Part shown: positions 1-64,000 of the stretch, piece by piece
Numbering within the stretch: the stretch's first letter is position 1
How the letters are laid out: the number at the start of each line of letters is the position of its first letter
The notes under the pieces: model-generated
Seen by the model: the letters and a program-made list of their open reading frames with translations, nothing else
The model's database searches: none
What the model was told of the DNA's origin: nothing
Made by a program: the position numbers and the translations under genes
NCBI GenBank assembly: GCA_964360585.1
Contig: CAYHXC010000006.1
Coordinates: 8,256-72,255 of the forward strand
Direction: 5' to 3'
DNA length: 64,000 nucleotides
DNA from: an uncultured Candidatus Saccharibacteria bacterium
Lineage (GTDB): Bacteria; Patescibacteriota; Minisyncoccia; UBA6257; 2-01-FULL-56-20

Positions 1-26
1 GAGTTTTCTGTCATACTGTTTTTTCT

Positions 27-335
27 ATGCAAGAATCCATCGGGAAAACGAAAAATGATTCCGTTTGGTATACTTACTGCATGAATAAATGGCTTAAATA
101 TATAGCGATGGCGGTTGTTATCCTTTTACCGTTTGTGGGGTTTTACTTGGGGATGATGTACCAGAGGATGAGTGTTCCGACAGAGAATACCTCAACGATC
201 CCTGAGGACATTTCTATTGACGAGTGTTTAGATCGTGTTGCAGCTAAATCTAAATATTCAGCAAGTAGCACTGAGCGTGCGGCCGAAGAGGCTATATGCT
301 ATAACTCTCCTTTGTCTAATCCCAATATCCAGTAA
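27..335 (+). CDS. hypothetical small membrane protein; the first ~15 codons lie inside repeat family A copy A1
   Basis: ORF track. One TM-like hydrophobic segment (AMAVVILLPFVGFYLGMM). The start ATGCAAGAATCCATCGGGAAAACGAAAAATGAT is the repeat A core. Confidence 0.35.
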   Translation: MQESIGKTKNDSVWYTYCMNKWLKYIAMAVVILLPFVGFYLGMMYQRMSVPTENTSTIPEDISIDECLDRVAAKSKYSASSTERAAEEAICYNSPLSNPNIQ

Positions 336-360
336 GTAGTACGGGGGAACGAACTCGCTA

Positions 361-395
361 AGGAAAACGAAAAATGATTTTGCTTAGTTGGTAAA
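361..395. repeat. repeat family A, truncated copy (A2)
   Basis: GGAAAACGAAAAATGATTTTG core is shared with A1 and A3-A6. Confidence 0.6.
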
Positions 396-424
396 TAAAA
401 AAGAGGACCTTTTTGAGATCCTCT
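392..424 (-). terminator. rho-independent terminator for the minus-strand zinc-ribbon gene
   Basis: Imperfect hairpin AGAGGATC...GGTCCTCT followed by a T-run on the minus strand, directly downstream of the ORF 444..695 stop. Confidence 0.5.
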
Positions 425-443
425 GCAATCTTTGCAACTCGAA

Positions 444-695
444 TCAGTGTTTCATCTTCGACCCGTCGTCAATCACTGCGTCGTCGATAGGCCACAATTC
501 TTCGGGGAGTTTCAGTATAGTTGTTTGGATGTAAACTTCCTTCTTGCATCCCAAACACTGGCCTTGGACCGTACAGTTTGGAGAGGTTTGACCAACGGCA
601 TAGAACACCATGCCCGGCACAACCATTTTCTTTTCCTTGCATTCAGGACAATCAACGAATGACTCTCGCATGCTATCCTCTAGAATCATGAGCAC
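444..695 (-). CDS. small zinc-ribbon protein (CPEC...CLGC)
   Basis: 83 aa with two CxxC pairs and a downstream terminator. The overlapping + ORF 432..662 is judged to be its shadow. Confidence 0.45.
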   Translation of the reverse strand: MLMILEDSMRESFVDCPECKEKKMVVPGMVFYAVGQTSPNCTVQGQCLGCKKEVYIQTTILKLPEELWPIDDAVIDDGSKMKH

Positions 696-793
696 CTCGT
701 TGGCTGTAGGGTAGTATAACTAGCTTAAGATAGGTCTAGCAACTTACAGTAACAATAATGGTTAATAGGATTTTGAGCTTGAAGCTTATCCTA

Positions 794-913
794 TACAAGA
801 ATGTGTTGGGAAAACGAAAAATGATTCTGTTTGGTTTCGGTACAGTTTTAATCGAAAAAGTATCAATGTTTGGGATTAGATGCCCTGTGAACAACTCATT
901 GACTTTTCATGGC
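794..913. repeat. repeat family A, long form (A3), with an outward promoter-like TTGACT-N17/18-TATACT at its 3' end
   Basis: About 120 bp nearly identical to 2857-2968: ...GGGAAAACGAAAAATGATTCTGTTTGGTTTCGGTACAGTTTTAATCGAAAAAGTATCAA...CCTGTGAACAACTCATTGACTTTTCAT. It lies upstream of NYN gene 999..1667. Confidence 0.8.
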
Positions 914-998
914 TTTCTTGTTTATATACTAATGAAAGTCACCTGCGCCTCTCGAAAGGGAGTGTGCAGGTTTTCGTTTTAGGGGTACTATACCCACT

Positions 999-1667
999 AT
1001 GGAACGAGTATCTATCCTTATTGACGGAAGTAATTTCTACCACTTAGTTCTCAAGAAACTTTCCCTAGAAGAGTCTCAGTTTAACTTCGACGCCTTTGCT
1101 AACTTTCTCGCCAACGGTAGAACCATCACTGAGAAAGGAAAGCGATTCTATACCGGCACAGTCAGAGAAAAAGAAGGGGATGCACGTAGTAGAGTAGCAA
1201 TGAGCAAGCAGACAGCTTTTTTTACTAAACTGAGTAAAGTTAACTGGGAGTTGAAAACGAGCAAGCTGAAAATTCGTTTCGAAGAAATTCATATAGATAA
1301 ACGAGTTGTTGAATACAAAGAATTGCAAAAAGCAGGTATTACCAGGATTACCGTCGAGAGATTGAGAGAAAAAGGAATTGATGTGAAATTAGCTACAGAC
1401 TTGATCGTGGGTGCGGTCGACGATCAATATGACACAGCCATTATCGTCAGTTCTGATTCCGATTTGATTCCTGCAATTGATTGGGTACGTTTGAGGAAGA
1501 AAAAGAAAGTTGAGTATATAGGATTCTCCGTTCTCGATGAAAAGAATCCTAAAAACTCAACAAGGCCGTTACTTTCTTTGATTAATAAAACAGATTTGCA
1601 AAGAACTTTAGTGAAATCAGACCTAGATTCGTTTATAGAGAAAAATCTTTTTACTAAACAGGTCTAG
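999..1667 (+). CDS. NYN/LabA-like (PIN-fold) domain protein, predicted RNase
   Basis: The motifs IDGSNFYH, GIDVKLATDL and SSDSDLIPAI are typical of the NYN/LabA family (PF01936). Confidence 0.75.
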   Translation: MERVSILIDGSNFYHLVLKKLSLEESQFNFDAFANFLANGRTITEKGKRFYTGTVREKEGDARSRVAMSKQTAFFTKLSKVNWELKTSKLKIRFEEIHIDKRVVEYKELQKAGITRITVERLREKGIDVKLATDLIVGAVDDQYDTAIIVSSDSDLIPAIDWVRLRKKKKVEYIGFSVLDEKNPKNSTRPLLSLINKTDLQRTLVKSDLDSFIEKNLFTKQV

Positions 1668-1674
1668 TTTTTTG

Positions 1675-1713
1675 ATGCAAGAATCCATCGGGAAAACGAA
1701 AAATGATCCCGTC
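1675..1713. repeat. repeat family A, short form (A4)
   Basis: ATGCAAGAATCCATCGGGAAAACGAAAAATGATCCCG is near-identical to A1 and A5. Confidence 0.8.
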
Positions 1714-1785
1714 TTTTTAATGGCTTTAGAGGGAGGCTATATACATATTTGACTCTCTTTGGTTTTACGAGAAGAATAAGGCGTT

Positions 1786-2304
1786 ATGAATAACCTACCG
1801 GAAGGAGATACTCCTAAGAATATTGCCTATATTGACGCCGCTAATCTAGATCGTGCTCTCCGGGATCAGCTTCATTGGCAGTTGGATTATGCCAAATTTC
1901 GGGTGTGGCTGAAAGAAAAGTACAAAGTTGAAAAAGCCTATATTTTCATTGGTCTCATCCCAAAGTATAAAAACCTGTACACGTATCTTCAGAACTGCGG
2001 TTTCACCCTTGCCTTCAAGGACGTAGTCTTTCAAAATGGGAAGCCAAAAGGGAACTGTGATTCAGATCTCTTGATGCAAGCCTCGAGCGATTTTTATGAA
2101 GGGAGATTAAAAGAAGCTGTTATCGTCGCGAGCGATGGGGATTATGCCCCATTAGTGAGGCTTCTTCATGATAGAAAAAGTTTGCGCGTGATTCTTTCTC
2201 CCACAAATCCCAAACAGTGCTCCCTTCTTTTAAAAAGAACTGGAGCTCCTATTGCCTATATAAAAGACCAAAGATTGATTTTAGAAGTGGCGAAAGGGTC
2301 TTAA
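1786..2304 (+). CDS. NYN/LabA-like domain protein (second paralog)
   Basis: IAYIDAANLDRAL, KGNCDSDL and ASDGDYAPLV match the conserved acidic residues of NYN nucleases. Confidence 0.7.
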   Translation: MNNLPEGDTPKNIAYIDAANLDRALRDQLHWQLDYAKFRVWLKEKYKVEKAYIFIGLIPKYKNLYTYLQNCGFTLAFKDVVFQNGKPKGNCDSDLLMQASSDFYEGRLKEAVIVASDGDYAPLVRLLHDRKSLRVILSPTNPKQCSLLLKRTGAPIAYIKDQRLILEVAKGS

Positions 2305-2482
2305 AATGAAAAGGCCCCCGATGCGTACGGATCGCATAGGGGTCCTCTTCGTGATGAATGCCTTTATACTATAGAGGTTTTTGTGAAAAGTCAATGATCT
2401 TCATGGTGGATAATTTTTGAGGGAAATTCACTGGGTTAATGGGATTTTTGGGATCTACGTTGCCTTTGATCTACTATTCATT

Positions 2483-2522
2483 ATGCAAGAATTTGTTGGG
2501 AAAACGAAAATTGATCCCGCTA
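2483..2522. repeat. repeat family A, short form (A5)
   Basis: ATGCAAGAATTTGTTGGGAAAACGAAAATTGATCCCGC. Confidence 0.8.
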
Positions 2523-2577
2523 CCGCTGGTTGACACTCTGGGGTGGGAGTGGTAGTTTTTCCTTCAGAAGAGGAGGG

Positions 2578-2820
2578 ATGAGGATGTCTTCGTCAGAAGA
2601 TCCGGCTACAGCCAGAAAAAGTGAAGCTATGCGTATAGCGGCCCAAGAAGGTCACTCTATCGGCAACTGGCGCTTAGAAGGAACCACGTGGCATGGTTCT
2701 TGCACGGAAAAGCAATGCTCTGCCAGGGTCTCGGTCGGTGCCGGACCCCACGGCGGTATTGCAGGCCCAACGATTCGTAAGGCTTGTCCGTATAAGTCGA
2801 GATCAACAACAGTACGATAA
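2578..2820 (+). CDS. hypothetical small Cys-containing protein
   Basis: GGAGGG RBS before ATGAGGATG. A stem-loop plus T-run (AACCGAcccggtcttcggagtTCGGTTTTTT) follows the stop. Confidence 0.35.
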   Translation: MRMSSSEDPATARKSEAMRIAAQEGHSIGNWRLEGTTWHGSCTEKQCSARVSVGAGPHGGIAGPTIRKACPYKSRSTTVR

Positions 2821-2856
2821 CCGACCCGGTCTTCGGAGTTCGGTTTTTTCTTTTTG

Positions 2857-2968
2857 TATCCATCGGGAAAACGAAAAATGATTCTGTTTGGTTTCGGTAC
2901 AGTTTTAATCGAAAAAGTATCAAAACCCAGGATAAGATACCTGTGAACAACTCATTGACTTTTCATCC
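2857..2968. repeat. repeat family A, long form (A6), with a TTGACT-N16-TATATA promoter-like 3' end
   Basis: Near-identical to A3 over about 110 bp. Confidence 0.8.
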
Positions 2969-3077
2969 ACGGCTGTATATAGTAAAAATGTGCTTGTGGG
3001 GCGTCAGCCCTATTCGGCTAATACATAAGCCGAAGGCAGGCACTGCAAAGATACCGCTTCATGCGGTGTTTTTGTTT

Positions 3078-3674
3078 TCAATCTTCATCGGGGTTACCTT
3101 TCATCGTAGTATAAAATTTGGTATCTCTGTATTTGTTCGTAGTCCAAGCTGGCACAACACTCCAGAAGTGCATCGTTCCATTATCGCCAATTTTTCTAAT
3201 AATCACTTTAATTTTGCGGTTATCAACTATAGCAATAATGCCCCAGTATTTTACAGGCCGACTTTTCCTTATTCTCTTTTTAAAACTCTTCACTTCAAAT
3301 TCCTTGAGTGTTTCTTCGAATTCTTGATAGGTGGTAGAATTTTTCACCAATTTAGCCGCTAACGGTAATAACTTAAACCTTAGGATTTGAGAGGGCCGTT
3401 CTCTTTCGGAATGAGATCCTTTGAAAACAATGTGATTGAATCCTTCGGCAGTGAAGTAAATCTCTTGATTAAAGGCAGGAGAAAATATTTTCCCAATGCC
3501 ATTGTAGAAACTATGAGCATCGTCTTTCAGTTTTTCGTAGTTCGATATGTCTTCCATTTGAAAGATACTACTGCACTCTGGTATTCCAATCAAACCAGCG
3601 AATAAAGACCTATCCCATATAGAGGAAAAATGAACTACCACGGACTTACGTCCGTGGTTTCCCGTACAGTTCAA
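3078..3674 (-). CDS. hypothetical protein (start uncertain; alternative ATG at 3557)
   Basis: ORF track. No family recognised and no clear RBS. Confidence 0.4.
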   Translation of the reverse strand: MNCTGNHGRKSVVVHFSSIWDRSLFAGLIGIPECSSIFQMEDISNYEKLKDDAHSFYNGIGKIFSPAFNQEIYFTAEGFNHIVFKGSHSERERPSQILRFKLLPLAAKLVKNSTTYQEFEETLKEFEVKSFKKRIRKSRPVKYWGIIAIVDNRKIKVIIRKIGDNGTMHFWSVVPAWTTNKYRDTKFYTTMKGNPDED

Positions 3675-3686
3675 GCTGCGCTTGTC

Positions 3687-3760
3687 CGCCTGTCATTGCG
3701 AGGGAGTAGAAGCGACCGTGGCAATCTAGATTGCTTCGTCATACTCGCAATGACAGGCGG
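3687..3760. repeat. REP-like extragenic palindrome, family GTCATTGCGAG...GTGGCAATCT (R1)
   Basis: ccgcctGTCATTGCGAGggagtagaagcgaccgtgGCAATCTAGATTGCttcgtcataCTCGCAATGACaggcgg. Perfect outer arms and an inner GCAATCTAGATTGC palindrome. Confidence 0.85.
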
Positions 3761-3812
3761 ATATGCCCCTTATCCACGGCCTAACGGCCGTGGTTTTGGC
3801 ATGGAACTTTGG

Positions 3813-3847
3813 CATATAAAAAACGAATGGATTTTGTCCATTCGTTT
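3813..3847 (-). terminator. rho-independent terminator of gene 3855..4349
   Basis: Perfect 11-bp stem AAACGAATGGA/TCCATTCGTTT with a 5-nt loop, followed on the minus strand by TTTTTTATAT. Confidence 0.65.
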
Positions 3848-3854
3848 GAAATTG

Positions 3855-4349
3855 TCAGGGCGGGAGGGGAACGCCTCGTCGGCGGTACTCGGCATAGTAC
3901 ACCTCGCTCACGGCGTCACCTCCGTCAAAGGGGAGCGCTTTCAGCCGGCGATCGAGATCGGCAATTGGCAACTTGGCCAGTTCTTTGGCCAGAGCTTCGA
4001 GATCGGGATCATTGATCGGAATGATGTCCCGTTTCTCGAGGATGTGCGAAGAACCGATTGGGATAAATCCAAGCTTATATTCGGGACCGGAAAGAACCGT
4101 AATTCTTCCTGATGTGTCGGGTATTTCCCCGACCACCGAGAGGGGGAGTACAAAGGCTCGAGTTTTCTTCTCGAACCATAAGTCTCGATCCGTGTCGTAC
4201 CACGCCAACCAAGAGAACTCTACCTTGAGAATTCCTCCGTCAAACGCAATCGAAGCTACCTCTCCTTGGAATTCGGCCACCTTTGGGTTTTTCGTCATGG
4301 CGAACTGTCCGCCAATAAACCGCTGGAGAAACTCATTTGAGAAGATCAT
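3855..4349 (-). CDS. hypothetical protein
   Basis: GGAGGTGG RBS precedes the second ATG (MIFSNEF...). Terminator downstream. Confidence 0.5.
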   Translation of the reverse strand: MIFSNEFLQRFIGGQFAMTKNPKVAEFQGEVASIAFDGGILKVEFSWLAWYDTDRDLWFEKKTRAFVLPLSVVGEIPDTSGRITVLSGPEYKLGFIPIGSSHILEKRDIIPINDPDLEALAKELAKLPIADLDRRLKALPFDGGDAVSEVYYAEYRRRGVPLPP

Positions 4350-4430
4350 GCCACCTCCATGGCTCAAAAGACTATCTCACTTATATGTCTGAAATGGGCT
4401 TCGGTCAATCTAATGTTATTTTCATGAAAG

Positions 4431-4799
4431 ATGAGGTACACTAACGATATGAAAAAATATTTAGTACTGTATCTCATGCTAGCGGCGGGTTTGGCGGAGT
4501 GGGCGAAGAAACCAGCCGAGGAGCGGAAAGCGGCCGAAGATAAGATGCAGAAGGAGTGGCAGGAGTGGGCCGGGAAGCACAAAGATATGATCAAGGAAAC
4601 TGCTGGCGCCGGCGCGACGCAGAAGGTGACGAATGAGGGCGTTTCTCAGATTAAAAACGATGTGATGATGTATTCGATGGTGGAAGCCGAATCGCCGGAA
4701 GTTGTGGCTAAAGCTTTTGAGCACCATCCGCATCTCGGTATTCCCGGCGCCTGGATTGAGATCATGCCCGCGAATGTCTTGCCGGGTATGTCTTCTTGA
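4431..4799 (+). CDS. hypothetical protein with an N-terminal hydrophobic segment
   Basis: ORF track. MKKYLVLYLMLAAGLA is signal-like. Confidence 0.4.
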   Translation: MRYTNDMKKYLVLYLMLAAGLAEWAKKPAEERKAAEDKMQKEWQEWAGKHKDMIKETAGAGATQKVTNEGVSQIKNDVMMYSMVEAESPEVVAKAFEHHPHLGIPGAWIEIMPANVLPGMSS

Positions 4800-4815
4800 T
4801 TTGTGCGTTAACGCA

Positions 4816-4843
4816 TTGACAAAAACAAGAAATTGTGCATAAT
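4816..4843 (+). promoter_or_regulatory. sigma70-like promoter TTGACA-N16-CATAAT
   Basis: Consensus -35 and a good -10 upstream of gene 4905..5321. Confidence 0.5.
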
Positions 4844-4904
4844 AGTGATTAGAACACCAACTTGTAGTCCGGTACAAACCCGGGAGAAAACGGAGGCAGG
4901 TCAC

Positions 4905-5321
4905 ATGAAGACCGTATTGACTGTTCTGACTGTGGGAGATATCGCGAAGATGGCACCGTTGCTGCAAGCAGCAGCCATCTCGCCAGGTACTCTCCTCAGC
5001 AACCTGGAGACGGTCTGGGCACAGATGCCCGCGTTGCACCGTGCTCGATATGCCGAGCAGTTCCCTGAGGCGGTCGAGTTGATTGCCGGCCCCCCACTCA
5101 CGCAAGACCGGTACGATCAGTTGCTGAGAGAGCTCGCTCATGAGATGGGCGTCCCGCCCAATCTCGCGGGCATGCGTGCGCACTGGGGCACGTTGGACGA
5201 AGACGCAAAGGCGTGGCTTCTCTTCGGGCATCCGTTGATCGGAGCCCTCGTCGACAGCGAAGAACGGCCGCCTTACGAGGATCCAACGGTCGTTCCCGAC
5301 CATCATTCCGCGCCGGCCTGA
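4905..5321 (+). CDS. hypothetical protein, GC-rich (about 60%)
   Basis: GGAGG RBS 8 nt before ATG (MKTVLTV...). A consensus promoter lies upstream and a terminator downstream at 5388-5422. Confidence 0.5.
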   Translation: MKTVLTVLTVGDIAKMAPLLQAAAISPGTLLSNLETVWAQMPALHRARYAEQFPEAVELIAGPPLTQDRYDQLLRELAHEMGVPPNLAGMRAHWGTLDEDAKAWLLFGHPLIGALVDSEERPPYEDPTVVPDHHSAPA

Positions 5322-5387
5322 TCGTGGTTCGCACCCCTCCAATCTTTCTAGGACATGGCAGTACCTAGAGAGAATAACTTGCTGCCT

Positions 5388-5422
5388 GGCCCTACGAACT
5401 TTCGTGGGGCCAAACTTTTTTA
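5388..5422 (+). terminator. rho-independent terminator
   Basis: GGCCCTACGaactttCGTGGGGCC followed by a T-run. Confidence 0.55.
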
Positions 5423-5474
5423 TACTTCCTAAAAACTTCCCAATTAGAGAGAAATTCGGTAGTATTGGGGGATT

Positions 5475-7037
5475 ATGTCTGACTCTCATAGATTCAATCT
5501 CGCGACCATGAAAGGCAATAAGCCCTGGGCGGAAGCCGTGGCTGACGCGGTTATTGCGCAACATCCAAACGAAGAGATGTATACGGTGGCGGCGGGGATT
5601 AGTCCATCGGGTGTCGTTCACTTCGGCAACTTTCGGGACATTATGACCGCGCATATGGTCCGCGAAACATTGCAGGCGAAAGGCAAAAAAGCGCGACTCA
5701 TTTTCTCTTGGGACAATTTTGATCGTATGCGCAAAGTGCCGGCGGGCGTGCCGGAGTCCTTTTCAGAACATATAGGAAAACCGCTTTCTAAAGTGCCGGA
5801 TCCTTTCGGCGCGGTAGCTTCCTACGCCGAACATTTCCAGCAGCCGTTTGTCGAGGCCATGAAAAAGTTAGGCATAGAGATTGAGTATCGCAATCAGACG
5901 GAACTTTACGAAAGCGGTGTCTATGACGAAAAGATTAAACTCGCATTGCAACACCGAGAAGAAATCGCCGATGTGCTCCTCTCTTTTATGACCGAGAAAG
6001 CGATGACGGCGAAGGGGATTGATGCCGCCGAGTACCGCAAGAATTTCTATCCGATTTCCATCTACTCGCGATTTACCGGAAAAGATTCAACCAAGATTGT
6101 GTCATATGATGGCGATATGGGAGTGACCTACTACTGCGCCGAGACGAAGAAAAAAGATACGGTGGATTTACGTGAACATCACATTGCCAAATTGAATTGG
6201 AAGATGGACTGGCCAATGCGCTGGCAGTATGAGAATGTTCACTTTGAGCCGGGAGGGAGCGATCACGCCGCGCCTGGGAGCAGTTACGACGTTTCTACCG
6301 TAGTGGCAAAAAAAATCTTTCACATCGAACCGCCGATCTTTGTTGAGTATATGTTTGTGGGCATTCGGGGATTAGGAGCGAAGATGTCCGGTTCAAAAGG
6401 AAATGCGGTTTCGCCACTCGATCTCCTGGATATTTATGATCCGAAATTACTCTTGTGGTTGTACGAACGGAAAGACCCGAACCAGTCATTTGAACTGGCT
6501 TTTGATTCTGAAATTTACCGGCAATACGATGAGTACGATCGTGAACACGAAATTAATCAGGCCGTTTCTTTCCGGCAGTTGGTGGGTTTTGGTCAGATCG
6601 TTCAGTGGCAGGAGGATAAGCTCACGACCATCCTCGATCAACTTACATTGGATTACGATAAAAATGTAATTAGAGAGAGGCTGCCTTTGGCGAAAAGTTG
6701 GCTAGAGAAATACAACGCCGACGAGGCGGTCACTTTACGGAGCGAATCAAATCGAGAGTATATCGAAACACTAAACGAGAAGCAGAAGGCGCTTATTGCG
6801 CGTTTGCATGATGAACTTGCGACCAAACCGGAGGCCAGTATTACTGATCTCGAATTTCTGACCTACCAGATTCCCAAGGATCCGAATGTAGATGAAGCCA
6901 CACTCAAAAAAGAACAGCGGCAGTTTTTCAAAGACGTTTATAATTTGCTGATTGGAAAAGATACCGGACCGAGACTGGGAACGTTTCTCTGGGCTGCTGA
7001 TCGAAAAAAAGTGCTTGAACTCCTGAGCATTGATTAA
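5475..7037 (+). CDS. lysK: lysyl-tRNA synthetase, class I (archaeal type)
   Basis: HIGH-like VHFGNFRD and KMSKS-like KMSGSKGN class I motifs. About 520 aa, which fits class I LysRS. GGGGGA RBS. Confidence 0.8.
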   Translation: MSDSHRFNLATMKGNKPWAEAVADAVIAQHPNEEMYTVAAGISPSGVVHFGNFRDIMTAHMVRETLQAKGKKARLIFSWDNFDRMRKVPAGVPESFSEHIGKPLSKVPDPFGAVASYAEHFQQPFVEAMKKLGIEIEYRNQTELYESGVYDEKIKLALQHREEIADVLLSFMTEKAMTAKGIDAAEYRKNFYPISIYSRFTGKDSTKIVSYDGDMGVTYYCAETKKKDTVDLREHHIAKLNWKMDWPMRWQYENVHFEPGGSDHAAPGSSYDVSTVVAKKIFHIEPPIFVEYMFVGIRGLGAKMSGSKGNAVSPLDLLDIYDPKLLLWLYERKDPNQSFELAFDSEIYRQYDEYDREHEINQAVSFRQLVGFGQIVQWQEDKLTTILDQLTLDYDKNVIRERLPLAKSWLEKYNADEAVTLRSESNREYIETLNEKQKALIARLHDELATKPEASITDLEFLTYQIPKDPNVDEATLKKEQRQFFKDVYNLLIGKDTGPRLGTFLWAADRKKVLELLSID

Positions 7038-7075
7038 GATACTCGAGAAAACCGAGCTTCTCGTTTACAATTAGA

Positions 7076-9145
7076 ATGATGGCAGATATTCCTCCCAAGG
7101 CTCAACGCATGACTGATGTTCGTCCGCCCGAGGCTTCACCGGGCGAAGGCCAGTTGCCAGCTGTTCTTGTTGATCAAAAGCCACAAAAAGAAGTTACTGC
7201 CGAACTTCGCGCGGCGCGAGCGCCCCGAAAAAAACTCAAGCCGCAGTTTCGTTACGCCGTGCATATCTTGATTGTTCTTGTTATTACACTTATCGTTGGG
7301 TTTGGCGTGATGCGGTTCAGTTTTTTAAGCGAGCAGATTTCACGGGCGATTGCCTCGGTTCGCATGATCGCGAAGCAGGGAATGCCGATTGCCAGTTTGC
7401 CGCAAACTGGTTCAGTGGTCTCGAAGGATACTCCCAGTCAGTTTACCTCGCTTCCAACCTCTACCTCGTTCACATCGCTTTTGCGTGGCGCCAGTCTTTC
7501 CGATATCTGGACGGTTTTTGCGCATGGCGGTGAGGCGCTTGGTCGTTTCCAAAAAACAGTTACCGACTATCAGGCCTTAAATACGGAAGTTGATGCTTTC
7601 TTGAATCAAGTTCCCGGTATTTTCCTTTCCAGCCACAAGGAGGGGCCGCTCCCATCATTACGGCGCATTCAGACAAATGTCCGGACGTTCCAGGCGCACA
7701 ATTCTGACCTTTCAACCTCGCTCACGTCGGTCAAGGATGCTTTGCCAATTGATTTTGGCGAGTACTTGGCCATGGGAAAGAGTTTGGATCGCATGTCAGA
7801 TTTTCTCGCGGCAAGCGTGCGATGGCTTGAGAAGCCGCATCATCTCGTCCTCGGATTCCAGAACTCTTCAGAGATGCGGCCATCCGGCGGATTTTTTGGC
7901 AGTTACGCCGAACTTAAAATGGCGAGCGGGACGATCTATGATCTCCAGGTTCACGACGTGACCGAAGCGGACAAAGTTTTTTCGGAGTCCATCGTGCCGC
8001 CCCAACCGCTTCAGTTCGTGACCAAAAACTGGCGCACGGCTGACGCCAACTGGTATTTTGATTTTCCCCACTCGGCTTCGCAAACTTTGGCCTTTTTAAA
8101 AAAATCCAATCTATATGCCTCGAGTACGCCGTTTGACGGATTTATCGCTGTCTCACCCCGGGTGCTTGAGGATGTTTTAAAAATTACCGGATCGATCGAG
8201 CTCAAGGATAGAAACATAACCTTGACCGCCGATAATTTCTTGCGTGAGATTCAGGGAGAGGTGGTTGCCAGTCGGGCGGATTCCGCCACCGCCCCAAAAA
8301 GTATTTTAGGCGAGATTGTTTCGGCGCTCGAGACGAGATTTATAAAACTGCCACCCGAGGATCGATCGGAACTTGCCGGACTTTTTCTTGATTGGGTGCG
8401 GTACAAGGACATCCAGGTTTTTATGACTGATCCTGAATTGCAGTCGCTCGCCCGTTACTTTGGCGCTGATGGCGGTGTGGTTTCAGGCTCGGCCGCACTG
8501 AACACTGAATACTTGGCGCTCGTTGATAGCACAATTGGCGGCGAGAAAACTAATTTGGTTCTCGATCGGACAATTACTTTCCGGGCGCAGATTGAGTCCG
8601 ACGGCAGTGTTCGTCACGAACTGAATATCGTCCGGAAGCATACAGGTGACAAAGAAAAAGAGCGCTGGTACCGCGTTCCGAACAAAACATACTTCCGCGC
8701 ACTCATCACCCCCGGCAGTGCCGTAACTGGCGCGAGTGGTTTTACCGAACGAACTTCGCCGGGACGATCGTATACCAAAGATTACGTTCGTGATTCAGGT
8801 CTGGTGGTCTACGAATCCACAATGAAAAATGTACTTGGCATTCCGTCCATCAAATTGTTTGAAGAGTCAGAGAAGATGAGTGTGGCCGGTTGGATCATAA
8901 CCGAGGTGGGAAAACAAAATAAAATGACGCTGACCTACGATTACCAACTACCGGAGAAACCGGACAACGGGGTGCCGTATCGTTTTGTTTTTGAAAAACA
9001 GGCCGGCACGGAAGGGGATTATAGTTTCGAAATTGACGCGCCGGTCGGCTATCATTTTAAGGAAAACCAACTGCCGATTTTTGAGTACAAGACGGAAGAC
9101 ATTCCAGGGAGGGTGGTGATGGATCTGACATTAGAAAAAATATAA
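7076..9145 (+). CDS. large hypothetical protein with a single N-terminal TM anchor
   Basis: 689 aa ORF with the TM segment HILIVLVITLIVGFGVM near the N-terminus. Family not recognised; a DUF4012-like assignment is possible but unverified. Confidence 0.6.
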   Translation: MMADIPPKAQRMTDVRPPEASPGEGQLPAVLVDQKPQKEVTAELRAARAPRKKLKPQFRYAVHILIVLVITLIVGFGVMRFSFLSEQISRAIASVRMIAKQGMPIASLPQTGSVVSKDTPSQFTSLPTSTSFTSLLRGASLSDIWTVFAHGGEALGRFQKTVTDYQALNTEVDAFLNQVPGIFLSSHKEGPLPSLRRIQTNVRTFQAHNSDLSTSLTSVKDALPIDFGEYLAMGKSLDRMSDFLAASVRWLEKPHHLVLGFQNSSEMRPSGGFFGSYAELKMASGTIYDLQVHDVTEADKVFSESIVPPQPLQFVTKNWRTADANWYFDFPHSASQTLAFLKKSNLYASSTPFDGFIAVSPRVLEDVLKITGSIELKDRNITLTADNFLREIQGEVVASRADSATAPKSILGEIVSALETRFIKLPPEDRSELAGLFLDWVRYKDIQVFMTDPELQSLARYFGADGGVVSGSAALNTEYLALVDSTIGGEKTNLVLDRTITFRAQIESDGSVRHELNIVRKHTGDKEKERWYRVPNKTYFRALITPGSAVTGASGFTERTSPGRSYTKDYVRDSGLVVYESTMKNVLGIPSIKLFEESEKMSVAGWIITEVGKQNKMTLTYDYQLPEKPDNGVPYRFVFEKQAGTEGDYSFEIDAPVGYHFKENQLPIFEYKTEDIPGRVVMDLTLEKI

Positions 9146-9357
9146 TGGACCAGCTAGCTCTCAGCGTTCTTCGTCCCAGCGTTATTCTCCTAGGCTATTT
9201 GCAGTTGATAGCTTGGATTGCCTTTCTTATTTTTCTTTTCCTAGCGTTGATTAAGAAAACTCAGCGAAAAAAGTTTGCTTGGTGTGCTGTAGTAAGCTTT
9301 ATGATAGCGGTATTAGCTTATATAATACCTGGTATGATCGCAGGAGAAACGTTTTAA
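9145..9357 (+). CDS. small membrane protein, translationally coupled (TAATGG overlap)
   Basis: 70 aa with two hydrophobic helices. Its start overlaps the upstream stop codon. Confidence 0.4.
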   Translation: MDQLALSVLRPSVILLGYLQLIAWIAFLIFLFLALIKKTQRKKFAWCAVVSFMIAVLAYIIPGMIAGETF

Positions 9358-9400
9358 AAGTTCATTTGATTATCTCATTACTTACTTAAGTAAGTTTTAT

Positions 9401-9436
9401 AAAAGAAAAACCCGCCAGGTCCGAAGACGTGGCGGG
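9401..9436 (-). terminator. rho-independent terminator (bidirectional-looking)
   Basis: CCCGCCAGGTccgaagACGTGGCGGG flanked by A-runs and T-runs. Confidence 0.6.
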
Positions 9437-9462
9437 GGAGCGGATAGATCTGCTCAGGCTAT

Positions 9463-9870
9463 TCAGATTTTTTCTCGTCCTTTTGTGGCTGTAACGATAG
9501 GCTTGCGGGTCAAAAAGTGAGCCAGCCAGACACTGAAGTGGTGCTCGGTCGTTGTCGTGAGGTGCCGTGGACCTTCTGTGAGGCAAACGACCGTAAGTGG
9601 GCGGAGTCTGGTTGCCGGACAGGCAGACAGCTCGTGCTCGTAAATCAGTCCCGGAACCGGTTCCTTCATGAGGTCAAGGAAAAACTGACGGGGACCTCCT
9701 TCGGTGTATAGTCGCACTCGGTGCGGTGTGCTCACTCCAGGTTCTACTCCCAGATATTCCGCTACAGCGGTACTGTCGGTGTGTAGCCGGAACGATATGG
9801 TAGTGAAATCGCCCGCTTCTCCTGGGACAAGGTCTAGAAGTCCAAACAAAGTTTGAATCGGTACAGACAT
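9463..9870 (-). CDS. hypothetical protein
   Basis: GAGGAGG RBS 3 nt before ATG (MSVPIQ...). GC-rich. Confidence 0.45.
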   Translation of the reverse strand: MSVPIQTLFGLLDLVPGEAGDFTTISFRLHTDSTAVAEYLGVEPGVSTPHRVRLYTEGGPRQFFLDLMKEPVPGLIYEHELSACPATRLRPLTVVCLTEGPRHLTTTTEHHFSVWLAHFLTRKPIVTATKGREKI

Positions 9871-9984
9871 ATCCTCCTCATTATGGCGGTTAGCGCATCG
9901 CATACTATTAACTCCGTGTTAGTATATGCTCTGCGCGTTAAGTAACTGTTTACTTTTTACCATAAAATATAGTATTGTCAATAT

Positions 9985-11811
9985 ATGGATCGTATTCGGA
10001 ACTTCGTCATTATTGCCCATATCGATAGCGGAAAGTCGACCCTCGCGGATCGGCTTTTAGAGGAGACAAAAACTGTGGAGACGCGGTTGATGAAACCACA
10101 GTATTTAGATCAGTTGTCTCTGGAGCGCGAGCGGGGGATTACGATCAAGATGGCGCCGGTGCGGATGGTCTATCGACCATCGCACGGGGCAAAGGGCATG
10201 GAGCATAGCGCCGAGCACTTAGCGCCAAGCGCCTTGCCAAGTTCAGAATTTATTCTGAACTTGATTGACACTCCTGGCCACTCGGATTTCTCGTATGAAG
10301 TCTCGCGTGCTTTAACGGCTGTCGAAGGCGCCTTGCTTCTGGTTGATATTACCAAAGGTATCCAGGCGCAGACCCTGGCGAACTTTCGATTTGCAAAAAA
10401 CTTGGGATTAAAAATTATCGGCGCGGTGAACAAGATTGATATGCCCTCACCGAATGCGGAAAAGATTATCTCGCTTCTCGCTAAATTAATTGATCAGGAG
10501 CCGGAAGATATTATTCGTCTCTCCGCCAAAACAGGACAGGGCGTTTCTGATGTTTTGAAAAAAATTGTTGAACAGGTGCCGCCACCAAAAACTTCGGGAG
10601 AAAATCTCCAAGGTTTAATCTTCGATTCTTTGTATGACGATCACAAGGGAATTGTCGCTTTCGTGCGTATTATGGGAGGAAAAGTGAAAGCCGGAGATAA
10701 GATCGCCTTGGGCGCGCTTGGTAAGACATTTGAAGTAAAAGAAGTCGGCCATTTCAGCCCGAAACTTACCCCCGGGAAAGAATTGTCGGCTGGGGAGATT
10801 GGCTATGTGGCGACGGGATTGAAGGAACCGGCACTAGTGAATATCGGAGACACAATTATTACTCCAGGTTCCGGCACGCCGCCCCTTCGGGGCTACCGTG
10901 AGCCACGGCCGGTTGTATTTGTTTCTTTTTATCCACAGAACGCCACTTCCTTCGAGGATTTGCGAGCCGCTTTAGGGAAATTACGCTTGAACGACGCCGC
11001 TTTAAATTACGAACCGGAATCCAACGAACTTTTGGGACGGGGATTTAAAGTTGGTTTTTTGGGTCAGCTTCATTTCGAGATTACGGCCAGCCGCCTGAAA
11101 GACGAGTTCGGCGCTGATTTTTCAACCAGTTTGCCTTCGGTGGCGTATCGGGTTGTCGAGCGTGGTGTGGAGAAGGTTATTAAACAAGCGGCCGAGTTTC
11201 CAGAAAATCCGGACAAGGTCTTTCAGCCAATCATTCAGCTGGATGTGGTTACCCCGCCGGAGTATTTAAATGGTGTTCTGGGACTGACCAAGACCTACGA
11301 CTTTGATATTTTGGAAACCAAAAACTTTGGTGATGATCTTTTGCTCGTCGGCAAGATGCCCTTGGCCGAGTTGATGCGCGGTTTTGATAACACGATTAAA
11401 TCAGTCACGGCCGGGTACGCTTCGTTTTCGTATGAGTTGATCGAAGAAGAGCCAGCTGACGTGCAAAAACTGGAAATTCTCGTAAACGAAGAAAGCATTC
11501 CCGCACTTTCTCGCATTGTGCCTCGTAAAGATGCCGAGCGAGAGGGTCGCGAAATGGTGGATCGCTTGAAGGATCTTTTGCCGAAACAGCAGTTCAAACA
11601 ACCGATTCAGGCTAAGGTCTTGGGCCGAATTATTGCTCGGGAAACAATTCCAGCCATAAAAAAGAAATTGGGCGACTTTGGCAAAAACGGCGGCGACATT
11701 ACGCGCAAGATGAAACTCTGGAAAAAACAGAAACGCGGTAAGGAAAAATTGCAGGAGCTGGGGAAAGTTACAATCAGTCCAGAGGTTATACGCGAGATTT
11801 TGAAGAAGTAG
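9985..11811 (+). CDS. lepA: translation elongation factor 4 (LepA)
   Basis: IRNFVIIAHIDSGKSTLADRLLE, DTPGH, NKID and the LepA-specific C-terminus ...KKQKRGKEKLQELG. It carries a ~20-aa insertion before DTPGH. Confidence 0.92.
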   Translation: MDRIRNFVIIAHIDSGKSTLADRLLEETKTVETRLMKPQYLDQLSLERERGITIKMAPVRMVYRPSHGAKGMEHSAEHLAPSALPSSEFILNLIDTPGHSDFSYEVSRALTAVEGALLLVDITKGIQAQTLANFRFAKNLGLKIIGAVNKIDMPSPNAEKIISLLAKLIDQEPEDIIRLSAKTGQGVSDVLKKIVEQVPPPKTSGENLQGLIFDSLYDDHKGIVAFVRIMGGKVKAGDKIALGALGKTFEVKEVGHFSPKLTPGKELSAGEIGYVATGLKEPALVNIGDTIITPGSGTPPLRGYREPRPVVFVSFYPQNATSFEDLRAALGKLRLNDAALNYEPESNELLGRGFKVGFLGQLHFEITASRLKDEFGADFSTSLPSVAYRVVERGVEKVIKQAAEFPENPDKVFQPIIQLDVVTPPEYLNGVLGLTKTYDFDILETKNFGDDLLLVGKMPLAELMRGFDNTIKSVTAGYASFSYELIEEEPADVQKLEILVNEESIPALSRIVPRKDAEREGREMVDRLKDLLPKQQFKQPIQAKVLGRIIARETIPAIKKKLGDFGKNGGDITRKMKLWKKQKRGKEKLQELGKVTISPEVIREILKK

Positions 11812-11814
11812 AGT

Positions 11815-11883
11815 CTTGTCATTGCGAGTGAAACGAAGCAATCTAGATTGCCACAGTCGCTACGCTCCTTCGCAATGACAACG
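11815..11883. repeat. REP-like palindrome (R2)
   Basis: tGTCATTGCGAGtgaaacgaaGCAATCTAGATTGCcacagtcgctacgctccttCGCAATGACA. Confidence 0.85.
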
Positions 11884-11940
11884 ATACGTTCAATCAGTTA
11901 AGTGAAATAAAAAAGCCGAACTCATTTCTGAGTTGGCTAG

Positions 11941-12342
11941 TTACTTCCCGATAAACGCAAAAGCTTGATCTAAGGGGTGGCCCGCATCGTCTGCGGCGTC
12001 GGAATGTTCGCAGAGTCCACTTACAACCATGCACGTGGCAACCTTAGTCTCTAGGATACGGACGAAATCTTCTAGCTTGAGACCATCGATCAGCTCAACG
12101 TGCTGGATGGGTGTAATCTCATCTTCTCGTACGCGGGTACTTCGATCCGAGTGAGTTATCCGGACCCGAAAATGAGTCAGTATTCCTCGTGCCCCCAGCG
12201 TGCAAATCACAGTTACTTTTCGTTCTAGGCAGTTTGCTGGCGTTCGGAAATATTCGAGGAGTCGCAGCACCACCGCATGAGTCAAATCTTCTAGTTTGAA
12301 GAGATCTTGCGGCGAGAAGAAAGCCATCGTGTATCTGCTCAT
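11941..12342 (-). CDS. hypothetical protein
   Basis: ORF track. Weak GGAGAC RBS. Confidence 0.4.
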   Translation of the reverse strand: MSRYTMAFFSPQDLFKLEDLTHAVVLRLLEYFRTPANCLERKVTVICTLGARGILTHFRVRITHSDRSTRVREDEITPIQHVELIDGLKLEDFVRILETKVATCMVVSGLCEHSDAADDAGHPLDQAFAFIGK

Positions 12343-12496
12343 TATCTGTCTCCGTTTGTCCTCTTGCGAGGAGATAGCCTCTCCGAAGAGAGGGAGTGGG
12401 TAGGACTAAGGAGATTTATACTCTTTTTTACAGGGCCGTCAATTCTGTTCATAAGATTTTCTCGATATTTTTATATACATTGTGTATTGTTAGAGG

Positions 12497-12790
12497 GTGA
12501 AGAATGTTTTAGCTATTGGTGTTTTAGTTCTGGCGCTCAGTTTTTTGTCTGTGCAGGCGTTTACTTTTTGGAGTCGCGAAGGACAACTGGCGAATGAGCT
12601 GGCCGAAGCGCAGGAAAAGCTAAAGAAGGCGGAAGGGACTCGCGACAACCTAGAGGCCCAACTGGTTGGTTACGATGATCCAGAAAGTATAGAACGGACA
12701 GTCCGAGAGCAGTTCAACTACCGTCGACCGGATGAAAAAATGTTAATTATTATTCCTCCCCGTGAGAGCGCGACTTCGACAAGTAATTAG
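12497..12790 (+). CDS. septum formation initiator (FtsB/DivIC-like)
   Basis: N-terminal TM, a coiled coil, and a C-terminal ...IERTVREQFNYRRPDEKMLII that matches the FtsB/DivIC consensus. Confidence 0.55.
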   Translation: MKNVLAIGVLVLALSFLSVQAFTFWSREGQLANELAEAQEKLKKAEGTRDNLEAQLVGYDDPESIERTVREQFNYRRPDEKMLIIIPPRESATSTSN

Positions 12791-13343
12791 GGTTCATCGC
12801 CGTAAGCTGGCGCTTTTTTGCGTGGTTCTTGGCCTTGGCATATTTGCTGTAATTTACGGAGGATTCTACCCCATACTTATGGTCAATGGCGATTGGGTTC
12901 TGGCTCGGCAGTTTGATCTGCATCTCCGCGCGGCGGAAGAGTATGAGAAAAATACGGCCGCGGCGACTTCAACTCCTTCCGTTTTAAAGGACAGTAATTT
13001 GGTCACCGCTGTTTTAGAAGGTCTTATTGAAGAAAAACTTATTGAACGCGGTGCGCGGCGAGAGTTCAGTTCGGAGCTTGAAGCTCGGAAGAAGGAATTG
13101 CTAGCCAGCTTTCTCAAGGATAATCCTATTACCGGAGAGGAAGGCGCTCGTTATGGGATGAAGCTCATGGTTTTTGAGCAAGAGATTCTTCTGCCCCAGA
13201 TTACCCGCGATCTTCTCGCCGGACGGCTTTATTTGCAATCCTTGCGCCTTGAAGACTGGCTGACATTTGAAAAAAAGAATGCCCGAGTTTCTATTTTTTC
13301 AAAAGTATTCACCTGGGACGGGGGGAGTGTCAAAACAAAATAA
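12762..13343 (+). CDS. hypothetical membrane-anchored protein
   Basis: ORF track. N-terminal TM. Overlaps the upstream gene. Confidence 0.45.
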   Translation: MRARLRQVIRVHRRKLALFCVVLGLGIFAVIYGGFYPILMVNGDWVLARQFDLHLRAAEEYEKNTAAATSTPSVLKDSNLVTAVLEGLIEEKLIERGARREFSSELEARKKELLASFLKDNPITGEEGARYGMKLMVFEQEILLPQITRDLLAGRLYLQSLRLEDWLTFEKKNARVSIFSKVFTWDGGSVKTK

Positions 13344-13441
13344 TTGCTGGTTTTCTAAAAACAGCTTAGAGTAATTTTCATTGGCGGGCTTGCCCGCGCT
13401 CCGTCGGCCAAAGCCTCTGGCGGCGTGAGACCGAAGCTTTA

Positions 13442-13492
13442 GCGAGGCGAGTAGTACGATAGCCCTGCCTGCCGGCAGGCAGGTTCCCAAGC
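13442..13492 (+). pseudogene. tRNA-like 5'-half fragment (acceptor/D-arm-like GCGAGGCGAGTAGTACGATAGCC ... TTCCCAA)
   Basis: Resembles the 5' half of the downstream tRNA-Gly (GCGAGAGTAGTACAATGGCAG...CTTGCTTCCCAAGCAAG) but is not foldable as a tRNA. It contains a 10+10 bp perfect palindrome CCTGCCTGCCGGCAGGCAGG. Confidence 0.4.
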
Positions 13493-13612
13493 CCCTCACC
13501 CAATAAGCAAAGTATGCGAGAGTAGTACAATGGCAGTACACTTGCTTCCCAAGCAAGAAACGCGGGTCCGATTCCCGTCTCTCGCTCCAAGGTTGCTTAT
13601 TAGGTGAGGGGC
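13491..13612. repeat. 20-bp inverted repeat pair flanking the tRNA (GCCCCTCACCCAATAAGCAA / TTGCTTATTAGGTGAGGGGC)
   Basis: The arms at 13491-13510 and 13593-13612 are reverse complements with 1 mismatch. Confidence 0.8.
13516..13589 (+). tRNA. tRNA-Gly (anticodon CCC)
   Basis: Manual fold: acceptor GCGAGAG/CTCTCGC, D-arm GTAC-AATGGCA-GTAC, anticodon stem CTTGC/GCAAG with loop TTCCCAA, T-arm ...GGGTCCGATTCCC..., discriminator T, CCA encoded. Confidence 0.85.
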
Positions 13613-13715
13613 AAGCTAAGGATGCGGTCCGACTTGTGGTGAGTTTATCGAACCATTCCGCTCACCCGCTCCAGTTTTGTAGAAAAAGATACAGAGTATT
13701 TTGCTTGGTTCTGCC

Positions 13716-13814
13716 TTGAACGAGCAGGCGGCGAGGCTTCGCGTGCGGCTCGCGGGTAAAAGATTTCCTCTCCCCCCACCCCCTCGTTCACTTTTCCCAC
13801 TCATCAGTCCGGCC
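13716..13814. repeat. 98-bp inverted repeat, left copy (IR-L)
   Basis: Reverse complement of 16296-16393 at about 97% identity; it differs by a C-tract length and one substitution. Confidence 0.9.
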
Positions 13815-13949
13815 CACGTGGATATGGGTGCAATGGCGGCGCGTCTCACAGAAGAATACTCTGCGCCTTTAAGATTTTAGCGCTTAGCTTGCCAACTTTT
13901 GGTTTTTAGCTATGCACTTTAGATATTTATATTGTACAATAGAACAGTA

Positions 13950-15401
13950 ATGTCAAAAATAGAAAAGAAGGGAACGTTTCGCCTCGTGGTTTTTTTGGTT
14001 GCTATTGTATTCGCATTTACAATTTCGGTTGCAGTTGCCTCGCTTACATTTACCACCACGAATGTCACAAGCGACTCGACGCTCACCATTGACAGCGAAG
14101 GAGCACTCACAATTGGCAACGCCACTGCCACCACCGTCACCGTGGGAAGAAGTGGTTTTACGGTTTCGTTTCCGGGAAATGTCTCGACCACGAACTTCAC
14201 GGCCACAAACGTCTCGACGACCAATCTGACCGCCTCGGGGTATGGTCTGTTTACAACCTTGAACTTTACCAATACTTCGGGAACCAATATCACCGTTTCC
14301 GGATATGGAACCTTCCCGACCCTTAACTTTACCACGTCGACGGGCACTTCTTTCACGGTCACGAACGCTACCGCGACCACACTGCGTTTTACCAATGCCT
14401 CTGGTACAAGCCTTACACTTTCAAACGCCTTGGACATTTCTTCAGGAGGACTAGGAACGAGTACTGCCCCATCAGCCAGTGTGGTTCTTGTCGGCGACGG
14501 TACGAATTATCAATTTTCAACGATACCCAACTGTGCGACTGGTTCAACGGACAAGCTACTCTACACCAGTTCTACCCGAACCTTTACCTGTGGTAGCGAC
14601 CAAACGGGTGTAGGAGGAACAGAGTCCGGCTGGAGAACCAATAGTCCCTTCGTGTATCTTGCGACCTCAACTGATATTGTCGGCATCGGCGCAACTTCTA
14701 CGGGCGTGAAGTTCTCAATTCAAGGTACAAGCGTGGCTTCTACCACGCTTCTTATTCAAGGAATGGCGGCGCAAACCGGGGATCTTCTGCGCGTTGCTTC
14801 TTCTGGCGGTCAAATCTACTGGCAGATATCCTCTTTGGGCGTTGCGTCGTCGTCTGAACTTATTGTTAATTCCTCGACTATTGCGAGGCTTGCCTTTACC
14901 AATGCCACGAGCACCGGCAACCTCCAAGCGTCAACAATTAATATTACTGGAGTCTCAACGCTCCAAGGATTCACCTTTACGAACGCCACAGGAACAACTA
15001 TGAATACCTCGGGTAATGGCACTTTTGGTTCAATCACAACGACCGGCCAATCATCTTTGGTCTCGGTTTCCTCTACCAATTTGAGCGCTTCTTCGTCGCT
15101 TATTATCGGTTATGGTGCTCCGATTCTAAAACATATTTCGGTGACTTCCTCGCTTGATATCGCCAGTGTTTCAGCGTCAACATGTGTTAACACCACAAGC
15201 ACCGTAACTGGTGCGGCAACCGGAGATACGGTACTTGCGACACCAACCCCCGTAGCAAGCGGCATCGAGACTCTGGCGCTTTCGTGGAATGCATGGATTT
15301 CAGCCGCAAATACAGTTACGCTCCGAGCATGTAATATTATGACCATCACTTCCCAGGATCCTGCAGCGGAAACCTGGCGCTTCGATGTTTGGCAACATTA
15401 G
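13950..15401 (+). CDS. Thr/Ser/Asn-rich repeat surface protein (beta-helix/fibre-like) with an N-terminal membrane anchor
   Basis: Internal ~21-aa repeats (GYGLFTTLNFTNTSGTNITVS / GYGTFPTLNFTTSTGTSFTVT / ...TLRFTNASGTSLTLS), many NxT motifs, N-terminal hydrophobic segment. Confidence 0.6.
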   Translation: MSKIEKKGTFRLVVFLVAIVFAFTISVAVASLTFTTTNVTSDSTLTIDSEGALTIGNATATTVTVGRSGFTVSFPGNVSTTNFTATNVSTTNLTASGYGLFTTLNFTNTSGTNITVSGYGTFPTLNFTTSTGTSFTVTNATATTLRFTNASGTSLTLSNALDISSGGLGTSTAPSASVVLVGDGTNYQFSTIPNCATGSTDKLLYTSSTRTFTCGSDQTGVGGTESGWRTNSPFVYLATSTDIVGIGATSTGVKFSIQGTSVASTTLLIQGMAAQTGDLLRVASSGGQIYWQISSLGVASSSELIVNSSTIARLAFTNATSTGNLQASTINITGVSTLQGFTFTNATGTTMNTSGNGTFGSITTTGQSSLVSVSSTNLSASSSLIIGYGAPILKHISVTSSLDIASVSASTCVNTTSTVTGAATGDTVLATPTPVASGIETLALSWNAWISAANTVTLRACNIMTITSQDPAAETWRFDVWQH

Positions 15402-16293
15402 ACGCTATGATCGTTTTCCGTGTCGCGCACTACTTCTTGTTTTTGCGCTGGGGTTTTTACTATTGACGAATAATGCGCATGCCGCACCTCTTACTTACAG
15501 CGCAGATATAACCATCTCGCTCACCTCTCCGGCAATAGACTTTATTGTTAAATCGGGTTCATTTGCCGACACCTTAACCACGAACGCAACAAGCGCTATT
15601 GTCACACTTTCAAGTTCTACGGGAGGAAATTTTACGCTTATCTCTGCCTCACGCGATATTTCGATTGCGACCTCAAGTAGCGGCGGCGTCGTAACCACAA
15701 GTTGCACGAGCGGAGTGGCGAGTACTACGATTTCCCAGACAAATGGCTCCAGCGTCTATACGATATCAGCTGCTGCCTCGCAGTGTACCGCCTCAACCAC
15801 AGCTTCCTCCCTCACCGCAACCCCCTCAGTTACCATTGGCGTCCCACCCTATACGCCACCGTGCGATACATTACCACCCGGCACTCATGTGCCATGTCTC
15901 GTCTCACTCACAAATCCACTGGCTGTCCCGCGCGTACTGTCCTTGGAAGACCAGTTGGCAAATCCTTCCGCCATCTTGGAATCCATGCGTCGAGAAGCCA
16001 ACCGTCGCGGCATTATACCTACAGACACTTCACGCCAAAGCTTTTCTTGGATCTCGCGGAATCTCACCATAGGTTCAAGTGGAAAAGACGTGCAAGAATT
16101 ACAAGCTTTTCTTATTGGCCAGCAGAAGGGTCGCTACGCCCTTACGTTGAGAAAAATCGGTGCGAGTGGTTATTTCGGCGTCGCGACACAGCGAGCCTTA
16201 CAAGAATTTCAAGCTTTCCACAACATCAAGCCAGCGAGGGGTTACTTTGGCCCCAAGACGATCAAATACCTACGTACGTTTTTCGATCAATAG
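15385..16293 (+). CDS. secreted protein with a C-terminal peptidoglycan-binding domain (PG_binding_1-like)
   Basis: Signal peptide ending AHA|AP, a Thr/Ser-rich middle, and a C-terminal ...LQAFLIGQQ...GYFGVATQRALQEFQAFHNIKPARGYFGPKT typical of the putative PG-binding domain. Confidence 0.6.
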   Translation: MFGNIRRYDRFPCRALLLVFALGFLLLTNNAHAAPLTYSADITISLTSPAIDFIVKSGSFADTLTTNATSAIVTLSSSTGGNFTLISASRDISIATSSSGGVVTTSCTSGVASTTISQTNGSSVYTISAAASQCTASTTASSLTATPSVTIGVPPYTPPCDTLPPGTHVPCLVSLTNPLAVPRVLSLEDQLANPSAILESMRREANRRGIIPTDTSRQSFSWISRNLTIGSSGKDVQELQAFLIGQQKGRYALTLRKIGASGYFGVATQRALQEFQAFHNIKPARGYFGPKTIKYLRTFFDQ

Positions 16294-16295
16294 GA

Positions 16296-16393
16296 GGCCG
16301 GACTGATGAGTGGGAAAAGTGAACGAGGGGGTGGGGAGAGAGGAAATCTTTTACCCACGAGCCGCACGCGAAGCCTCGCCGCCTGCTCGTTCA
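16296..16393. repeat. 98-bp inverted repeat, right copy (IR-R)
   Basis: Begins 3 nt after the stop of gene 15385..16293; partner of IR-L. Confidence 0.9.
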
Positions 16394-16526
16394 GGGCTAA
16401 GCTCAGCTTTGCCGTAGCTTTTAGCGAAGGAGGGGATTCCGTATCCCGCTCCCGCAAGATAGCAATGTTGTATACTTAAGGCAGGTAGAAAAGAGGTCGG
16501 CTTCTTAAATTAATCAATACAATACT

Positions 16527-17081
16527 ATGATTCTTTGGATTGTTCTAGGAATTATCGTCGTTTTGGCGGTTTGGGTGATCGTTGTTTTTAACGCGCTCGT
16601 TCGGAATCGAATGCGGGTAAAAGATGCCTGGTCGGATATCGACGTTCAGCTGAAACGCCGCTATGACCTTGTGCCGAACCTCGTTGAAACTGTAAAAGGT
16701 TATAAAGAATATGAGGCCTCTGTCCTGGAAAATGTAACCAAAGCGCGCGTTGCGGCCATGAGTTTAGAGCCGGCTGGTCCCAAAGATCGGGCCAAAGCCG
16801 AAGATATGTTTACTGGCGCCTTAAAGACGCTTTTTGCGGTTTCAGAAAACTATCCGCAACTCAAAGCTTCGGAGAATTTTAAACAGCTTCAGGATCAGCT
16901 TTCACTTATCGAAAACGATATTCAGTCGGCCCGTCGGTACTACAACGCAACGGTTCGCGAAATGAACATTGCGATTAAAGTTTTTCCGACGAGTGTTGTC
17001 GCCGGGGCCTTAGGTTTTGACGAAGAAGAATTTTTTGGCGTTGAAGAAGGGGAACGCGAACCAGTAAAGGTTTCATTTTAG
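16527..17081 (+). CDS. lemA: LemA family protein
   Basis: N-terminal TM plus ...DAWSDIDVQLKRRYDLVPNLVETVKGY...SARRYYNATVREMN, the LemA signature. Confidence 0.85.
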   Translation: MILWIVLGIIVVLAVWVIVVFNALVRNRMRVKDAWSDIDVQLKRRYDLVPNLVETVKGYKEYEASVLENVTKARVAAMSLEPAGPKDRAKAEDMFTGALKTLFAVSENYPQLKASENFKQLQDQLSLIENDIQSARRYYNATVREMNIAIKVFPTSVVAGALGFDEEEFFGVEEGEREPVKVSF

Positions 17082-17145
17082 ACCGTTCCATTGACGAAAA
17101 TCAGGAGTTAGTTCAAGCTGGAGACAGTCTCGATTGGGAGGAAAA

Positions 17146-17511
17146 ATGAGCCTACAGACAATTGGCGCTTTGCGGGCAGTCATGATTACCGATGAGCCCA
17201 ATCTCGTCGTCATTCACGGTTTGGAAATTGATTTTGAGGCCAAAGGAGCGAATGTTCGTGATACGCAAGACCAGTTTGAAATAGGTCTTGTGGAGGTATT
17301 TCGGGAACACACGAAGCGCATGGGGGGTATACGCAACCTCTGGAAAGTGGCGCCACCGGAATTTTGGCTTCATGTCGTGGATGGAGCCACCCAGGGAGAG
17401 TTACGCCAAACTCCTCAGCTTTTCCCATTTTCTCATGTTCTCTACCTCCAATCTCCACTTCGTTTGCCGTCACGCCTTCCGCTCAGTTTGGTGGGGCAGT
17501 CAGCAGCCTAG
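17146..17511 (+). CDS. hypothetical protein
   Basis: GGGAGG RBS 5 nt before ATG (MSLQTIG...). Confidence 0.4.
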   Translation: MSLQTIGALRAVMITDEPNLVVIHGLEIDFEAKGANVRDTQDQFEIGLVEVFREHTKRMGGIRNLWKVAPPEFWLHVVDGATQGELRQTPQLFPFSHVLYLQSPLRLPSRLPLSLVGQSAA

Positions 17512-17593
17512 CGATATTCGCTGGGCTTTTTTTATTGACACATGGTAGATTGTTTTCTATTTTAGAACAAGCAAGTATTGATTGGAGGGAAAC

Positions 17594-18064
17594 ATGGATC
17601 ACGTTGTGTCGGCTGAAGTTGCCCATGGCCACACAGTCTTTGGTGTGGAAAATCCCACAGGTCAAGAGAACTGTCATGTCCTTGTAAAAAAGGATCTTAG
17701 TGGAAAGGTGTTGGAGCAGATTCAGGCCGAACACTGGCTGAATCAATGTCCGGTTTGCGAAGGGAATCTCCACGCACAATTAAAATGTTCTCGTGGCAGT
17801 ACATTCCAGGCGAACCTCAACTGGTGGGAAAAGATACGGAGAATGTGTTCTTCGTGCCAGATTATCTGGGAGCTCGTCTGTAGCAACCACACGGAAGAAC
17901 GGGGAGACGGGATGATCACCAGGATGAGTCATAAACTCACTCTTCTCGGTTACAACAACTGTTTCTGTCGGGCACTTGTTTTCCCGAAATTTAATGATGG
18001 AGGCCTTTCCATCCACAGAGGAGTAGGTCACTCCAGACTGAATGTAATCTGCAGGAATCAATGA
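17594..18064 (+). CDS. hypothetical Cys-rich protein (CPVC...C...C, CSSC...C zinc-ribbon-like)
   Basis: GGAGGG RBS before ATG (MDHVV...). Terminator downstream at 18068-18100. Confidence 0.4.
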   Translation: MDHVVSAEVAHGHTVFGVENPTGQENCHVLVKKDLSGKVLEQIQAEHWLNQCPVCEGNLHAQLKCSRGSTFQANLNWWEKIRRMCSSCQIIWELVCSNHTEERGDGMITRMSHKLTLLGYNNCFCRALVFPKFNDGGLSIHRGVGHSRLNVICRNQ

Positions 18065-18067
18065 AGT

Positions 18068-18100
18068 GGACCGCACAGTATATCACTGGCGGTCTTTTTT
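18068..18100. terminator. bidirectional rho-independent terminator between convergent genes
   Basis: GGACCGCacagtatatcACTGGCGGTC followed by TTTTTT. Confidence 0.55.
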
Positions 18101-18122
18101 AATGCTCGGAAATCATGACTGC

Positions 18123-18893
18123 TTATTTTTTCTTTTTGAGCAAACTAAGCACAAACAAAAGTGAGGCAATACTTACAATCGTTGGACCAAGTGCAAGATG
18201 ATGAAGGTGGCTCGTGAGAAGGCCAAGTCCAACCGAAAGAACGCTAGCCGCGGCCGAGGTTATGAGAAATGCGCCGAGCGTGTGCGTCAGCTGACGGCCA
18301 ATAGCCGCGGGAACAATGAGGAGAGCGCCGACCAGGAGGGCTCCCAAGAATTGCAAGGCGGCGAGAATCGTCAAACTAAAAACCAAAAGATACTGAAGAT
18401 TCAGGCGGTTCACGTTAATGCCGCTGGTTGCCGCGAGCTCCGGCGAAAAAAGAGCCAGGATGAGTTCGTCGCGGAAAGAGAGAATAAAACTGACGATCAC
18501 GATCACCGCGCCCAGACCAAGGAGAAACCCCATGGTGTCGAGCGGAGCAAAACCGCCAAAGAGCGCCTCAATCAGATCCTCTTCGGGCGTAAGGAGCGTG
18601 CCGATCGCGACCGACGCCACGAAGATAACGCCGATCGCTGTTTCGGTGGAAAGGGTGGATGACTTCTGGAGTTGCCAGATTAAAAGCGTGCCGAGAAATA
18701 AGGCGATGCCGCCGCCGATCAGGGGATTAGCGTGGATGAGAAAAGCGATGCCGAGACCAGGCAGGGCAACGTGCGAAATAACATCGCCGGCCAGACTCAT
18801 TCGTTTCATAAGCGCAAAACTGCCGACCAGTCCGGCGGCAAGGGCCACGGCTAAAGCTAGTACGACACTGTATAGTTCAGGAGTAATTTGCAT
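18123..18893 (-). CDS. ABC-3 family metal (Zn/Mn) transporter permease
   Basis: 256 aa polytopic protein. The conserved ...ALFLGTLLI... and glycine-rich TM pattern are typical of ZnuB/MntB-type permeases. Confidence 0.85.
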   Translation of the reverse strand: MQITPELYSVVLALAVALAAGLVGSFALMKRMSLAGDVISHVALPGLGIAFLIHANPLIGGGIALFLGTLLIWQLQKSSTLSTETAIGVIFVASVAIGTLLTPEEDLIEALFGGFAPLDTMGFLLGLGAVIVIVSFILSFRDELILALFSPELAATSGINVNRLNLQYLLVFSLTILAALQFLGALLVGALLIVPAAIGRQLTHTLGAFLITSAAASVLSVGLGLLTSHLHHLALGPTIVSIASLLFVLSLLKKKK

Positions 18894-18972
18894 ACAGTTT
18901 CTAAGTTTTAAGCATTCGAATTTTGGGAGTTTTCATTTGTTTCGAGTTTATCATTTCTGATTTAGAGTTTAC

Positions 18973-19677
18973 CTACTTGGTTTTGTGGGCGTGATGATAG
19001 TATTCGAATGAGGTGCCAAAGAGTTTTTTCAGCATCTTCGGGTCGAGGACGTCATGCGGATCGCCGAAGCAAAGACCTTCTTTATTTAAGCAGAGGACTT
19101 TATCGACATGCTGGTAGACCATACTCAGATCATGAGAGACGATAATAATGGTTAAGCGATACTGTTCTTGAAGGCGATAAATAAGTTCGTAGATGTGTTC
19201 TTCGGAGGACTGATCCAGGCTGGCAGTTGGTTCGTCGAGAAGGAGTACGCCGGGATTTCCGAGGAGAGCAAGAGCGATCAGTCCTTTCTGGAACTGTCCG
19301 CCGGACAAGTGGCCAACGGGAGTTTTTAAAGCATTTGCGGTCAGTCCGATAATTCGACAGACTTCGCGACAGTCGCTTTGGACGAGATGCAGTGTGCGCA
19401 TCTTGGCTTCCAAAAGATCGAGAAGAGTAATGGGGAGATGGCGATCGGCGTCGATTTTTTGCGGGACGTAGCCAATCTTTACATTTTTGGCCCACTTCAC
19501 CTGGCCGGAGTAGGGGATGAGATCGAGTAGGGATTTCAAAAGCACGGTTTTTCCCGAACCGTTTGGGCCAATCACGGCCATACTTTCACCGGCTTCGAGA
19601 CTGAAAGAAATATCCTCAAGAATTTTATTATCTTCGAGAGAGACGTTCAGATTTTTTACGGAGAGAATACTTTGCAT
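18973..19677 (-). CDS. metal ABC transporter ATP-binding protein (ZnuC/MntA-like)
   Basis: Walker A GPNGSGKT, signature LSGGQFQK, Walker B LLLDEP, H-loop. Confidence 0.88.
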   Translation of the reverse strand: MQSILSVKNLNVSLEDNKILEDISFSLEAGESMAVIGPNGSGKTVLLKSLLDLIPYSGQVKWAKNVKIGYVPQKIDADRHLPITLLDLLEAKMRTLHLVQSDCREVCRIIGLTANALKTPVGHLSGGQFQKGLIALALLGNPGVLLLDEPTASLDQSSEEHIYELIYRLQEQYRLTIIIVSHDLSMVYQHVDKVLCLNKEGLCFGDPHDVLDPKMLKKLFGTSFEYYHHAHKTK

Positions 19678-19800
19678 AAGACTACTTCATCTTACCTCGA
19701 CGGGATTAAAAATAAAACTAGTACTTATTTTTTTAAGTTGTTGTTGAGGCAGTATTTTTATTGAAATTGATTTCTATCTGTACGAGGGACAAGAGAATAC

Positions 19801-19829
19801 TTGACATTAAGTATATTATAGTATATAAT
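19801..19829 (+). promoter_or_regulatory. consensus sigma70 promoter TTGACA-N17-TATAAT with a ~125-nt structured 5' UTR
   Basis: Perfect -35 and -10. Several short hairpins (AATCGGaaCCGATT) lie before the ATG at 19955. Confidence 0.55.
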
Positions 19830-19954
19830 CTAAAACAGCAAGAGTCATAACCTAACCTACGACAAGAAAGGAGAGTGATCGAGAGGAAACCACGATTTCT
19901 CGGAAGAATCGGAACCGATTATCAACGCTACGAAACAGAAAGGATTGAAAGCAC

Positions 19955-21037
19955 ATGGCATCGAGAAAAAAAGGTGGGGAAGAGAGTAAGAAAACAGTCA
20001 TTCGGCGGAGCACGAAGTTGAGTCCGGAGGCCAGAAAGGTGTTGAGTAGTCTGATCGTCGATAATCTGGAGATTGTCCACGACGAAGTCAAGATCGAGGC
20101 GTCGTACCTGAATGAGCCCGAGAAGATGCGATACAGCGTCTATCTTAAGAAGTTTCTCGTTGATCAACAAGCGAGATTGCTCGACTTGTACGCCTACACC
20201 GATCCGTTCTACTGCGACTTCGATCCCGACTTTGCCGGTGTTGAGTCGGAGGAGTTGGCGGAGCTTCGCAACAACTTCGTTGCCGCCTACTTGAAAGTGG
20301 CGATGGCGGAGTATCCGGGGTCACTTCTGGGATTGCGGCATCTGACCTTCCTTGCCAACTACTGTCTGGTTTGGTTCGAAAACATTTTCGAGAGTCGCGT
20401 TCTCCTCGAGGTCGTGCCCTCGGAAACGACGGATTGCCCGACAGTTGAGTTGCCTGGACCAGATGGTTCGCCGACTTTCTACGCCTGTCGTCATCCGGAA
20501 GGACGGTCATTGATCGATGTTCTGCGGGACAAAGCGGCGCCATACTGGGCAGAGGTGGACGCAAAGGAGAAGGCGGCACTCGAAGCCCAAAAACAAAAGG
20601 ACGCATCAATCCGAGACGAGGCTCGTGCACGTCGCGAACGTGAGGAGCGAGAGTTCAGAGGTGTCGTCGAGAATATCCGCAAGAAGACGACCGGAACGCC
20701 CGAGGACGTTTTCCAGAGGGGCAACGGGTTTGCGCTCATTCGTGTGCCGGGCGTGATCCTCGCCGGCGGTAAGACTACTCGGGAGACCTATCTCCTCGTC
20801 GAAGCTCATCAGAATGGGCGTGGCACGATGCTTCTCGTCCGTAACTGTGTGGGCGAGAACTGGAACGATGTCATTCGTTCCGGCGCTGGCATTCCGGCGT
20901 CATGGGCCTTCCGTGATGGGGAGAGGATCGACTTCGGCCATATTCCCGATGCGCTTCGGGAGCACAGTGAGCGGCTGCACGCCGCGATTCGCGGCCATTT
21001 CCGTCGACAGTACGCGGAACGTTCGCGGAGTAGGTAA
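19955..21037 (+). CDS. hypothetical protein (360 aa), GC-richer than its surroundings
   Basis: ORF track. Own promoter and terminator. No family recognised. Confidence 0.55.
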   Translation: MASRKKGGEESKKTVIRRSTKLSPEARKVLSSLIVDNLEIVHDEVKIEASYLNEPEKMRYSVYLKKFLVDQQARLLDLYAYTDPFYCDFDPDFAGVESEELAELRNNFVAAYLKVAMAEYPGSLLGLRHLTFLANYCLVWFENIFESRVLLEVVPSETTDCPTVELPGPDGSPTFYACRHPEGRSLIDVLRDKAAPYWAEVDAKEKAALEAQKQKDASIRDEARARREREEREFRGVVENIRKKTTGTPEDVFQRGNGFALIRVPGVILAGGKTTRETYLLVEAHQNGRGTMLLVRNCVGENWNDVIRSGAGIPASWAFRDGERIDFGHIPDALREHSERLHAAIRGHFRRQYAERSRSR

Positions 21038-21068
21038 GTTCTGATTTCATTTTGGAAGGAGGTGATAC

Positions 21069-21106
21069 GGGCCTGGTGGATTTCAAATCCCCCAGGCCCT
21101 TTTTTA
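21069..21106 (+). terminator. rho-independent terminator
   Basis: GGGCCTGGtggatttcaaatccCCCAGGCCC followed by TTTTTTAT. Confidence 0.7.
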
Positions 21107-21122
21107 TAAAAAACAGAGGTAT

Positions 21123-21153
21123 TGACTTAATATTTAAATAATGTTAATATAAT
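21123..21153 (+). promoter_or_regulatory. promoter TTGACT-N17-TAATAT (TATAAT 2 nt further)
   Basis: Seen directly upstream of 21193. Confidence 0.5.
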
Positions 21154-21192
21154 CCCGGTTCGTTAGAAATTGATTTTAACTTTTGAAGAGGA

Positions 21193-22059
21193 GTGCAACG
21201 GATAGTTGTGCTTCAGAAAGGATCGACAATGAGTTTCACGGGTTCGGCCACTTCGCAGGTTATCCGTGGAGTGGTCAAGTGGTTCAACGTAACCCTCGGA
21301 TTTGGGATGATCGATGGGGACGACGGGCGGCAGTATTTCGTCGGTAAACATTCGGTGAACGAAGCCGACGAAGTGGTCCAGGCGGGAAAATCTTCTGCCT
21401 TCCGTTTTCTCATGAAGGGTTGGAAGGTCAGCTTCCGATCCGTCTCGACCGAACGGGGATTCGACGCCCTCGACGTGACGCCCGATCGTGAGATCGGGGT
21501 CAGTCGCGAGAAGCCCGACCCTCGCGCCTTCAGTGAGAAGGAAGGGTTCGTCAGGTTGCTGATCGATTCCTTGGGACGTATCAGAGTGGGGAGCGATAGC
21601 ATCTACACCCCCACCATCACCGGGAAGACGGCCGGAACCGCATTCCGCGCTTACCTTCTGGAAGGGAAGAAGATCAACGGCTTCCAGCTGCGACTCCCAG
21701 TGTCGACTACGGACACCTCCTTCGTTCTTCTCAACCAGAACGAAAGGCTGGTGCCGTTCAATCGTTCGGGATACTACCCGGACGTCATGCTCGGGTCGCT
21801 CCTCTGCAAGGTGGAGCGGAACGGCCAAGTCACCCTGTGGCTCATGGGGGTTCGGACTGTGAACGACAGGTCGGCCTACTACATCATGATCGAGCGCCGG
21901 TACTTTCATCGCTACGACTTCACGGACTCGTCCGCGGAGTCACTCCTCGCCCAGACGCCGACCTCCGGAATGAAAAAGGATAATGACCTTTACGTTCCGG
22001 CGATTGCGAAGGGGATCCAGCTCCTGTCGTCGGCATCGGTCGAACAGGCGGTGGCCTAA
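21193..22059 (+). CDS. cold-shock-domain protein fused to a ~220-aa C-terminal domain of unknown function
   Basis: N-terminal GVVKWFNVTLGFGMIDGDDGRQYFVGKHSV matches the CspA RNP1 region (GxVKWFN..KGFGFI). The remainder matches no known family. Confidence 0.6.
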   Translation: MQRIVVLQKGSTMSFTGSATSQVIRGVVKWFNVTLGFGMIDGDDGRQYFVGKHSVNEADEVVQAGKSSAFRFLMKGWKVSFRSVSTERGFDALDVTPDREIGVSREKPDPRAFSEKEGFVRLLIDSLGRIRVGSDSIYTPTITGKTAGTAFRAYLLEGKKINGFQLRLPVSTTDTSFVLLNQNERLVPFNRSGYYPDVMLGSLLCKVERNGQVTLWLMGVRTVNDRSAYYIMIERRYFHRYDFTDSSAESLLAQTPTSGMKKDNDLYVPAIAKGIQLLSSASVEQAVA

Positions 22060-22098
22060 AAGAGATCGGGAGACTCTTATCTTTCTCCCTACAACATT

Positions 22099-22134
22099 GG
22101 GGCCTTGATTCTTCGGAATCAAGGCCCTTTTTTA
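22099..22134 (+). terminator. rho-independent terminator
   Basis: GGGGCCTTGATTcttcgGAATCAAGGCCC followed by TTTTTTA. Confidence 0.7.
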
Positions 22135-22183
22135 TTCCCCTCATTTGTCATTCCGGTCTTTTTCCGCGTAAGATAGGGATACT

Positions 22184-23911
22184 ATGCAAGGCCGTTCTAC
22201 GACTGAAGAGATTAAGGCTAAGTTGGATGTCGCCGATGTCTTGCGAGGCTATCTGACGCTCATCCCGGCGGGGAAGAACTTCAAGGCGCTCTGTCCGTTT
22301 CATAATGAAAAATCGCCTTCATTTATAGTTTCACCTGATCGCCAAACCTGGCATTGTTTTGGCTGTTCTTTGGGCGGCGACGTTTTTTCGTTTGTGATGC
22401 GGCACGATAATCTCGAGTTTGGCGAAGCTTTGAAAATCTTGGCCGAGAAGGCCGGCGTGGAGTTGAAACGGATGAGTCCGGCGGACTATGAACAGTTCGG
22501 CCTGCTCTACGATATTAATGACGAGGCGCGACGGTTTTTTAAAAATCAGTTACAGAACGCGGAGGCGGCCAAAGAATATTTGCGAACACGAAAACTGTCC
22601 GAAGAAATCATTGATGAGTTTGATCTTGGTTGGGCGCCGAACCTTCCGGATGCTTTAACGGTTCATTTGCTCAATCACAACTTCCGACCGGAGGCTTTAA
22701 TTCGCGCCGGACTCACGTTCCGCAGTACAAACGGTTTACACGTCGATCGATTCCGCGGCCGGATTATGTTTCCGATTCACAATCACATGAGCAAGGTTGT
22801 CGGTTTCACCGGCCGGATTCTGCCGCAGTTTGATACCGGAGAAATGGGAAAGTATGTGAACACGCCGGAGACGCCGATTTTCGTAAAGTCGCGCGTGCTC
22901 TATGGCTTACACAAAGCCAAAGGCGCGATCCGCGATGAAAAAAATGTTTTTCTGGTGGAAGGGCAGATGGACTGTTTGATGAGTCGGCAGGCCGGCGTCA
23001 AAAACGCGGTTGCCACTTCCGGCACGGCGCTCACTTTGGATCACTTACGGCTCCTCCACAAACTGACCGATCAGATTGTTTTGAACTTTGATAGCGATGC
23101 GGCCGGACTGGCGGCTGGGGAGCGCGCTATTGACTTAGCAACCGCGAATGACTTTAATGTAAAGGTTGTCACGTTCGCCGCAGGCACCTATAAAGATGCC
23201 GCTGAAGCTGTCGAAAAGGATCCAGAAGAATTCCTCCAGCTTATCAAAAACGCGGCGCCGGCGATCGCATTTTATTTTGACCGTTATCTTCCTCTGGGCC
23301 CGAGTGGCGCGGTGGGGAGTTCCCATGTTATCCAACTGAAAAAAGGTGTGCGATTGGTGTTAGGGAAAATCAAGAATCTTTCGAGCGCGGTAGAGCGGGA
23401 TGTTTGGCTTCGCGAGTTGAGTCATCGCGTCAATATCGAAGTACCAACCTTGATTGAGGAAATGAGACAGGTCGAAAGTACTGTTTCGGGCACGGTGAAG
23501 GAGGAAAAGTTGGTGACGGCCGTTTCTCCCAACTTAAAAACTCTTTCCCGCCGTGATCTCATTAGTCTCCATCTGCTTGCCGCCGCTGTTACGTTGGACA
23601 AACTTGAAGCCGTTCTCGAAAGTGTTCACTACTTGCCGCAAGAACATCAAGTGGCCTATGAACTTATGAAACAGGGGGAGAAGCAGTCGTCTGATCCTGG
23701 AATCGATGAGCTTCTCAATACGATTTATTTTTTCCCATCGCCGAAGGTTGAGGAAAAAGATTTTGTCGAACTGGCGAAACAACTGAAGCAAGAATTTTTG
23801 AAAGAGCATCGGAAGAAGTTGGAATGGCTGGTCAAAAATGCCGAGCGAGATGGTGATGAGACTGCTCGGCAGAGAGCCATGCAAGAATTAAATGAATCCT
23901 GGTCTCTGTAA
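22184..23911 (+). CDS. dnaG: DNA primase
   Basis: Zinc finger CPFHNEKSPSF...HCFGC, then Toprim with EGQMD and the NFDSDAAG motifs. Confidence 0.92.
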   Translation: MQGRSTTEEIKAKLDVADVLRGYLTLIPAGKNFKALCPFHNEKSPSFIVSPDRQTWHCFGCSLGGDVFSFVMRHDNLEFGEALKILAEKAGVELKRMSPADYEQFGLLYDINDEARRFFKNQLQNAEAAKEYLRTRKLSEEIIDEFDLGWAPNLPDALTVHLLNHNFRPEALIRAGLTFRSTNGLHVDRFRGRIMFPIHNHMSKVVGFTGRILPQFDTGEMGKYVNTPETPIFVKSRVLYGLHKAKGAIRDEKNVFLVEGQMDCLMSRQAGVKNAVATSGTALTLDHLRLLHKLTDQIVLNFDSDAAGLAAGERAIDLATANDFNVKVVTFAAGTYKDAAEAVEKDPEEFLQLIKNAAPAIAFYFDRYLPLGPSGAVGSSHVIQLKKGVRLVLGKIKNLSSAVERDVWLRELSHRVNIEVPTLIEEMRQVESTVSGTVKEEKLVTAVSPNLKTLSRRDLISLHLLAAAVTLDKLEAVLESVHYLPQEHQVAYELMKQGEKQSSDPGIDELLNTIYFFPSPKVEEKDFVELAKQLKQEFLKEHRKKLEWLVKNAERDGDETARQRAMQELNESWSL

Positions 23912-24059
23912 TAATAAAATGACTAGATACAGCGTTACGACCTCCCCGACTACGCCAGGCTACGAACGGGCAGGCGTTCCACCCTCGTAGTATTGTATAC
24001 AACTCGGTTGCGGTACTCGGTCAAGCCTTGTCTCTAATCATTTTCAGTTCACGAAAACT

Positions 24060-25313
24060 ATGAAAAAAAAGAAACATACATCCCCCCGCGGATCTAAAAA
24101 GAAGAAGGCGAAAAAAGTCCGGCGAAAAGTCGGACGGGTTTTGAAAAAGAAGCCGGCTAAAATTTTAAAAAAGAAAGAGAAAAAAGCGGAGAAATCAATC
24201 CCACGAAAATCGGCGAAGGGTGGTCAACGTATCGACGAGCAGGCCCTCTCTGAACTAATCGAACGTGGTCGACCGCGTGGTTTCGTGACCGACAACGAGA
24301 TTTTATACTCCTTTCCGAAGATCGAGGACAATATCGTACTTTTGGAACAGATCTACGACCGACTCGATAAAGCTAATATAAAAATTTTGGAGACAGGCAG
24401 TCTTCTTGATATTTCGTCCAAAGAGAATGAAGTCTCACAGAAAGAGTTGGATGAAGCCACCCGTATTGGGACTGATGTGCCGGACGCTGTGCAGGTTTAT
24501 TTAAAAGAGATTGGTCGCACGCCGCTTTTGACCAAGGACGAAGAAAAAGATTTGGCCAAGCGATCAGAGAAAGGGGATGAGGAAGCCCGTCAGGCTTTGA
24601 TGAAAGCGAACCTTCGTCTCGTAGTTTCGATTGCCAAACGTTACGTCAATCGCACACCGAATTTGAGTATTTTGGATTTAATTCAAGAAGGAAATATCGG
24701 TTTGTCTCGCGCTGTTGATAAGTTCGACTATCGAAAGGGCTTTAAATTCTCAACCTACGCCACCTGGTGGATTCGTCAGGCGATTACTCGCGCTCTGGCT
24801 GATTTTTCGCGTACGATTCGTATTCCGGTCCATATGGTGGAAACGATGTCGAAGTACACCCAGGCGCGGCGCGCTTTACTTCAGGAATTGGGCCGCGATC
24901 CGTTACCGGAAGAAATTGCCGTGGAGATGGGAATTGATGTCGAGAAGGTGCACCAGATTCAGAAGATCTCTCAGGAAGTTTTGTCGATCGAAGCACCGGT
25001 GGGAGACGAGGAGGATTCCACGCTTTCTGATTTTATTGCTGATGAGAAAAATATTACACCGGCGCAGAATACGGCTCGTTCGTTGCTCCAAGATTTAATT
25101 AAGGACATCATGAACGACTTGAGCGAGCGTGAGCAGAAAATTTTATCTATGCGCTTTGGCTTGGAAGATGGCGTGACCCACACCTTGGAAGAAGTTGGAA
25201 AAGTATTTGGTGTGACGCGCGAACGCATCCGTCAGATTGAAGCGAAGGCTTTGGAAAAAATTCGCGAACACCGCCACGCGCAGGCGCTCGAGGGATTCGA
25301 AAATTTGACGTAA
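24060..25313 (+). CDS. rpoD: RNA polymerase sigma-70 factor RpoD with a lysine-rich N-terminal tail
   Basis: Region 2 [38 protein letters not shown]; region 4 ...[23 protein letters not shown]. The N-terminal ~50 aa is K/R-rich. Confidence 0.92.
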
Positions 25314-25357
25314 AGGATCTCAGTCTATCGGGAACCTTAACAGAGATTGCGGGGAAT

Positions 25358-25405
25358 AAATTGTTACTATTATAAAAGCATATGCTTTTATAATAGTAAC
25401 AATTT
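25358..25405. repeat. perfect 48-bp AT-rich palindrome (24+24)
   Basis: AAATTGTTACTATTATAAAAGCAT|ATGCTTTTATAATAGTAACAATTT. No T-run follows. Confidence 0.9.
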
Positions 25406-25444
25406 GGGACCAGGCAGGGGTACAATTCGCATCCCGATACTTTT

Positions 25445-25720
25445 TTGGTATCAAAGGGAGAAGATCGGGGAAGGGTTATGCAGGCGAGTCACGTTGGGGT
25501 GACTATGCCAGCAGAATTACAAGAAGTGGCTGATGAGATAGCACGTCTTGTCATTCTCTCCACTGCTCAGAGCGGCCAGGACCCAAGTCCTCTACGAAGT
25601 TTTCTTACTTTTCTACTTATGGAGGCGATGGCCGAGGGGCAATGGAGAGAAGCTCATCTTGGCCTCTCCGACGCTCGAGCTGGACTGACAATCGACACAA
25701 CTGAGTCGCGTCCGTTGTAA
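25445..25720 (+). CDS. hypothetical small protein (weak call)
   Basis: ORF track only. Confidence 0.2.
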   Translation: MVSKGEDRGRVMQASHVGVTMPAELQEVADEIARLVILSTAQSGQDPSPLRSFLTFLLMEAMAEGQWREAHLGLSDARAGLTIDTTESRPL

Positions 25721-25743
25721 AGTTGTCTGTTTTTTTTCGTTTT

Positions 25744-25809
25744 CGTCATTGCGAGGAGCGAAGCGACGTGGCAATCTCGAGATCGCCACGGCTACGCCTC
25801 GCGATGACA
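25744..25809. repeat. REP-like palindrome (R3)
   Basis: tcGTCATTGCGAGgagcgaagcgacgtgGCAATCTCGAGATCGCcacggctacgcCTCGCGATGACA. Confidence 0.85.
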
Positions 25810-25862
25810 ATATTTAGTCCAGTTCATTGATAAAACCCGCATATTTCTTTATATTGAGGTTT

Positions 25863-27782
25863 ATGACCTTAGCTGAAGTGCGGACAAAATACTTGGAGTT
25901 TTTTAAGGCTCGCGGACACGTGATTATTCCCGCATCTTCGCTTCTACCAGAAGGGGATGCGACCACGCTTTTTACCGGTTCGGGAATGCAGCCGCTTTTG
26001 CCGTTCTTATTGGGAGAAACACATCCCGAAGGGAAACGTCTGACTGATTCGCAGAAAAGTTTTCGCGCTGAAGATATCGAAGAGATTGGCGACAATCGTC
26101 ACACCACGTTTTTCGAGATGCTCGGAAACTGGTCATTGGGCGATTATTTTAAAGCGGAACAGGTTCCGTGGATGTTCGAGTTTTTAACCGAGGAGGTTCG
26201 GCTCGACCCGAATAAGTTGTACATTACTTGCTTCATTGGCGCGCCGGAGTATGACATTCCCAAAGATACTGAAGCCGGCGATCTTTGGAAGAAAGCTTTT
26301 GAGGCAAAAGGAATTAAAGCCGACGAAGCCGATATCGGTTCTGAAGCGGATGGCTACAGCCGCGGTATGAATCCCGGTGAGCGTATTTTTTACTACGACG
26401 GTTCGAAGAACTGGTGGAATCGAGGAAAAACCGGACCGGCTACAACGCCCGTCGGCGATCCGTGCGGACCGGACTCGGAGATGTTTTATGATTTCGGCCC
26501 TACGACAAGCTCAGGGCAAGCACGGCACGACGAAAAATTTGGCAAGCACTGTCATCCGAACTGCGACTGCGGACGATTTATGGAAGTGGGCAACAATGTT
26601 TTTATGGCCTACTTTAAGGAAGCCGAAGGAAAGTTTATTCCGCTTAAGTCAAAAAATATTGATCATGGTTCGGGCCTTGAGCGTATTGCGGCCGCTACGA
26701 ATAATGATCCCGATGTTTTCCATTTGGATGTGTTCCAGAAAATGCGTGAAAAATTGGCCACGTTTTCCAAGGAGCAGTTCACAGAAAAAGATACACGGCG
26801 CGTGCGCGTTATCTTAGACCACCTTCGCGGCGCTACATTTTTGGTTTCTGATGGCGTGGAAGTTTCGAACAAAGGACAAGGCTACGTTTTGCGACGGTTG
26901 GTGCGGCGAGCGATGGCCCATGCCCGACTTTTGAATCTCGAGGCTGGCTGGGTGGAGGAGTTGGTGAAGGTTGTTTCGGAATCGTATCGCGAGGCCTATC
27001 CGGACTTGGGCGCAAAAACAGAAGCAATCGTTATTGCCTTAAATACTGAGTTTGAAAAATTCTCGCGAACCCTGGAGCGGGGATTTCTCGAGTTTCAGAA
27101 ACTAGAGACCATTTCCGGCAAAGACGCTTTTGATCTGCATCAGTCGTACGGATTTCCCTTTGAGCTGACCAAAGAACTAGGCGTGGAAGCGGGGAAAGTT
27201 ATTGACGAGGCCGAGTTCAAAAGTGAGTTCGAGAAACATCAGGAGATTTCCCGGGCCGGCCAGGAGAAGAAATTTGGCGGGCACGGCTTGCTTTTGGATA
27301 CGGGAGAAATTAAAGCTCGTGATGAGAAGGAGTTGGTTGTGGTAACACGACTGCACACCGCGACGCACATGCTTCAACAGGCCTTGCGCGATGTTTTGGG
27401 GCCAGAGGTGAAACAAGCGGGTTCGGATATTACTGTTGAGCGAACACGTTTTGACTTTACCTTCGGACGTAAACTGACGCCTGAGGAGGTTAAGAAGGTT
27501 GAGGAGCGGGTGAATGAAAAAATTGTGGAAGACTTGAAGGTCCAGAAAGTAGTTATGCCGAAAGCCGAGGCTGAAAAAACTGGCGCTTTATTTTTCTTCA
27601 AGCAAAAATATCCGGATCCGGTAAATGTCTACTATATGGGCAATGATTTAGAAACTGCCTGGAGTAAGGAGTTTTGTGGTGGACCGCATGTCACGCATAC
27701 GGCCGAAGTTTTGAAATTCAAAATCGCCAAAGAAGAGGCCGTTGCTGCCGGTGTGCGGCGTATTAGAGGGGTAGTGGAGTAA
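25863..27782 (+). CDS. alaS: alanyl-tRNA synthetase, short form (catalytic plus editing domains; no C-Ala domain)
   Basis: RHTTFFEMLGNWSLGDYFK and the class II core; editing-domain HxxxH ...HTATHMLQQAL... and CGGPHV motifs. About 640 aa versus ~870 typical. GAGG RBS before ATGACC. Confidence 0.88.
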   Translation: MTLAEVRTKYLEFFKARGHVIIPASSLLPEGDATTLFTGSGMQPLLPFLLGETHPEGKRLTDSQKSFRAEDIEEIGDNRHTTFFEMLGNWSLGDYFKAEQVPWMFEFLTEEVRLDPNKLYITCFIGAPEYDIPKDTEAGDLWKKAFEAKGIKADEADIGSEADGYSRGMNPGERIFYYDGSKNWWNRGKTGPATTPVGDPCGPDSEMFYDFGPTTSSGQARHDEKFGKHCHPNCDCGRFMEVGNNVFMAYFKEAEGKFIPLKSKNIDHGSGLERIAAATNNDPDVFHLDVFQKMREKLATFSKEQFTEKDTRRVRVILDHLRGATFLVSDGVEVSNKGQGYVLRRLVRRAMAHARLLNLEAGWVEELVKVVSESYREAYPDLGAKTEAIVIALNTEFEKFSRTLERGFLEFQKLETISGKDAFDLHQSYGFPFELTKELGVEAGKVIDEAEFKSEFEKHQEISRAGQEKKFGGHGLLLDTGEIKARDEKELVVVTRLHTATHMLQQALRDVLGPEVKQAGSDITVERTRFDFTFGRKLTPEEVKKVEERVNEKIVEDLKVQKVVMPKAEAEKTGALFFFKQKYPDPVNVYYMGNDLETAWSKEFCGGPHVTHTAEVLKFKIAKEEAVAAGVRRIRGVVE

Positions 27783-27870
27783 CCTCTTATCGCCTGTGCA
27801 CAGTATCCTCATTCGTTGACTCACAGCAAGCTTCTTGCTCGAAACGAGATGACTGGAATATAATCATAAT

Positions 27871-28218
27871 ATGCAAACTCAGCGCGCAACGTATGGCGCA
27901 CTAACATTAACTGCTATCCCGTTTGTTCTCCTGCCGATCCTTGCCCAGATGGTAAAAGCCAATCCCGCTCATGTAAACTACTGGATGCATCAGGATCTAG
28001 AAAGTGCGTCGTTACTATTGGGCTTTTCCGGATACGGCTTCTTTGCCTTAAGCCTCTTGATATCAGTAGCCTCCGTGGTGAAGGGAATAAGACAGCACCA
28101 TCGGCTTAAAATCTACATTTGGTTTGTTCTGATCGCCGTTACCGACATTCTGCTGGCATGGGTATGGGAACCGATCGCCAGTTGGGCACTAGCTGGATGT
28201 TGCGATCTACTCTCCTGA
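27871..28218 (+). CDS. hypothetical membrane protein (115 aa, 3 TM)
   Basis: ORF track. Hydrophobic helices. Lies between alaS and the alaS 3' remnant. Confidence 0.4.
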   Translation: MQTQRATYGALTLTAIPFVLLPILAQMVKANPAHVNYWMHQDLESASLLLGFSGYGFFALSLLISVASVVKGIRQHHRLKIYIWFVLIAVTDILLAWVWEPIASWALAGCCDLLS

Positions 28219-28279
28219 CCACACGCACCGCCGAAGTTTTGAAATTCAAGATTGCTAAATTCGCGGAGTAGTGGAGTAG
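28218..28279 (+). pseudogene. diverged remnant of the alaS 3' end (reads ...TAEVLKFKIAKFAE* against alaS ...HTAEVLKFKIAKEEAVAAGVRRIRGVVE*)
   Basis: ~55-nt direct repeat of 27690-27782 with mostly synonymous differences (AAAATCGCCAAA vs AAGATTGCTAAA, both K-I-A-K), an internal deletion, and the shared terminal GTAGTGGAGTA(A/G). Confidence 0.6.
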
Positions 28280-28294
28280 ACAAAAAACATATCG

Positions 28295-28385
28295 CTCCTG
28301 TCATTGCGAGGAGTGAAACGACGTGGCAATCTTTATAATGTTTTACTTTAGATTGTCACGCTCTCTGCGGAGTTCGCAATGACAA
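28295..28385. repeat. REP-like palindrome (R4) with a 17-bp insertion splitting the inner GCAATCT|AGATTG palindrome
   Basis: cTGTCATTGCGAGgagtgaaacgacgtgGCAATCTttataatgttttactttAGATTGtcacgctctctgcggagtTCGCAATGACA. Confidence 0.85.
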
Positions 28386-28422
28386 AATAGAATTCGCGGT
28401 ATCGGCGGGATAACGGTATTCC

Positions 28423-29199
28423 TTATTTCTGCTCCTCCTTTGAAAAAGCTTTGACGATCGGTTCCATATTGCCATCGAGGATTTTTTCAATATTGTGGAA
28501 TTTCTTACCGATGCGGTGATCGGTGATGCGATCTTCGGGGAAGTTATAGGTACGGATCTTCTCGGCGCGTTCTGATGATCCAACCTGCTCGCGGCGAAGG
28601 CCGCCTACCTTTGCTTCAGCTTCGGATTTATTGATTTCGAAAAGCTTAGCGCGCAAGACATCCATCGCTTTTTCACGGTTGGCGTGCTGTTGCCGTTCGG
28701 TGCGGGAAGAAACGACAATACCTGTCGGTTTGTGGAGGATACGGACCGCGCTTTCGATCTTGTTCACATTCTGACCGCCCGGTCCGCCGGCGCGGGAGAA
28801 GGTAACCTCGAGTTCGTGGTCCTTGATGTCCACTTCTTTGGCTTCCACCTGGGGCATGACGATGACTGAAGCGGTCGAGGTGTGCACGCGGCCGGATCGT
28901 TCGGTTTTTGGAACACGCTGAACGCGGTGGACACCTGATTCTTGTTTTAAGGATTCATATGGCCCCGCTTGTCCTGATTTATCCTGAGCAGAGTCGAAGG
29001 AGCTGGTCGAAGGACTGCCGACCACTTCGGCGATCAAGGTTTTAAATCCGCCTTGGGTGTTTTCACTGGAGTCGATGACGCTGAACTTCCAGCCTTTGAT
29101 TTGGGCATACCGTTGGTACATCCGGGCCAGGTCGCCGGCAAAAAGCCCAGCCTCGTCGCCGCCCGTCCCAGCTCTAATTTCTAAAATAACTTTATTCAT
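28423..29199 (-). CDS. prfA: peptide chain release factor 1 homolog lacking N-terminal domain 1
   Basis: Starts at [24 protein letters not shown], equivalent to E. coli RF1 residue ~110. [17 protein letters not shown] carries the PxT-region and GGQ is present ([13 protein letters not shown]). 258 aa versus ~360. Confidence 0.8.
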
Positions 29200-29270
29200 A
29201 ATTGAAATGGGACGAGGCTCGCCTTGAGGCGGCCGGTTCCCGCCCTTACTTCCAAAATGAGTTTGTTCAT
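29196..29270 (-). pseudogene. diverged tandem copy of the prfA 5' end, forming a 24-codon upstream ORF ([24 protein letters not shown]) whose TGA overlaps the prfA ATG
   Basis: ATGAACAAACTCATTTTGGAAGTAAGGGCGGGAACCGGC matches ATGAATAAAGTTATTTTAGAAATTAGAGCTGGGACGGGC of the gene. Most differences fall at third codon positions. Confidence 0.55.
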
Positions 29271-29344
29271 GGATGCCCCTATTGTACGGTAGAAACTACC
29301 CGATCAGCAATAGGAATAAAAAAATCCCATGCACATGCCTGGGA

Positions 29345-29737
29345 TTATAATTCAGTATCTAGAAAGATCGGACGCTTCTTTATGGGGGCGATAAGTTTCT
29401 GGATTTCCGGGCGTAGAACTTCGTAATCGAACCCCAAGACATCACAGACATTTCGGAAAGCGAAAGGCCAGCTTCTGTCGTCAGAGAGTACCCATTCCAA
29501 GGCTTCTTGTTGTATTGCTTGTTTTTTTCGTACTGGTCCAACCTCAACTACTTTTCCTCCGATAGCATTAAGGGCGTCCTCTAGAACAGCCACGCACAGC
29601 ATGTAGCAAGGCGTCTCCTTAGGTGAGAGATCAAACCACTGTTCTGGAAGAAGAATGACTGGAACAAAGAGCCTCAGATGCCAATCTTGGTGATTGTATC
29701 GCTCAATCGCGATGCTGATTGTTTTCCTATTCGCCAT
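29345..29737 (-). CDS. hypothetical protein
   Basis: ORF track. No family recognised. Confidence 0.45.
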   Translation of the reverse strand: MANRKTISIAIERYNHQDWHLRLFVPVILLPEQWFDLSPKETPCYMLCVAVLEDALNAIGGKVVEVGPVRKKQAIQQEALEWVLSDDRSWPFAFRNVCDVLGFDYEVLRPEIQKLIAPIKKRPIFLDTEL

Positions 29738-29841
29738 ACACCATCCACCCCCGCATGATTAATAACTTTTCGTATTTTGCATCTATCGTTTTATCTTGTC
29801 AACATTTACTTTCTCTTTTTTTCTTGTGCTACAATAAACAT

Positions 29842-30231
29842 ATGACTGAGTCACCCCTCGTCCTGATTGTAGATGACGAACAGAACTTCAGAGATATTAT
29901 TTCGGCGGTTTTAGGGGCGAGCGGTTTTCGGATAGCGACGGCGGCGAATGGTGAGGAGGCCTTAGCTCGAGTGGAGGAAAGTAAGCCGGACCTTATCTTG
30001 CTGGACATGAAGATGCCAGTGATGGATGGGGCGACGATGCTGACCAGGCTGAAAGAAAAGGAAGGGCTAAAGGACATCAAGGTTTTGTTTTTGAGCAGTT
30101 TTGGTGATGCGCGAGAAGGGGCACACAACGCTGATCAGCACTTTGCCAAAGAAATGGGCGCGATCGACTATATTAATAAGACTGAAATTGATACGCAGTT
30201 AATTCCGAAGATAAAAGCTCTTTTTGGATAA
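29842..30231 (+). CDS. single-domain response regulator (CheY-like receiver only)
   Basis: LIVDDEQNFRDII...DLILLDMKMPVMDG...KVLFLSS carries the phospho-acceptor Asp context. No output domain. Confidence 0.75.
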   Translation: MTESPLVLIVDDEQNFRDIISAVLGASGFRIATAANGEEALARVEESKPDLILLDMKMPVMDGATMLTRLKEKEGLKDIKVLFLSSFGDAREGAHNADQHFAKEMGAIDYINKTEIDTQLIPKIKALFG

Positions 30232-30234
30232 CTT

Positions 30235-30876
30235 ATGAGTGAAGAAAAGACTATCCTTATCGTAGACGACGAGCCTACTTTTAAAGAAATTATCGGAACG
30301 CAACTTAAGGCGCTTGGTTTAAAAGTGGTAACAGCGGCAACTGGCGCGGAGGCAATCGCAAAAGCGGAGAAAGTTCAGCCCGACTTGATCTTGATGGATA
30401 TTCATCTTGGCGAAAAAGAAACGGGGACCGATGTGGCGCTTTCGATGAAACAGAATGAAAAGACGCGTAATCTACGAGTTGCTTTTTTGACCAGTTTGAA
30501 AGAACCCTGGCCAGGAGTGGCCGGGGACAATCAAAAAGTGGCGAAGGAGATTGGAATGGAAGATTATCTCTTGAAGACCGACGACCCGCAGATTACTGGC
30601 GAACGAGTACGTCGGATTTTGGAAGGACAGTCAGTAGAGACACCTTTGCAATCTACGGTTCCTGTTCCGCCGCAAAGTACTCCAGTGCCTGTTCCTCCTC
30701 CGACAGTATCAGCCGAACCGGTGCCTGCGCCATCAATAACGCCTATAGCGCCACCAATTTCAAGCGAGCTTAATGCATCAGCTGTTTCGCCGGTCGCAGT
30801 AGTTTCCGAAATCCCACCAGCTCCAAGTGCCTTGCCTGATAGTTTAGTCCCGCCGGTGATTTTGAAAATTGATTAG
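30235..30876 (+). CDS. response regulator receiver domain with a Pro/Val-rich C-terminal tail
   Basis: ILIVDDEPTFKEII...DLILMDIHLGEKETG, followed by about 90 aa of P/V/S-rich low complexity. Confidence 0.75.
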   Translation: MSEEKTILIVDDEPTFKEIIGTQLKALGLKVVTAATGAEAIAKAEKVQPDLILMDIHLGEKETGTDVALSMKQNEKTRNLRVAFLTSLKEPWPGVAGDNQKVAKEIGMEDYLLKTDDPQITGERVRRILEGQSVETPLQSTVPVPPQSTPVPVPPPTVSAEPVPAPSITPIAPPISSELNASAVSPVAVVSEIPPAPSALPDSLVPPVILKID

Positions 30877-31232
30877 AACCCATGTCTCGGTGTGTCGTTG
30901 CAGGTTCGTTGCACATTGACCTTGTTGCTGTTGCGGTAGGATGGCGGCAGAATCGAATTGGGGCCAGAGCAACGGTCCCGGGCGGGTCTTCTTCTGTTGA
31001 TCGTGATTCCTCCTTTCTCGCTGGATCGCGGGAAGATTCCGTCCTCAATCCTCGACCCTCACGCTTTACGTGAGGGTCGCATTCGTTTAAGGTTGGAAGA
31101 TAATGAATCCCTGCACCCAATGAGAAAAGCAGCAATCTAGATCGTGACTAATTTAACGCAAGTAATTTCGAAAAAGTCGCCAGTTTCTGGAGAATTTTGC
31201 CGCCTGTGCGGCTATTTCTCATTGGGTGAGGG

Positions 31233-31946
31233 ATGAAACTGCATCGATTTATTGGGGATTTTGATCTCAAGAAATCGACAGTTGAGATTTTCGATCCAAA
31301 ACTAATCCATCAGATGACGAAGGTTTTGCGTTTCAAAAAAGGAAGTCAGTTAATCCTCGGAGACGGCCGAGGAGGAGAGGCTTTGGGAGAAATTAGGAAG
31401 ATTAGTCCGACTTCAGTCCTTGTCTCGCTCCAGAAGAAAAATCATACAAAAGAAAACGCAAGTGTGAGTTTGTACGTTGCACTTCTGAAGCGCGAGAATT
31501 TTGAGTGGGTGGCGCAAAAAGCCACGGAGATAGGCGTCTCGGAAATTATTCCGCTTCAGACCGAACGAGTGGTGAAGCAAGGCCTGAAAGAAGATCGAAT
31601 CAGAAAGATTATCCAAGAAGCGGTCGAGCAATCTGGTCATCGAACGATTCCAGAGTTGTTGCCGATAATGAAATTTGAGGATGCGTTACAACGAAGTAAA
31701 GATTCGAGTAGTCGTTGGTTTTTTGATCAGTTGGGAAAATCGTTCAGTAACGCCAAGAAAAGTAAAAAGGGGAGCGTGAGTATTTTTATTGGTCCAGAAG
31801 GTGGTTGGACAGAAAAAGAAAAAAGTATGGCCAAGAAATCTGGCTTGGAAATTGTTTCTTTAGAAAATTTCACACTGCGCGCGGAAACCGCTGCAATCAT
31901 TGGAGTATTTATGGCTAGTAGTTTAAAATATAAAAAAGGTAAATAA
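31233..31946 (+). CDS. rsmE: 16S rRNA (uracil1498-N3)-methyltransferase
   Basis: RsmE family layout with the C-terminal IFIGPEGGWTEKE motif. Confidence 0.8.
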   Translation: MKLHRFIGDFDLKKSTVEIFDPKLIHQMTKVLRFKKGSQLILGDGRGGEALGEIRKISPTSVLVSLQKKNHTKENASVSLYVALLKRENFEWVAQKATEIGVSEIIPLQTERVVKQGLKEDRIRKIIQEAVEQSGHRTIPELLPIMKFEDALQRSKDSSSRWFFDQLGKSFSNAKKSKKGSVSIFIGPEGGWTEKEKSMAKKSGLEIVSLENFTLRAETAAIIGVFMASSLKYKKGK

Positions 31947-31952
31947 ACATAG

Positions 31953-32384
31953 ATGCAAAGAACTATTTTGTTTGCAGTGCTCTCCTTAGTAATTTGGGGA
32001 ATAATCGTTTCTCCTGGGTTAGCTGCAGTGTCTCGTGATGTATCGTTATTTCAATGTAGTACTTTCGGTATCATGTTTGTTGCCCTTATAGTGGCTATAA
32101 GTGTTACTCAAGAAGTCTCAAAAAAACTCCTCAAGTATCTATTAATTTACCAAACGATTGCCTTGATAGTAGGGTTTTTACTAGTTGGATCTTCGCCGTC
32201 GTCAAGGATTGGAGAATTTTTATCCGCTCTAGTTTTTGTGAGTGTTCCTATGTTATCTCCGTCAGCATTATTTTTATCGTATAAACTTAAAAGGTTTTTG
32301 ATTCCGGAAGTTGTATTACTGGCCGTTTGGATTAGTTTGGTCTCGCTACTCAGGGGTTATTTCTCAATGATTGCTCCCTGGTAA
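31953..32384 (+). CDS. hypothetical polytopic membrane protein
   Basis: ORF track. Four predicted TM helices. Confidence 0.45.
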   Translation: MQRTILFAVLSLVIWGIIVSPGLAAVSRDVSLFQCSTFGIMFVALIVAISVTQEVSKKLLKYLLIYQTIALIVGFLLVGSSPSSRIGEFLSALVFVSVPMLSPSALFLSYKLKRFLIPEVVLLAVWISLVSLLRGYFSMIAPW

Positions 32385-32432
32385 TTTAACCGCATAAAAT
32401 TAGAAGGTATTTAGCTACCGCTTGTAATTACT

Positions 32433-33458
32433 ATGGCCAAAGAGTATTTAAGCCAGTACGATTTTGATTTTTCAGAAGAACTGATTGCTCAAAAACCAAC
32501 CTCGCCTCGCGATGCGGCGCGGTTGATGATCTATGATCGGAAGAAAAAGCGAGTGGCTTTAGATACGTTCGCATCGCTTGAAAAATATTTGCCACCGCGT
32601 TCTGTGCTCGTTATTAACGAAACCAAGGTTTTGCCAGCTCGATTAGAGGTCAAAAAAGAAACTGGCGGAAAGGTAGAGCTGCTTTTCCTAAAGAAAGATA
32701 AAAATGCATGGCAAGTCCTCGCGGATCGAAAAATAAACGTAGATCAAAAACTAATCTTGAATAAAGAGCATTCTTTTAAGGTTATGGGCCAGAAAGAATC
32801 CATCTTTTATCTCAAGCCATCATTTTCGATCGCGAAAACGGAGCACATTTTGGAACGGTTTGGGAAAACGCCACTCCCACCCTATATAAAACACTCGCCG
32901 CTTTCAGAGCAGAAACTGCGGATAGAGTATCAGAGTGTTTTTGCCAAAACGGCGGGGTCGGTAGCGGCGCCCACGGCTTCGCTTCATTTGACCAAGCGGT
33001 TAATGATGAAGATAGTAAGAACGCATGCTATCAAACGTCTTACTTTGCATGTCGGTTTAGGCACGTTTGCTTCGGTTACCGATCGCCAGTTGCGACAAGG
33101 AAAACTGCATCGTGAGCGCTATGAAATTGATCGCACGACCGCTCTTTTTTTGAACCAAGCCAAGCGTGAAGGGAGACCGATCATAGCAGTGGGAACTACC
33201 GTTCTTCGAACTCTAGAATCGGCTACTCGCGGGAAGAACTTAAAAAAACTTTCCGGAGAAACTGATCTCTTTATTCGAGAAGGATACCGTTTTCAGTTTG
33301 TTGATGGTTTGATTACCAACTTTCATGTGCCTCAATCGAGCCTCCTGATGTTGGTCTCGGCCTTCGCTTCGCGAGGAGTAGTGAGGAAACTCTATCGTCT
33401 GGCAATTGCCCAGAAATTCAGACTATTTTCTTTCGGAGACGGTATGTTTATTCGCTAG
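32433..33458 (+). CDS. queA: S-adenosylmethionine:tRNA ribosyltransferase-isomerase
   Basis: YDFDFSEELIAQKPTSPRDAARLM...LVINETKVLPARL...HVGLGTF...AVGTTVLRTLES. Confidence 0.9.
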   Translation: MAKEYLSQYDFDFSEELIAQKPTSPRDAARLMIYDRKKKRVALDTFASLEKYLPPRSVLVINETKVLPARLEVKKETGGKVELLFLKKDKNAWQVLADRKINVDQKLILNKEHSFKVMGQKESIFYLKPSFSIAKTEHILERFGKTPLPPYIKHSPLSEQKLRIEYQSVFAKTAGSVAAPTASLHLTKRLMMKIVRTHAIKRLTLHVGLGTFASVTDRQLRQGKLHRERYEIDRTTALFLNQAKREGRPIIAVGTTVLRTLESATRGKNLKKLSGETDLFIREGYRFQFVDGLITNFHVPQSSLLMLVSAFASRGVVRKLYRLAIAQKFRLFSFGDGMFIR

Positions 33459-33513
33459 ATGGTCTAGTGGGGGTGGTGTATAATAACAATGTCGAAAAAA
33501 ATCTATAATTAAT

Positions 33514-34332
33514 ATGAGCGATTACAAAAATAAGTTAGCCATAGTGTTCGCCTTAGCGGCCTTAGGTTTGACCTATGCCGCTATATCGTTTTCAGGAGCG
33601 TATGCCCGTTCAATTCAGCCATCGTCGTTTCGCAGTTTTGCGGTCTCCGGTGAAGGCAAAGTGGTAGCCGTACCGGATGTGGCCCAGTTTTCGTTTAGCG
33701 TGACGACCGAAGGCGGTAAGGATTTAGCCAAGATCAATACCGACAACACGAATCAGTACAATAAGGTTGTCGAGTTTGTGAAATCAAAAGGCGTGACCAA
33801 GGAAGATATCGAAACGACCGAGAGCAGTATCAACCCACGGTATCAGACCTACAACTGTTATCAGCCGCCTGTTATCTATCAGGGGGGAGCGGCAGTTGGC
33901 GCTCCGACTCGTGCTTGTCCGCCAGCAGAAATTGTTGGTTATACAGTAACCAAGAGCGTTTCTGTAAAGATCCGCGATTTTACTAAGATTGGTGAAATTA
34001 TGGGTGGGGTAGTTAGCAACGGAGCAAATCAGGTTGGCGGTCTGAATTTCCAAATTGACGATCGTAGCAAGGTGGAAAATGATGCCCGCGGAAAAGCGAT
34101 TGCCCAAGCTAAGGAAAAAGCAAAGTCAGTGGCTAAGGCCGGCGGCTTCCGTTTGGGACGGTTGCTCGCCATTGAAGAAGGAGCAATGCCTTATTACTAT
34201 GGCCGAGAAACATATGCCAAAGATATGGCTATGGGAATGGGAGCAGTGGCGCCATCGGTTCCGAGCGCCTCGATTGAACCAGGTTCCGACAAGGTAATCA
34301 TCAACGTGACCTTGCGATACGAAATAGACTAG
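33514..34332 (+). CDS. SIMPL/DUF541 (YggE-like) periplasmic protein
   Basis: Signal peptide, then GYTVTKSVSVKIRDFTKIGEIM...GLNFQIDD...ARGKAIAQAKEKAKSVAKAGGFRLGRLLAIEEG, the DUF541 signature. Confidence 0.75.
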   Translation: MSDYKNKLAIVFALAALGLTYAAISFSGAYARSIQPSSFRSFAVSGEGKVVAVPDVAQFSFSVTTEGGKDLAKINTDNTNQYNKVVEFVKSKGVTKEDIETTESSINPRYQTYNCYQPPVIYQGGAAVGAPTRACPPAEIVGYTVTKSVSVKIRDFTKIGEIMGGVVSNGANQVGGLNFQIDDRSKVENDARGKAIAQAKEKAKSVAKAGGFRLGRLLAIEEGAMPYYYGRETYAKDMAMGMGAVAPSVPSASIEPGSDKVIINVTLRYEID

Positions 34333-34413
34333 CACTCGCCATTCATTTCTGGCCACGATCCCAAAGGCATAGTGGCCAGAGAATGAACAGCTCACATGGT
34401 GTAACTTAAGGTG

Positions 34414-34445
34414 GCTCCCGAATATTCGGGAGCTTTGAGTTTTAT
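34414..34445 (+). terminator. rho-independent terminator
   Basis: GCTCCCGAATATTCGGGAGC followed by TTTGAGTTTTAT. Confidence 0.7.
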
Positions 34446-34569
34446 ATTCAAGGGCATAGTTGGCGAATAACTCGTATTTTACTGAATGTACAAAATTCCT
34501 CGTTGTGAAGTTTTGTTTTTGACGAGAATTATAAAATAGAGTATACAGTGTATAGAAAGGAGCGCCTTT

Positions 34570-34887
34570 ATGCCAAAGCGCTGGTACTCAATTGAATTTG
34601 TGCTTCGTAGCCGAGCTGGGCTTTCTAGTTCGCAGCCGCCACACGAGGAGAAAATCTATCTGCGGGTCAAATTGACTAGCCCACAAGAAGCTCAACCCAT
34701 AGTTAAAGCAATGTCAGACTTTTACTCCAGTCGCGGTTGGGAATCCTGTGTGGCTTCGCTTTACATTCGTCGAGGTTCCCGCTCAGAATTCTTGTGCGGG
34801 TGGATGCGAGCCTTCATGGGTGACTATGAAACACCATGGCGGAAAACGGCTTTAGCGACAGCTTTTCCCGGAGCGGTTTTCCTATAG
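34570..34887 (+). CDS. hypothetical protein
   Basis: TTGACG-N17-TATACA promoter at ~34516-34545, then the ORF. Confidence 0.35.
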   Translation: MPKRWYSIEFVLRSRAGLSSSQPPHEEKIYLRVKLTSPQEAQPIVKAMSDFYSSRGWESCVASLYIRRGSRSEFLCGWMRAFMGDYETPWRKTALATAFPGAVFL

Positions 34888-34923
34888 CACCTACAGTAAG
34901 CCTTCAAACTCCTGAGGGCTTTT

Positions 34924-35973
34924 TTATTGTGGGAGGCTTTCTAAGAGCTTCAAAACTTTTTCGTTGCGAATCAAAAGTTCAACATAGGAGTGGAGCTGAT
35001 CGAGGGTGGCCTGGGGATGGGATTTTTTAAGACGAGCCACTTCCTCTTCGACTTCATCTTCAGGCGCTTCGATCTTTTCGGCGAGAGCAATATCCTCAAG
35101 AAGAAAACGAAGTTTCATCTGATCTTCGATCTGCTGTTCTTTTTCTTTACGGAACTCCTCGGCGGTCTTGTTGAGTTTTTTGGCGTACTCGTCGAGCGTG
35201 AGATTCGCGTCCTTCAAGTCGCCATCAATCCGAGCGAAGCTCGAAGCGACCTCGTCTTCTAAAATTTCCTTAGGAAGCACGAGCGTGCTGGCCGCGATCA
35301 GGTTTTTCGCAAATTTTTCTCGTTTATCGCGCGCCGCTTCTGTTTTTTTCTGCGACAGCATATCCTCGCGAATTTTGGATTTGAAATCGCTAACATTTTC
35401 GAAGGGGCCGAGTTTTTTGACCAGTTCATCGGTGAGCTCAACGGGGGTGGTATTCCCCTCGCTCTCCTTTACATCTCGATTCCGTATCTTCGATTCCATC
35501 TCGAGAATTTGCTTAATGAATGATTCTACCTCCTCATCTTTCAGTTCGGGAGGAATATCGCCGCCGAATGATCGCGTGGCGATTTTTTTATAATCAGGCA
35601 GTTTCGCTTCGGGTCGGACGATAATCTCCGCCGTGAAACCCATGGGGTTTTTGGGGGCCAACTTTGTGATGCTGATATTGGGCGGTGTGAGCGGCTGTAA
35701 GTCGTGGTCGCGAATAATCTCCGGATAGGCTTTGCGAAGTGTTGTTTCCGCGGCTTCCTCCAAGAGATGTCCCTGGTTCACGCGGGCAAGAAAAATATTC
35801 TCAGGCACGTGACCCTTCCTAAATCCTGGCGCCTCAAACTCCCGGCGAAAGCGCTCGATCGTTTCTTCAAAACACTGGTTAAAAAAGTCTTCGGTCGCCT
35901 CGCCTTCAATCGAAACGCGGGAATCAGCCAGTTTTTTAATTTTAATTTTTTGGTATATCTTTGATTCGGACAT
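34924..35973 (-). CDS. tig: trigger factor (short form)
   Basis: N-terminal ribosome-binding region with FRKGHVP (GFRxGxxP signature). 349 aa from the second Met. Confidence 0.8.
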   Translation of the reverse strand: MSESKIYQKIKIKKLADSRVSIEGEATEDFFNQCFEETIERFRREFEAPGFRKGHVPENIFLARVNQGHLLEEAAETTLRKAYPEIIRDHDLQPLTPPNISITKLAPKNPMGFTAEIIVRPEAKLPDYKKIATRSFGGDIPPELKDEEVESFIKQILEMESKIRNRDVKESEGNTTPVELTDELVKKLGPFENVSDFKSKIREDMLSQKKTEAARDKREKFAKNLIAASTLVLPKEILEDEVASSFARIDGDLKDANLTLDEYAKKLNKTAEEFRKEKEQQIEDQMKLRFLLEDIALAEKIEAPEDEVEEEVARLKKSHPQATLDQLHSYVELLIRNEKVLKLLESLPQ

Positions 35974-35975
35974 AA

Positions 35976-36485
35976 TTAGAGGTGGATAATGATGTTTTGC
36001 AGTTCGTAGGCCAGACCGGTCGCTACAAGAATAATAGCAATCTGGACTGGTATCCCGACGTACCACTCTTGGATTCTTGTTTTGGCATGGATGCCGACGT
36101 GAAATTTTTGAAGCGATGTTAACGGTTCGCGTCGCGTTTTCCAGTAGAGAAACTGGAGGGGATCGGGGAGAATACCAAAGAATGCTCCGCCCAAGAGAAG
36201 CCAGGGATTGTATGAAGGAGAGTAGAAAAGAAGATATCCGAGGAACATGCCTAAGCCGAAATCCACGGCTATTTTTGCAATATCCACTCCGGATTTCCGG
36301 GTGATGACGAAGTCACTCATTAAGGGATTCAGAGCTTTTTTCATTGAGTGGGTGTGATAATCCCAATGAGGAATGGCGTCCGAAAGGAAGTGACTGAGGA
36401 AAGCGGCCGTCCAGGCGATGGGGTAGCTTCCTGGGAGGAGAGAGGCAGTGGCTGCTCCTAAAATACCGTGCGTTGTGAGCGTCAT
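35976..36485 (-). CDS. membrane-bound metal-dependent hydrolase-like protein (YdjM/DUF457-like)
   Basis: Polytopic, with an N-terminal H/D-rich region (LSHFLSDAIPHWDYHTH). Family assignment is tentative. Confidence 0.45.
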   Translation of the reverse strand: MTLTTHGILGAATASLLPGSYPIAWTAAFLSHFLSDAIPHWDYHTHSMKKALNPLMSDFVITRKSGVDIAKIAVDFGLGMFLGYLLFYSPSYNPWLLLGGAFFGILPDPLQFLYWKTRREPLTSLQKFHVGIHAKTRIQEWYVGIPVQIAIILVATGLAYELQNIIIHL

Positions 36486-36532
36486 ACAGAAAAAAAGAGT
36501 ACCTTATTTAAGAGTTTGGTACAATAGTTATC

Positions 36533-36859
36533 ATGATATCTTTTGATGAATTTAAGAAGGTGGAGTTGCGAGTGGGAAAGGTTCTCACGGCTGAGCGAGT
36601 TGAGGGTTCGGATAAACTCCTCAAGCTGAGCGTTGATATGGGCAGTGAGAAACGGCAGATCGTTTCCGGAATCGGGAAATACTATGAGCCGGAAGCGCTC
36701 GTCGATACGTTTGTAACGATCGTGACCAATCTTGAACCGCGCATGCTGATGGGCTTGGAAAGCCAGGGAATGATTCTCGCCTCTGGCGGACATGAGGGGG
36801 TTACGCTTTCGTTAATCCGTCCCGACAAAGATATGCCTACGGGGAGTAGTATTAGTTGA
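36533..36859 (+). CDS. tRNA-binding domain protein (CsaA/Trbp111/EMAP-II-like OB fold)
   Basis: FKKVELRVGKVLTAERVEGSDKLLKLSVDMGSEKRQIVSGI...LMGLESQGMILA. Confidence 0.8.
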   Translation: MISFDEFKKVELRVGKVLTAERVEGSDKLLKLSVDMGSEKRQIVSGIGKYYEPEALVDTFVTIVTNLEPRMLMGLESQGMILASGGHEGVTLSLIRPDKDMPTGSSIS

Positions 36860-36860
36860 T

Positions 36861-37508
36861 ATGACGTTGCTTCCTTTTCTAACTTGGCTTACCGTTTGGT
36901 TGCCGCCCGCATACCATTTCGCCGGTTTTTTGGTTGTTGCGGGGTTATTTTGGCGGAGGGAAAAGCTAGGGGAGCGGTACATTACGTTTCTTTCTTTCGC
37001 CGGTTTTTTTGTTTTGGGTTGCCGGATTTTTTATGCAGGACTGCTTTCCTATGTCCAGTACCTTGTCTGGATCAAAGATCCGGTCGGTTCGATTTTACTT
37101 GCGACGCCGGTAGTCAAAGCGGGAAATTTTGCTTTCTTGGAAGGTAAGGTTGGATATTTTATCATATACATCCTCCAACACTACTGGCTGAATGCGTTTC
37201 TTTCCTTGCTTTTAGCGATTACGTTCTATCTTTTTTTAAAATCCCTGAAGAAGTACCGAGAGCGTTTTTTTGATGTAGGGGAAACTCGATTGGGAGGAAT
37301 ACTGGCGCTTCTCGCCGGTTGGCCGAATGGTTTTGTGTTCATTGCTCTTAGCTTCATTTTTGTTGTTATCATCGCGAGTTTGCGGATGACTCTACAAAAG
37401 GAACGATTTACCACTTTGGGGCTACCCTTCCTCCTCGCCGCCTTCACAGTTTTAGTACTGGGCGACATCTTTGCTGCGTATACGGGTCTTGCCGTGCTGA
37501 ATATCTAA
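36861..37508 (+). CDS. polytopic membrane protein with weak resemblance to prepilin peptidase A24 (catalytic Asp not evident)
   Basis: GETRLGGILALLAGW resembles the GDVKLLAALGAW motif only loosely. Confidence 0.4.
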   Translation: MTLLPFLTWLTVWLPPAYHFAGFLVVAGLFWRREKLGERYITFLSFAGFFVLGCRIFYAGLLSYVQYLVWIKDPVGSILLATPVVKAGNFAFLEGKVGYFIIYILQHYWLNAFLSLLLAITFYLFLKSLKKYRERFFDVGETRLGGILALLAGWPNGFVFIALSFIFVVIIASLRMTLQKERFTTLGLPFLLAAFTVLVLGDIFAAYTGLAVLNI

Positions 37509-37618
37509 GTCGTGTATAATTATGGTATGAATCCCGTTAGAAGCCTAGAATTTAAAAAACAAGTCGAGTACAAAATCATAACTGGCAAAGTACGCGTAGT
37601 TGCTTTGCTTCTAACGGG

Positions 37619-38038
37619 ATGAAAGTTATATTGAAGGATGGTCGGTGGTATATGCTCCGTTTTGACCGCGGAGAGGATGTTATTGCCGAACTTAAGAAGT
37701 TCGCGACAGAGAATAAAATACGCGCAGCTACTTTTTCGGCCATCGGTTCAACTGACGAGATTGTTGTTTCCTGGTTTCATCCCGATGAGAGAAAATATCA
37801 CGACCACTCACTCACCAAAAAACTAGAAGTGGTTAATTTGAATGGCAATATAGCCATAGCAAATAATGAACCGGCCATTCATGCCCATGGCAGTTTTTCT
37901 GATGTGGAACTACATGGTCGTTCAGGACATGTCAAAAAATTGATTGTTTCAGCAACCTGCGAGATGTTTTTACAAACAATGGAAGGAGAAATTCAAAGAG
38001 GATTCGACGAGCAGACTGGGTTACATTTAATGCAATGA
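37619..38038 (+). CDS. DUF296/PPC-domain protein
   Basis: The order ...ATFSAIGSTDEIVVSWFH...LEVVNLNGNIA...HAHGSF... matches the PPC (DUF296) fold pattern. Confidence 0.5.
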   Translation: MKVILKDGRWYMLRFDRGEDVIAELKKFATENKIRAATFSAIGSTDEIVVSWFHPDERKYHDHSLTKKLEVVNLNGNIAIANNEPAIHAHGSFSDVELHGRSGHVKKLIVSATCEMFLQTMEGEIQRGFDEQTGLHLMQ

Positions 38039-38042
38039 TGAT

Positions 38043-38393
38043 ATGAACCAAATTATCAACGATTTAACCACAAAAAAGTGTGTGGCCTGCGAAGGAGGTG
38101 TGCCACCCTTAACGCCCGACGAAGTTGAGGTCTATCAAAAAAAGTTTGCTGAACCGTGGGAGGTGGTGGCTCATATGAGACTGAAGAAGATATTCAAATT
38201 TCCTGATTTTAAAAAGGCGCTCGATTTTGTCGACAAGGTTGGCTTTTTGGCCGAAGAAGAAGGCCATCATCCTGATGTCTATCTTTCCTATGGCCAGGCG
38301 GTAATTGAACTCACGACCCACGCCATTAAAGGACTTTCGGAGAACGACTTTATCTTAGCGGCGAAGATCGACGGACTAGGGGTTAGTGATTAG
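38043..38393 (+). CDS. phhB: pterin-4-alpha-carbinolamine dehydratase (PCD/DCoH)
   Basis: EEEGHHPDVYLSYGQAVIELTTHA is the PCD signature. Confidence 0.85.
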   Translation: MNQIINDLTTKKCVACEGGVPPLTPDEVEVYQKKFAEPWEVVAHMRLKKIFKFPDFKKALDFVDKVGFLAEEEGHHPDVYLSYGQAVIELTTHAIKGLSENDFILAAKIDGLGVSD

Positions 38394-38471
38394 GGGATAG
38401 TGACTAGGAGTATGAATACAATGGATCAAAAATAACTAACCACTATACCCTAAACCCTATTCACTATTTGT

Positions 38472-39182
38472 ATGTCTCGGCTTATTTTTGATATTGAAAC
38501 CATCGGTGAGGACTTTGATACGCTCGATGAGACGACGCAGGAGTCTTTGACGCGGTGGATCAAAAAAGAATCGGCAAATGATAAGGAGTACCGTGAAGCC
38601 CTTCAGGAGATGAAGGAGGGTTTGGGTTTTTCGGCGCTCACCGGATCAATCGTGGCGATCGGTGTCCTCGATTATGAGAAAGATAAGGGCGTGGTTTATT
38701 TTCAGGCGCCGGGAAAGAAGATGGAGGAATTTGAAGAGGGAAGGTTTCGATATAAACCGATGACCGAAGAGGAAATGCTCCAAGCCTTTTGGCAGGGAGC
38801 GATGCAGTACGATGAATTCGTGACCTTTAACGGCCGGGGATTCGATGTGCCTTTTTTAAATACTCGTTCGGCAATCTATAAAATTCGGCCGACGAAAGAT
38901 CTGATGTCCAACCGCTACATGAGCAATCAGCGATTCGGAGCGATGCATATCGATCTCTTAGATCAATTATCGTATTACGGCGCACTTCGTAGGAAGGGGA
39001 GTCTTCATCTGTGGAGCCGGGCTTTTGGCATTGAAAGCCCGAAAACCGGCGGCGTGACCGGAGATGATGTGGCCGATCTTTTTAAAAAGAAAAAATACAA
39101 AGAAATCGCGATCTATAACGCTCGCGATCTTCACGCAACCAAAGAGCTCTATGATGTGTGGGACAAGTACTTACGGTTTTAA
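38472..39182 (+). CDS. predicted RNase H-like 3'-5' exonuclease (PolB-exo-like)
   Basis: FDIETIG (DxE exo I motif), ...FNGRGFDVPFL and a C-terminal YNARDLHATKELY. Confidence 0.55.
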   Translation: MSRLIFDIETIGEDFDTLDETTQESLTRWIKKESANDKEYREALQEMKEGLGFSALTGSIVAIGVLDYEKDKGVVYFQAPGKKMEEFEEGRFRYKPMTEEEMLQAFWQGAMQYDEFVTFNGRGFDVPFLNTRSAIYKIRPTKDLMSNRYMSNQRFGAMHIDLLDQLSYYGALRRKGSLHLWSRAFGIESPKTGGVTGDDVADLFKKKKYKEIAIYNARDLHATKELYDVWDKYLRF

Positions 39183-39382
39183 ATAACGATAGTTGGAAGG
39201 GAATTGCGGAAATAGACGTCAATTATGAAGAAAAATCGCTTCGTCATCTTCCTTGCATCTTCATAAAAAATATTGTATAGTGTGGCCTATTCGTAGACCC
39301 TTGAAAAACCAATAGACGCTGATTTTTTCTGCTCTAGACGCATCAGTTCTTAAAACATAAAGGTCTTACGTGCTACATACTC

Positions 39383-41500
39383 ATGAAAAGAATCCTTACG
39401 GTTTTCTTTTCTCTTAGCCTTGTTTTTGCTCTTGCTCAAGTATCTGAAGTTCGCGCCTCAGGAAATGGTCCGTTCTTCACGGGTTGGTCGCCACTTACAA
39501 CTGCCACGGCTACCCAGCCGTACCAGTATGATGTGAATGCTCAGGATCCGGAGAATGATGTGTTAGTTTACAGTCTATTGTCCGCACCAGCTGGTATGAC
39601 AATCGACAGTGCCACCGGAGTAATCTCCTGGACGCCGGATGCCTCACAGGTATCCGCGACGCCGTATGACGTCGAAGTCGAGGTTTCCGATGGTTCGAAC
39701 ACAATCTCGCGACCGTTTCAGGTAACAGTGTCCGGAAGTAATCTCGGTCCATTCTTCATTCAGTGGGCGCCAGTCACGACTGCTACAGCCACCGAGTTGT
39801 ACGGTTATGACGTAAACGCCTTTGATCCGGAAAACGATCCGTTGACGTATAGTTTGGTAACCGCACCGTCTGGTATGACGATCGACAGTTCGACTGGCGT
39901 GATCTCTTGGACGCCCGACATCGCCCAGGTCTCAACGACCCCGTACGATGCCGAGGTTGAAGTTACTGATGGTGTAAATACCATCGCTCGTCCGTTTCAG
40001 GTGACGGTAGCGGCTCCGACTTCCGGTAGTGGAAATCTCGGTCCATTCTTCATTCAGTGGGCGCCAGTCACGACTGCGACAGCCGACCAGCTGTACTGGT
40101 ACGACGTAAACGCCTTTGATCCGGAGAATGATCCGTTGACTTTCAGTTTGGTCAGTTCGACCCCAGCAGGAATCACGATTAACGCTTCGAGCGGTTTGAT
40201 CGAGTGGACACCAACACAAGCTCAAGCTACTTCGACCGCGTACGTGATCAATGTTCAGGTTGCTGATCCGACGCACGCTGTTAGCCGGGACTTTCCGATT
40301 ACGGTGAGTTTGGCGACAACGTCTACCAACATCGGTCCGTTTTTCCAGGGCTGGAATCCACTCACCACTGCTACAGCCACCGTGCCGTACAGTTATGATG
40401 TGAATGCCCAGGACGGGGAGAACGATCCGCTGACCTATACTTTGGTCAGCTCGACGCCGGCTGGTATGACGATTAACGCTTCGAGCGGTTTGATCGAGTG
40501 GACACCCACTTTGACTCAAGCTACTTCGACACCGTATGACGTGACCGTGCAGGTCAACGATCCCTTCACTGCGGATCCGACCCACACGATTCAACGCAGC
40601 TTCCAGATCACTGTAGCCGATGCACCGACTTCGACCACACCAACTTCAACACCGCCGGTTAATCCACCAGGAGGTGGAGGCGGAGGAGGGGGCGGTGGCG
40701 GTGGTGGGGGAGGCGGATCAATCACTTTGGTCCCTTCTTCTAACCCGTCCTGTCCTCCGAACTGTGGTGGTGGCGGACCGATTGGAGTTCCGACCGGAAG
40801 CGTAAATCTTCCGCCGTACTTCGTTGGTTTCAATCCGATCACAGTGGCGCCAATTAACGTTATGTATTTGTACGACGCTAATGCTACTGACCCGGAGAAT
40901 CAGCCGCTCACTTTCAGTATCTTGGAAGGACCGGCTGGTCTTGGCATCCTACCGAGTAATGGCTTGATCTACTGGACCCCGACGGCCAGCCAGGCTCGCA
41001 CCACGCCGTACACGGTTATGGTGCAGGTCTCGGACGGTACGCTCGTGGCCACGACCTCGTATGCGATTACGGTTCCGGTGACGTTGATTGTGACTACACC
41101 TGTAGTCGTGACCCCGACGCCGACCGTTACGCCGATAGGTTCAGGCGATGCGACAACGACTCTTGCGACCACAACCGCTCCGGTTGCGGTCGCACCGAGC
41201 CCGCTCCTCGCTATGCTTACCGGTATCGCTGACTGGTTCCGCGACAATTACTGCGTGATGGGCTACCTCCTGTGGCTCTTGACCGTTCTTGCCTGGCTTG
41301 CCTATCTTCTCTTTGACGAAAGAGAGGAGAGCAAGGACCGAGCGCGAGCGGCCGAGGAGTTGCAAGAAGAGCTTGATGACGTAGCCGATATGGTCGAAGA
41401 ACCGATCATGGCGCATCCGAGCACGCGTTTTTCGGGAGGCTCAACTACGTTTGAGACAACTCCGCAAAATCTCGCGACAGGCCAAGGAAGAGAGGTTTAA
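39383..41500 (+). CDS. secreted surface protein: signal peptide, 6 He_PIG/cadherin-like Ig repeats, G16 linker, C-terminal TM and an acidic tail
   Basis: Repeats GPFF(T/I)(G/Q)W(S/A)P(L/V)TTATAT.PY.YDVNA.DPEND.L.YSL..AP.GMTIDS.TGVISWTP; GGGGGGGGGGGGGGGG at nt ~40670-40717; YLLWLLTVLAWLAYLLF TM. Confidence 0.7.
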   Translation: MKRILTVFFSLSLVFALAQVSEVRASGNGPFFTGWSPLTTATATQPYQYDVNAQDPENDVLVYSLLSAPAGMTIDSATGVISWTPDASQVSATPYDVEVEVSDGSNTISRPFQVTVSGSNLGPFFIQWAPVTTATATELYGYDVNAFDPENDPLTYSLVTAPSGMTIDSSTGVISWTPDIAQVSTTPYDAEVEVTDGVNTIARPFQVTVAAPTSGSGNLGPFFIQWAPVTTATADQLYWYDVNAFDPENDPLTFSLVSSTPAGITINASSGLIEWTPTQAQATSTAYVINVQVADPTHAVSRDFPITVSLATTSTNIGPFFQGWNPLTTATATVPYSYDVNAQDGENDPLTYTLVSSTPAGMTINASSGLIEWTPTLTQATSTPYDVTVQVNDPFTADPTHTIQRSFQITVADAPTSTTPTSTPPVNPPGGGGGGGGGGGGGGGGSITLVPSSNPSCPPNCGGGGPIGVPTGSVNLPPYFVGFNPITVAPINVMYLYDANATDPENQPLTFSILEGPAGLGILPSNGLIYWTPTASQARTTPYTVMVQVSDGTLVATTSYAITVPVTLIVTTPVVVTPTPTVTPIGSGDATTTLATTTAPVAVAPSPLLAMLTGIADWFRDNYCVMGYLLWLLTVLAWLAYLLFDEREESKDRARAAEELQEELDDVADMVEEPIMAHPSTRFSGGSTTFETTPQNLATGQGREV

Positions 41501-41512
41501 AAACCCTAAGAA

Positions 41513-41538
41513 GCCGCTCAGAAATGAGCGGCTTTTTA
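41513..41538 (+). terminator. rho-independent terminator
   Basis: GCCGCTCAgaaaTGAGCGGC followed by TTTTT. Confidence 0.7.
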
Positions 41539-41584
41539 GTTTCTTTTTCGATTTTTCAGTCTTCAGATTTTCTCCATGAATCCT

Positions 41585-41613
41585 TTGACACAATACAAAA
41601 TATGACGTAGAAT
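41585..41613 (+). promoter_or_regulatory. sigma70 promoter TTGACA-N17-TAGAAT
   Basis: Seen directly upstream of gene 41682. Confidence 0.55.
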
Positions 41614-41681
41614 GCGGCCAGTTCCAGATCATCGTCAACTTAAAATTCTGAACCGAAAACTTTGAGAAAGAGGAGGCAACC

Positions 41682-43802
41682 ATGAAATGTGTCAGGATTA
41701 TCGTCATTTTTTTGACGATAGCGTTCCTGGCGGGAGGGGCGGTGGCGCAGTCGAACTGCTTCATTGTTCATTCTGGCCCAGGATGCGACGATCCAGTTTG
41801 CGCGGATAAAGTTTGCGCACTCGATCGTTGCCCGTTCTGCTGCAGCCCCAATAATAAACAGTGGGACACGAGTTGCGCCAATGAGGCGAACGCCTTATGT
41901 CGCGGCACGGCAACGCCGGCACTGACAGTGACGTCCAGCCGGACGATCACCCCGAGCCCAACGGCGACACTTACACCGCCTGACGACAGTACGGTGACGC
42001 CGATACCCACGACAACGTGGACTCGGACAACTGTGCCGTCGGGAACTCCAACGGCAACATTTGTTCCACCGACGTCGACTGTAACGGCGAGTGTGACTCC
42101 GATGGGGACCTTATCTCCATCGGGCACGCCACTGAACACGGCGACGCCAACGTTTACGGCAACAGTAACGTTCACACCGACTCCAAGCGACACACTGACG
42201 CGTACCCCAACCGGGACACGAACAGAAACGGTGACGGGAACGCCAACGAATACGGCAATTCCGACGCCGACTATGACGCGTACGGGAACAACGACACCCA
42301 CACCAAGCGGAGACTGTTGCAGTGAACACGACGAACCGGGATGTAAGATTCCGGCGTGTCAGGCGGCAGTGTGTAATCCGAATGGTATTGGGGATCCTTC
42401 GTGCTGTATGGCGCTCTTCACATCGCCGCATTGGGATGCTTCGTGTGTTGGAGCAGCATTCTTTTATCAAAACGAATGTGGATGCCAAGCTCCAACGCCA
42501 ACAGCAACGGCGACCATGACGGGTACGCTCGTTCCGACGCAGACTCGTACACCAACAATGACGCGAACGCCGACGAACACACGGACCGCAACTGAAACCA
42601 GAACGGCAACGGAAATCCCGGCACCGACGGAAACAGAAGTGCCGACGGATACGCCAGAGCCAACGGAAACATCGGCACCCACGAACACGCGGACGTTCAC
42701 TAAGACGGCCACGATGACGCGGACACCGACATGGACAAAGACGGAAACTACGATGCCGGAGCCGACGGAAACTGAAGCTCCGACAGAAACCCCGGAATCG
42801 ACCGAGACAGCGGTACCGACGAATACTCGGACCGCGACTCGCACTCCGACCTGGACGCGTACACCAACAATGACGCGAACAGCAACGAGAACGCCGACGG
42901 TGGAATCGTCAGTTGGGAGCTGTTGTGAGGCTCACGATACTCCTGGCTGCAATGAACCGGTTTGCGAATCGGTAATCTGCTCCATTGATCCGTTGTGCTG
43001 TCAGCCGAGCGGTATTCGCACAGATTTTGATTTGAGCTGTGCGAGTATTCCGAACGATCCGCGGTATCGGGAGTTCTGCGCTTGCGCACAACAACCGGAA
43101 CCAACAGAAACACCGACCGAGGTATTCACGGCAACGCGGACACCAACATCAACTCGGACAATGACGTTCACGCGGACACCGACTGCCACTAAAACAGCGG
43201 TGGACACTCCGACAGAGACTCCAACGCGTACTCCGACAGATACCAGGACCGACACTCCGACGCGGACACCGACTGATACTTGGACCGAGACTCCAACGCG
43301 TACCCCCAGCGGGACGCGTGAACCGACGGAGACGCGGACGGCTACTCGGACTCCGACAAACACCAGAACCGATACGCCGACTCGGACGGATACTCCGACG
43401 CGGACACCAACGGACACCCGGACGGAGATTCCTTCGCGAACTCCAACTGGGACACGTGAACCAACGGAGACGCGGACATTTACGCCAAGTCGAGTGCCAA
43501 CAGATACGCGCACCGCGACACCGGTCAATCCAACCCGGACACCAACTGCAGGAATGTGTGGTATAAACCCTGTATGTTGGGGCGACTGTGACGGCAACTG
43601 TCGCGTCACGGTCGATGAGATGGTAACCGGAGTGAATCTTCTCTTCGAGAAGGAGTCTCCGACCTTTGAGCCCTGTTTCTTCCAATTCAATCGAAGCAGG
43701 GAACGAGATCCTCGTCGGGCAGTTCCGCCTCCGAGGATTACGGTGGATGAGCTAGTGACAGGCGTGAATAATCTGCTTCACAGCTGCCAGCGACCACAGT
43801 GA
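41682..43802 (+). CDS. secreted Thr/Pro-rich protein with three Cys-rich modules and a C-terminal dockerin-like tandem repeat
   Basis: Signal peptide. Modules CFIVHSGPGCDDPVC...C, DCCSEHDEPGCKIPACQAAVCNP...C, SCCEAHDTPGCNEPVCESVIC...C separated by (TPT.TRT)n linkers. C-terminus GDCDGNCRVTVDEMVTGVNLL ... RITVDELVTGVNNLL resembles dockerin Ca-binding repeats. Confidence 0.65.
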   Translation: MKCVRIIVIFLTIAFLAGGAVAQSNCFIVHSGPGCDDPVCADKVCALDRCPFCCSPNNKQWDTSCANEANALCRGTATPALTVTSSRTITPSPTATLTPPDDSTVTPIPTTTWTRTTVPSGTPTATFVPPTSTVTASVTPMGTLSPSGTPLNTATPTFTATVTFTPTPSDTLTRTPTGTRTETVTGTPTNTAIPTPTMTRTGTTTPTPSGDCCSEHDEPGCKIPACQAAVCNPNGIGDPSCCMALFTSPHWDASCVGAAFFYQNECGCQAPTPTATATMTGTLVPTQTRTPTMTRTPTNTRTATETRTATEIPAPTETEVPTDTPEPTETSAPTNTRTFTKTATMTRTPTWTKTETTMPEPTETEAPTETPESTETAVPTNTRTATRTPTWTRTPTMTRTATRTPTVESSVGSCCEAHDTPGCNEPVCESVICSIDPLCCQPSGIRTDFDLSCASIPNDPRYREFCACAQQPEPTETPTEVFTATRTPTSTRTMTFTRTPTATKTAVDTPTETPTRTPTDTRTDTPTRTPTDTWTETPTRTPSGTREPTETRTATRTPTNTRTDTPTRTDTPTRTPTDTRTEIPSRTPTGTREPTETRTFTPSRVPTDTRTATPVNPTRTPTAGMCGINPVCWGDCDGNCRVTVDEMVTGVNLLFEKESPTFEPCFFQFNRSRERDPRRAVPPPRITVDELVTGVNNLLHSCQRPQ

Positions 43803-43825
43803 CAATGACGATGTAGACCCAAATA

Positions 43826-43861
43826 CCCCCAGGTGCACAATGTGTGTCTGGGGATTTTTTA
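43826..43861 (+). terminator. rho-independent terminator
   Basis: CCCCCAGGtgcacaatgtgtgtCTGGGG followed by ATTTTTT. Confidence 0.7.
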
Positions 43862-43887
43862 TCTCGCAACAATTGATACTTTAAAAA

Positions 43888-43919
43888 CTCTTCTTATTCA
43901 CGATCGCGAATAAGAAGAG
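43888..43919. repeat. near-perfect palindrome CTCTTCTTATTCacgatcgcGAATAAGAAGAG (same family as 56757-56800)
   Basis: 12-bp arms around a GATC-containing loop. The motif is shared with the hairpin at 56757. Confidence 0.8.
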
Positions 43920-43987
43920 TTTCCTGCAATATGTGTGAAGTATATTAAAATTGACTTTAGAGTTCCAAAAAACTACCGTGTGAATGT

Positions 43988-46111
43988 ATGAAGTTAGAAC
44001 TGACTTCACAAAATAAACCAGCGGGGGATCAGCCAAAAGCCATCGAAGGCTTGGTTTCTGGTCTCAAAAAAGGCTATAACAAGCAAACGCTTCTTGGTGT
44101 CACTGGCTCTGGAAAGACGTTTACGATTGCGCACACGATTGCCGAGTTACAAAAACCGACGCTTGTTATCGCCCACAACAAAACGCTGGCCGCCCAGCTC
44201 TGTAACGAGTTCCGTGAACTGTTTCCGAAAAACGCGGTTCACTATTTCGTTTCTTATTATGACTACTACCAGCCGGAAGCCTATATTCCGCGGACAGATA
44301 CCTATATAGGGAAGGAGGCGATGATTAATGATGAGATCGATAAGTTGCGCCACGCCGCCACAGCTGCGCTTTTAACGCGTAAAGACGTCATCGTTGTGGC
44401 ATCAGTTTCCTGTATCTATGGCTTGGGAGCGCCGCAAGAATATGCCAAAAATATTTTCCATCTGAAAAGTGGTACGGAAATCGATCGCAAGTTTTTCATG
44501 CGGAAATTAATTGAACTGCAGTTCACGCGAACGACGGCCGATCTGAGGCGCGGGACATTCCGGCTTCGCGGCGACAACTGGGAGATCATGCCGCCGGACC
44601 AGGAAATTATTTACACCTTTGCGTTACATGAGGGAAAGATCGAGAAGATTTATGCCGTTGATCCGGTTAAAGGATTCGAGCCAGGAGAGACGCCAACTTT
44701 GGAGGAGGTGCATATTGCGCCGGCGAAACATTTTATTACACCGGTTTCTGACCGTGAACGAGCGTTAAAATCGATTAAGGAAGAGTTGAAAGACCAGCTG
44801 AAGAAGTTTGAAAAGGAGAAAAAATATCTTGAGATTGAGCGGTTGGAACGACGAACGAAGTACGATCTCGCTATGATTCGTGAAGTAGGCTACTGCCACG
44901 GCATTGAAAACTACTCCCGACATCTTTCCGGCCGAGCGGCTGGTGAACCGCCAGATACATTGCTCAACTATTTTCCCAAGGATTTTTTGACAGTCATAGA
45001 CGAATCTCATGTCACCTTGCCCCAACTCCAAGGAATGCACGCCGGAGATGCTTCGCGCAAAAAGACCTTAATCGAATTCGGTTTTCGCTTGCCCTCTGCG
45101 GCCGACAATCGCCCTCTCACTTTTAATGAGTTCGAAGCGAGAACGAATCAGACGATCTATACCTCGGCCACGCCAGGGAAATATGAGATTGAAAAAAGCA
45201 GAGAAGCGGCTCAGCTCCGACGCTCGCCAAGCGAGGTCGGCGTCCCGACCGAAGCGTCGGGAATTGTTTCCCAAATCATTCGTCCGACTGGTTTGGTTGA
45301 TCCGAAAATTACTGTTCGTCCGGTGGTCGGGCAGATCAAGGATGTTATCGAGCGCATCAAGGAACGAGTCAATCTCACGGACCGTAAAAAAGAACGTGTC
45401 CTCGTAACGACCCTTACAAAACGGATGGCCGAAGACCTTACAAGTTATCTCGAGGAACTTAATATGAAAGTGAACTATATCCACAGCGACGTGAAGACGC
45501 TTGATCGGATCAAGATTTTAACCGAACTTCGGAAAGGGAACTACGACGTTTTGGTCGGGGTGAATTTACTTCGCGAAGGACTTGATCTTCCCGAGGTATC
45601 TCTGGTCGCCATTTTAGATGCCGATAAGGAAGGTTTCCTTCGGAGTGAGACTTCGCTCATACAGACAATTGGCCGGGCGGCCCGTAACGTGAATGGCGAA
45701 GTGGTGATGTACGCCGATCAGATCACCGGTTCAATCAAACGAGCGATAGGGGAGACAGAACGTCGCCGAGCGCTACAGCTTGCCTACAACAAAAAGCACG
45801 GCATCACGCCGAAGACGATCGAGAAAGAGATTCGGGATATATTACCAGCTGATGATATCTTGAAACTGGAAACTGCTGTTCTCGCGAAAAATAAGAAAGC
45901 GATTGAGATTCTGATCAAGCAGAAAGGAAAAGAGATGCGCGAGGCGGCCAAGAATTTGGATTTCGAACTGGCAACACTGCTTCGAGACGAACTTCGACTT
46001 TTGATGAAGTCCGCCAAGGAAAAAGAGAAAGACGAGGGAAAGCCAGAAGAGCCGGAAATGTTTATTCCGGCCAAAGGCAAAGGGAAAACCCCACGAGTTA
46101 AGATTCGATAG
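43988..46111 (+). CDS. uvrB: excinuclease ABC subunit B
   Basis: LLGVTGSGKTFT, helicase motifs, YYDYYQPEAYIP beta-hairpin, C-terminal UVR domain. Confidence 0.95.
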   Translation: MKLELTSQNKPAGDQPKAIEGLVSGLKKGYNKQTLLGVTGSGKTFTIAHTIAELQKPTLVIAHNKTLAAQLCNEFRELFPKNAVHYFVSYYDYYQPEAYIPRTDTYIGKEAMINDEIDKLRHAATAALLTRKDVIVVASVSCIYGLGAPQEYAKNIFHLKSGTEIDRKFFMRKLIELQFTRTTADLRRGTFRLRGDNWEIMPPDQEIIYTFALHEGKIEKIYAVDPVKGFEPGETPTLEEVHIAPAKHFITPVSDRERALKSIKEELKDQLKKFEKEKKYLEIERLERRTKYDLAMIREVGYCHGIENYSRHLSGRAAGEPPDTLLNYFPKDFLTVIDESHVTLPQLQGMHAGDASRKKTLIEFGFRLPSAADNRPLTFNEFEARTNQTIYTSATPGKYEIEKSREAAQLRRSPSEVGVPTEASGIVSQIIRPTGLVDPKITVRPVVGQIKDVIERIKERVNLTDRKKERVLVTTLTKRMAEDLTSYLEELNMKVNYIHSDVKTLDRIKILTELRKGNYDVLVGVNLLREGLDLPEVSLVAILDADKEGFLRSETSLIQTIGRAARNVNGEVVMYADQITGSIKRAIGETERRRALQLAYNKKHGITPKTIEKEIRDILPADDILKLETAVLAKNKKAIEILIKQKGKEMREAAKNLDFELATLLRDELRLLMKSAKEKEKDEGKPEEPEMFIPAKGKGKTPRVKIR

Positions 46112-46161
46112 CCGAAAATAAAAAAACTGCTCCAGAATTGCTGGGCAGTTGAGAATATTAA

Positions 46162-46491
46162 CTATTCTAGACAGTTGACGATAGCAGAGCATATGCGAAA
46201 GCTCGAGTCATTTTCATCGTCGGATCGATCTATCCAGAATACTTCATCCGGGAGACTCAATTCGTGGAGAATTTTCGATAGCTCAGCTAGAAATTGTCCG
46301 AATTCGCTGGGATTCATTATTGAGACCAAGACTTGGACGGCTGGAGCTCCGCAGCGAAGGAAATTCAGCACTTGAGCCACTTGTTCGATTTGAAGCTGGC
46401 TACTACAAGGAATGACCGGCACTCCGCCAACCTTGATCATTATTTCCCCCTGCTGAAGAAACATTGGTTTTAGCAAGAGTTCTTCGTCCAT
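46162..46491 (-). CDS. hypothetical protein
   Basis: ORF track. AGGAA RBS. Confidence 0.4.
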   Translation of the reverse strand: MDEELLLKPMFLQQGEIMIKVGGVPVIPCSSQLQIEQVAQVLNFLRCGAPAVQVLVSIMNPSEFGQFLAELSKILHELSLPDEVFWIDRSDDENDSSFRICSAIVNCLE

Positions 46492-46569
46492 ATCTATTCC
46501 TTTCTTATCACAAAGACTAGTTTCTAAATATCACAATAGAAACTTTTAGTCAAGCTAGAGGAGAATCGA

Positions 46570-47247
46570 TTAGCTTTCGAGAATAATCTCGATATCGATC
46601 TGGCGAATACCAATTTTGTAGGCCTGTTCTTTGGTTGTGACCCACAAATCCACGAAGTTTACCTTGCGCGGGTGCATGCGGTCCTGAATAGTGAAAACTT
46701 TGTTGCCGAAAAGTTTCGGAACACGGAACTGAGTGCCGAAAGGCAGGAAGTTCGCAGCCGCGATACCGTCGCCGGTTGGTAAGCCAGACGCAGTAATGAA
46801 CGGGGTGTCATCAGTTTCCTCGGGGGTGCTCGTATAGGCGGTTAACCAGACTTTCCGGGTGGTGGTTCGGGGCAAGAGAGGGGCGAGTTCCTGGGTCATC
46901 ACGAGCGTTGTAGTACCACCGGTTTCAATTTGCTGTGCTTTAGCTGGCTGGGGATAGATCGAGAGAAAGAAGACAAAAAGGAGCGTGAGGCGAAATGCCT
47001 GACTTTCCCAATGCCGAAACTGTGCCGTGAGCTGTCGTTTACCCCCCCACCAAATATTTCCCTGTCGTGTTAGCTCATCGTGTCCCGTATATGATTTAGT
47101 GGACGTGGGAAAAAGACCGCTAGCTTCTTGGTTGGGGGGCTTAGCCTCCGGGGAGTCGGCAGTACCGGCTCCGATTTGGTTTATAGACATGTAATTTATT
47201 TTGGGAACAAAAATACCCCTCGTCGGGGCACTCATACTTACCCCCAT
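46570..47247 (-). CDS. 3D-domain protein (MltA-like C-terminal fold; cell-wall associated)
   Basis: ...VWLTAYTSTPEETDDTPFITASG...AANFLPFGTQFRVP...NKVFTIQDRMHPR...DLWV matches the 3D domain, including its three conserved Asp. Confidence 0.7.
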   Translation of the reverse strand: MGVSMSAPTRGIFVPKINYMSINQIGAGTADSPEAKPPNQEASGLFPTSTKSYTGHDELTRQGNIWWGGKRQLTAQFRHWESQAFRLTLLFVFFLSIYPQPAKAQQIETGGTTTLVMTQELAPLLPRTTTRKVWLTAYTSTPEETDDTPFITASGLPTGDGIAAANFLPFGTQFRVPKLFGNKVFTIQDRMHPRKVNFVDLWVTTKEQAYKIGIRQIDIEIILES

Positions 47248-47469
47248 AGTCTAGTCGACAAAACCATTTTTGTCAACCTGATTTTCAAAATAACTAGGTT
47301 TTACCTATGTTTTTTAAGGTTGACGTCAGTCGGTTTCAGTCCGTTTTCCTTGATTAACCAGTAACTGACCCCGGATTTCACCCACACCTCGATTTGACTA
47401 AATCGAATCCATTTGAACCGATTATGAAGGTCCTTGGGGACATAAAAGGGACCCTTTGGGAAGCCCTTC

Positions 47470-49209
47470 GTGGTACGATTAAGAGGTAGCGCTCTTCCGA
47501 ACCTCAAAATGATCACTGGAATTACTGATATCGCCCTTCTTTTTGGCCTGGCTGCCGGTTTGAGCATCCTTGCCCACATCTTGCGCCAGCCGATTGTCCT
47601 GGCCTATCTCGCGACCGGCGCGGTAATCGGCGCCTTTCATTTTTTGGACGTGGGGAGCCAGCATAGTCTCGATCTCTTTTCCGACCTGGGAATCATGCTG
47701 TTGCTTTTCCTGGTTGGTTTGGAAATCAACTATGCCTCCATCCGCCATGTTGGCAAGGCACCGATCGTGATCGGGATATGCCAGCTTTTCCTTACCTCTC
47801 TTTCCGGTTTCCTGATTGCCTTGGCCCTTCGCCTGCCCGTCGTCTCGGCCGCCTATGTGGCGATTGCCATGACCTTTTCGAGTACGGTGATTGTGGTCAA
47901 ACTCCTTTCCGAGAAAAAAGACTTAAACAGTCTTTACGGAAAGATCAGTGTCGGATTTCTTCTGGTTCAGGACTGTGTGGCCGTTCTACTCCTAGTCGCG
48001 CTTTCCAGTTTTGAGCGTGGCGCTAGTTCCGATATCGTTTCACAGATTGCGAGCACACTTTTAGTCGGCATCGCTCTTTTTACCGGCATGTTTTACTTGG
48101 GGCGAAAAATTCTCCCGACCGTCTTCGATCTTTTTGCCCGATCGCAAGAACTGCTTTTCCTGGCCACGCTGGCTTGGCTTTTTGGGGTGGCGGCGCTGGT
48201 CAGTCGGCTTGGTTTTTCGGTAGAGATTGGCGGACTCCTGGCCGGACTGTCGCTCGCCAACACTTCTGAACGTCTTCAGATTGCTCACCGCATCCGGCCG
48301 CTTCGGGATTTCTTCATTCTCATCTTTTTTGCCATTTTGGGCTCAATGATCGCGGTCTCGAACTACTCGGGACTCTTTCTGCCGATTTTTATTTTTTCCT
48401 TGCTCATTCTTATCGGGAATCCGCTGATCATTCTTATCATTATGGGACTCATGGGCTTTCGACGCCGGACCAGTTTTATGGCGGGCGTGACCGTGGGGCA
48501 GATCTCCGAGTTCGGTTTGATTTTAGTGGCGCTTGGCATGAAGATTGGTCATGTAGGGGAAACCGAAGTGGCGCTCGTGACCGCCGTGGCGGTGGTCACG
48601 ATCACGCTTTCGAACTATCTCATTCTGCACGCGGAAAAGATCTTTACCCATCTCGACCCTTACTTGCGGTATTTTGAGCGTAAAAAAAATACCGAACATC
48701 CCATCCCTCGCAAACGGTTTAAAAAATCAGTGATCTTGATTGGCGCCCACCGTACGGGGCAAAGTATTGCCTGGCACATTCCCAAGTCCGAGCTGGTGAT
48801 CGTTGATTTCGATCCGGAAGTCATTGAGCGGCTGAAACGACAAGGTTCAGATTATGTTTTTGGCGATATTGCTGACGAGGAGGTGCAAAGCGCCATCGAT
48901 TTTTCTGCCGCCCGCATTATCATCTCGACCAGTCCGTCGCTCGACGACAATCTGATCACCCTCCGCCTCTTCCGCGAGATGAAGAAAAAGGAGAAGTACC
49001 GTTTTTCTCTCGTCGTTCGGGCCAAGAATGAAAAAGAAGTGGAACTGCTCTATGCCGCCGGCGCGGATTATGTTCTTTTGCCGCACTTTACCGCCGGCGA
49101 GTATTTGGGACAGATGGTCTCGCGGAAAAAACGGTTTGATTTTTTGAAGAAGTTTAAAGAAAAAGATTTACGAATGATGAAAAAAGAACATTCTTTGATG
49201 AGGGTGTAG
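47470..49209 (+). CDS. CPA2 monovalent cation:proton antiporter with a C-terminal RCK/TrkA-N domain (Kef-type)
   Basis: About 380-aa Na+/H+ exchanger core (12-13 TM), then VILIGAHRTGQSIAWHI...VIVDFDPE (a Rossmann GxGxxG variant). Confidence 0.85.
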   Translation: MVRLRGSALPNLKMITGITDIALLFGLAAGLSILAHILRQPIVLAYLATGAVIGAFHFLDVGSQHSLDLFSDLGIMLLLFLVGLEINYASIRHVGKAPIVIGICQLFLTSLSGFLIALALRLPVVSAAYVAIAMTFSSTVIVVKLLSEKKDLNSLYGKISVGFLLVQDCVAVLLLVALSSFERGASSDIVSQIASTLLVGIALFTGMFYLGRKILPTVFDLFARSQELLFLATLAWLFGVAALVSRLGFSVEIGGLLAGLSLANTSERLQIAHRIRPLRDFFILIFFAILGSMIAVSNYSGLFLPIFIFSLLILIGNPLIILIIMGLMGFRRRTSFMAGVTVGQISEFGLILVALGMKIGHVGETEVALVTAVAVVTITLSNYLILHAEKIFTHLDPYLRYFERKKNTEHPIPRKRFKKSVILIGAHRTGQSIAWHIPKSELVIVDFDPEVIERLKRQGSDYVFGDIADEEVQSAIDFSAARIIISTSPSLDDNLITLRLFREMKKKEKYRFSLVVRAKNEKEVELLYAAGADYVLLPHFTAGEYLGQMVSRKKRFDFLKKFKEKDLRMMKKEHSLMRV

Positions 49210-49232
49210 GGGTTAGGGTCTAGGGTCTAGGG
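49209..49232 (+). repeat. G-quadruplex-forming, telomere-like motif GGGGTTAGGGTCTAGGGTCTAGGG
   Basis: Four G3+ tracts with 3-4 nt loops immediately after the stop codon. Confidence 0.6.
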
Positions 49233-49243
49233 TACGTTATTCA

Positions 49244-49441
49244 TTGCTTGTCATTACGCCTTGCCCGGCCAGGGAGGAGCGTAGCGACTCGCCTCGCTGT
49301 AATTTTGGCGAAGCGGGCGTGGCAATCTGATCACAATAATGTTTGTATAATGTCATGGCGAGGAGCTTCAATCGAAACGACGCGGCCATCTCATACACTC
49401 TCTCCTTCGCCCCAAGAGCTTCGGGCAGGCCGCAATGACAC
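49244..49441. repeat. composite REP-like element (R5), ~195 bp with nested GTCATT(A/G)CG...GTGGCAATCT units and outer inverted arms
   Basis: ttgcttGTCATTACGccttgcccggcc...ggcgaagcgggcgtGGCAATCTgatcac...tGTCATGGCGAGgagcttcaatcgaaacgacgcgg...ggcaggcCGCAATGACAc. Confidence 0.75.
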
Positions 49442-49447
49442 ACAATT

Positions 49448-50326
49448 ATGAAAACAATTTCTAAAAAGAGTTCTCGACCAGCTTTAGGCGGCCATGTTTC
49501 GGCGGCTGGCGGTTTTGATAAGATTTTCGATCGTGGGGAGGCGATTGGCGCGGAAGTGGTACAGATTTTTGTCTCGTCGCCGCGGGCTTGGGCAGTTTCT
49601 CAGCCATCTTCGGAACTATTGAAACGATATAATGAACGAAAAAAGGTTAGTGTCATTCAGAGCGTCCACGTACACGGAACGTATCTAGCGAATTTAGGCG
49701 CGGAAAGTCGTGAACTCTACCAAAAATCTTGTAAGAGTGTTCTCGATGAATTTAGGGTGTCGAACGCCATCGGGGCGAAGAGTATGATTTTCCATGCTGG
49801 TTCTCGGCTTGGTGGGCCGAAAGTCTGGCTCGATCAGGTGGCCGCGAGTATCAAGGAAGTGCTTCAGAAAGTGCCGGGGAAAACATTTTTGGCCTTAGAA
49901 AATGCCGCTGGTGGGGGAGATAAGATTGGCAATCAGCCCGAAGAGCTGGCCGTTATTATGAAAAAAGTGAAGTCGCCACGCCTCAAAATTTGCATCGATA
50001 CCGCTCACGCTTTGGAGTCGGGTTTGATTCCCGAATATTCACCAGCCGGTATTAAGGCGACTTTGCGGGATTTGGATAAAACAATTGGCCTCGAAAATAT
50101 TGTGGCGCTTCACATTAATGACTCAAAAACCAAGCCATACTCGAAACACGATCGTCACGAAAATATTGGTGAAGGTTATATTGGCCTTTCTGGTTTCCGG
50201 AATTTATCAAAAGAAAAATCTTTGTGGCACGCCGATTGGCTCTTAGAGGTTCCTGGCTTCGAAAACACTGGCCCGGACAAAAAGAACGTAAATATCATCA
50301 AAAAGATTTTTGATAAATCACAGTAA
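49448..50326 (+). CDS. nfo: endonuclease IV (AP endonuclease, TIM barrel)
   Basis: LGGHVSAAGG..., IFHAGS, CIDTAHA, HINDSK...DRHENIGEGYIG: the Nfo metal-binding residues are conserved. Confidence 0.85.
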   Translation: MKTISKKSSRPALGGHVSAAGGFDKIFDRGEAIGAEVVQIFVSSPRAWAVSQPSSELLKRYNERKKVSVIQSVHVHGTYLANLGAESRELYQKSCKSVLDEFRVSNAIGAKSMIFHAGSRLGGPKVWLDQVAASIKEVLQKVPGKTFLALENAAGGGDKIGNQPEELAVIMKKVKSPRLKICIDTAHALESGLIPEYSPAGIKATLRDLDKTIGLENIVALHINDSKTKPYSKHDRHENIGEGYIGLSGFRNLSKEKSLWHADWLLEVPGFENTGPDKKNVNIIKKIFDKSQ

Positions 50327-50387
50327 GGTTTTAAAAGACGACAACTTTCCTTGCCGTGTTTTTGGGAAAAGGAGAGTAATTAGACAG

Positions 50388-50723
50388 TTACTCTCCGTTG
50401 TCGGCCTGATGGTGAGCGTAGGGCGGAAGGTTCTGGGCTCGTTCGAGCCGCTGGACACGTTCGAGAAGATGCTCTTCAAGCCAGCGATCGAGGACACGAG
50501 CGGAAGACTTCAACTCCTTCAGATCTTGGTGAACCTGCGTGAAGTTTTCTTTGGTGGCATTTCGGAAGTTGCGGAGGTCGTCGGTGATTTGCTGCACATC
50601 ATCGGCAACGTCTTTCAGATCCTTCTTCGTGGCGGCGTTCTCTTGGATGTCTTCAACTACTTCGAGGGTTCGAGCGGTTTGCTGGGCGATTTTATCGAGC
50701 AGGATATCTTCTTCTTTGGTCAT
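50388..50723 (-). CDS. hypothetical coiled-coil protein
   Basis: The minus-strand ORF has heptad-like charged repeats. The overlapping + ORF 50310..50732 is judged to be its shadow. Confidence 0.4.
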   Translation of the reverse strand: MTKEEDILLDKIAQQTARTLEVVEDIQENAATKKDLKDVADDVQQITDDLRNFRNATKENFTQVHQDLKELKSSARVLDRWLEEHLLERVQRLERAQNLPPYAHHQADNGE

Positions 50724-50812
50724 TATAGGTAAATGTAGCCTACTCACTCTAACTGTCAAATGTGAGTTAGTGATGAAAAAAAGAGCCAACGCAGTGGTTG
50801 GCTCGATGAAGG

Positions 50813-51697
50813 TTATTTTTCGTCGTCGTCGACGATGGCGCCGCGCTTCTTGAGGTCGGCGCGCTGCGCGTCGGTGAAGTCGACACCACGGAGGTCGGTA
50901 TTGGTGAGTATGATGTGGTGGACAACAATCCAGCCGGGGCCGTCAGGGTCGGGGCGGATGGAGCCTTGGAGGCTCCTATAATCGATTTTCGCTCCTCGGA
51001 GATTGGCTTCGGTGAGGTCGACGCTGAGAAAACTGGTGTTGGTGAGGTCAGCACCTTCGAGGTTGGCGCCGGTGAAGTTACTGTTGCGGAAGTGCACGCT
51101 GTGGAGATCAGCGCCTTTGAGGTTGGCACCCGTGAAGTCGGTGCGGATTGTTTTACCCTCATGGAGACCGGAAAGATCAGCACCTTCGAGGTTGGCGCCG
51201 GTGAAGTTGGCGTGGCTTAAGGTTGCGATATCGAATTTGGCACCTTCGAGGTTGGCGTCGGTGAAGTTGGCACTAAGGCAAAAGGTGTCTTTGAGGTTGG
51301 CCCCCCGGAGGTCGGCGCCGGTGAGATCAAGGTTGTGGAGGTCGGCATCGAAGAGGTCGAGGTTGCGGAGGTCGGCGCCTTTGAGGTCGAGGCCTTCAAG
51401 GTCCTTCCGTAAGATTCTCTTTCCTTCCAGTGTCCACGCATAGATTCTCGATAACGCAGTGTCTGGGTGCTCCTCAATTTGACGAAGGCGCTCCTCTGAC
51501 AGAGCGGCGTCGGTGACGGCCTTGGAGGTCGTTTCAATTGCTGCCGCCGGGTCGATGACTTTGAGTTCGGCATCACGGTCGGTGCCTTTACTTCTTTCAC
51601 GTATCATCTGATCGTCTCTGACTCTCGCGAGTCGCTCTCGTGGGGGCAGTTCGATTTTGCTTTTTTCTCCCTCGGCCTTTGGCGGTTTTTCCTTCAT
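50813..51697 (-). CDS. pentapeptide-repeat protein
   Basis: About 30 consecutive A(D/N)LxG pentapeptides (ADLRNLDLFDADLHNLDLTGADLRGANLKD...). Confidence 0.85.
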   Translation of the reverse strand: MKEKPPKAEGEKSKIELPPRERLARVRDDQMIRERSKGTDRDAELKVIDPAAAIETTSKAVTDAALSEERLRQIEEHPDTALSRIYAWTLEGKRILRKDLEGLDLKGADLRNLDLFDADLHNLDLTGADLRGANLKDTFCLSANFTDANLEGAKFDIATLSHANFTGANLEGADLSGLHEGKTIRTDFTGANLKGADLHSVHFRNSNFTGANLEGADLTNTSFLSVDLTEANLRGAKIDYRSLQGSIRPDPDGPGWIVVHHIILTNTDLRGVDFTDAQRADLKKRGAIVDDDEK

Positions 51698-51795
51698 CTC
51701 TTCAGTTTTAGGGCAAATGGAAAATCCGTCAAGTGCACGCTTTAGTGTCTCGGGCGTTTTTTATTTCTTAAAAATGGGTATAATGGGGGAAATTC

Positions 51796-53100
51796 ATGCG
51801 CAGCCAAATTATCATCCATAGTCGGGCCGAAAAGCTCCATTACGAGATCCGTGAGATCGTCCAGGTGGCCAAGCAGGTCGAGGCCTTAGGGCAGCCGATC
51901 ATATGGGAGAACATTGGCGATCCGGTGCAAAAAGGGGAGCAGATTCCGGCCTGGATAAAACAGATTGTCGAGCGCGCCGTGCGAAAGGATGAATCGTATG
52001 CTTATGCGCCAACCAAGGGACTTGAAGCCACGCGCGAGTTTTTGGCCAAACGAACAAATCAACGGCGGAAGACAAAAATTACCAAAGAAGATATTGTTTT
52101 CTTTAACGGCCTGGGCGACGCGGTCGGGAAGATTTACGGTACACTCGATCCCACGATTCGCGTCATCGGCCCGACTCCGGCTTACTCCACGCACTCATCG
52201 GCCGAAGCGGCCCACACTGGCTCGCCGCATCTCACTTATAAGCTCGATCCGAAAAATAAATGGTTGCCTGATCTCGAAGATTTAGAGATGAAGGTTCGGT
52301 ACAATCCGACGATTGGCGGCATTCTTTTAATCAACCCGAATAATCCGACTGGCACCGTCTATCCGAAGGAGTATCTCCAGAAGATTGTGACTATCGCCAA
52401 GAAGTACGATGTGTTTTTGATCGCCGATGAGATTTACGAAAGCCTGTCGTATGCCCGAAAGCCATTTACCCCGATTAGCGATGTGATCGATGGCGTATGT
52501 TCGATTTCGATGAAAGGAATTTCTAAGGAGGTGCCGTGGCCGGGCAGTCGGTGTGGTTGGTTGGAGTTTTATAATACTGATCGTGACCCGGTTTTCCAGA
52601 AATACGTGAAAGCTATTACCGACAGCAAAATGCTCGAGGTTTCCTCAACTACTTTGCCACAAGTTGTGATTCCGCAGATCCTGGACGACAAACGATACAA
52701 AAATAGTTTGGTACGACGTACTGCGGCTTACAAAAATCGAGCGATCAAGGCAGTGAAAATTCTTGAAAAGGTAAAAGGCGTGACTGTGGTTCAGCCGGAA
52801 GGAGCCTTCTATATTACGATCGTTTTAGACAAGAAGCTTTTGCGCGATGATCAGAAGTTGTCGATTAAAAACCAAAAAATAAAACGCTACATCGAGGAGC
52901 GGACCAGGTTCCCCTTAGCCCTCGATAAACGGTTTGTCTACTATCTTTTAGCCGCTACAGGTATTTGCGTGGTGCCCCTGACCGGATTTGAAACAGCAGA
53001 GACTGGTTTCCGCGCCACCTTACTCGAACCAGATGTAAAGAAACTAGAGACCACCTTTCGCACATTAGCCGTGGCCATCACCGAGTATCTTCAGTCGTAA
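51796..53100 (+). CDS. pyridoxal-phosphate-dependent aminotransferase, class I/II
   Basis: ...NIGDPVQKGE..., YAPTKGL, LINPNNPTG, and SISMKG contains a PLP-lysine context (SxSK). Confidence 0.85.
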   Translation: MRSQIIIHSRAEKLHYEIREIVQVAKQVEALGQPIIWENIGDPVQKGEQIPAWIKQIVERAVRKDESYAYAPTKGLEATREFLAKRTNQRRKTKITKEDIVFFNGLGDAVGKIYGTLDPTIRVIGPTPAYSTHSSAEAAHTGSPHLTYKLDPKNKWLPDLEDLEMKVRYNPTIGGILLINPNNPTGTVYPKEYLQKIVTIAKKYDVFLIADEIYESLSYARKPFTPISDVIDGVCSISMKGISKEVPWPGSRCGWLEFYNTDRDPVFQKYVKAITDSKMLEVSSTTLPQVVIPQILDDKRYKNSLVRRTAAYKNRAIKAVKILEKVKGVTVVQPEGAFYITIVLDKKLLRDDQKLSIKNQKIKRYIEERTRFPLALDKRFVYYLLAATGICVVPLTGFETAETGFRATLLEPDVKKLETTFRTLAVAITEYLQS

Positions 53101-53150
53101 GGTACGATCGGTTGCAATTCCGTTCTTCTCCGTCTAGAATCAGGTTCATT

Positions 53151-53621
53151 ATGAAAAAAATTATCGTATTTGTGATTGTGGCGGCGGCGATTGTGTATGG
53201 CGGATACATTGTAAACCAGAATCTCGACGCTTCGGCCAAGGACACGGCGACTAAGGAAGCCAGTGAGGCCAAGGCCCTCGAGGCAAAGATGATGGAAGGA
53301 TTCACGACGGAGGATCTCGTGATCGGAACAGGCAATGAGGCAACGGCTGGCAGCCAGATTATCGTTAATTATCGCGGTTCACTGAAAGAAACGGGAAAAG
53401 AATTTGAAAACAGTTACACCAAAAAAAGCCCCCTCATCTTAACGCTCGGCACCGGGGAGGTGATTAAGGGTTGGGATATTGGAATCGTCGGCATGAAAGT
53501 TGGCGGCAAGCGGCGTCTCACCATTCCGCCCGCTTTGGGATACGGCGCAGCGGGGCGAGGGGATATCATTCCACCTAACGCAACTTTAGTTTTTGATGTA
53601 GAATTAGTAGAGATTCGGTAA
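53151..53621 (+). CDS. FKBP-type peptidyl-prolyl cis-trans isomerase
   Basis: VNYRGSLKETGKEFENSY...TLGTGEVIKGWDIGIVGMKVGGKRRLTIPPALGYG...IPPNATLVFDVELVEI. Confidence 0.85.
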   Translation: MKKIIVFVIVAAAIVYGGYIVNQNLDASAKDTATKEASEAKALEAKMMEGFTTEDLVIGTGNEATAGSQIIVNYRGSLKETGKEFENSYTKKSPLILTLGTGEVIKGWDIGIVGMKVGGKRRLTIPPALGYGAAGRGDIIPPNATLVFDVELVEIR

Positions 53622-53642
53622 TTTTTCCGGATCGTCTACTGA

Positions 53643-54683
53643 ATGACGAAACTGTCCCGACATACAATTGAGGTCTATGCCTATCTCGTGCTTTTGATTG
53701 GCGCATTTTGTCTTGCCTTTTTTGTGGCCCAACCATACTTGAATGCGCTCCTTGTTGCATCGGTCGCCGCCATTATCTTTGACCCCTTATATCAAAGTAT
53801 AAGAAAAATACTGCGCGGGAAGGCGAGCCTGGTTTCGCTCCTTACTATTCTTGTAATCACGATACTTATTCTGGGGCCGATTTCTTTGATTGGCAGTCAG
53901 GTATTTTTTGAGAGTCGGACCTTATATCTCCAACTCGAAGGACAGGGCGGGGGAAACACTATTTTAATGCAAGTAAAGAGTGCCTTGACCGCTCGTCTGG
54001 GCGACTCATTTGATCCTGAAATTATCGACCAACTCCTCAAGAACATCCTTCAATTTTTCTCGAGCCAAGCCGGAAATATTATCTCGAGCGTACTCCGAAC
54101 GGTGGTCAAGGTGGCGATCGGCATATTTGCCCTCTACTATTTCTTAAAAGACTCGGGCGATATCCGAAGATATGTTTTAAAAATCAGCCCTTTAACCGAA
54201 CTTCATACCGCGAAAATTATGGATAATCTTCGCCTCACAATCCAGGCCACGATTCGCGGTTCGATCATCGTTGCCTTTGTGCAGGGTCTTTTGATCGGTC
54301 TTGGTCTTCTCGCGCTCCAAGTTGCTAATCCATTTTTGTGGGGGTCAATTGGTTTTATTGCCGCATTAGTACCGGCGATTGGAACAACTCTCATCACCGC
54401 TCCGATTATCATTTTTCTCTTTTTCACAGGCGAGATGACAAAGGCCACTGTCTTTTTGATTTGGGGTATCGGGGTCGTCGGTTTGGCGGATAATCTCATT
54501 CGTCCATACCTTCTCGGCCGCCACACCGGCCTCCATCCATTTCCTGTATTTATAAGTGTGATTGGTGGAATCGGATTTTTTGGTGTGACGGGAATTCTCT
54601 GGGGACCGATTATTCTCTCACTTCTTACAACCACACTTGAGTCGTATCCCATGATCATCGCCGATACGGCGGATGGAAAATGA
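53643..54683 (+). CDS. AI-2E family transporter (PerM/UPF0118)
   Basis: 346 aa, 8 TM, with AI-2E family conserved blocks (..DPLYQ.., ..IPAIGTTLI..). Confidence 0.8.
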   Translation: MTKLSRHTIEVYAYLVLLIGAFCLAFFVAQPYLNALLVASVAAIIFDPLYQSIRKILRGKASLVSLLTILVITILILGPISLIGSQVFFESRTLYLQLEGQGGGNTILMQVKSALTARLGDSFDPEIIDQLLKNILQFFSSQAGNIISSVLRTVVKVAIGIFALYYFLKDSGDIRRYVLKISPLTELHTAKIMDNLRLTIQATIRGSIIVAFVQGLLIGLGLLALQVANPFLWGSIGFIAALVPAIGTTLITAPIIIFLFFTGEMTKATVFLIWGIGVVGLADNLIRPYLLGRHTGLHPFPVFISVIGGIGFFGVTGILWGPIILSLLTTTLESYPMIIADTADGK

Positions 54684-55912
54684 ACTTGGCACTTGTAAAA
54701 AATTTCGGCCCAGCTTCTATTATTGATGGCTTGCGGGGCGTTTCCTTCACGTTTTCCGATTCGCTCGACATCCTCTTTGTGGCGATTCTTATCTATGCCG
54801 TTTTGAAACTGGTTTCGGAGACGCGGTCATTTCCCGTTATTTTCGGTATTTCGACCGTTTTTGTCTTCTATGGCCTGGCCACCGTTTTAAATCTAACGCT
54901 CACCCGGAATATCATCCAGTCATTTTTGAGTATCTTCCTTATTCTCATTGTCGTTATTTTCCAAAACGAATTTCGGCGATTCTTAACTTATTTTAATCTC
55001 GCCCCGCGGTTTTCAAAAAAAATGCTGCCGTCTCACGTTATTCTTGAAACACTGGCGGAAACGGTGGGGTATTTCGCCAAGAAGAAAACCGGCGCCCTCC
55101 TTGTTTTTCCGGGGAAAGAGGCGATTGACCAGCATTTGAGCGGCGGCTATGACTTAGACGGCGAAATCTCCGCGCCGCTTATTGTGAGCATCTTCGACGA
55201 ATCAACGCCTGGTCACGACGGCGCCATTGTGATTAAAGGCAACCGACTTTCCAAGTTCGGTGTGCATCTGCCGCTCGCCAAAAACATTGAGTCGTTGCAC
55301 GGCTATGGCACTCGGCACCGGGCAGCTTTGGGACTAAGTGAACGATCCGATGCTCTTATTGTGGTTATTTCGGAGGAGCGGGGAACAATCTCTATCGCCG
55401 AACAGGGTCGTTTGCGGAATCTGAAAGACGAAGACGAATTAGAAAAGATAGTCAAACGATTCTATCGAGTTAAATTTCCGCGCCAAGACATCTCGTATCT
55501 GGCCGCTCTCGGCGCAAAAAATATTGCTTTGGTTTTCTTCACACTCGTACTTTCGATTGGGATTTGGGTTTATCAAAATCAAAACTCGCCCATTGTCCAG
55601 AAAAATTTTGTTATTCCACTTGAATTCCAGAATGTCCCACCATTGTTCATTGTGAATGACGCGGTCCCGGAAGAAGTGGTCCTCACGCTTGAGGCGCGCG
55701 GTGGCAACTTCCAGGATTTGAACGCGGATGAGATTCGCGTTCCGATCGATCTTACGAATGCTCGAACCGGCTGGCGCCAGTTCTTGATTGATAAGGAGAA
55801 GATCAAAGTCCCGTTTAATTTTACGCTGGTTAAAGTGGATCCGGAAAAAGTCAGTTTGCAGATCGCGAAAAAAGAAGTTGAAACTTCAAGTCAACTGAAG
55901 GCGCGCCCGTAA
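54680..55912 (+). CDS. cdaA: diadenylate cyclase CdaA fused to a YbbR-like (CdaR) C-terminal region
   Basis: DAC domain GALLVFPG...SIFDESTPGHDGAIVIKGNRL...LPLAKN...GTRHRAALGLSERSDALIVVISEERGTISIAEQG, then an extra TM and ~120 aa with a YbbR-like beta repeat. Confidence 0.8.
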   Translation: MNLALVKNFGPASIIDGLRGVSFTFSDSLDILFVAILIYAVLKLVSETRSFPVIFGISTVFVFYGLATVLNLTLTRNIIQSFLSIFLILIVVIFQNEFRRFLTYFNLAPRFSKKMLPSHVILETLAETVGYFAKKKTGALLVFPGKEAIDQHLSGGYDLDGEISAPLIVSIFDESTPGHDGAIVIKGNRLSKFGVHLPLAKNIESLHGYGTRHRAALGLSERSDALIVVISEERGTISIAEQGRLRNLKDEDELEKIVKRFYRVKFPRQDISYLAALGAKNIALVFFTLVLSIGIWVYQNQNSPIVQKNFVIPLEFQNVPPLFIVNDAVPEEVVLTLEARGGNFQDLNADEIRVPIDLTNARTGWRQFLIDKEKIKVPFNFTLVKVDPEKVSLQIAKKEVETSSQLKARP

Positions 55913-55988
55913 GAGTGCGACCATTGACTAGATGAGACAAACTTGATATAAAGTCGTTAGTTTTGTTTGTCAGAAAGGAATATAAAGA

Positions 55989-56708
55989 ATGAAACGTATT
56001 GCCATCTGTGGCGGTGCTGGCCACCTTGCATGTTATGTGAGAGCGCGTCTTCACGAGATAGGCGCCGAGGTGTTCCCTTTCGTGCGGACGGAATGTCAGA
56101 AATCCGCGCTGGGAGATCAGGCCCACGTCGTGGACGTTGGTCGGCCGGATATGATTGAGGAGGCGTTCAAAACTCGCGGGCCATTGGACGGTCTTGTTTA
56201 TGCCGTCGGACGTTGTCGCCCCGATGCCTTCAAGGAGGCAAACAGCATGTCTCTTAATGAGCTGTTTGGGACGCATTTCCCTCCGGATATGGATCGTCTG
56301 GTGTACGGCCTTCAGAACGTCTGTAAGGTGGCCGTGAATATCGGCCTTCGACCCGGAGGAGTTATTGTCGTGGTTGGTTCAGCGATCAACTCACCTAATT
56401 ACGACAGACCCTCGTCCCAGGCGAGCGTTGGCCCATATGCTGTGGCGCAAGCGGCTCAAGCCCAGTTGATCAAGGAGTGGCGAGAGAATCCGGTGGCTCG
56501 AATGAGAAAGATCGTTCTCCACTATCTGACACTCGGTCCAGTAGAAGGGCCATTCTGGGGCAATAGTCCTCAGAAACCGACCGAGATGCTCGAGCCGGAG
56601 AAAGTGGCCAAAGGGATAGTGGGACTCTTCAAAATCACGGGTAGACACTTCGATGTCGAACACATCCCTGGCACCAACCCACAGATTGCAGAAACTCCGA
56701 TTCGCTAA
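55989..56708 (+). CDS. NAD(P)-binding Rossmann-fold oxidoreductase-like protein (atypical SDR-like)
   Basis: N-terminal IAICGGAGHLA glycine-rich turn. Weak overall resemblance to SDRs. Confidence 0.4.
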   Translation: MKRIAICGGAGHLACYVRARLHEIGAEVFPFVRTECQKSALGDQAHVVDVGRPDMIEEAFKTRGPLDGLVYAVGRCRPDAFKEANSMSLNELFGTHFPPDMDRLVYGLQNVCKVAVNIGLRPGGVIVVVGSAINSPNYDRPSSQASVGPYAVAQAAQAQLIKEWRENPVARMRKIVLHYLTLGPVEGPFWGNSPQKPTEMLEPEKVAKGIVGLFKITGRHFDVEHIPGTNPQIAETPIR

Positions 56709-56756
56709 GGCGATCTGGAGTTTTTTTATTCGCCACATTTTATAACGAGTAAACGT

Positions 56757-56806
56757 GCTACACTCTTCTAACTCACGATCGTGAGTTAGAAGAGTGTAGC
56801 TTTTAA
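56757..56806 (+). terminator. terminator hairpin GCTACACTCTTCTAACTCACgatcGTGAGTTAGAAGAGTGTAGC followed by TTTTAAG
   Basis: Perfect 20-bp stem. Its core CTCTTCT.A.TCACGATCG is shared with the palindrome at 43888. Confidence 0.75.
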
Positions 56807-56840
56807 GCATTCCTCGGCGGTTTTGGTATACTACAAAACG

Positions 56841-57200
56841 ATGATTCCTTTGAAGAATTCGCGAGAACTGGTTTGGACGGCGCACGCTAAGGCCAAGATG
56901 CGCTTTTATGGCCTGTCCGAATCACGGGTGAAACGGATTATTCATACGCCGAAACGAATCGAAGAGGGGATTGCGCCCAAAACAATTGCCATGATGCAAC
57001 CCGCTGGCAGTGCAAAGAATCCGTACGAACTCTGGACCATGGTGCAGGTCGTAGCGCTGAAGCGGCGCGGAGATTCCGGCCGTAGCGTCGGAAAAGTTCA
57101 TAAAGTAATCAGCGCCTGGCGATATCCGGGTGTGACAAAACCGGGTAGTGAAATTACGCTAGGCATGGTGCATAGTGAGCTAGAAGAACTATCAAAGTGA
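56841..57200 (+). CDS. hypothetical protein
   Basis: ORF track (second ATG). No RBS. Confidence 0.35.
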   Translation: MIPLKNSRELVWTAHAKAKMRFYGLSESRVKRIIHTPKRIEEGIAPKTIAMMQPAGSAKNPYELWTMVQVVALKRRGDSGRSVGKVHKVISAWRYPGVTKPGSEITLGMVHSELEELSK

Positions 57201-57332
57201 CCACTTGTTCATTACATTTTGTGCAAATGCGCAAACCCAACGAGCGTAATTCTACTACCCGGAAACCGGGAGATAGTTTACCGCCGGAAATTTTAAATGA
57301 TCTACGGAAATGGTTTCGAGTATAATAAGTCC

Positions 57333-57788
57333 ATGACCATTACCAGCCCGATTTTCCAAAGCAACGAATATCTCCACGAGCGGTTCACCTGTGACGGTCA
57401 GGATAAAAATCCACCGCTCCATATTGGCGAGGTGCCGCAAACGGCAAAGAGTTTAGTTTTAATTGTGGACGATCCGGACGCGCCGGAGGGAAATTTCACG
57501 CATTGGTTACTTTGGAATATTTCGCCGGAAACAAAAGAAATTGATGAGGGGAAAAATCCCGATGGAAGCGTCGAAGGAAAAAACGGATCGGGGAGTGTTG
57601 GGTATATGGGACCGTGTCCGCCAATCGGCCGCGCCCATCACTATCAGTTTAAATTATTTGCACTCGATACTGTTTTAGATCTCGCGCCAGGCGCGCGCCA
57701 GTCCGAGGTTGAGTCGGTTATCCACAAACACATTCTAGAATCCGCCCAGCTCGTCGGTCTCTACGCCCGAAGCGCCATTCCGCGATAA
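57333..57788 (+). CDS. YbhB/YbcL family PEBP (Raf-kinase-inhibitor-like) protein
   Basis: TITSPIF...FTCDGQDKNPPL...SLVLIVDDPDAPEGNFTHWLLWNI...GYMGPCPPIGRAHHYQFKLFALD. Confidence 0.85.
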   Translation: MTITSPIFQSNEYLHERFTCDGQDKNPPLHIGEVPQTAKSLVLIVDDPDAPEGNFTHWLLWNISPETKEIDEGKNPDGSVEGKNGSGSVGYMGPCPPIGRAHHYQFKLFALDTVLDLAPGARQSEVESVIHKHILESAQLVGLYARSAIPR

Positions 57789-57808
57789 TTGACATTTTGT
57801 AATAATTA

Positions 57809-58120
57809 TTGTACAAAGAAGCAAGAAAGGAAAAATGTATGGAAGTATTCGAACTGACCGAGGTAGTCGGTGAGGAGTCACCATTTCGGAGCTGGGGACT
57901 GATCATATTCCTGTCATTGCTTGTGCCGTTGGCAGGGTATGCTGTCTATGAGGGAGTAGCACATCTGGTTCTCATTTGGGGCAGTCCCGGCGATCAAAAA
58001 TACTTTGCAGGGGGCGGAGTATTTTTTGCAATCTTCGTGTTTTTCGGGCTGATGGGCACAATCCGGCGCGACTTCAGAAAGCCGCCTCGACCCAGAAAGA
58101 AAAAACGCAGTTCCCCCTAG
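57809..58120 (+). CDS. small membrane protein with a basic C-terminus
   Basis: Two TM helices. Terminator GCCGACACACACCAGTGTCGGC followed by T8 at 58127-58157. Confidence 0.4.
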   Translation: MYKEARKEKCMEVFELTEVVGEESPFRSWGLIIFLSLLVPLAGYAVYEGVAHLVLIWGSPGDQKYFAGGGVFFAIFVFFGLMGTIRRDFRKPPRPRKKKRSSP

Positions 58121-58350
58121 TCATCAGCCGACACACACCAGTGTCGGCTTTTTTTTATTTTCCCCCACATTCATTGACCTTAAATATGAAGAAGAGTATA
58201 AAAGGTTTATATGTGCACTATTAATTTTTGGTCCATACTTCTGAATATCGTCACTGTTATCGCTTTATTGGTTTTAGTTTTCGTGGCTATCCCGCGACGG
58301 ATTGGTAAGCGGAAGAAATAAAAAACCTCGTCGAGTAAAGACTCGCGAGG

Positions 58351-58677
58351 TTACTTGTGGTCTTTTGGACAGACCTGGTGGCGTGGCAGTTTGATGCCGG
58401 TGATCTTGTGATTCGCGCAGGCCTCGAGAAAGGCTATGCGGGCGGTTTTTTCTACAGCACGTGCCAGTGCTGCCGGGGTAATGAGATACTGTTGCATCTG
58501 TTCCTCGGACGCGATCTGGGTGGCTTCAATAGGAGTCCCGGAATTGCACAACGGGAGATCGAAGCCGACGGGCGGTTTTACCAGTTGTCCATTCTGCTGA
58601 ACGGAGAATTCATGCAACTCGTTACTTTTCGCGCTGCCCCCCGAGTTGCGCACGATGTAAAGCATCAGTCCAAACAT
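58351..58677 (-). CDS. hypothetical protein
   Basis: On the minus strand: TTGACT-N17-TAGAAT promoter, AAGGAGGAGGG RBS, ATG (MFGLML...). Confidence 0.5.
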   Translation of the reverse strand: MFGLMLYIVRNSGGSAKSNELHEFSVQQNGQLVKPPVGFDLPLCNSGTPIEATQIASEEQMQQYLITPAALARAVEKTARIAFLEACANHKITGIKLPRHQVCPKDHK

Positions 58678-58968
58678 ACCTACACCCTCCTCCTTGTGTT
58701 CTAAAAATATTCTAAATCTCAATTTCCTATAAAGTCAATGTGCGCGATGTAATGCCATTGACACTCGTGAGGCGGAGTGTACACTTAAAATGTAATGACT
58801 TCACTCATGAGTACCGCCATCTCGCTCCTGTCCGCACTGCTTCTTGGACTTCTTTTGCTTACTCTTACCCATCGGCGAGGAGGTTATCTGAAATATTAAG
58901 AAAAAATAATCAGAAAGAACAAAACCTCCCGCCGCGGAGGTTTTTTGCTTGTAGCTTGAAGATTTTTT

Positions 58969-59610
58969 ATGAAGTTCGTAAGAAATCTTCAGGCCATAAT
59001 GTCTGGCCAGCTATTTGAAATAACCCATAGTGTCTTGGAGAAAGGGAGCGGTGGTATGGTGGAATCATTGGTATCACGATGCAGTTCGGGCGTTAGGCTG
59101 ACAACCGGAGTTTATCATAGGGAGATGGTCAGTTTGGCTCTCGGTAAAGCGGTGGAAGCGGAATTTCGTCGAGGCGTGTGGAAAGGGCACATTCGGGTGG
59201 TAGAGGAAGATGGTTTGCGTCTTGTCGGGGATCTCTCTGACCGGCGCGTGGCCATCAATTTCTATACTAATGGCGTGGGGGTGAATGATCTGTCTAATCC
59301 GCCACACCAAGAGGTGCTCGCACTGATCAATCGAATTCTCTATGCCTTAACGGAGTCGGAGCTGTGTGTCGGAGATCCGGAGCGTTCTCTCCTCACCTTC
59401 GGAAAAGGAGCCCTACTGGACCTGGGTCCAGAGGAAAGATTCCGAGCCATCTGCTTGGTCTATCTGGCCATCTGGAAACAGACCCGATCACGAGTGGCCA
59501 GAACAGTTCTCGAACAGCTGATCCGGATCTATCCCGAAGCGGCCTCCCTCAGAAGATTGCCGCTTGCAAGGGTCAAAGCGCTTTACGAAGCAGCTTCATT
59601 CTGCGAATAA
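58969..59610 (+). CDS. hypothetical protein
   Basis: ORF track. GC-richer. Confidence 0.4.
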   Translation: MKFVRNLQAIMSGQLFEITHSVLEKGSGGMVESLVSRCSSGVRLTTGVYHREMVSLALGKAVEAEFRRGVWKGHIRVVEEDGLRLVGDLSDRRVAINFYTNGVGVNDLSNPPHQEVLALINRILYALTESELCVGDPERSLLTFGKGALLDLGPEERFRAICLVYLAIWKQTRSRVARTVLEQLIRIYPEAASLRRLPLARVKALYEAASFCE

Positions 59611-59685
59611 CACATTCGCAGATTTTTATTTGACAGCCGAATATGAGTTCACTACTATCAAATCGCAATCATATAATTTGGTTCT

Positions 59686-60306
59686 TTGAAAATAGAGTGG
59701 GGAGAGTGGGTAATGAAGAGGCCAATGTTCGAGTCTGATCAAGAAAAGAATTTTCGAGCCTGGGTCCGTTTTTGGGTTTTTCACAACCATGGCACAAGCG
59801 AGGAGTTTGAACCTCTGGTGCCGATCGTCGCGAAAAATCCGATTGATGAACCACCGTATCTCGTGATTCCTCCAAGGCCACCAGTGATTGATTGGGAAAA
59901 TCTCATGTGGTCTGTCCGAATGGGTAATGGACCGGGGCTGGCCGCAGAGAACATGAAAAGCCCGAATGTGGTTAGTGACCAGGTTCAGATTCCGACGAAA
60001 CCCTACCTGATGAGGGGATTTAAGAAGGGGGGTGAGTGCTCCGGACTCACATCTGAGGAATCCCAGGAAAAACTGCGAAGAGCGCATAAGTTGGGATTGA
60101 CCGCTTTCGAGTTTGTGGTGTGCGCTATGCTCGTATCATTTTTTCAAGAGTATTCGGGCATTATCTCTTCCGAGTCACGGGTTAATGGCCACTTGTTCCC
60201 GGCCATCTATCTCCTTGGAGAGACACCGATGCTGCGCGGGCTACCTGACGGATCAGAACTACTCCCATTCGCGGTTCCGTATTGCGAGGAACGCATTTCA
60301 TACTAG
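59686..60306 (+). CDS. hypothetical protein
   Basis: ORF track. GC-richer. Confidence 0.4.
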   Translation: MKIEWGEWVMKRPMFESDQEKNFRAWVRFWVFHNHGTSEEFEPLVPIVAKNPIDEPPYLVIPPRPPVIDWENLMWSVRMGNGPGLAAENMKSPNVVSDQVQIPTKPYLMRGFKKGGECSGLTSEESQEKLRRAHKLGLTAFEFVVCAMLVSFFQEYSGIISSESRVNGHLFPAIYLLGETPMLRGLPDGSELLPFAVPYCEERISY

Positions 60307-60404
60307 GCCAACTACTTCGGTAGGAGGCCTTTTTTATTTCTCAAAATAGGGGAGTCGCTATGCTATAATGAAGGTACTAGGACTCTAAAGGTCGAGTTTT
60401 CCTC

Positions 60405-60626
60405 TTGTATACTATGAAAGCATTACACATGGTTGCGTTCACCCTTCTTGCAGTCGGAGGGCTGAACTGGTTGGCTTTGGCTCTGACTGGTTGGGATATT
60501 AGCCAGTTGTTTGGCGGACCAGAAACCACCATTGCGAAGGCGATCTATATCTTGGTCGGCCTCTCGGCGATTTCGGAGTTGGCGACCCACAAGCAGAACT
60601 GTCGCCGGTGCACTATGCCGGCGTAG
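60405..60626 (+). CDS. DUF378 family small membrane protein
   Basis: MKALHMVAFTLLAVGGLNWLALALTGWDISQLFGG matches the DUF378 N-terminus (…IGGLNWGL…). Confidence 0.7.
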   Translation: MYTMKALHMVAFTLLAVGGLNWLALALTGWDISQLFGGPETTIAKAIYILVGLSAISELATHKQNCRRCTMPA

Positions 60627-60647
60627 TAGGTTTTTAAGAATACAGTA

Positions 60648-60715
60648 TGTCATTGCGAGCTCCACAAGGAGCGTGGCAATCTAAAGAGAAACGGCGTGAG
60701 GCCGTTTTTCTTTTT
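60648..60715. repeat. REP-like half element (R6) fused to a terminator hairpin
   Basis: tGTCATTGCGAGctccacaaggagcgtgGCAATCTaaagagAAACGGCgtgagGCCGTTTttcttttt. Confidence 0.8.
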
Positions 60716-60759
60716 ACTCATAGGTTTACGATCGTTATAAAGTAATTTAAGATTGCGTT

Positions 60760-61080
60760 ATGAGCATGGAATCAAAAGAGCGGTTTAACGATAAAAAGGT
60801 AATCCACCCAATTATTCTCAAGATTTTTTCCAACGATGAAACAAGAGTGGTCGAGGAGATCAAAAAACCTGATGAGATCAGGTTTCTCTTAGAGGGGGCC
60901 TGGCTTACGCCAGAGAGGGTAGTGGGTCGATTTAAGGAAAGGGGATTCACCGAAGAAGAGGCGCATGAGTATATAGATGCACTTCCGGTCCAACAGAAGG
61001 AACCCATCGTTATACGTATTACCGAAAAACAAAGAGGTATCGCTGACTATTTAATACGGCAAGCTGCTGAGAATATTTGA
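60760..61080 (+). CDS. hypothetical protein
   Basis: ORF track. Confidence 0.4.
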   Translation: MSMESKERFNDKKVIHPIILKIFSNDETRVVEEIKKPDEIRFLLEGAWLTPERVVGRFKERGFTEEEAHEYIDALPVQQKEPIVIRITEKQRGIADYLIRQAAENI

Positions 61081-61124
61081 GACTCCTATTCTTTCCAAAA
61101 ATACTGTAGTACACTCGAACCCAT

Positions 61125-62129
61125 ATGGGTAAAAAACTTTCGATTGGTATTGTCGGTTTGCCGAATGTGGGGAAGTCCACCCTTTTTAAAGCGCTCACCA
61201 ACCAAGACATTACGATTGCCAACTATCCGTTCGCGACGATTGATCCGAATGTGGGGATTGTGCCAGTGCCGGATGAACGACTCCAGGCATTAACCGATTT
61301 GAGCAAATCTAAAAAAACCATTCCGGCCGTGGTGGAATTTTACGACATCGCCGGCTTAGTGAAGGGCGCCAATAAGGGCGAAGGATTAGGCAACCAGTTT
61401 TTGTCGCATATCCGCGACACCCAGGCGATCGTGGTTGTACTTCGAGTATTTAAAGATGACACGGTGATCCACGTTGAAAACTCCGTTGATCCGATTCGAG
61501 ATATGGATATTATTACCGGCGAGTTGATGCTCAAAGATCTGGAAACAGTGGAAAAGCGTTTAAGCTCATTAGAAAAAGAAGCGCGAGCAGGGGATAAAGC
61601 CGCCGTGCATAATCAAGAAGTTCTAAATCAAGTTCGAGAAACTATTTCTGAGGGACGGTTGATTACCGATCTGGCCGAAGAGGATGTCGTGAAAGAACTC
61701 CAACTCCTTTCCGCGAAAAAACAATTTTATTTATTGAACGGCCAGCCCGAAGAGGTTCCGCATGACTTGGCGGAAAAAATTATCGCGCTCGGCGCGGAGT
61801 ATGTTGCGCTCGATCTTTCCGATGCTCAAGGTGCTTTGCCGCAACTCGTCGCCAAGGCGTATGTCATTCTCGATCTTATTAGTTTCTTTACGACTGGTGA
61901 GGATGAAACACGGGCCTGGACGATTACGCGAGGAACATTAGCGCCGGAAGCAGCCGGAACGATTCACACTGACTTTGAACAAAGGTTTATTCGAGCTGAA
62001 GTCGTGCCGTATGACAAGCTCGTCGAGGCCAAGGGTTGGGCTGGCGCCAAGCAAAAGGGCTGGATGCGTCTTGAAGGCAAGGAATATATGATGCAGGACG
62101 GTGACGTCATTGTCGTTCGGCACGGCTAG
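61125..62129 (+). CDS. ychF: ribosome-binding ATPase YchF (Obg-like), short form
   Basis: IGIVGLPNVGKSTLFKALT...YPFATIDPNVG, a TGS-like C-terminus ...GKEYMMQDGDVIVVRHG. 334 aa. Confidence 0.9.
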   Translation: MGKKLSIGIVGLPNVGKSTLFKALTNQDITIANYPFATIDPNVGIVPVPDERLQALTDLSKSKKTIPAVVEFYDIAGLVKGANKGEGLGNQFLSHIRDTQAIVVVLRVFKDDTVIHVENSVDPIRDMDIITGELMLKDLETVEKRLSSLEKEARAGDKAAVHNQEVLNQVRETISEGRLITDLAEEDVVKELQLLSAKKQFYLLNGQPEEVPHDLAEKIIALGAEYVALDLSDAQGALPQLVAKAYVILDLISFFTTGEDETRAWTITRGTLAPEAAGTIHTDFEQRFIRAEVVPYDKLVEAKGWAGAKQKGWMRLEGKEYMMQDGDVIVVRHG

Positions 62130-62191
62130 TTGACGAAAAGATAAGAAATCAGTACGATAATTCTCGGTTCCACTTTAATTAAGGAGGATGT

Positions 62192-62587
62192 GTGGCCGTA
62201 TTAAAAAGAAGGAAATCGCGAAGGGGAAGGACGGAAACGGAAAGGAAGTGCAAATTTACGCTTGATCTCAGGCGAGATTCTCGTGAGGTCCAAGATAGCG
62301 CAAGGGGAAATGATGAGTTTTCTCTTGCGCTCGAGCGAAAAGCTACAGAGACGCCCTTGCAAAAGAGAGATCGAATTTGTGCTATCGTTCTATCCATCGT
62401 CTCTGGCAAGAAAGAGAAAGTGTTTCTCATTGTTCGGGAAGTCAGTGCAGAGGAGCCTCTTCATCATCAGTCTCCTCGGGCCGAGGTGACAACTGTCGCC
62501 CGGGTGAAATTTCAGAGGATCACCAGTATCGCAGAGCAAGATACGAGGAGTCGGGAGAAACGACTTCTTAAGAATACGAATAAGTAG
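62192..62587 (+). CDS. doubtful ORF (basic, low complexity); the region may be non-coding
   Basis: ORF track only. It ends at a hairpin plus T-run shared with recR. Confidence 0.15.
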   Translation: MAVLKRRKSRRGRTETERKCKFTLDLRRDSREVQDSARGNDEFSLALERKATETPLQKRDRICAIVLSIVSGKKEKVFLIVREVSAEEPLHHQSPRAEVTTVARVKFQRITSIAEQDTRSREKRLLKNTNK

Positions 62588-62615
62588 CCGCAGAGGGATC
62601 ACCTCTTCGGCTTTT

Positions 62616-63239
62616 TTATTTCCCGTTTTTGGTGGAGCGGCCGCGAAGCGATTCACCAAGGGTCTCATCGTCAGCAAACTCAATCTCGGCGCCGCGAGGC
62701 AAGCCGGTGGCCAAGCGCGATATTTTGAGCGTCATTGGGGCCAGTTCTTTTTTTATTATTTCGGCATAAAAATCGCCGTAGCGGGTCGGACTTAAAGCCA
62801 GAATAATTTCCTCGGCTTTGGCGTCCAAGTTTTTTTCGATGTGCGTTTTTAAGCTCTGTAAGCGCAAGCGTTGAGCTTCGGACATGATGCCGGATTGTTC
62901 GAAATTTCCGGTAAGAAAATAACGGCCGGTGTAGTTTCTGGTATTTTCAAGCGCCAGAAGATCAGTCTCTTTTTCCACGATGGCAATTACTTTCTGATTC
63001 CGGCTTGGGTCGCGGCAGATATCGCAAAGACCGTCGGCGTTCATATGGTAAAAAAAACACTGACGGCAGGTTTTGATCGCCATGAGATCGTTCACAGCCT
63101 TCGAGAGGTGGGCTAGGTTATTTTTTCCCTCCTGGACAAGATGAAACGCTAAGCGAATGGCTTGGCGCGGGCCAATTGACGGCAGTCGGGTCAGCTGGTC
63201 AGCCAGTTCTTTCATCGGACGCGGAAGGTAATCTTTCAT
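62616..63239 (-). CDS. recR: recombination protein RecR
   Basis: HhH LPSIGPRQAIRLAFHL, C4 zinc finger C..C...C..C, Toprim region. Confidence 0.9.
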   Translation of the reverse strand: MKDYLPRPMKELADQLTRLPSIGPRQAIRLAFHLVQEGKNNLAHLSKAVNDLMAIKTCRQCFFYHMNADGLCDICRDPSRNQKVIAIVEKETDLLALENTRNYTGRYFLTGNFEQSGIMSEAQRLRLQSLKTHIEKNLDAKAEEIILALSPTRYGDFYAEIIKKELAPMTLKISRLATGLPRGAEIEFADDETLGESLRGRSTKNGK

Positions 63240-63370
63240 ACAAATAAGTTTTTATATTGAAACGATGATGCACTATATCCAAGGCTTAATTGAGCACCGC
63301 AAATGAACTGTATTTGAGATACAGCGAATGCGGAGCGGAAATTGTAACGCAGGAGAGAGTGCATCAGTAT

Positions 63371-64000
63371 TTAAAGATCCGGTTCGCCAAAACGTTTCTC
63401 CACTGTCCGGAAACTCGCGTGTTCCTGATCGAATTTAAACTGGACCACACCCAAAGGACCGTTGCGGTGTTTGGCGATAATAATTTGCGCCAGCCCCTGT
63501 TCGTCCGGCGGAACCTCTTCCGGCTTCTTTCCTTTATCCTTGCGGTGAATAAACATAACCACGTCCGCGTCCTGTTCGATACTGCCTGAATCGCGAAGAT
63601 CGGCGAGGCGCGGTGTGCCATCCTCGCGGCTTTCGACGCCGCGCGACAGCTGGGAAAGAGCAAGGACGGGAATATTCAGCTCGCGCGCTAGGGATTTTAA
63701 ACCGCGAGAAATTTCCGTTACCTGACTGACCACATTGTCTGACTTCGTTCGCGGAGTGATAAGCTGGAGGTAATCAATAATTAAAAGATCGAGACCACGA
63801 TCAGCTTGGAGTCGCCGCGCCATCGAGCGCATCTGCATAATGTTCGGTGAGGGTGTGTCATCGATGTAAATATTTGGCGTGGAGAGACGGCTTAAAGAAC
63901 CTTGAATCGCTTCGAACTCAAAGTCGTCGGTAATGCGTCCCGTGCGGATTTTCCAGAGCGGGACCTGTGAGTCGGAAGAAATCAGACGGTCAACCACCTG
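63371..64000 (-). CDS. dnaB: replicative DNA helicase DnaB (C-terminal part; the gene continues beyond the window)
   Basis: The RecA-like C-terminal domain LLIIDYLQL, ...SQLSRGVESR..., ...GPLGVVQFKFD matches the DnaB C-terminus. Confidence 0.9.
   Translation of the reverse strand, partial: QVVDRLISSDSQVPLWKIRTGRITDDFEFEAIQGSLSRLSTPNIYIDDTPSPNIMQMRSMARRLQADRGLDLLIIDYLQLITPRTKSDNVVSQVTEISRGLKSLARELNIPVLALSQLSRGVESREDGTPRLADLRDSGSIEQDADVVMFIHRKDKGKKPEEVPPDEQGLAQIIIAKHRNGPLGVVQFKFDQEHASFRTVEKRFGEPDL

Follow-up and report, generated by a model that had tools for sequence, protein, structure and literature searches.

A short, asymmetric, non-coding repeat, here termed U, punctuates a low-GC gene island between greA and lysS on a contig from Hainich groundwater, occupying 11 of the 14 intergenic gaps with one copy each and always on the + strand. 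Our best, still tentative, explanation is that U marks the junctions of an integron-like array of cassettes and is recognised there by a protein, its sequence being specific to the lineage. The host belongs to the Patescibacteria, which have tiny genomes and in which the acquisition and exchange of accessory genes are little understood. The locus is a fixed chromosomal slot whose single-gene, self-expressing cassettes are almost completely replaced between close relatives, and the directional sequence set between the cassettes is under strong constraint and varies from lineage to lineage.

The repeat and its array

The window, which is the whole 64,000-nucleotide stretch analysed, contains six matches to the U core, GGGAAAACGAAAAATGATYC, at positions 42, 361, 808, 1690, 2498 and 2865 (window 1–3000), all on the + strand and with 0–2 mismatches. 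Only 0.06 matches are expected, six were reached in 0 of 100 shuffles, and the remainder of the 64 kb holds no further core. The original prediction had placed six core copies in 3 kb, which is borne out in position; the count stands for the window and falls short in scope, since the window edge cuts the array (window position 1 is position 8989 of the parent contig, L121) and five more copies to the left bring the total to 11. These span 6.6 kb of the island, an ~8.4-kb segment that is flanked by greA and lysS and ends before a conserved 164-aa gene and lysS. Successive copies are 319–1175 nt apart with genes in between; coding sequence is free of U, the first copy of the array overlapping the end of a HEPN-like gene. 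The polarity of U is unaffected by gene direction, 5 of the 14 island genes being on the minus strand. An association specific to NYN genes, as had been proposed, is not upheld, the 11 copies flanking 14 unrelated genes.

In a metagenome collection, the 20-mer occurs in multiple copies on the Hainich contig only, the other matches being five singletons with unrelated flanks, and in one Hainich assembly of that collection it is carried by this contig alone. The shorter 17-mer GGAAAACGAAAAATGAT returned at least 120 matches in a genome collection, each single and at chance level. Viral contigs scanned for U and for a second repeat, U', described below, and phage genomes searched by BLAST, gave no match. 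A MITE that carries a promoter, as had been suggested, or some other small transposable element would account for a short, non-coding, multi-copy sequence with a promoter on its long form. We consider it highly improbable: terminal inverted repeats are absent, inverted repetition being limited to a 6-bp AGAATC/GATTCT in about half of the copies, there is no consistent target-site duplication, and all 11 copies lie on one strand within 6.6 kb; neither the rest of the 64 kb, nor the part of the sample's assembly contained in the collection, nor the viral contigs hold dispersed copies.

The features of the window are, from left to right:

27..66 (core 42-61), +: U copy c9030
66-74, +: predicted extended -10 promoter TGGTATACT
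82-335, +: membrane protein MNKW-102, with a probable leaderless start at the ATG at 82
346..385 (core 361-380), +: U copy c9349, left arm decayed, centre intact
402..689, -: intrinsic terminator (402-424) and zinc-ribbon gene of 81 aa (444-689)
793..930 (core 808-827), +: U copy c9796, long form, with a ~70-nt spacer and then a TCATTGACTTTTCAT promoter box (896-930)
932-990, +: structured leader with hairpin and U-run (z = -5.3)
999-1667, +: NYN-222 (PF01936; also matches the PADLOC candidate HEC-09)
1675..1714 (core 1690-1709), +: U copy c10678, beginning 8 nt past the NYN-222 stop codon
1738-1777, +: promoter module P1 (TATATACATATTTGACTC...AAGAAT)
1786-2304, +: NYN-172 (PF01936)
2306..2397, -: NYN cassette 3' module (z = -5.3), with a bidirectional terminator hairpin at ~2312-2350 and, at 2394-2366, a reverse promoter box
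2483..2522 (core 2498-2517), +: U copy c11486, one mismatch
2530-2558, +: promoter module P3 (TTGACAC...GTGGTAGTTT), then a GGAGGG ribosome-binding site
2584-2820, +: Cys-containing gene of 78 aa, followed by a weak terminator hairpin with T-run (within 2530..2856)
2857..2985 (core 2865-2884), +: U copy c11853, long form, with promoter TTGACT-17-TATAGT (2955-2983)
2990..3077, +: candidate small RNA of ~90 nt (z = -7.1), driven by the long-form promoter and ended by a strong intrinsic terminator
3078..3674, -: last island gene, 198 aa, of no confident family
3855-4349: conserved 164-aa gene beyond the island end

The cassettes are mostly single-gene and occasionally multi-gene, and each has its own predicted promoter (often extended -10 and leaderless) and usually its own terminator; all minus-strand genes have hairpin terminators. 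In most cassettes the predicted promoter lies downstream of the U core, at a variable distance (overlapping, 12, 39 or 71 nt), and in two of them U overlaps the -35 region of an extended -10 promoter. Three cores are enclosed by convergent gene ends, one being that of c9349, which has no + promoter downstream. Five of the 11 copies start 5–25 nt past the stop codon of a + gene that lacks its own intrinsic terminator. A shared leader is unlikely, the core being mostly upstream of the promoter and three copies standing where genes converge; a common operator is a live rival.

Both large genes of the window are NYN genes, as predicted, scoring 59.7 and 47.2 bits against a Pfam gathering cut-off of 24.2 (PF01936; E 6e-16 and 4e-12). 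A third paralogue left of the window makes three NYN nucleases in the island, which also encodes a HicAB toxin pair, and with HicA and a HEC-09-like NYN among the neighbours the suggested toxin- or defence-type setting finds support. The hairpin and reverse promoter box of the NYN 3' module predict an antisense RNA of ~55 nt, and the module is kept beside homologues in three other lineages; the candidate small RNA at 2990..3077 has no Rfam match. Promoter module P3 is also present in the relatives L148, L150 and L153.

The long copies, at 786-913 and 2843-2968, match each other over 77 nt with 90% identity and over 27 nt with 100%. Of the promoters placed at their ends, only that of the second is a good one (TTGACT-17-TATAGT, sigma-70-like, 10 of 12 matches); the box of the first (899-930) has poorer spacing or a poorer -10 and is unlisted by the promoter scan. 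The ATGCAAGAAT... openings and the 102-aa open reading frame at 27..335 are present as claimed. The idea that the repeat supplies start codons (MQESIGKTK) has to be given up: the coding is incidental and its frame inconsistent between copies, c6338 reading GTG CAA TAA, c8502 being frame-shifted, c5269 and c11853 lacking a start, and the two MNKW paralogues differing in reading frame through the U core. The annotated start at 27 is likely an incidental upstream extension and the ATG at 82, which stands 7 nt past TGGTATACT, the likelier start; one gene caller (L123) likewise puts the start of the 102-aa gene downstream. What persists of the original prediction is a modular repeat family, non-coding, that delimits cassette-like units and carries a promoter box in its long form.

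Sequence constraint without structure

U contains an asymmetric 17-nt centre that is near-invariant, with 2 mismatches in 187 positions over the 11 copies. In the same copies the adjoining arms carry 42/165 and 68/165 mismatches, together 110/330 (centre versus arms, Fisher p = 2e-22), so that the centre is conserved about 30 times better. It is intact in c5269, c7782, c8502 and c9349 despite the missing + promoter downstream, and also where the arms of U copies have decayed.

The repeat has neither dyad symmetry nor a hairpin. Folded as 50-mers with RNA energy parameters, the 11 copies gave z-scores from -1.7 to +1.4, around 0, with no common structure; a structured-RNA or attC-like hairpin, for which stems GAATC/GATTC and CGGGA/TYCCG can be drawn by eye, was accordingly rejected, folding giving no signal. 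Rfam searches returned only a tRNA-Gly in the window at the gathering threshold and, over the whole array at E<=5, one chance-level match unrelated to U; a tRNA-derived att origin was likewise discarded, the searches giving no tRNA-like match for U. A small RNA complementary to U was also rejected: an antisense copy of U with up to 3 mismatches was not found in the 64 kb, and complementarity, judged by eye, is limited to a 10-nt TTTTCGTTTT in a terminator tail.

An RNA role on the + strand might be considered. In read-through transcripts U could signal processing or 3'-end formation, perhaps as a substrate of the island's NYN proteins, or it could be an SD-like GGGA plus ATG opening a mini-ORF of 5–9 codons. 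NYN domains are typically RNases, and the island encodes NYN proteins; five copies lie in the would-be 3' UTR of the upstream + gene; U has a near-invariant ATG (9 of 11 copies); and six copies open short reading frames (MILSSL*, MISVLS*, MILLSW*, MILLNN*, MIPSF* and MIPFGILTA*). The mini-ORFs of three of these copies are not independent, because they share common ancestry. Against this role stand the lack of a stable or common fold and of any Rfam match, the position of several copies upstream of predicted promoters or past terminators, and the repeat U', which is pyrimidine-rich and has no comparable mini-ORF; we judge it quite improbable. Most likely the centre is recognised through its linear sequence, by a protein or guide RNA that acts in trans from another locus.

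Homology breakpoints in the array and cassette turnover between relatives

All five pairs of copies with a common flank show homology on one side of U that is unmatched on the other side. The NYN-194 and NYN-172 cassettes have non-coding flanks that are 80–83% identical, while their proteins are just 34% identical; between MNKW-102 and c6338/MNKW-186, similarity covers the repeat, the promoter and the opening 36 codons, and nothing more. Replicate Hainich assemblies carry an identical array with no cassette polymorphism between them, and other variant look-ups gave only short contigs terminating at repeats. The sole variant junction, on contig L124 at a coverage of 2 (78-aa gene to NYN-222), could be an assembly artefact, because the crossover falls in 58 nt that are identical between both long copies.

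Between lineages, turnover of the island is extensive. Four relatives with LysRS 78–80% identical keep the flanking backbone genes and differ almost entirely in the small island genes, and among ~60 island genes compared, five pairs are common to different islands, in a patchy fashion. The greA–lysS interval differs in all five of five related lineages, and in a relative at 73% housekeeping genes occupy the slot. The same slot holds an unrelated repeat, U' (GCCGCACCCTTCGTCCTTCC), immediately 5' of CCGGTTTGG(TATACT), with nine + copies in L148, where it is placed between terminator and promoter, and two in L146. The U' sequences of these lineages are identical over 34 of 34 nt, yet their LysRS are 78% identical and their cassette genes do not overlap; similarity between U and U', on both strands, is not significant. 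L146 and L150 differ by the gain or loss of one 74-aa cassette, the breakpoints falling within P3, itself a repeated promoter module. A NYN-172-type cassette of another lineage, encoding the same protein throughout, has left and right neighbours that differ by sample, and its left-side homology breaks where an 80-nt direct repeat starts; this repeat (L132) aligns weakly with the neighbouring tRNA-Gln. Cassettes also turn over in L150 and L153, neither of which has a U-type repeat, and U is therefore not required for turnover.

These data bear on the view of U as a passive by-product, an intergenic segment copied by local duplication or unequal crossing-over, kept similar by gene conversion and devoid of function. 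Tandem duplication would give direct orientation automatically, whole intergenic modules (P1, P3, terminators) are likewise repeated, and relatives lacking U still replace cassettes. This origin is nevertheless decidedly unlikely, as conversion tracts would homogenise the arms along with the far better conserved centre, U' is preserved over 34 nt between lineages at 78% LysRS identity, and the genes in the cassettes are either highly diverged or not related at all.

Junction element or regulatory site

One U lies at the left boundary of each cassette, on the same strand regardless of gene direction, and under the junction reading cassettes would duplicate, reassort, and come and go as whole units, with breakpoints in repeated intergenic modules, namely U, promoter modules and terminator modules. 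We infer that U may act as a recombination site or docking point, beyond merely marking the cassette border. U lacks dyad symmetry and a hairpin, so a tyrosine or serine recombinase, or attC-type folding, is no obvious fit. Pfam scans detected no recombinase (Phage_integrase or other) in the 20.6-kb parent locus or in the islands of the relatives, and a homologue search with the conserved border gene g12843, a candidate partner, returned g12843 alone.

A point against the junction reading is that most U copies stand just 5' of + promoters, which would equally suit a regulatory site. The main rival, which we rate as somewhat unlikely, holds that U regulates in cis and directionally, in the manner of a stoperator or insulator, with a putative monomeric DNA-binding protein on the centre; rightward transcription would be blocked or controlled at cassette borders, so that cassettes rely on their own promoters, and U' would be a site of different specificity in sister lineages. 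It draws on U being asymmetric, 16–17 nt long, co-oriented and lineage-specific, properties likewise found in the stoperators of Cluster A mycobacteriophages (PMC6550527, PMC9283540). The copies just past + genes without a terminator, whereas minus genes have hairpins, also fit, as do the overlap with the -35 region in two cassettes and the placement of U' in L148. The varying distance between U and promoter speaks against it; the islands have almost no genes in common and no conserved candidate regulator; and such a site would by itself leave unexplained why homology blocks always switch partners at U.

A more specific form of capture, which we hold to be unlikely, would make U and U' the recombination sites of an undescribed Patescibacteria cassette-capture system, an integron analogue at a greA–lysS hotspot. 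Expression-ready single-gene cassettes (toxin–antitoxin, NYN and other accessory genes) would be stockpiled there, a linear, asymmetric, lineage-specific site and a trans-encoded recombinase or guide RNA replacing the folded attC and IntI.

If U is a recombination site, the locus would capture genes much as an integron does, by a mechanism of a new type; if U has a regulatory role, it would be a chromosomal counterpart of phage stoperators. On either reading the 17-nt site offers a concrete, testable handle on how the genomes of an uncultivated phylum stay plastic and control their genes.

Comparison with known systems

SCC composite islands at orfX and Xer-dependent IMEX arrays at dif are tandem integrated elements bounded by direct att repeats. 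The U array may resemble both in its succession of units set apart by direct copies of one short site, beginning at the 3' end of a gene (here the HEPN-like gene); it differs in its units, which measure 0.3–1.2 kb and hold a single gene. No dif/Xer-like ATAA...TTAT arm pattern was seen in U by eye. Pneumococcal BOX and neisserial Correia elements are, like U, modular non-coding intergenic repeats able to bring promoter or terminator activity; they are dispersed genome-wide in both orientations with inverted repeats or stable folds, whereas U is local, confined to one strand and unstructured. In type III toxin–antitoxin systems of the ToxIN kind, tandem head-to-tail RNA repeats directly precede the endoribonuclease toxin, unlike the U copies, which are separated by genes.

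Cluster A mycobacteriophage stoperators are numerous short asymmetric sites, mostly in one orientation and often away from promoters, with a consensus that is lineage-specific and co-varies with the cognate binding protein (PMC6550527; PMC9283540). U is similar in number, brevity, asymmetry and single orientation, and often lies near gene ends. Stoperators, in contrast, track the local direction of transcription, and the phage genome in which they lie also encodes their repressor, whereas U keeps its orientation array-wide, even by minus-strand genes, on a chromosomal island.

To our knowledge, integrons have not been established in the Patescibacteria, and a literature search on integrons in this phylum found nothing relevant. 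In sedentary chromosomal integrons and CALINs, every cassette has a repeat of the same orientation; the repeats are homogeneous inside one array and different between lineages, and CALINs, with two or more attC sites, lack an adjacent integrase (PMC4889954; 10.1101/2024.07.02.601686). The U array is likewise at a fixed chromosomal place, with mostly single-gene cassettes bearing one co-oriented repeat each, a content that turns over between relatives and is rich in toxin- or defence-type genes, and no adjacent integrase. Integron cassettes are mostly promoterless, co-oriented and expressed from a common Pc; here the cassettes have their own predicted promoters and terminators, with 5 of 14 genes on the opposite strand. 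In contrast to attC, an imperfect palindrome folding into a single-stranded hairpin with R''-L''/L'-R' boxes and extrahelical bases, U is linear and asymmetric, and its sequence, not its structure, is conserved; the attC motif GTTRRRY is not conserved in it, 9 of 11 copies reading CATCGGG or similar. The layout of U resembles that of an integron, yet the repeat itself is not an integron site.

An array of proposed junction repeats in a low-GC island

Six copies of a repeat core had been predicted in the first 3 kb of the window, and this is borne out: the core GGGAAAACGAAAAATGATYC occurs at 42, 361, 808, 1690, 2498 and 2865, always on the + strand and with 0-2 mismatches, against 0.06 matches expected by chance (0 of 100 shuffles gave six). 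The rest of the 64 kb, searched on both strands, contains no other copy. Also confirmed as originally described are a pair of long copies (786-913 and 2843-2968), the ATGCAAGAAT openings, the 102-aa open reading frame and both NYN genes. Of the promoter boxes attributed to the long copies, only that of the second is a good sigma-70-like match (TTGACT-17-TATAGT at 2955-2983).

A look-up of the NYN protein led to near-identical contigs in assemblies of Hainich groundwater (well H51, 0.1-0.2 um filters); by the names that homologues of LysRS and of the NYN protein carry, the organism belongs to Patescibacteria / Parcubacteria. On one of these contigs, L121, window position 1 corresponds to 8989, the overlap is without mismatches, and the array comprises 11 copies of the ~40-base repeat, here called U, from L121 5269 to 11853, all on the + strand and spaced 319-1175 nt apart; the window truncates the array, and the feature is larger than could be seen from it. 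Copies are named by L121 position (c5269 to c11853). The array segment has a GC content of 40-44%, compared with 47-55% across the remainder of the window. A single U lies in each of 11 of the island's 14 intergenic gaps and none in coding sequence, and U always forms the left border of its cassette, 5' of + strand genes and just past the terminator of - strand genes. The feature is genuine, with solid statistical support.

Table. The island and its surroundings (cassette genes named by protein length in aa)
Upstream of array: 16S rRNA gene 3' part, then group I intron with LAGLIDADG-type ORF (L121 1-898 and 1014-1819, ~4 kb upstream of the island); response-regulator gene; rplS; greA
L121 4462-4596, left of window, between greA and island, exactly at the island's left border: 12-bp perfect inverted repeat CTTGAATCCCGG ... 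CCGGGATTCAAG around ~100 nt; fold z = -5.3
Interval 1: 136-aa gene (-), HicB-like gene, then uncalled HicA toxin ORF (L121 6091-6318, left of window; 75 aa, overlapping the HicB-like gene end; Pfam 27.7 bits, cut-off 27)
Interval 2: membrane protein MNKW-186
Interval 3: NYN-194
Interval 4: 194-aa gene (-)
Interval 5: 116-aa gene (-)
Interval 6: MNKW-102
Interval 7: zinc-ribbon gene (-)
Interval 8: NYN-222 (PADLOC candidate HEC-09 match, E = 1e-16)
Interval 9: NYN-172
Interval 10: 78-aa gene
Interval 11: promoter driving a predicted ~90-nt structured RNA
Downstream of array: conserved 164-aa gene, lysS (class I), DUF4012 gene, lepA
Window 3625-3805: very strongly structured intergenic element, long hairpins nested one in another (-91.6 kcal/mol, z = -9), holding both SNPs (n = 2), the sole ones seen near the island between replicate assemblies

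Cassette genes and their signals

Promoters and terminators were predicted by consensus. The two MNKW proteins have their first 36 residues in common and nothing beyond, and each gene has a predicted extended -10 promoter, TGGTATACT, 7 nt upstream of its ATG (leaderless). One promoter module, P1 (TTGACT/AAGAAT), is predicted ahead of NYN-194 and NYN-172, another, P3 (TTGACAC...GTGGTAGTTT plus GGAGG), ahead of the 78-aa gene, and a hairpin-plus-T-run terminator behind every minus-strand gene; the cassettes thus look self-sufficient for expression. Pairwise identity among the three NYN proteins is only 25-34%, and NYN-194 and NYN-172, at 34% amino-acid identity, have flanks that are 80-83% identical: the non-coding modules are far better conserved than the genes between them.

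The candidate RNA of interval 11 (window 2990-3077, +), behind the TTGACT-17-TATAGT of the second long repeat, has a predicted three-way fold and ends in a strong terminator (z = -7.1); nothing in Rfam matches it. The NYN-222 leader (window 932-990, +) has a strong hairpin followed by UUUUCGUUUU directly 5' of the start codon (z = -5.3) and looks like an attenuator.

The NYN-172 family is very widespread in Patescibacteria (1634 matches at E<=1e-5, the best 120 of the 1634 at 65-80% identity), and its members are found in unrelated contexts. A 3' module travels with NYN-172/194-type genes and is kept across distant Patescibacteria lineages; it consists of a terminator hairpin whose stem shows compensatory changes, the sequence GGGTCYTCTTCGTGRTGA, and a -10 box in reverse orientation (TATAGT), at the following sites:

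Window 2306-2397 (-)
L121 7590-7690
L132 6545-6615
L135 about 585-640
L137 about 6545-6600

The module predicts a ~55-nt antisense RNA overlapping the gene end and may act as a regulator of antisense or antitoxin-like type. The toxin or defence role first proposed for the NYN genes is plausible for these candidates, and the contexts of their homologues are not obvious defence islands. In one distant lineage the protein of an NYN-172-type cassette is unchanged between samples in which both left and right neighbours differ, and the left homology ends where an 80-nt direct repeat begins. This repeat lies 5' of three successive genes, the NYN homologue included (L132 5897, 6744 and 8316; L134 1033-1106); the cassette adjoins a tRNA-Gln gene in one sample, and the repeat aligns weakly with the tRNA 3' half.

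Constraint on the repeat

The proposal that U supplies start codons fails: the MQESIGKTK frame is broken in c6338 (GTG CAA TAA) and shifted in c8502, c5269 and c11853 have no start, and the MNKW paralogues differ in frame through the core. With a frame inconsistent among copies, U was rejected as coding sequence. No stable or common fold was detected, all 11 copies folding no better than shuffles, and no Rfam family matched even at E<=5; a signal acting at the RNA level fits less well and is very unlikely. An attC site was likewise rejected (no fold, no integrase nearby). A MITE is hardly credible, the repeat having no real inverted ends or target-site duplication, occurring in one orientation, and showing no dispersed copies in the 64 kb, the same sample's assembly or the viral contigs searched. 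Nor is the repeat NYN-specific; the idea of a cassette is the part of the original prediction that gains support.

In the 17-nt centre GGAAAACGAAAAATGAT, 2 of 187 positions are mismatched, compared with 42/165 and 68/165 in the 15-nt arms (Fisher p = 2e-22). Because the centre is intact in c9349, although the left arm there is unrecognisable, and in four copies without a downstream + promoter, three of them between convergent gene ends, the pattern favours selection acting directly on a linear, asymmetric site and speaks against plain inheritance by duplication; a passive relic fits less well and seems unlikely. One pair of copies has a common left flank (c7782/c11486) and four have a common right flank (c6338/c9030, c6927/c10678, c7782/c9349, c9796/c11853); in none of these five pairs does the homology continue on the far side of the repeat, so that U is a constant homology breakpoint.

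Island turnover in relatives

Syntenic loci were located through LysRS homologues at 78-80% identity in four relatives (L146, L148, L150, L153). The backbone flanking the island is kept in part or in full in all four, the interval upstream of lysS contains different small genes in each, and five pairs among ~60 genes are common between islands, each from a different lineage pair. In a 73% relative (L151) the place of the island is taken by groES/groEL and further housekeeping genes. A second repeat, U' (GATTTTTGCCGCACCCTTCGTCCTTCC; nine + strand copies in L148, two in L146), occupies the slot equivalent to that of U, directly before CCGGTTTGG(TATACT...ATG), and has no significant similarity to U on either strand. 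Between L146 and L148, U' agrees at 34/34 positions, despite 78% LysRS identity and no cassette gene in common. The promoter module occurs in both L150 and L153, and the terminator module in L150 as well; no U-type repeat was found in either lineage. In one clean cassette gain or loss, 120-aa and 62-aa genes adjoin in L146 and have a 74-aa gene between them in L150; at this point L146 combines the two L150 junctions into one hybrid, with the switch within the repeated P3 module.

The promoter module TTGACAC-N-GTGGTA(G/T)TTT was seen at window 2530-2558, L148 1220, 3906, 5187, 6060 and 7530, L150 2370, 6658, 7127 and 7445, and L153 about 385-420. Its spacer often forms a short palindrome, the sequence of which varies (CACTC/GAGTG, CACCT/AGGTG, CACCC/GGGTG); this may serve as an operator, or may simply follow from the -35 and extended -10 consensus. 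The terminator module AAGTCCCGCGATAAYATCAACGGGCTTTTTT, whose loop is conserved, stands behind many of the relatives' cassettes (eight copies in L148 1618-8664; L150 6630 and 7097) and is absent from the window. L121 5640-5679, 1.2 kb into the island, and L146 2387-2426, right after greA, are 95% identical over 40 nt; the surrounding genes differ.

Interpretation

On these data, the repeated intergenic modules would be the seams of a cassette island, and U a seam element that is specific to the lineage, constrained in sequence and of one polarity throughout the array. A recombination junction is the reading we tentatively rank first, because it accounts at once for a polarity blind to the direction of the genes, for a single copy per cassette, for the breakpoints, for the restriction of U to the island and for the turnover in relatives. 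Against it, the site has no symmetry, the genes of the parent locus around the array include no detected recombinase, replicate assemblies show no polymorphism, and cassette turnover is also seen in relatives without U. On the single variant contig (L124, 1989 bp, coverage 2), the 78-aa gene is joined to NYN-222 through a hybrid long repeat, with the crossover in a 58-nt identical stretch; this junction is that expected from a 2057-bp circle or tandem duplication between the long copies, and could equally be a repeat-induced mis-assembly.

The main rival, a stoperator-like directional regulator or insulator site (compare PMC6550527, PMC9283540), is somewhat doubtful and not mutually exclusive with a recombination junction. 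Three points favour it: five copies begin 5-25 nt past the stop codon of + genes without a terminator of their own, U and the -35 region overlap at the MNKW promoters, and U' sits between terminator and promoter. A small part of the probability goes to none of the readings named here.

Mechanistically the island is integron-like, and its junction element, U, resembles none with which this analysis could match it.

Follow-up and report, generated by a model that had tools for sequence, protein, structure and literature searches.

The 64-kb window, by which we mean the whole stretch of DNA analysed, comes from a tiny groundwater Patescibacteria genome and carries at six sites (R1–R6; Table 1) ten clean half-units of a repeat plus decayed remnants, the chance expectation being 0.24. 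The 11-nt core GTCATTGCGAG (≤1 mismatch) occurs 10 times versus 1.1 times expected, a count reached by 0 of 100 shuffles, and the half-unit pattern (GTCATTGCGAG with ≤1 mismatch, 3–60 nt, then a GCAATC-like sequence) has 10 matches versus 0.24 in shuffles. An nhmmer profile made from half-units of other genomes finds in the window the R1–R6 sites only. The shuffle counts and the profile thus confirm the six-copy palindrome family recognized in an initial annotation of this DNA, which had the sites right and the exact starts wrong by 0–5 nt.

All six sites are intergenic, as annotated, and none lies between divergent genes. For example, the stop codon of lepA is found 5 nt before the start of R2, which like R4 is flanked by convergent genes. 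In other genomes the genes flanking the repeat are convergent in 28, tandem in 49 and divergent in 10 cases (background 92/263/94), which is an enrichment between convergent and a depletion between divergent genes; the median distance from a gene 3′ end is 34 nt. The proposed association with gene ends is therefore found outside the window, too. With respect to local GC skew no orientation bias was detected (p = 0.48, small sample).

Table 1. Positions of the repeat copies and of neighbouring features in the window
Feature	Positions	Strand or orientation	Sequence or remark	Basis
R1, full dimer	3691–3755			motif, half-unit pattern, nhmmer
R1, left (long) half-unit	3691–3727		TGTC-ATTGC-GA-GGGAGTAGAAGCGACC-GTG-GCAAT-CT	
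R1, right (short) half-unit	3728–3755	minus		
R2, full dimer	11817–11880	opposite to R1		motif, half-unit pattern
R2, short half-unit	11817–11844			
R2, long half-unit	11845–11880			
R3, full dimer	25744–25809			motif, half-unit pattern
R3, left half	25744–25778		canonical distal part GAGCGAAGCGAC	
R3, right half	25779–25809		compensated basal stem ATCGC...GCGAT	
Promoter-like site	25827–25855		just downstream of R3, followed by alaS	
ORF convergent with release-factor gene	27871–28218		flanks R4	
R4, full dimer	28299–28384			motif, half-unit pattern, fold
R4, left half	28299–28332			
R4, central spacer	28333–28349		17 nt, A+T-rich	
R4, right half	28350–28384		distal hairpin CTC-CGCAGA-GAG	
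Release-factor gene	28423–29199		flanks R4	
R5, whole site	49249–49440			
R5, unit A (decayed, expanded)	49249–49328	+	TGTCATTaCG ... GAGGAGCGTAGCGAC ... GTGGCAATCT	
R5, unit A, weak partial profile matches	49274–49288, 49317–49328			nhmmer
R5, unit B (decayed dimer)	49351–49440			motif, half-unit pattern, nhmmer
R5, unit B, left half	49351–49392		doubly compensated basal stem ATGGC...GCCAT	
R5, unit B, right end	49432–49440		keeps only GCAATGACA	
R6, solitary half-unit	60648–60683	+	TGTC-ATTGC-GA-GCTCC-ACAA-GGAGC-GTG-GCAAT-CTA	motif, half-unit pattern, nhmmer
Intrinsic-terminator-like hairpin + T-run	60689–60715	+	AAACGGC-GTGAG-GCCGTTT	read by eye

Dimers, half-units and decayed copies

A dimer of 65–86 nt consists of two half-units that meet at their tails and carry the tags on the outside; in 61 of 86 cases it is asymmetric (one long and one short half). 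In R1 the halves abut without a spacer at the junction CTAG. R2 and the reverse complement of R1 share 88% identity across the whole dimer, and because this similarity breaks off exactly at the TGTC...GACA tags, the copied unit is the dimer. Folded as single-stranded DNA, R1 reaches −16.5 kcal/mol (z −4.7); the values for R3 are −21.3 kcal/mol and z −4.1. The inner palindrome GCAATCTAGATTGC, previously taken as the canonical centre, holds for R1 and R2 only, R3 having GCAATCTCGAGATCGC instead. Similarly, the 17-bp insertion ascribed to R4 is one relative to R1–R3, but a spacer of 17–22 nt (median) is the norm in the family as a whole, so that R1–R3 are rather the short-spacer forms.

The composite R5 does contain two units. 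They are not nested, however, but decayed and in tandem, unit A with ~45 nt of extra internal sequence, and shuffles fold as well as either of them (z −0.7 for A and −0.06 for B). R6 is indeed a half-unit, which folded alone gives −8.1 kcal/mol (z −3.0); the terminator-like hairpin adjoining it, which is missing from the list of a consensus terminator scan, is separate and lies outside the repeat.

The half-unit reads (C/T)GTC tag, ATTGC, GA, a variable mini-hairpin, G-N-R, GCAAT and a C(T/C)N tail. It is the functional module and forms on a single strand a hairpin made up of the unpaired 5′ tag, a basal stem of 5 bp (ATTGC/GCAAT), an asymmetric internal loop that is conserved and has GA opposite G-N-R, a distal stem-loop in which the pairing is kept and the sequence is free, and the short 3′ tail. 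In 249 parsed units GTC is preceded by C (167) or T (65), GAG is present in 235, the 3′ strand of the loop is GAA (193), GTG (31) or GCG (23), and the tail is CCA (150), CTC (39), CTT (18) or CTA (14). Among the distal parts GC-GNA-GC, in which N varies freely, is the most frequent (110 units). The 25-nt stretch GAGGAGCGAAGCGACGTGGCAATCT, reported earlier as shared, is exact only in R3 and present in R4 with two mismatches; it corresponds to nothing more than the distal hairpin of one half-unit together with the 3′ strand of that unit's basal stem.

Covariation, and DNA versus RNA

The covariation by which the family was to be checked is strong, and it supports the half-unit hairpin over the long palindrome. 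ATCGC is accompanied by GCGAT in the same half in 8 cases versus 3 with an uncompensated C...A, and the C variant is present in both halves of only one of 14 dimers; the window itself has the compensated basal stems ATCGC/GCGAT and ATGGC/GCCAT. In the basal stem 98% of the cells are canonical and substitutions are few. The distal stems comprise 21 distinct, unrelated sequences with anchored Watson–Crick pairing of ≥4 bp (0.3 expected). In 73 units of equal length, changes on both sides were found in 50 cells versus 8.4 ± 2.5 in shuffles (reached in 0 of 500), and the covariation score was 0.205 versus 0.071, every slid control being lower. It should be noted, however, that in standard nearest-neighbour folding canonical half-units gain no stability (z +0.6 to +1.1) and the long dimer hairpin is preferred. 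The argument in favour of the half-unit is accordingly one from covariation and from the literature on G·A pairs and GNA loops.

This literature concerns d(GCGNAGC) mini-hairpin DNA (Hirao and co-workers; reviewed in PMC13037366), a structural motif rather than a genetic element, which is exactly the commonest distal part of the half-unit. There it forms part of a longer hairpin that is conserved, and Watson–Crick hairpins of the ordinary type can take its place. GNA triloops are found in 56 of the 73 units and tandem G·A/A·G pairs in 39, with G-C/C-G in their place in other units. The Tm of d(GCGAAGC) is 76.5 °C versus 39 °C for r(GCGAAAGC), and mini-hairpins of the GCGNAGC type resist SSB and are present at single-strand priming origins (PMC13037366). 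The dominant triloop with its tandem G·A pairs thus points to single-stranded DNA rather than RNA.

A transcribed element, with hairpins in 3′ UTRs that would shield mRNA from 3′ exonucleases, serve as marks for processing or give rise to small RNAs, is in our opinion unlikely. Roles of this kind have been proposed for REPs (Di Nocera, De Gregorio & Rocco 2013, BMC Genomics 14:522, PMC3733652, in its text), the copies keep close to gene 3′ ends and are underrepresented between divergent genes, and the covariation of the hairpin fits RNA as well. Yet, besides the DNA signature of C-G-closed GNA loops and tandem G·A pairs, G·T (8) is as rare a mismatch as A·C (6), so that no tolerance of G·U on one strand is apparent. 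Rfam has no match to the repeat, not even in Bradyrhizobium and sphingomonads, where it abounds. In addition, the dimer occurs in both orientations relative to the neighbouring genes (R1 versus R2), the repeat lacks a T-run and does not form a terminator by itself, and R3, instead of lying in a 3′ UTR, precedes a promoter-like site. The same findings in Rfam, in the mismatches and in the triloop speak against the small RNA that GAGGAGCGAAGCGACGTGGCAATCT had been suggested to encode.

Distribution and related repeats

Scanning one genome per species yielded at least 120 loci in at least 14 phyla including CPR. The loci listed are from Alpha-, Beta-, Gamma- and Deltaproteobacteria, Bdellovibrionota, Nitrospirota, Chloroflexota, Planctomycetota, Verrucomicrobiota, Cyanobacteria, Bacteroidota, Aminicenantes, Omnitrophota, Moduliflexus, Schekmanbacteria, Berkelbacteria and Saccharibacteria. 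The repeat is thus not an invention of one genome, a point missed in the initial annotation: its 11-nt core and GCAATC are nearly invariant over these phyla. There are taxon-specific flavours, CGTC/CCA/GAA in Alphaproteobacteria versus TGTC/CT-/GTG elsewhere. No copy was found in 5,426 E. coli genomes, nor in the alaS loci of relatives (~74 kb, AlaRS identity 76–85%), which are largely syntenic with the window; R3 is missing from their rpoD-alaS spacer and R4 from their alaS-prfB spacer.

The closest known repeats are the CGTC-tagged REPs (families CGTC-1 to CGTC-4), although the layout of stem and loop is different. As far as described in the text and supplements of PMC3733652, Neisseria dRS3 and Rickettsia RPE-4 and RPE-6 belong to them, and they are reported from 5 phyla without CPR. 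Like our repeat they are strongest in Alphaproteobacteria and scattered in other phyla, intergenic, downstream of genes and without a reported associated transposase. They share with it the unpaired 5′ tag CGTC or TGTC, a stem starting with AT(T) and ending with (A)AT, a short 3′ tail (CCA in Alphaproteobacteria) and the mostly inverted dimers with tags outward. CGTC-3, back-translated from peptides in that paper (GTCATTGCCGGGCTTGACCCGGCAATCCA), even has ATTGC...GCAAT-CCA, and a CGTC-1 dimer in one of the loci (L061) has both the tag and the CTAG junction of R1. In contrast, the CGTC-tagged REPs as described there have a continuous stem of 8–9 bp with a 4–5 nt loop, where the repeat of the window has a 5-bp stem, the GA/GNR internal loop and a free distal hairpin (2–8 bp, mostly 3-nt loops); the window copies further differ by their TGTC tags and CT- tails. 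The literal sequence of our repeat is absent from the text and supplements of PMC3733652, its consensus figure lying outside this comparison. The "Bradyrhizobium CGTC-1 with loops of different length" of the paper's text may be our repeat read as a single 8-bp stem (ATTGCGAG/CTCGCAAT).

GTAG-type REPs, REPINs and the BIMEs of E. coli resemble the repeat in having a short, imperfect hairpin at the foot of which stands a conserved 5′ tetranucleotide (there GTAG rather than (C/T)GTC), in the inverted doublet as replicating unit, in lacking a target duplication and in their location at gene 3′ ends; the long and short halves recall the Y and Z REPs of BIMEs. The REP/BIME-like reading of the initial annotation, in which palindromic units occur near gene 3′ ends as full, half or decayed copies, is supported; the cognate RAYT and the encoded small RNA proposed with it are not supported. 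None of the 51 window proteins is a transposase according to Pfam, and the only Y1 transposase (RAYT) gene in 1.9 Mb of element-bearing loci (in L067) flanks a different repeat.

REP/RAYT systems are lineage-specific, whereas the sequence of the present repeat is kept across phyla, which leaves room for a conserved host partner. A protein of the host could recognize the four ATTGC cores in double-stranded DNA or the extruded hairpins in single-stranded DNA, possibly for supercoiling or nucleoid organisation, or as a signal that excludes SSB where replication is primed or restarted on the lagging-strand template. The near-invariance of GTCATTGCGAG and GCAATC beyond what pairing alone needs, the lack of a linked transposase and the SSB-resistant mini-hairpins of priming origins would agree with such a site. 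We still regard it as rather improbable, as the distribution is patchy, with no copy in the E. coli genomes or at the syntenic loci of close relatives, copies decay (R5) and vary in number, the taxon-specific flavours look like evolving sub-families, a phage-like contig holds tandem arrays of identical units, and no orientation bias versus GC skew was detected.

Mobility and proposed mechanism

That the repeat is mobile is suggested by the similarity of copies and the patchy distribution. A classical MITE, i.e., a deletion derivative of an insertion sequence with a DDE transposase and with TGTCATTGCGAG as terminal inverted repeat, could account for the TG...CA ends and the perfect terminal inverted repeats of 11–12 nt in the dimer. 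But a target-site duplication of 2–8 nt was found in none of 124 elements, solitary half-units occur, no pair of half-units 0.3–5 kb apart encloses a transposase in the 1.9 Mb, and the covariation within halves indicates recognition of a hairpin rather than of duplex ends. This highly improbable reading is already largely refuted. Very unlikely, too, is a target or substrate of recombination, either a folded site like attC or a preferred insertion target for IS110/IS1111-type elements or filamentous phages, as reported for Neisseria dRS3. The layout is attC-like, with an outer stem that is conserved, a spacer without pairing, an inner stem and a terminal loop that varies, and the related CGTC-1 repeats are Neisseria dRS3, which are phage integration targets. 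However, the GTTRRRY/RYYYAAC core is absent, no gene recurs as a neighbour among the 120 loci listed, neither an integrase nor an IS110 gene, and the genes bracketed by two dimers are ordinary, one being a portal gene of a phage or GTA and another, in L105, acyl-CoA-ligase-like as judged from its sequence. The multiplication of the repeat itself would also be left unexplained.

We consider it fairly probable that the six sites are a non-coding REP-type repeat, a structurally distinct CGTC-tagged variant, which presumably forms a hairpin in single-stranded DNA that is handled in trans. As a genomic passenger the repeat is of an ordinary kind, and it is probably the dimer that spreads, via a trans-acting enzyme. 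The hairpin would arise in single-stranded DNA, since its commonest distal part is far stabler in DNA, and a trans-acting protein may read it together with the 5′ tetranucleotide. HUH/Y1 enzymes, by analogy with which this is proposed, handle the ends of IS200/IS605 and GTAG-type REPs, likewise without target duplication. The IS200/IS605 ends and their ORF-less derivatives (PATEs) are hairpins of single-stranded DNA next to which lies a guide tetranucleotide, and they may serve as a mechanistic model for the step in trans, although the repeat has no tnpA or tnpB nearby and its ends are one unit inverted rather than distinct left and right ends. Copies would persist where they are least harmful, downstream of genes, and effects on mRNA 3′ ends, if any, would be secondary. 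The window may present birth and death of the family, with R1/R2 as a young pair, R3 and R4 as dimers that are older and have diverged, R5 as a composite in decay and R6 as a half standing alone.

The arrangement at R6 recurs at locus L099, where a terminator-like hairpin likewise comes after a solitary half-unit.

Copies in the window and their surroundings

The repeat that the initial annotation had likened to the REP/BIME family is real, and the likening was right in kind. A half-unit of this repeat consists of a (C/T)GTC tag, a basal stem ATTGC/GCAAT, a GA/GNR internal loop, a distal hairpin and a 3' tail, and a dimer of two half-units lying tail to tail with the tags outward. The half-unit pattern search found exactly ten units in the window, all at the sites R1 to R6 (shuffles give 0.24), the conserved 5' core GTCATTGCGAG occurs ten times in the 64 kb with at most one mismatch (1.1 expected), and a profile made from the half-units of other genomes found no copy in the window beyond the six sites.

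Copies of the palindromic repeat in the window
Site	Position	Form	Setting
R1	3691-3755	full dimer, spacer absent	downstream of minus-strand ORF
R2	11817-11880	full dimer, orientation opposite to R1	between convergent genes
R3	25744-25809	full dimer	after 91-aa ORF, just upstream of promoter-like site before alaS
R4	28299-28384	full dimer, central spacer 17 nt	between convergent genes
R5	49249-49440	decayed composite	between co-directional genes
R6	60648-60683	solitary half-unit, then separate terminator-like hairpin	between co-directional genes

The dimers are clean at four sites (R1-R4). The 17 nt in the centre of R4 had been taken for an insertion; they are present, but the family has a median spacer of 17-22 nt, so that R4 conforms to the norm and the short-spacer forms are R1-R3. 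R5 is a composite as described, made however of two tandem units rather than nested ones, both decayed and folding now no better than shuffles. At R6 the half-unit and the terminator hairpin both exist, the latter being separate from the repeat. R1 matches the reverse complement of R2 at 88% identity, and their likeness ends exactly at TGTC...GACA. For the window, the element is an ordinary genomic passenger, with R1/R2 as signs of birth and R5 and R6 as signs of decay. The consequence for annotation is small: what lies at the six sites is a non-coding repeat and neither a gene nor a riboswitch nor a terminator. ORFs crossing the sites, e.g., 3630-4112, 11401-11841 and 60423-60665, are not to be trusted.

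All six sites are intergenic, as had been stated, and none of them is flanked by a divergent gene pair. In other genomes, where only crude gene calls were available, the elements lie between convergent, tandem and divergent genes in 28, 49 and 10 cases versus 92, 263 and 94 in the background, with 26 further elements inside long ORFs. By these calls they prefer the gaps between convergent genes, avoid those between divergent ones and have a median distance of 34 nt to a 3' end, which bears out the suspected association with gene ends.

The proteins encoded in the window include a class I LysRS, a DUF4012 protein and a short AlaRS, a set that points to a CPR host, and the AlaRS is 100% identical to a protein of a Patescibacteria MAG. 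Contigs from Hainich groundwater carry window proteins, and comparison of the gene order shows agreement at R2 and R6. Relatives with 76-85% AlaRS identity, among them one complete 808-kb genome (OZ246418.1), have no copy in about 74 kb around alaS, which are largely syntenic with the dnaG-rpoD-alaS-prfB region of the window; this makes R3 and R4 specific to the source lineage. The R3 and R4 spacers of these relatives contain different small ORFs and are too diverged for the boundaries of exact empty sites to be drawn. Two palindromes in the window are perfect, one of 48 nt at 25358-25405 and one of 44 nt at 56757-56800. In three relatives the rpoD-alaS interval lacks a stretch of about 480 nt comprising the first palindrome, the 91-aa ORF and R3, and R3 may thus have arrived within or beside a larger insertion. 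Copies from Bradyrhizobium were considered as orthologues for measuring selection and were discarded because their shared flanks are other repeats, which is not orthology.

The half-unit hairpin and its strand

The consensus of 249 parsed half-units reads, from 5' to 3', (C/T)GTC, ATTGC, GA, G-(variable part)-C, G(A/T/C)(A/G), GCAAT and C(C/T)N, which gives a 5-bp basal stem, a 2x3 internal loop (GA versus GNR) and a distal stem of 2-8 bp with a loop of mostly 3 nt. The base 5' of GTC is C in 167/249 and T in 65/249 units (T in 8/9 and C in 1/9 parsed units of the window). In the basal stem the first pair is A-T in 73/73 and the second T-A in 71/73 units. The commonest variable part, CGNAGC (110 units), forms together with the preceding G a GC-GNA-GC mini-hairpin in which N is free; GAGCGAAGCGAC comes second (about 45 units), and the remainder are hairpins unrelated in sequence. 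The 3' tail is CCA in 150/249 units. It begins with CC in 129/134 alphaproteobacterial units and with CT in 63/100 non-alphaproteobacterial ones and in all nine parsed units of the window (CTA, CTC, CTT). Such sub-flavours track taxonomy: CGTC, GAA and CCA characterize the Alphaproteobacteria, while in the other phyla and in the window TGTC is about as frequent as CGTC, GTG is more frequent and CT tails occur. The two halves of a dimer differ in length in 61/86 cases, 6 + 12 being the most frequent pair. Among bystander half-units (those outside the seeds), 28 were in tails-in dimers, 11 stood alone, several of them beside a degenerate partner, and one was tags-in.

Several observations indicate which structure is selected. 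The stem variant ATCGC is paired with GCGAT in the same half eight times versus three uncompensated cases, and the C variant was found in both halves of one dimer in only 1/14 cases. The window itself has compensated stems, ATCGC/GCGAT in the right half of R3 and ATGGC/GCCAT in unit B of R5. Moreover, 21 distinct and unrelated variable parts can form anchored Watson-Crick stems of at least 4 bp (shuffles 0.3). In a gap-free alignment of 73 distinct units of equal length, with the structure ....(((((..(((((...)))))...)))))..., changes on both sides of a pair fill 50 cells versus 8.4 ± 2.5 in shuffles (0/500 as high), and the covariation score is 0.205 versus 0.071, every slid control being lower. 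The initial annotation had named covariation as a check, and it was found here, in the half-unit hairpin. For pairing between the two halves past the conserved tail no covariation exceeded that of the matched control. Since covariation is found in the basal and the distal stem and since inter-half pairing has no element-specific extension, the selected module is the half-unit hairpin. The long hairpin of the whole dimer (-14 to -21 kcal/mol; z -4 to -5) may be a side effect of the inverted layout.

In the distal helix of five pairs, positions 2 and 3 are tandem G·A/A·G in 39/73 units and G-C/C-G in the others, and 56/73 units have a G-N-A loop. The purine mismatches stabilise the tagged strand only. 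Other mismatches are rare and alike in number, with eight G·T and six A·C, so that nothing points to tolerance of G·U. It is known that d(GCGAAGC) has a Tm of 76.5 °C, is resistant to nucleases and to SSB and is missed by standard models, the Tm of r(GCGAAAGC) being 39 °C (PMC13037366). The poor nearest-neighbour scores of canonical half-units are explained by this, G·A and GNA stability lying outside such models, and nearest-neighbour folding was therefore uninformative as a test.

A small RNA encoded by the shared stretch, as had been proposed, is not supported. With Rfam 15 at the gathering score, the window and 144 kb of Bradyrhizobium and sphingomonad loci yielded only tRNAs and an ffh sRNA, all of them away from the elements, and at R3 even permissive settings returned nothing above noise (E 0.8 or worse). 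Intrinsic terminators, in which a T-run follows a G+C-rich hairpin, were likewise rejected: the terminator scan lists none of the elements, the flank following the element is rich in G and A, and the terminator near R6 is a hairpin of its own. We infer that the hairpin acts in single-stranded DNA.

Distribution and relation to CGTC-tagged REPs

Scanning one genome per species with the full-dimer pattern returned at least 120 loci. The matches listed fall into at least 14 phyla, as assigned from record titles, and are dominated by Alphaproteobacteria with many Bradyrhizobium and sphingomonads. Also among the matches listed are Beta-, Gamma- and Deltaproteobacteria, Bdellovibrionota, Nitrospirota, Chloroflexota, Planctomycetota, Verrucomicrobiota, Cyanobacteria, Bacteroidota, Aminicenantes, Omnitrophota, Moduliflexus and Schekmanbacteria as well as the CPR groups Berkelbacteria and Saccharibacteria. 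Despite this spread over many phyla the family is patchy. There was no match in 5,426 genomes of E. coli, and 108 of 2.9 million IMG/VR contigs were positive. Plasmids and curated phages were rejected as vehicles, since plasmid matches came only from ten alphaproteobacterial megaplasmids and the phages gave a single weak match. The greatest density was seen on one of the IMG/VR contigs, a phage-like one with 39% G+C (L208), which has 17 half-units in 8.8 kb. Its half-units are identical and form head-to-tail arrays with a period of 41 nt (692-893, 1376-1580, 3350-3580 and 5503-5672), each capped by an inverted unit and occupying successive intergenic gaps of a block of genes on one strand.

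According to the 2013 description, CGTC-tagged REPs have an unpaired CGTC or TGTC tag (variant CCTC), a stem of 8-9 bp starting with AT, a loop of 4-5 nt and a CCA tail; they are mostly inverted dimers, come without a transposase, are intergenic, mainly between co-directional and convergent genes, and are found mainly in Alphaproteobacteria and four other phyla (Di Nocera, 2013; PMC3733652). With these our element has in common the tag, ATT(GC)...(GC)AAT with its A-T start, in part of the units the CCA tail, the layout as inverted dimers, the intergenic placement and the lack of a flanked transposase. It differs from CGTC-1 to CGTC-4 (back-translation of peptides in the supplement of PMC3733652 gives GTCATTCCCGCGAAAGCGGGAATCC for CGTC-1 and GTCATTGCCGGGCTTGACCCGGCAATCCA for CGTC-3) in its 5-bp stem, its conserved GA/GNR internal loop and its free distal hairpin, and therefore lies outside their definition by stem and loop. 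A stem of such length, the 8-bp ATTGCGAG/CTCGCAAT, arises only by taking the entire dimer for a single hairpin with a long variable loop. Neither ATTGCGAG nor its peptides are in the supplements of PMC3733652, a literature search with GTCATTGCGAG and peptides such as VIARSEATKQS retrieved unrelated primers only, and the literature searched held no later work taking the CGTC class further.

The element may overlap with the published 'Bradyrhizobium CGTC-1 with variable loops'; it is filed here as a variant of the CGTC-type kind that is outside CGTC-1 to CGTC-4 and is not REP/RAYT. Repeats of the REP/RAYT type (REPtron, REPIN) have GTAG at the 5' foot of the hairpin, where our element has (C/T)GTC instead. 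At one locus (L061) the element adjoins a CGTC-1 dimer with a TGTC tag and a CTAG junction as in R1, and at another (L111) a CGTC-3 unit. The flanks of the element at L111 and at a second Bradyrhizobium locus, L074, are mosaics of unrelated repeat families including the CGTC-3 unit CGTCATCGCCCGGCTTGACCGGGCGATCCA, which recall the mosaics of BIME, NIME and RIME.

Possible mode of spread and partner proteins

Direct repeats of 2-8 nt at both flanks were at or below chance in 124 elements, which argues against a MITE of the DDE type. Elements handled by HUH/Y1 enzymes (IS200/IS605, REP/RAYT) have a 4-nt tag at the 5' foot of a hairpin, occur as inverted doublets and make no target duplication. 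By analogy in these three features, our element might be spread by HUH/Y1-like handling.

The cognate RAYT suspected in the initial annotation is not supported. There were no transposases among the 51 window proteins scanned, and clustering of all ORFs in the 120 loci listed revealed as recurrent neighbours only generic paralogues (ABC transporters, sensor kinases, LysR, SDR). An approximate IS200 TnpA sequence, used as bait only, retrieved from 12,675 ORFs a single gene that Pfam confirmed as a genuine Y1_Tnp (PF01797; E = 3.6e-29; 7244-7717 of locus L067). On both sides this RAYT-like transposase (158 aa; locus 7130-7800) has inverted hairpin repeats that belong to it, GCATTCCGTAGGAATGC and GCATCCCGTTAGGGATGC; it is a classical REPtron of another repeat family, located 3.7 kb from a copy of our element. 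Neither the 64-kb window nor 1.9 Mb of loci contained a RAYT gene flanked by the studied repeat.

The genes enclosed by pairs of dimers are ordinary ones and not transposases. At one locus (L105) the bracketed gene is acyl-CoA-ligase-like, judged by reading its sequence. On four related IMG/VR contigs (L155, L163, L174, L206), the gene enclosed by two dimers 1.37-1.39 kb from each other reads, from its translation, as a portal gene; with a terminase-like gene on one side and a prohead-protease-like gene on the other, it reads as part of a phage or GTA-like head module. Solo half-units at distances of 0.3-5 kb yielded no coherent bracketing pairs, and the orientation of asymmetric dimers had no bias with respect to local GC skew (p = 0.48). 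Integron attC sites have an R''/R' core RYYYAAC...GTTRRRY, extrahelical bases, adjoining cassettes and an intI gene. This core is missing from the consensus of our element and there is no recurrent integrase neighbour in the 120 loci listed, and attC was rejected.

What is unusual is the family, not the window: a core of 11 nt is kept across phyla, the hairpin motifs are of the DNA type, and no enzyme is linked to them. The findings extend a poorly studied class of repeats to the CPR/Patescibacteria and at least 14 phyla, place selection on the half-unit hairpin with its DNA-type stability motifs, and sharpen the question left by the 2013 description of what copies CGTC-type repeats when no transposase travels along. 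It is conceivable, if rather improbable, that a widely conserved protein binds the DNA mini-hairpin on single-stranded DNA, be it a new mobilising enzyme or a host factor of replication or repair. In the latter case the repeat would exploit or serve the factor, e.g., as an SSB-excluding or priming-type signal. If such a protein exists, the repeat would be a ready-made handle for finding it, and a near-invariant short motif that is in thousands of genomes and missing from others is suited to phylogenetic profiling for a partner. On the same improbable reading, this would be the first REP-type repeat in which the core GTCATTGCGAG ... GCAATC and the GA/GNR loop are near-constant over most phyla including the ultra-small CPR and which has no transposase of its own.

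The window has further repetitive features. An inverted repeat of 102 nt (13713-13814 and 16296-16397; 97% complementary) begins 127 nt past a tRNA (13516-13586), and a contig of one independent assembly ends within it. Between its arms lie 13932-15401, an ORF of 489 aa without a Pfam match, and 15385-16293, an ORF with a peptidoglycan-binding domain. The whole could be an unclassified mobile element. Between 20 and 2940, where the G+C content is 42% versus about 48%, a repeat of 40-70 nt (GGGAAAACGAAAAATGATTC...) recurs in four to five copies, interspersed with two NYN-domain ORFs (999-1667 and 1786-2304). Short runs of TAGGG-type repeats (GGGTGTAGGGGTTAGGGTCTAGGGTCTAGGG) are found at 38370-38414 and at 49200-49235, the latter directly upstream of R5. 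Finally, a 705-aa protein with Ig-like He_PIG repeats is followed by a 706-aa ORF (41682-43802) that has no Pfam match and is made of highly repetitive, GAC/AAC-rich units with periods of 6, 12 and 18 nt.

Follow-up and report, generated by a model that had tools for sequence, protein, structure and literature searches.

The genome of an uncultured groundwater Patescibacterium carries, between a tRNA-Gly gene and lemA, ~3 kb of additional DNA made up of a two-gene cell-surface module and a tRNA-Gly nested within the wreck of an older tRNA. We interpret this region, with a probability only slightly better than even (about 0.55), as a lineage-specific, decayed insertion scar at the tRNA-Gly(CCC)-lemA site, which would represent a tRNA integration hotspot, and not as an active switch. 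The case for an insertion scar is built on the empty site in the closest syntenic relative, the tRNA scars, a unique inverted repeat (19/20) around the intact tRNA and the portable nature of the gene pair, and the case against a switch on the lack of any sign of switching. All coordinates refer to the 64-kb stretch of DNA that was analysed (the window, 64,000 nucleotides), and all features other than palindromes and inverted-repeat arms are on the plus strand.

Gene order is shared between the window and its closest syntenic relative, L071 (identities: LysRS 79%, DUF4012 60%, LepA 86%, DivIC 63%, SurA_N-like 54%, LemA 74%, ABC-3 83%, ABC_tran 70%), which has, at the corresponding site, a plain tRNA-Gly(CCC) located 51 nt upstream of lemA, with neither inverted repeats nor tRNA fragments nor a cassette; in the window the same distance is 2,937 nt. 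Since L071 has only the plain tRNA gene within the same order, the ~3-kb addition is, by this comparison, lineage-specific. The arrangement kept in L071, namely a SurA_N-like gene, a 41-nt leader, tRNA-Gly(CCC), a 51-nt spacer and lemA, is shown by the same alignment to be the ancestral one, albeit L071 is a genus- or family-level relative only (LemA 74%), so that the order and number of the insertion events are not fixed by it. The more distant Magasanikbacteria locus L015 likewise has tRNA-Gly genes (CCC and GCC) immediately before lemA. Both ancestral flanks can be recognized in the window. The segment 13344..13383, homologous to the 41-nt leader of L071 (alignment p ~0.01), contains promoter-like hexamers (TTGCTG, a 17-nt spacer and TAGAGT) and would serve as the promoter of the tRNA locus. 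On the other side, the lemA upstream region (16453..16526, with TGTATACT, GGCAGGTAG and AGGTCGG) is homologous to the 51-nt tRNA-to-lemA spacer, and the synteny is anchored on this right-hand side by the conserved neighbour lemA (16527..17081). An insertion-type feature at a tRNA site, as proposed by an earlier reading made from the sequence alone (hereafter the sequence-only reading), is thus borne out by the empty site and by the tRNA-Gly fragments that flank the inserted DNA.

The only tRNA called in the 64-kb window is the intact tRNA-Gly(CCC) with an encoded CCA at 13516..13589 (ARAGORN and Rfam/Infernal, 66.3 bits, E 3e-12), which confirms the earlier assignment, as does the finding of 19/20 complementary positions in the 20-bp inverted repeat that surrounds it (arms 13491-13510 and 13593-13612). 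The leader and trailer of 119 control tRNAs, drawn from ~150 loci both related and unrelated, are complementary over 5-10 nt at best, as compared to 19 here, and the flanking repeat is a clear outlier. The region 13370-13720 folds far better than its shuffled versions on both strands (z of -5.1 and -4.8). In an alternative explanation at the RNA level, the tRNA and the cassette would be co-transcribed and the repeats would form RNase III-type processing or stabilising stems resembling those of 16S/23S rRNA, with the left long repeat paired to the right one as a 102-bp duplex and the 20-bp repeat closed around the tRNA. No convincing terminator was found between the tRNA and the left long repeat, and the predicted fold places the tRNA cloverleaf atop a long leader/trailer helix. 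On the other hand, the excess of folding energy is equal on both strands, as expected of DNA-level inverted repeats; on the sense strand, the mismatch in the 20-bp repeat and 2/3 of those in the 102-bp repeat are of the C-A rather than G-U type; and such a stem is found in none of the 119 control tRNAs and is missing from the relatives. We consider an RNA-level function quite improbable.

The sequences on both sides of the intact tRNA unit resemble the two halves of a dead tRNA-Gly(CCC). The 5' half (13442..13492), which ends at sequential tRNA position 39, is composed of GCGAGGCGAG, TAGTAC, a deletion in place of the D arm, GATAGC, a perfect 20-nt palindrome (CCTGCCTGCCGGCAGGCAGG, 13464..13483) and TTCCCAAGC. 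The palindrome, already noticed in the sequence-only reading, separates the anticodon-stem strand from the anticodon loop, and is found again with at most one mismatch in other genomes of the Candidate Phyla Radiation (CPR). The 3' half (13612..13673) consists of CAAGCTAAGGATGCGGTCCGA, a T-loop insertion of ~22 nt (13633-13654) and ATTCCGCTCACCCGCTCCA. By gap-tolerant alignment against ~1,900 random segments of the window of the same size, the 3' half (13611-13673) scored 29.75 with the L071 tRNA (control maximum 24.5, p<0.0005), while the 5' half gave p ~0.001 with the L071 tRNA and p<0.0005 with the intact tRNA of the window. The tRNA derivation of the flanking fragments, on which the sequence-only reading had staked its own case, is upheld by these alignments; a tRNA scan of the region recovered the one intact tRNA-Gly, and the fragments were left uncalled by the standard finders (ARAGORN, Infernal) even at relaxed settings.

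In their details the dead halves appear to follow the L071 allele and not the intact one. The anticodon-stem strand of the 5' half is ATAGC, as in L071, whereas the intact tRNA has CTTGC; the 3' half has GCTAA for GCTAT and an acceptor strand CACCCGC for CGCCCGC of L071; and the acceptor stem of the intact tRNA (GCGAGAG/CTCTCGC), as well as its anticodon stem, differs from both halves. The alignments of the two halves overlap by exactly CAAGC, a pentamer present once in the L071 tRNA (positions 35-39) and twice here (13488..13492 and 13612..13616), at the borders of the repeat-flanked tRNA. The intervening 119 bp (13493..13611) looks like an insert that landed in the anticodon loop of the resident tRNA, with inverted repeats at its termini and a duplicated 5-bp target. 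It shows MITE-like terminal repeats (18-20 bp, 19/20) and a target-site duplication at an identifiable target, and we infer that it arrived as one unit. Neither the 20-bp terminal repeat nor the intact tRNA allele was found a second time in the window, in viral contigs or among the fetched loci. A comparable case is provided by Dada, a group of fish DNA transposons with specificity for tRNA genes, which they enter near the anticodon (PMC8869645); these likewise represent inserts with a target-site duplication in the anticodon region. Unlike this bacterial 119-bp unit, with its 5-bp repeat and a replacement tRNA gene of its own, they are eukaryotic, encode a transposase, duplicate 6-7 bp on insertion and depend on targets present in many copies. 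The layout is also reminiscent of archaeal intron-containing and split tRNAs, in which the halves are parted in the anticodon loop by sequence with complementary ends. In contrast to those, the outer halves are degenerate (D arm deleted, insertions of 20 nt and 22 nt), no bulge-helix-bulge geometry is present and the host is a bacterium; this candidate was ruled against by ARAGORN, which called no tRNA in three in-silico joins of the halves even at the 80% threshold. That the fragments are short, uncalled by tRNA finders and not restored by joining also counts against the insertion-scar reading, as does a window-wide profile search in which the 3'-end fragments are insignificant (see below).

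A third fragment, a tRNA-Gly 3' end that runs from the T loop to the acceptor end (GATTCCGTATCCCGCTCC, 16434..16452), lies in direct orientation beyond the cassette and adjoins the lemA promoter, a position in which an att-type scar would be expected. Taken alone it gives p 0.02-0.03, and together with the trailer that follows it, homologous to the lemA spacer, p 0.0005. This fragment and the 3' end of the dead half (13655-13673) both match tRNA-Gly positions ~55-74 in direct orientation, with region-restricted p of 0.0005-0.03; in a window-wide nhmmer profile search they are insignificant (E=11 for 16434-16452 and E=42 for 13655-13673).

According to the insertion-scar reading, a 2.7-kb segment with the self-contained two-gene surface module would first have integrated at the resident tRNA's 3' end, leaving to either side of itself a directly oriented copy of that 3' end (13655-13673 and 16434-16452), as integrase-type integration into a tRNA gene does, the integrase being later lost or never aboard. 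The 102-bp inverted repeats (see below) would be the edges of this cassette-bearing segment. The 119-bp insert, with its terminal repeats and CAAGC duplication, would then have split the resident tRNA in the anticodon loop and brought in an entire gene for tRNA-Gly(CCC), of another allele, which would now supply the function, while the dead halves would have decayed further through the D-arm deletion and the palindrome and T-loop insertions. Integration is documented to leave partial tRNA genes next to the inserted element (PMC9897764). In Propionibacterium phage DNA there are matches to the 3' 44 nt of the intact tRNA, at sites with no annotated tRNA, which may be read as attP-type copies. 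With the islands integrated at tRNA genes by tyrosine integrases the locus shares an insert directly 3' of the tRNA, putative 3'-end copies in direct orientation on both sides, an empty site in a relative and a cargo of surface-protein genes. It differs from them in having no integrase, a length of only 2.7 kb and repeated 3' ends that are only ~83% identical; moreover, classical integration yields neither a 5' half nor a whole tRNA nested at the site, both of which are present here, and such islands are not normally bounded by long inverted repeats, which this segment has (102 bp).

An unlikely but not negligible alternative would dispense with mobile elements altogether, invoking instead a tandem duplication of leader and tRNA followed by template-switch inverted duplications and indels, with the surface genes captured by illegitimate recombination. 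It could draw on a leader-like AT-rich segment that recurs at 13674-13709 (p 0.004), although this similarity is AT-rich and scores nearly as high in reverse, and on a segment resembling 13430-13451 after the right long repeat (p 0.014), although the other collinear segment is insignificant (p 0.12). In the more distant Magasanikbacteria locus L015, two tRNA-Gly genes (CCC and GCC) are found in tandem directly upstream of lemA, and the cassette is not compositionally foreign (tetranucleotide distance equalled or exceeded by 14/123 sequence windows; GC3 of 0.49, within the range of the genome). These weak hints of a tandem duplication, as another possible source of the extra 3' end, and the ordinary composition both count against the insertion-scar reading. 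A purely local rearrangement is, however, disfavored by the intact tRNA, whose two acceptor strands and anticodon stem are unlike those of the dead halves, so that it is not a simple local duplicate, and by the existence of the gene pair as a unit elsewhere.

The cassette is bracketed by a long inverted repeat (left arm 13713..13814, right arm 16296..16397, the latter starting 2 nt past the stop codon of the second gene) with sharp ends, 99/102 complementary positions and three mismatches, all of them transitions. The sequence-only reading had described this pair as 98 bp long and ~97% identical; the pair stands, with arms 4 nt longer, and ORF and domain searches agree with its claim that exactly two genes and no recombinase are enclosed. 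The left arm folds no better than shuffled sequences on either strand, and no strand-consistent G-U pattern was detected among the mismatches. The window has no copies other than the two arms, and neither the 1.6 Mb of related loci that were fetched nor viral contigs nor a metagenome scan yielded another. The flanks (...GGTTCT before the left arm, TAAGCTC... after the right one) contain no direct repeat of 2-9 bp, and the termini carry no known motif. Both features, as well as the single instance of either repeat-bounded unit, which leaves mobility inferred from anatomy alone, count against the insertion-scar reading.

The repeat may have originated either as the termini of a non-autonomous element or by local inverted duplication. 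In its explicit form, the former option would be a transposon of the mobile insertion cassette (MIC) type, with 102-bp terminal repeats, two passenger genes and a transposase encoded elsewhere. Typical MICs have a cognate IS and combine IS-derived terminal repeats, a few tens of bp in length, with target-site duplications, whereas the repeats described here are 102 bp long, no duplication accompanies them and neither a related IS nor a second copy is known. The general architecture, in which inverted repeats enclose passenger genes but no transposase, is that of MIC231 and the qnrD/qnrS2 cassettes (PMC3913671, PMC2600179); the repeat ends are sharp, and the adjoining 119-bp insert with its 5-bp duplication is suggestive of cut-and-paste-like insertions at the locus. 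Still, a transposon of this type is doubtful: the arms retain 97% identity, yet no target-site duplication is visible at their borders, the searched sequences contained neither another copy nor a related terminus, and the window encodes no transposase. With neither a duplication nor a second copy in these sequences, the mobilisable island with a recombinase in trans and the foldback element, also offered by the sequence-only reading, are weak proposals.

Another suggestion of the sequence-only reading, an invertible or phase-variable surface-antigen cassette, failed to find support. In three independent ENA replicate assemblies only one orientation was seen (two contigs cross both arms and one crosses the right arm), and the same orientation is shown by three Logan contigs, which break off within an arm or at its margin as k-mers there lose uniqueness; at the contig level, every contig that shows a repeat junction has the same orientation. 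No integrase, resolvase or transposase domains (Phage_integrase, Resolvase) were detected at 13344-16526 or in any window ORF checked. A programmed switch, in which a recombinase encoded elsewhere would flip the 2.5-kb segment and thereby vary the surface proteins, could account for sharp-edged repeats around exactly two surface-protein genes and for the strain-level microdiversity of these genes (a cluster of 7 SNPs at 15038-15102 in one of the replicate assemblies). Yet both ORFs and the 135-nt AT-rich upstream region are inside the repeats, so that inversion would neither part the presumed promoter from the genes nor exchange coding ends, and other loci of the second gene's family have no inverted repeats. 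The known invertons (fim, hin and Bacteroides capsule promoters) also feature a repeat-bounded segment that adjoins or contains surface-structure genes, but they combine an invertase with repeats several-fold shorter than 102 bp, and their flipping separates promoter from gene or swaps coding ends. Overall, a programmed switch seems highly improbable. The 102-bp repeats probably have no programmed role today and could at most permit rare RecA-dependent flipping with no change of expression, since the genes and their upstream region would turn together.

The upstream region of the first gene (13815..13949) presumably contains the promoter and the ribosome-binding region, although no strong sigma-70 match was found in a consensus scan. 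The first gene, g1 (13950..15401), encodes a Thr/Ser-rich (20% Thr, 14% Ser), all-beta, mosaic surface protein with a predicted N-terminal membrane helix at residues 7-24 and no family in Pfam, NCBIfam or PHROG; its richness in Thr and Ser and its N-terminal anchor agree with the original description, while its length is 483 rather than 480 aa. The second gene, g2 (15385..16293, 302 aa), shares its first 17 nt with the end of g1, an overlap also seen in the homologous pairs at other loci. Its product, correctly anticipated as a signal-peptide protein with a C-terminal peptidoglycan-binding domain (PG_binding_1, E 1.3e-7), comprises a signal/anchor helix, a beta-sandwich domain (residues 35-130), a disordered linker, a helix and PG_binding_1. 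The predicted structure has pLDDT ~90 in both domains, with a match to the SleB N-terminal domain (TM 0.83). By its N-terminal AAPLTYS...LSSSTGG domain and C-terminal PG_binding_1 it belongs to a family whose 16 homologues share 33-42% identity over ~86-97% of its length. Elsewhere, each gene of this family (42-44% identity, full length) follows an upstream gene that is variable and overlaps it; the contexts are unrelated, and two of the three adjoin integrases or serine recombinases. Neither inverted repeats nor tRNAs were found at these other loci. Judged by these comparisons, g1 and g2 constitute a conserved, portable Patescibacteria pair, in which a membrane-anchored mosaic beta-rich protein is matched with a beta-sandwich/peptidoglycan-binding partner, probably secreted.

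The region lies in an ordinary core-genome neighbourhood, following genes for LysRS, DUF4012, LepA, DivIC and a SurA_N-like protein and preceding LemA and an ABC-3/ABC_tran pair. Since the closest LemA homologues in a collection of 5.8 billion proteins are only 73–75% identical, a close relative is lacking. The best available comparison is L071 (Logan SRR14001291), a contig encoding a 73% LemA homologue, whose gene order is the same as that of the window (tblastn identities of 79% for LysRS, 60% for DUF4012, 86% for LepA, 63% for DivIC, 54% for the SurA_N-like protein, 74% for LemA, 83% for ABC-3 and 70% for ABC_tran). The distance from the SurA_N-like stop codon to the lemA start is 164 nt in L071 versus 3,183 nt in the window, and the 164 nt consist of a 41-nt leader, a plain tRNA-Gly(CCC) and a 51-nt spacer. 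In a more distant Magasanikbacteria locus (L015), a tRNA-Gly(CCC), a tRNA-Gly(GCC) and a terminator stand directly upstream of lemA. Taken together, the arrangements in L071 and L015 point to what is the strongest result of this analysis, namely that the tRNA nest and the neighbouring gene cassette of the window are lineage-specific additions at a conserved tRNA-Gly/lemA junction.

Several other features of the surroundings were recorded. A DUF2207 gene (~570–610 aa) comes after lemA in L071 and in three other fetched loci (L073, L076 and L160); its place in the window (17082–18122) is taken by two short ORFs (121 and 156 aa) that do not resemble DUF2207; the window has thus lost or replaced LemA's usual partner. 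In L073, a JGI groundwater contig, a 516-nt inverted repeat (7396–7860 / 14998–15511, 89% identical), which is an inverted duplicate of a 186-aa ORF, encloses lemA, the DUF2207 gene and two large genes. Elsewhere in the window, two adjoining ~705-aa proteins (39383–43802), one with He_PIG/Big_9/cadherin-like Ig repeats and the other without a family, coincide with the strongest tetranucleotide outlier (GC 0.55–0.57) and make this a candidate for another surface or acquired region. A tandem pair of genes for NYN-domain proteins (predicted RNases) is found near the window start (999–2304).

The tRNA-Gly(CCC) at 13516–13589, the sole tRNA detected in the 64 kb by ARAGORN and Infernal (66.3 bits), is flanked by a 20-bp inverted repeat (IR; 13491–13510 / 13593–13612, 19/20 matching). 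A second IR, with its left arm (IR-L) at 13713–13814 and its right arm (IR-R) at 16296–16397, encloses two genes, g1 (13950–15401) and g2 (15385–16293), the g2 stop codon being 2 nt from the start of IR-R. These programs and the repeat finder bear out the layout described in the sequence-only reading, with the larger IR measuring 102 bp (99/102 matching) and not 98. All four edges of this IR are sharp, and all three mismatches are transitions. Complementarity between leader and trailer extends over 5–10 nt in 119 control tRNA genes from the fetched loci versus 19 nt here, and in 152 loci (~1.6 Mb) just two further IR pairs reach 35 nt with a separation of more than 1 kb, neither of them bracketing a g2-type gene; both repeats are therefore real and unusual. 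Self-BLAST of the window revealed no third copy of the arms of either IR, viral contigs yielded no exact-pattern match for the tRNA allele, the 20-bp IR or the 102-bp IR, and BLASTN against phage and plasmid collections returned matches to the tRNA itself only. A 24-mer from the 102-bp IR had no exact match in metagenome_contigs, a negative that is weaker than it appears because the window's own contigs seem absent or masked there (the collection includes other ERZ1292623 contigs from Hainich and did not return the window's own).

Interpretations of the arms as functional sequences were rejected. As structured RNA genes, both arms on both strands performed no better than shuffles (z −0.3 to +1.5), and a hammerhead-like CUGAUGAG...GAAA in IR-R was dismissed, the Rfam hits with E≤10 in 13200–16600 being the tRNA and one chance sRNA hit overlapping it. 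On the sense strand the mismatches of the 102-bp IR form one G-U and two C-A pairs, and the two strands of the tRNA nest show the same excess of folding, so selection at the RNA level is unsupported. With respect to coding, gene callers place a 57-aa ORF (16306–16479) with its start inside IR-R; 8 nt before that start is an ideal ribosome-binding site (AGGAGG), which overlaps the stop codon of g2. This ORF, judged unlikely to be a real gene, has no Pfam or other family match. In its reading frame each of the three IR mismatches is non-synonymous, and the mirrored counterpart in IR-L has no ribosome-binding site; the ORF is probably spurious, while translational coupling to g2 is conceivable.

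The segments flanking the intact tRNA had been proposed to be tRNA-derived, and this proposal gained support from alignment (p<0.0005 to ~0.001 against empirical controls). Scanning of the nest returned one intact tRNA; standard finders, even relaxed, called no other, and neither relaxed ARAGORN (introns on or off) nor in silico joining of the halves produced a credible candidate. A functional split or intron-containing tRNA is ruled out because the joined halves give no detectable tRNA in silico. A window-wide tRNA-Gly profile gave E=11 and E=42 for the two 3'-end fragments, which are weak values on their own. The fragments were recognized by gap-tolerant local alignment, with ~1,900 random same-size window segments as the null. 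Region 13590–13712, which includes the 3' half, can be aligned to the L071 tRNA starting at sequential position 35 and running through the CCA end (score 29.75 versus a control maximum of 24.5); the aligned part reads CAAGCTAAGGATGCGGTCCGA, ~22 extra nt in the T loop, and ATTCCGCTCACCCGCTCCA. For region 13344–13515, which includes the 5' half, the alignment to the tRNA 5' part ends at position 39 (p ~0.001 with the L071 tRNA, p<0.0005 with the window's own) and comprises ...GAGTAGTAC, GATAGC, a 20-nt palindrome and TTCCCAAGC, without a D loop and with one GTAC strand missing. Both dead halves look like the L071 allele: the 5' half has the L071 anticodon-stem strand ATAGC, and the 3' half has GCTAA (GCTAT in L071) and the acceptor strand CACCCGC (CGCCCGC in L071). 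The intact tRNA differs in its acceptor stem (GCGAGAG/CTCTCGC), anticodon stem (CTTGC/GCAAG) and variable loop. The halves share a CAAGC overlap (13488–13492 and 13612–13616), whose two copies sit right at the outer limits of the IR-flanked tRNA.

We infer from this pattern that the resident tRNA-Gly(CCC) was cut in its anticodon loop by a 119-bp insert (13493–13611) with terminal IRs of 18–20 bp, a target-type duplication of 5 bp and, on board, a complete tRNA-Gly(CCC) belonging to another allele, and that the resident halves would have decayed after the insertion. The resident gene seems to have given way to a tRNA-carrying mini-insert bounded by IRs. A third tRNA 3' end is found beyond IR-R, where 16398–16526 aligns to the L071 tRNA 3' end and lemA spacer (p 0.0005), with GATTCCGTATCCCGCTCC followed by a TGTATA(A/C)T −10-like box and then GGTAG/AGGTCG. 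Such an extra 3' end beside the ancestral lemA spacer would be the expected remnant once an element has integrated into a tRNA gene's 3' part, and partial tRNA genes are documented as products of element integration (PMC9897764). Propionibacterium phage DNA has matches to the final 44 nt of the tRNA at places with no annotated tRNA, and we read these matches as putative attP-type copies. A tandem duplication of the leader and tRNA could be another source of the extra 3' end; this model finds little support and counts as a rival only, weaker than integration.

Two observations concern the nest itself. At 13568 the intact tRNA has a C at the usually invariant U55 (T loop TCCGATT), a feature shared by the L015 tRNA-Gly genes; with T there, a replicate assembly (L001) shows the canonical TTCGATT, and the site is thus polymorphic within the population. 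The perfect palindrome CCTGCCTGCCGGCAGGCAGG (13464–13483) has counterparts, differing by one mismatch at most, in distantly related genomes of the Candidate Phyla Radiation (CPR) (L021, 12278–12297; L028, 12338–12357; L018, 14103–14118; L100, 3294–3313). The L028 copy is in frame within an ORF that we take to be htpX-like, encoding LPAGRQ, and the L021 copy is apparently within an obg-like gene. The looser pattern CCTGCC-N0-8-GGCAGG occurs ~11 times in 1.6 Mb (several times in L028) versus roughly one expected occurrence, and the palindrome may be a small palindromic insertion element.

The cassette proteins differ in how well they can be placed. The g1 product (483 aa; Thr 20%, Ser 14%) belongs to no Pfam, NCBIfam or PHROG family. 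Its few homologues have only modules in common with it (by our own reading, a central ESGWR...VGIGAT...LLRVASSGG block and a C-terminal ...WRxDVWQH domain), so the protein is a mosaic. The AlphaFold model is poor (pLDDT 60), with an N-terminal helix followed by an all-beta part, and suggests a membrane-anchored beta-rich surface protein, for which we claim no further function. PDB matches from a fold search were not significant and were set aside (the best being an R-type pyocin fibre, E 0.3). Over 9.4 kb, a replicate contig (R2, L003) is identical to the window except at 7 positions within 65 nt of g1 (15038–15102), a strain-level variable patch or recombination tract. The g2 product (302 aa) is a member of a well-defined Patescibacteria family (16 full-length homologues, 33–42% identity) and is modeled as a signal/anchor helix, a confident beta-sandwich (35–130), a disordered linker, a helix and a PG_binding_1 domain resembling the SleB N-terminal domain (TM 0.83). 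An overlapping variable gene is again found upstream of the g2 homologue in three unrelated genomes, with the same 17-nt overlap in the L009 pair, and two of the three contexts adjoin integrase or serine-recombinase genes. The recurrence of the gene pair in unrelated contexts thus marks it as a portable surface module. Flanking IRs or an adjacent tRNA were seen at none of these three contexts; as a general trait of the g2 family both were rejected, neither having been seen in ~150 loci, and their association with the pair is peculiar to this locus.

The layout had also suggested an invertible, phase-variable cassette, an idea that finds no support. Assembled contigs from 0.1-µm-filtered groundwater of Hainich well H51 match the window at 99.9–100% identity (ENA ERZ1292623, ERZ1292627 and ERZ1292643; Logan ERR3858114/5). 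The three independent ENA assemblies contain a single orientation, with two contigs spanning both IR arms and one spanning IR-R. Logan contigs end inside or at the edge of an arm, where 31-mers cease being unique, and such ends are therefore expected from graph structure alone. No recombinase domain was detected in any checked ORF of the 64 kb. Because g1, g2 and the 135-nt region upstream all lie within the IRs, a flip would carry the promoter and the genes together. An IR of 102 bp and 97% identity is long enough to serve as a RecA substrate in occasional homologous recombination, and rare flipping between the arms may occur. Overall, the evidence points away from a switch.

With respect to the origin of the 102-bp IR, a transposon-type event would fit the architecture, which is similar to that of mobile insertion cassettes (PMC3913671), and the presence of the 119-bp insert as another IR-bounded insertion at the same locus. 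Against it, no target duplication was found at this IR despite arms that are still 97% identical, no other copy turned up in the window, the fetched loci, the viral contigs or the metagenome scan, and a cognate transposase is absent from the checked window ORFs. The composition of the cassette is not foreign either: it is no outlier, and the negative GC skew at 14–16 kb probably reflects Thr/Ser-rich coding. Equally possible is that the IR is an inverted duplication made during capture of the segment. A bolder proposal would make the 119-bp unit an undescribed kind of bacterial miniature mobile element, with terminal IRs, a 5-bp target duplication, the tRNA-Gly(CCC) anticodon loop as its target and a replacement tRNA aboard, so that insertion would be self-complementing, and would make the 102-bp-IR cassette a larger cargo product of the same recombinase-in-trans system in CPR bacteria. 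We consider this unlikely as a whole, at roughly one chance in eight. We favour reading the feature as the decayed scar of an insertion, devoid of a recombinase, by which a surface-protein pair reached a tRNA-Gly hotspot. The locus is a variation on two known types, the islet at a tRNA site and the cassette bounded by IRs, and a single instance is known.

Members of the Patescibacteria are tiny and host-attached, probably by way of their surface proteins. Little is understood of mobile DNA and surface variation in this group (CPR), and the locus offers a clean before/after comparison, in which a conserved two-gene surface module that lacks its own recombinase sits at a tRNA hotspot and a resident tRNA gene appears to have been destroyed and replaced by a tRNA on an IR-bounded mini-insert. 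It also cautions that an IR-bracketed pair of surface genes is not automatically a phase-variation switch. If the mini-insert is mobile, it would represent a new type of tRNA-targeting, tRNA-carrying element; if it is immobile, the locus would be a well-resolved example of how scars build up at tRNA loci.
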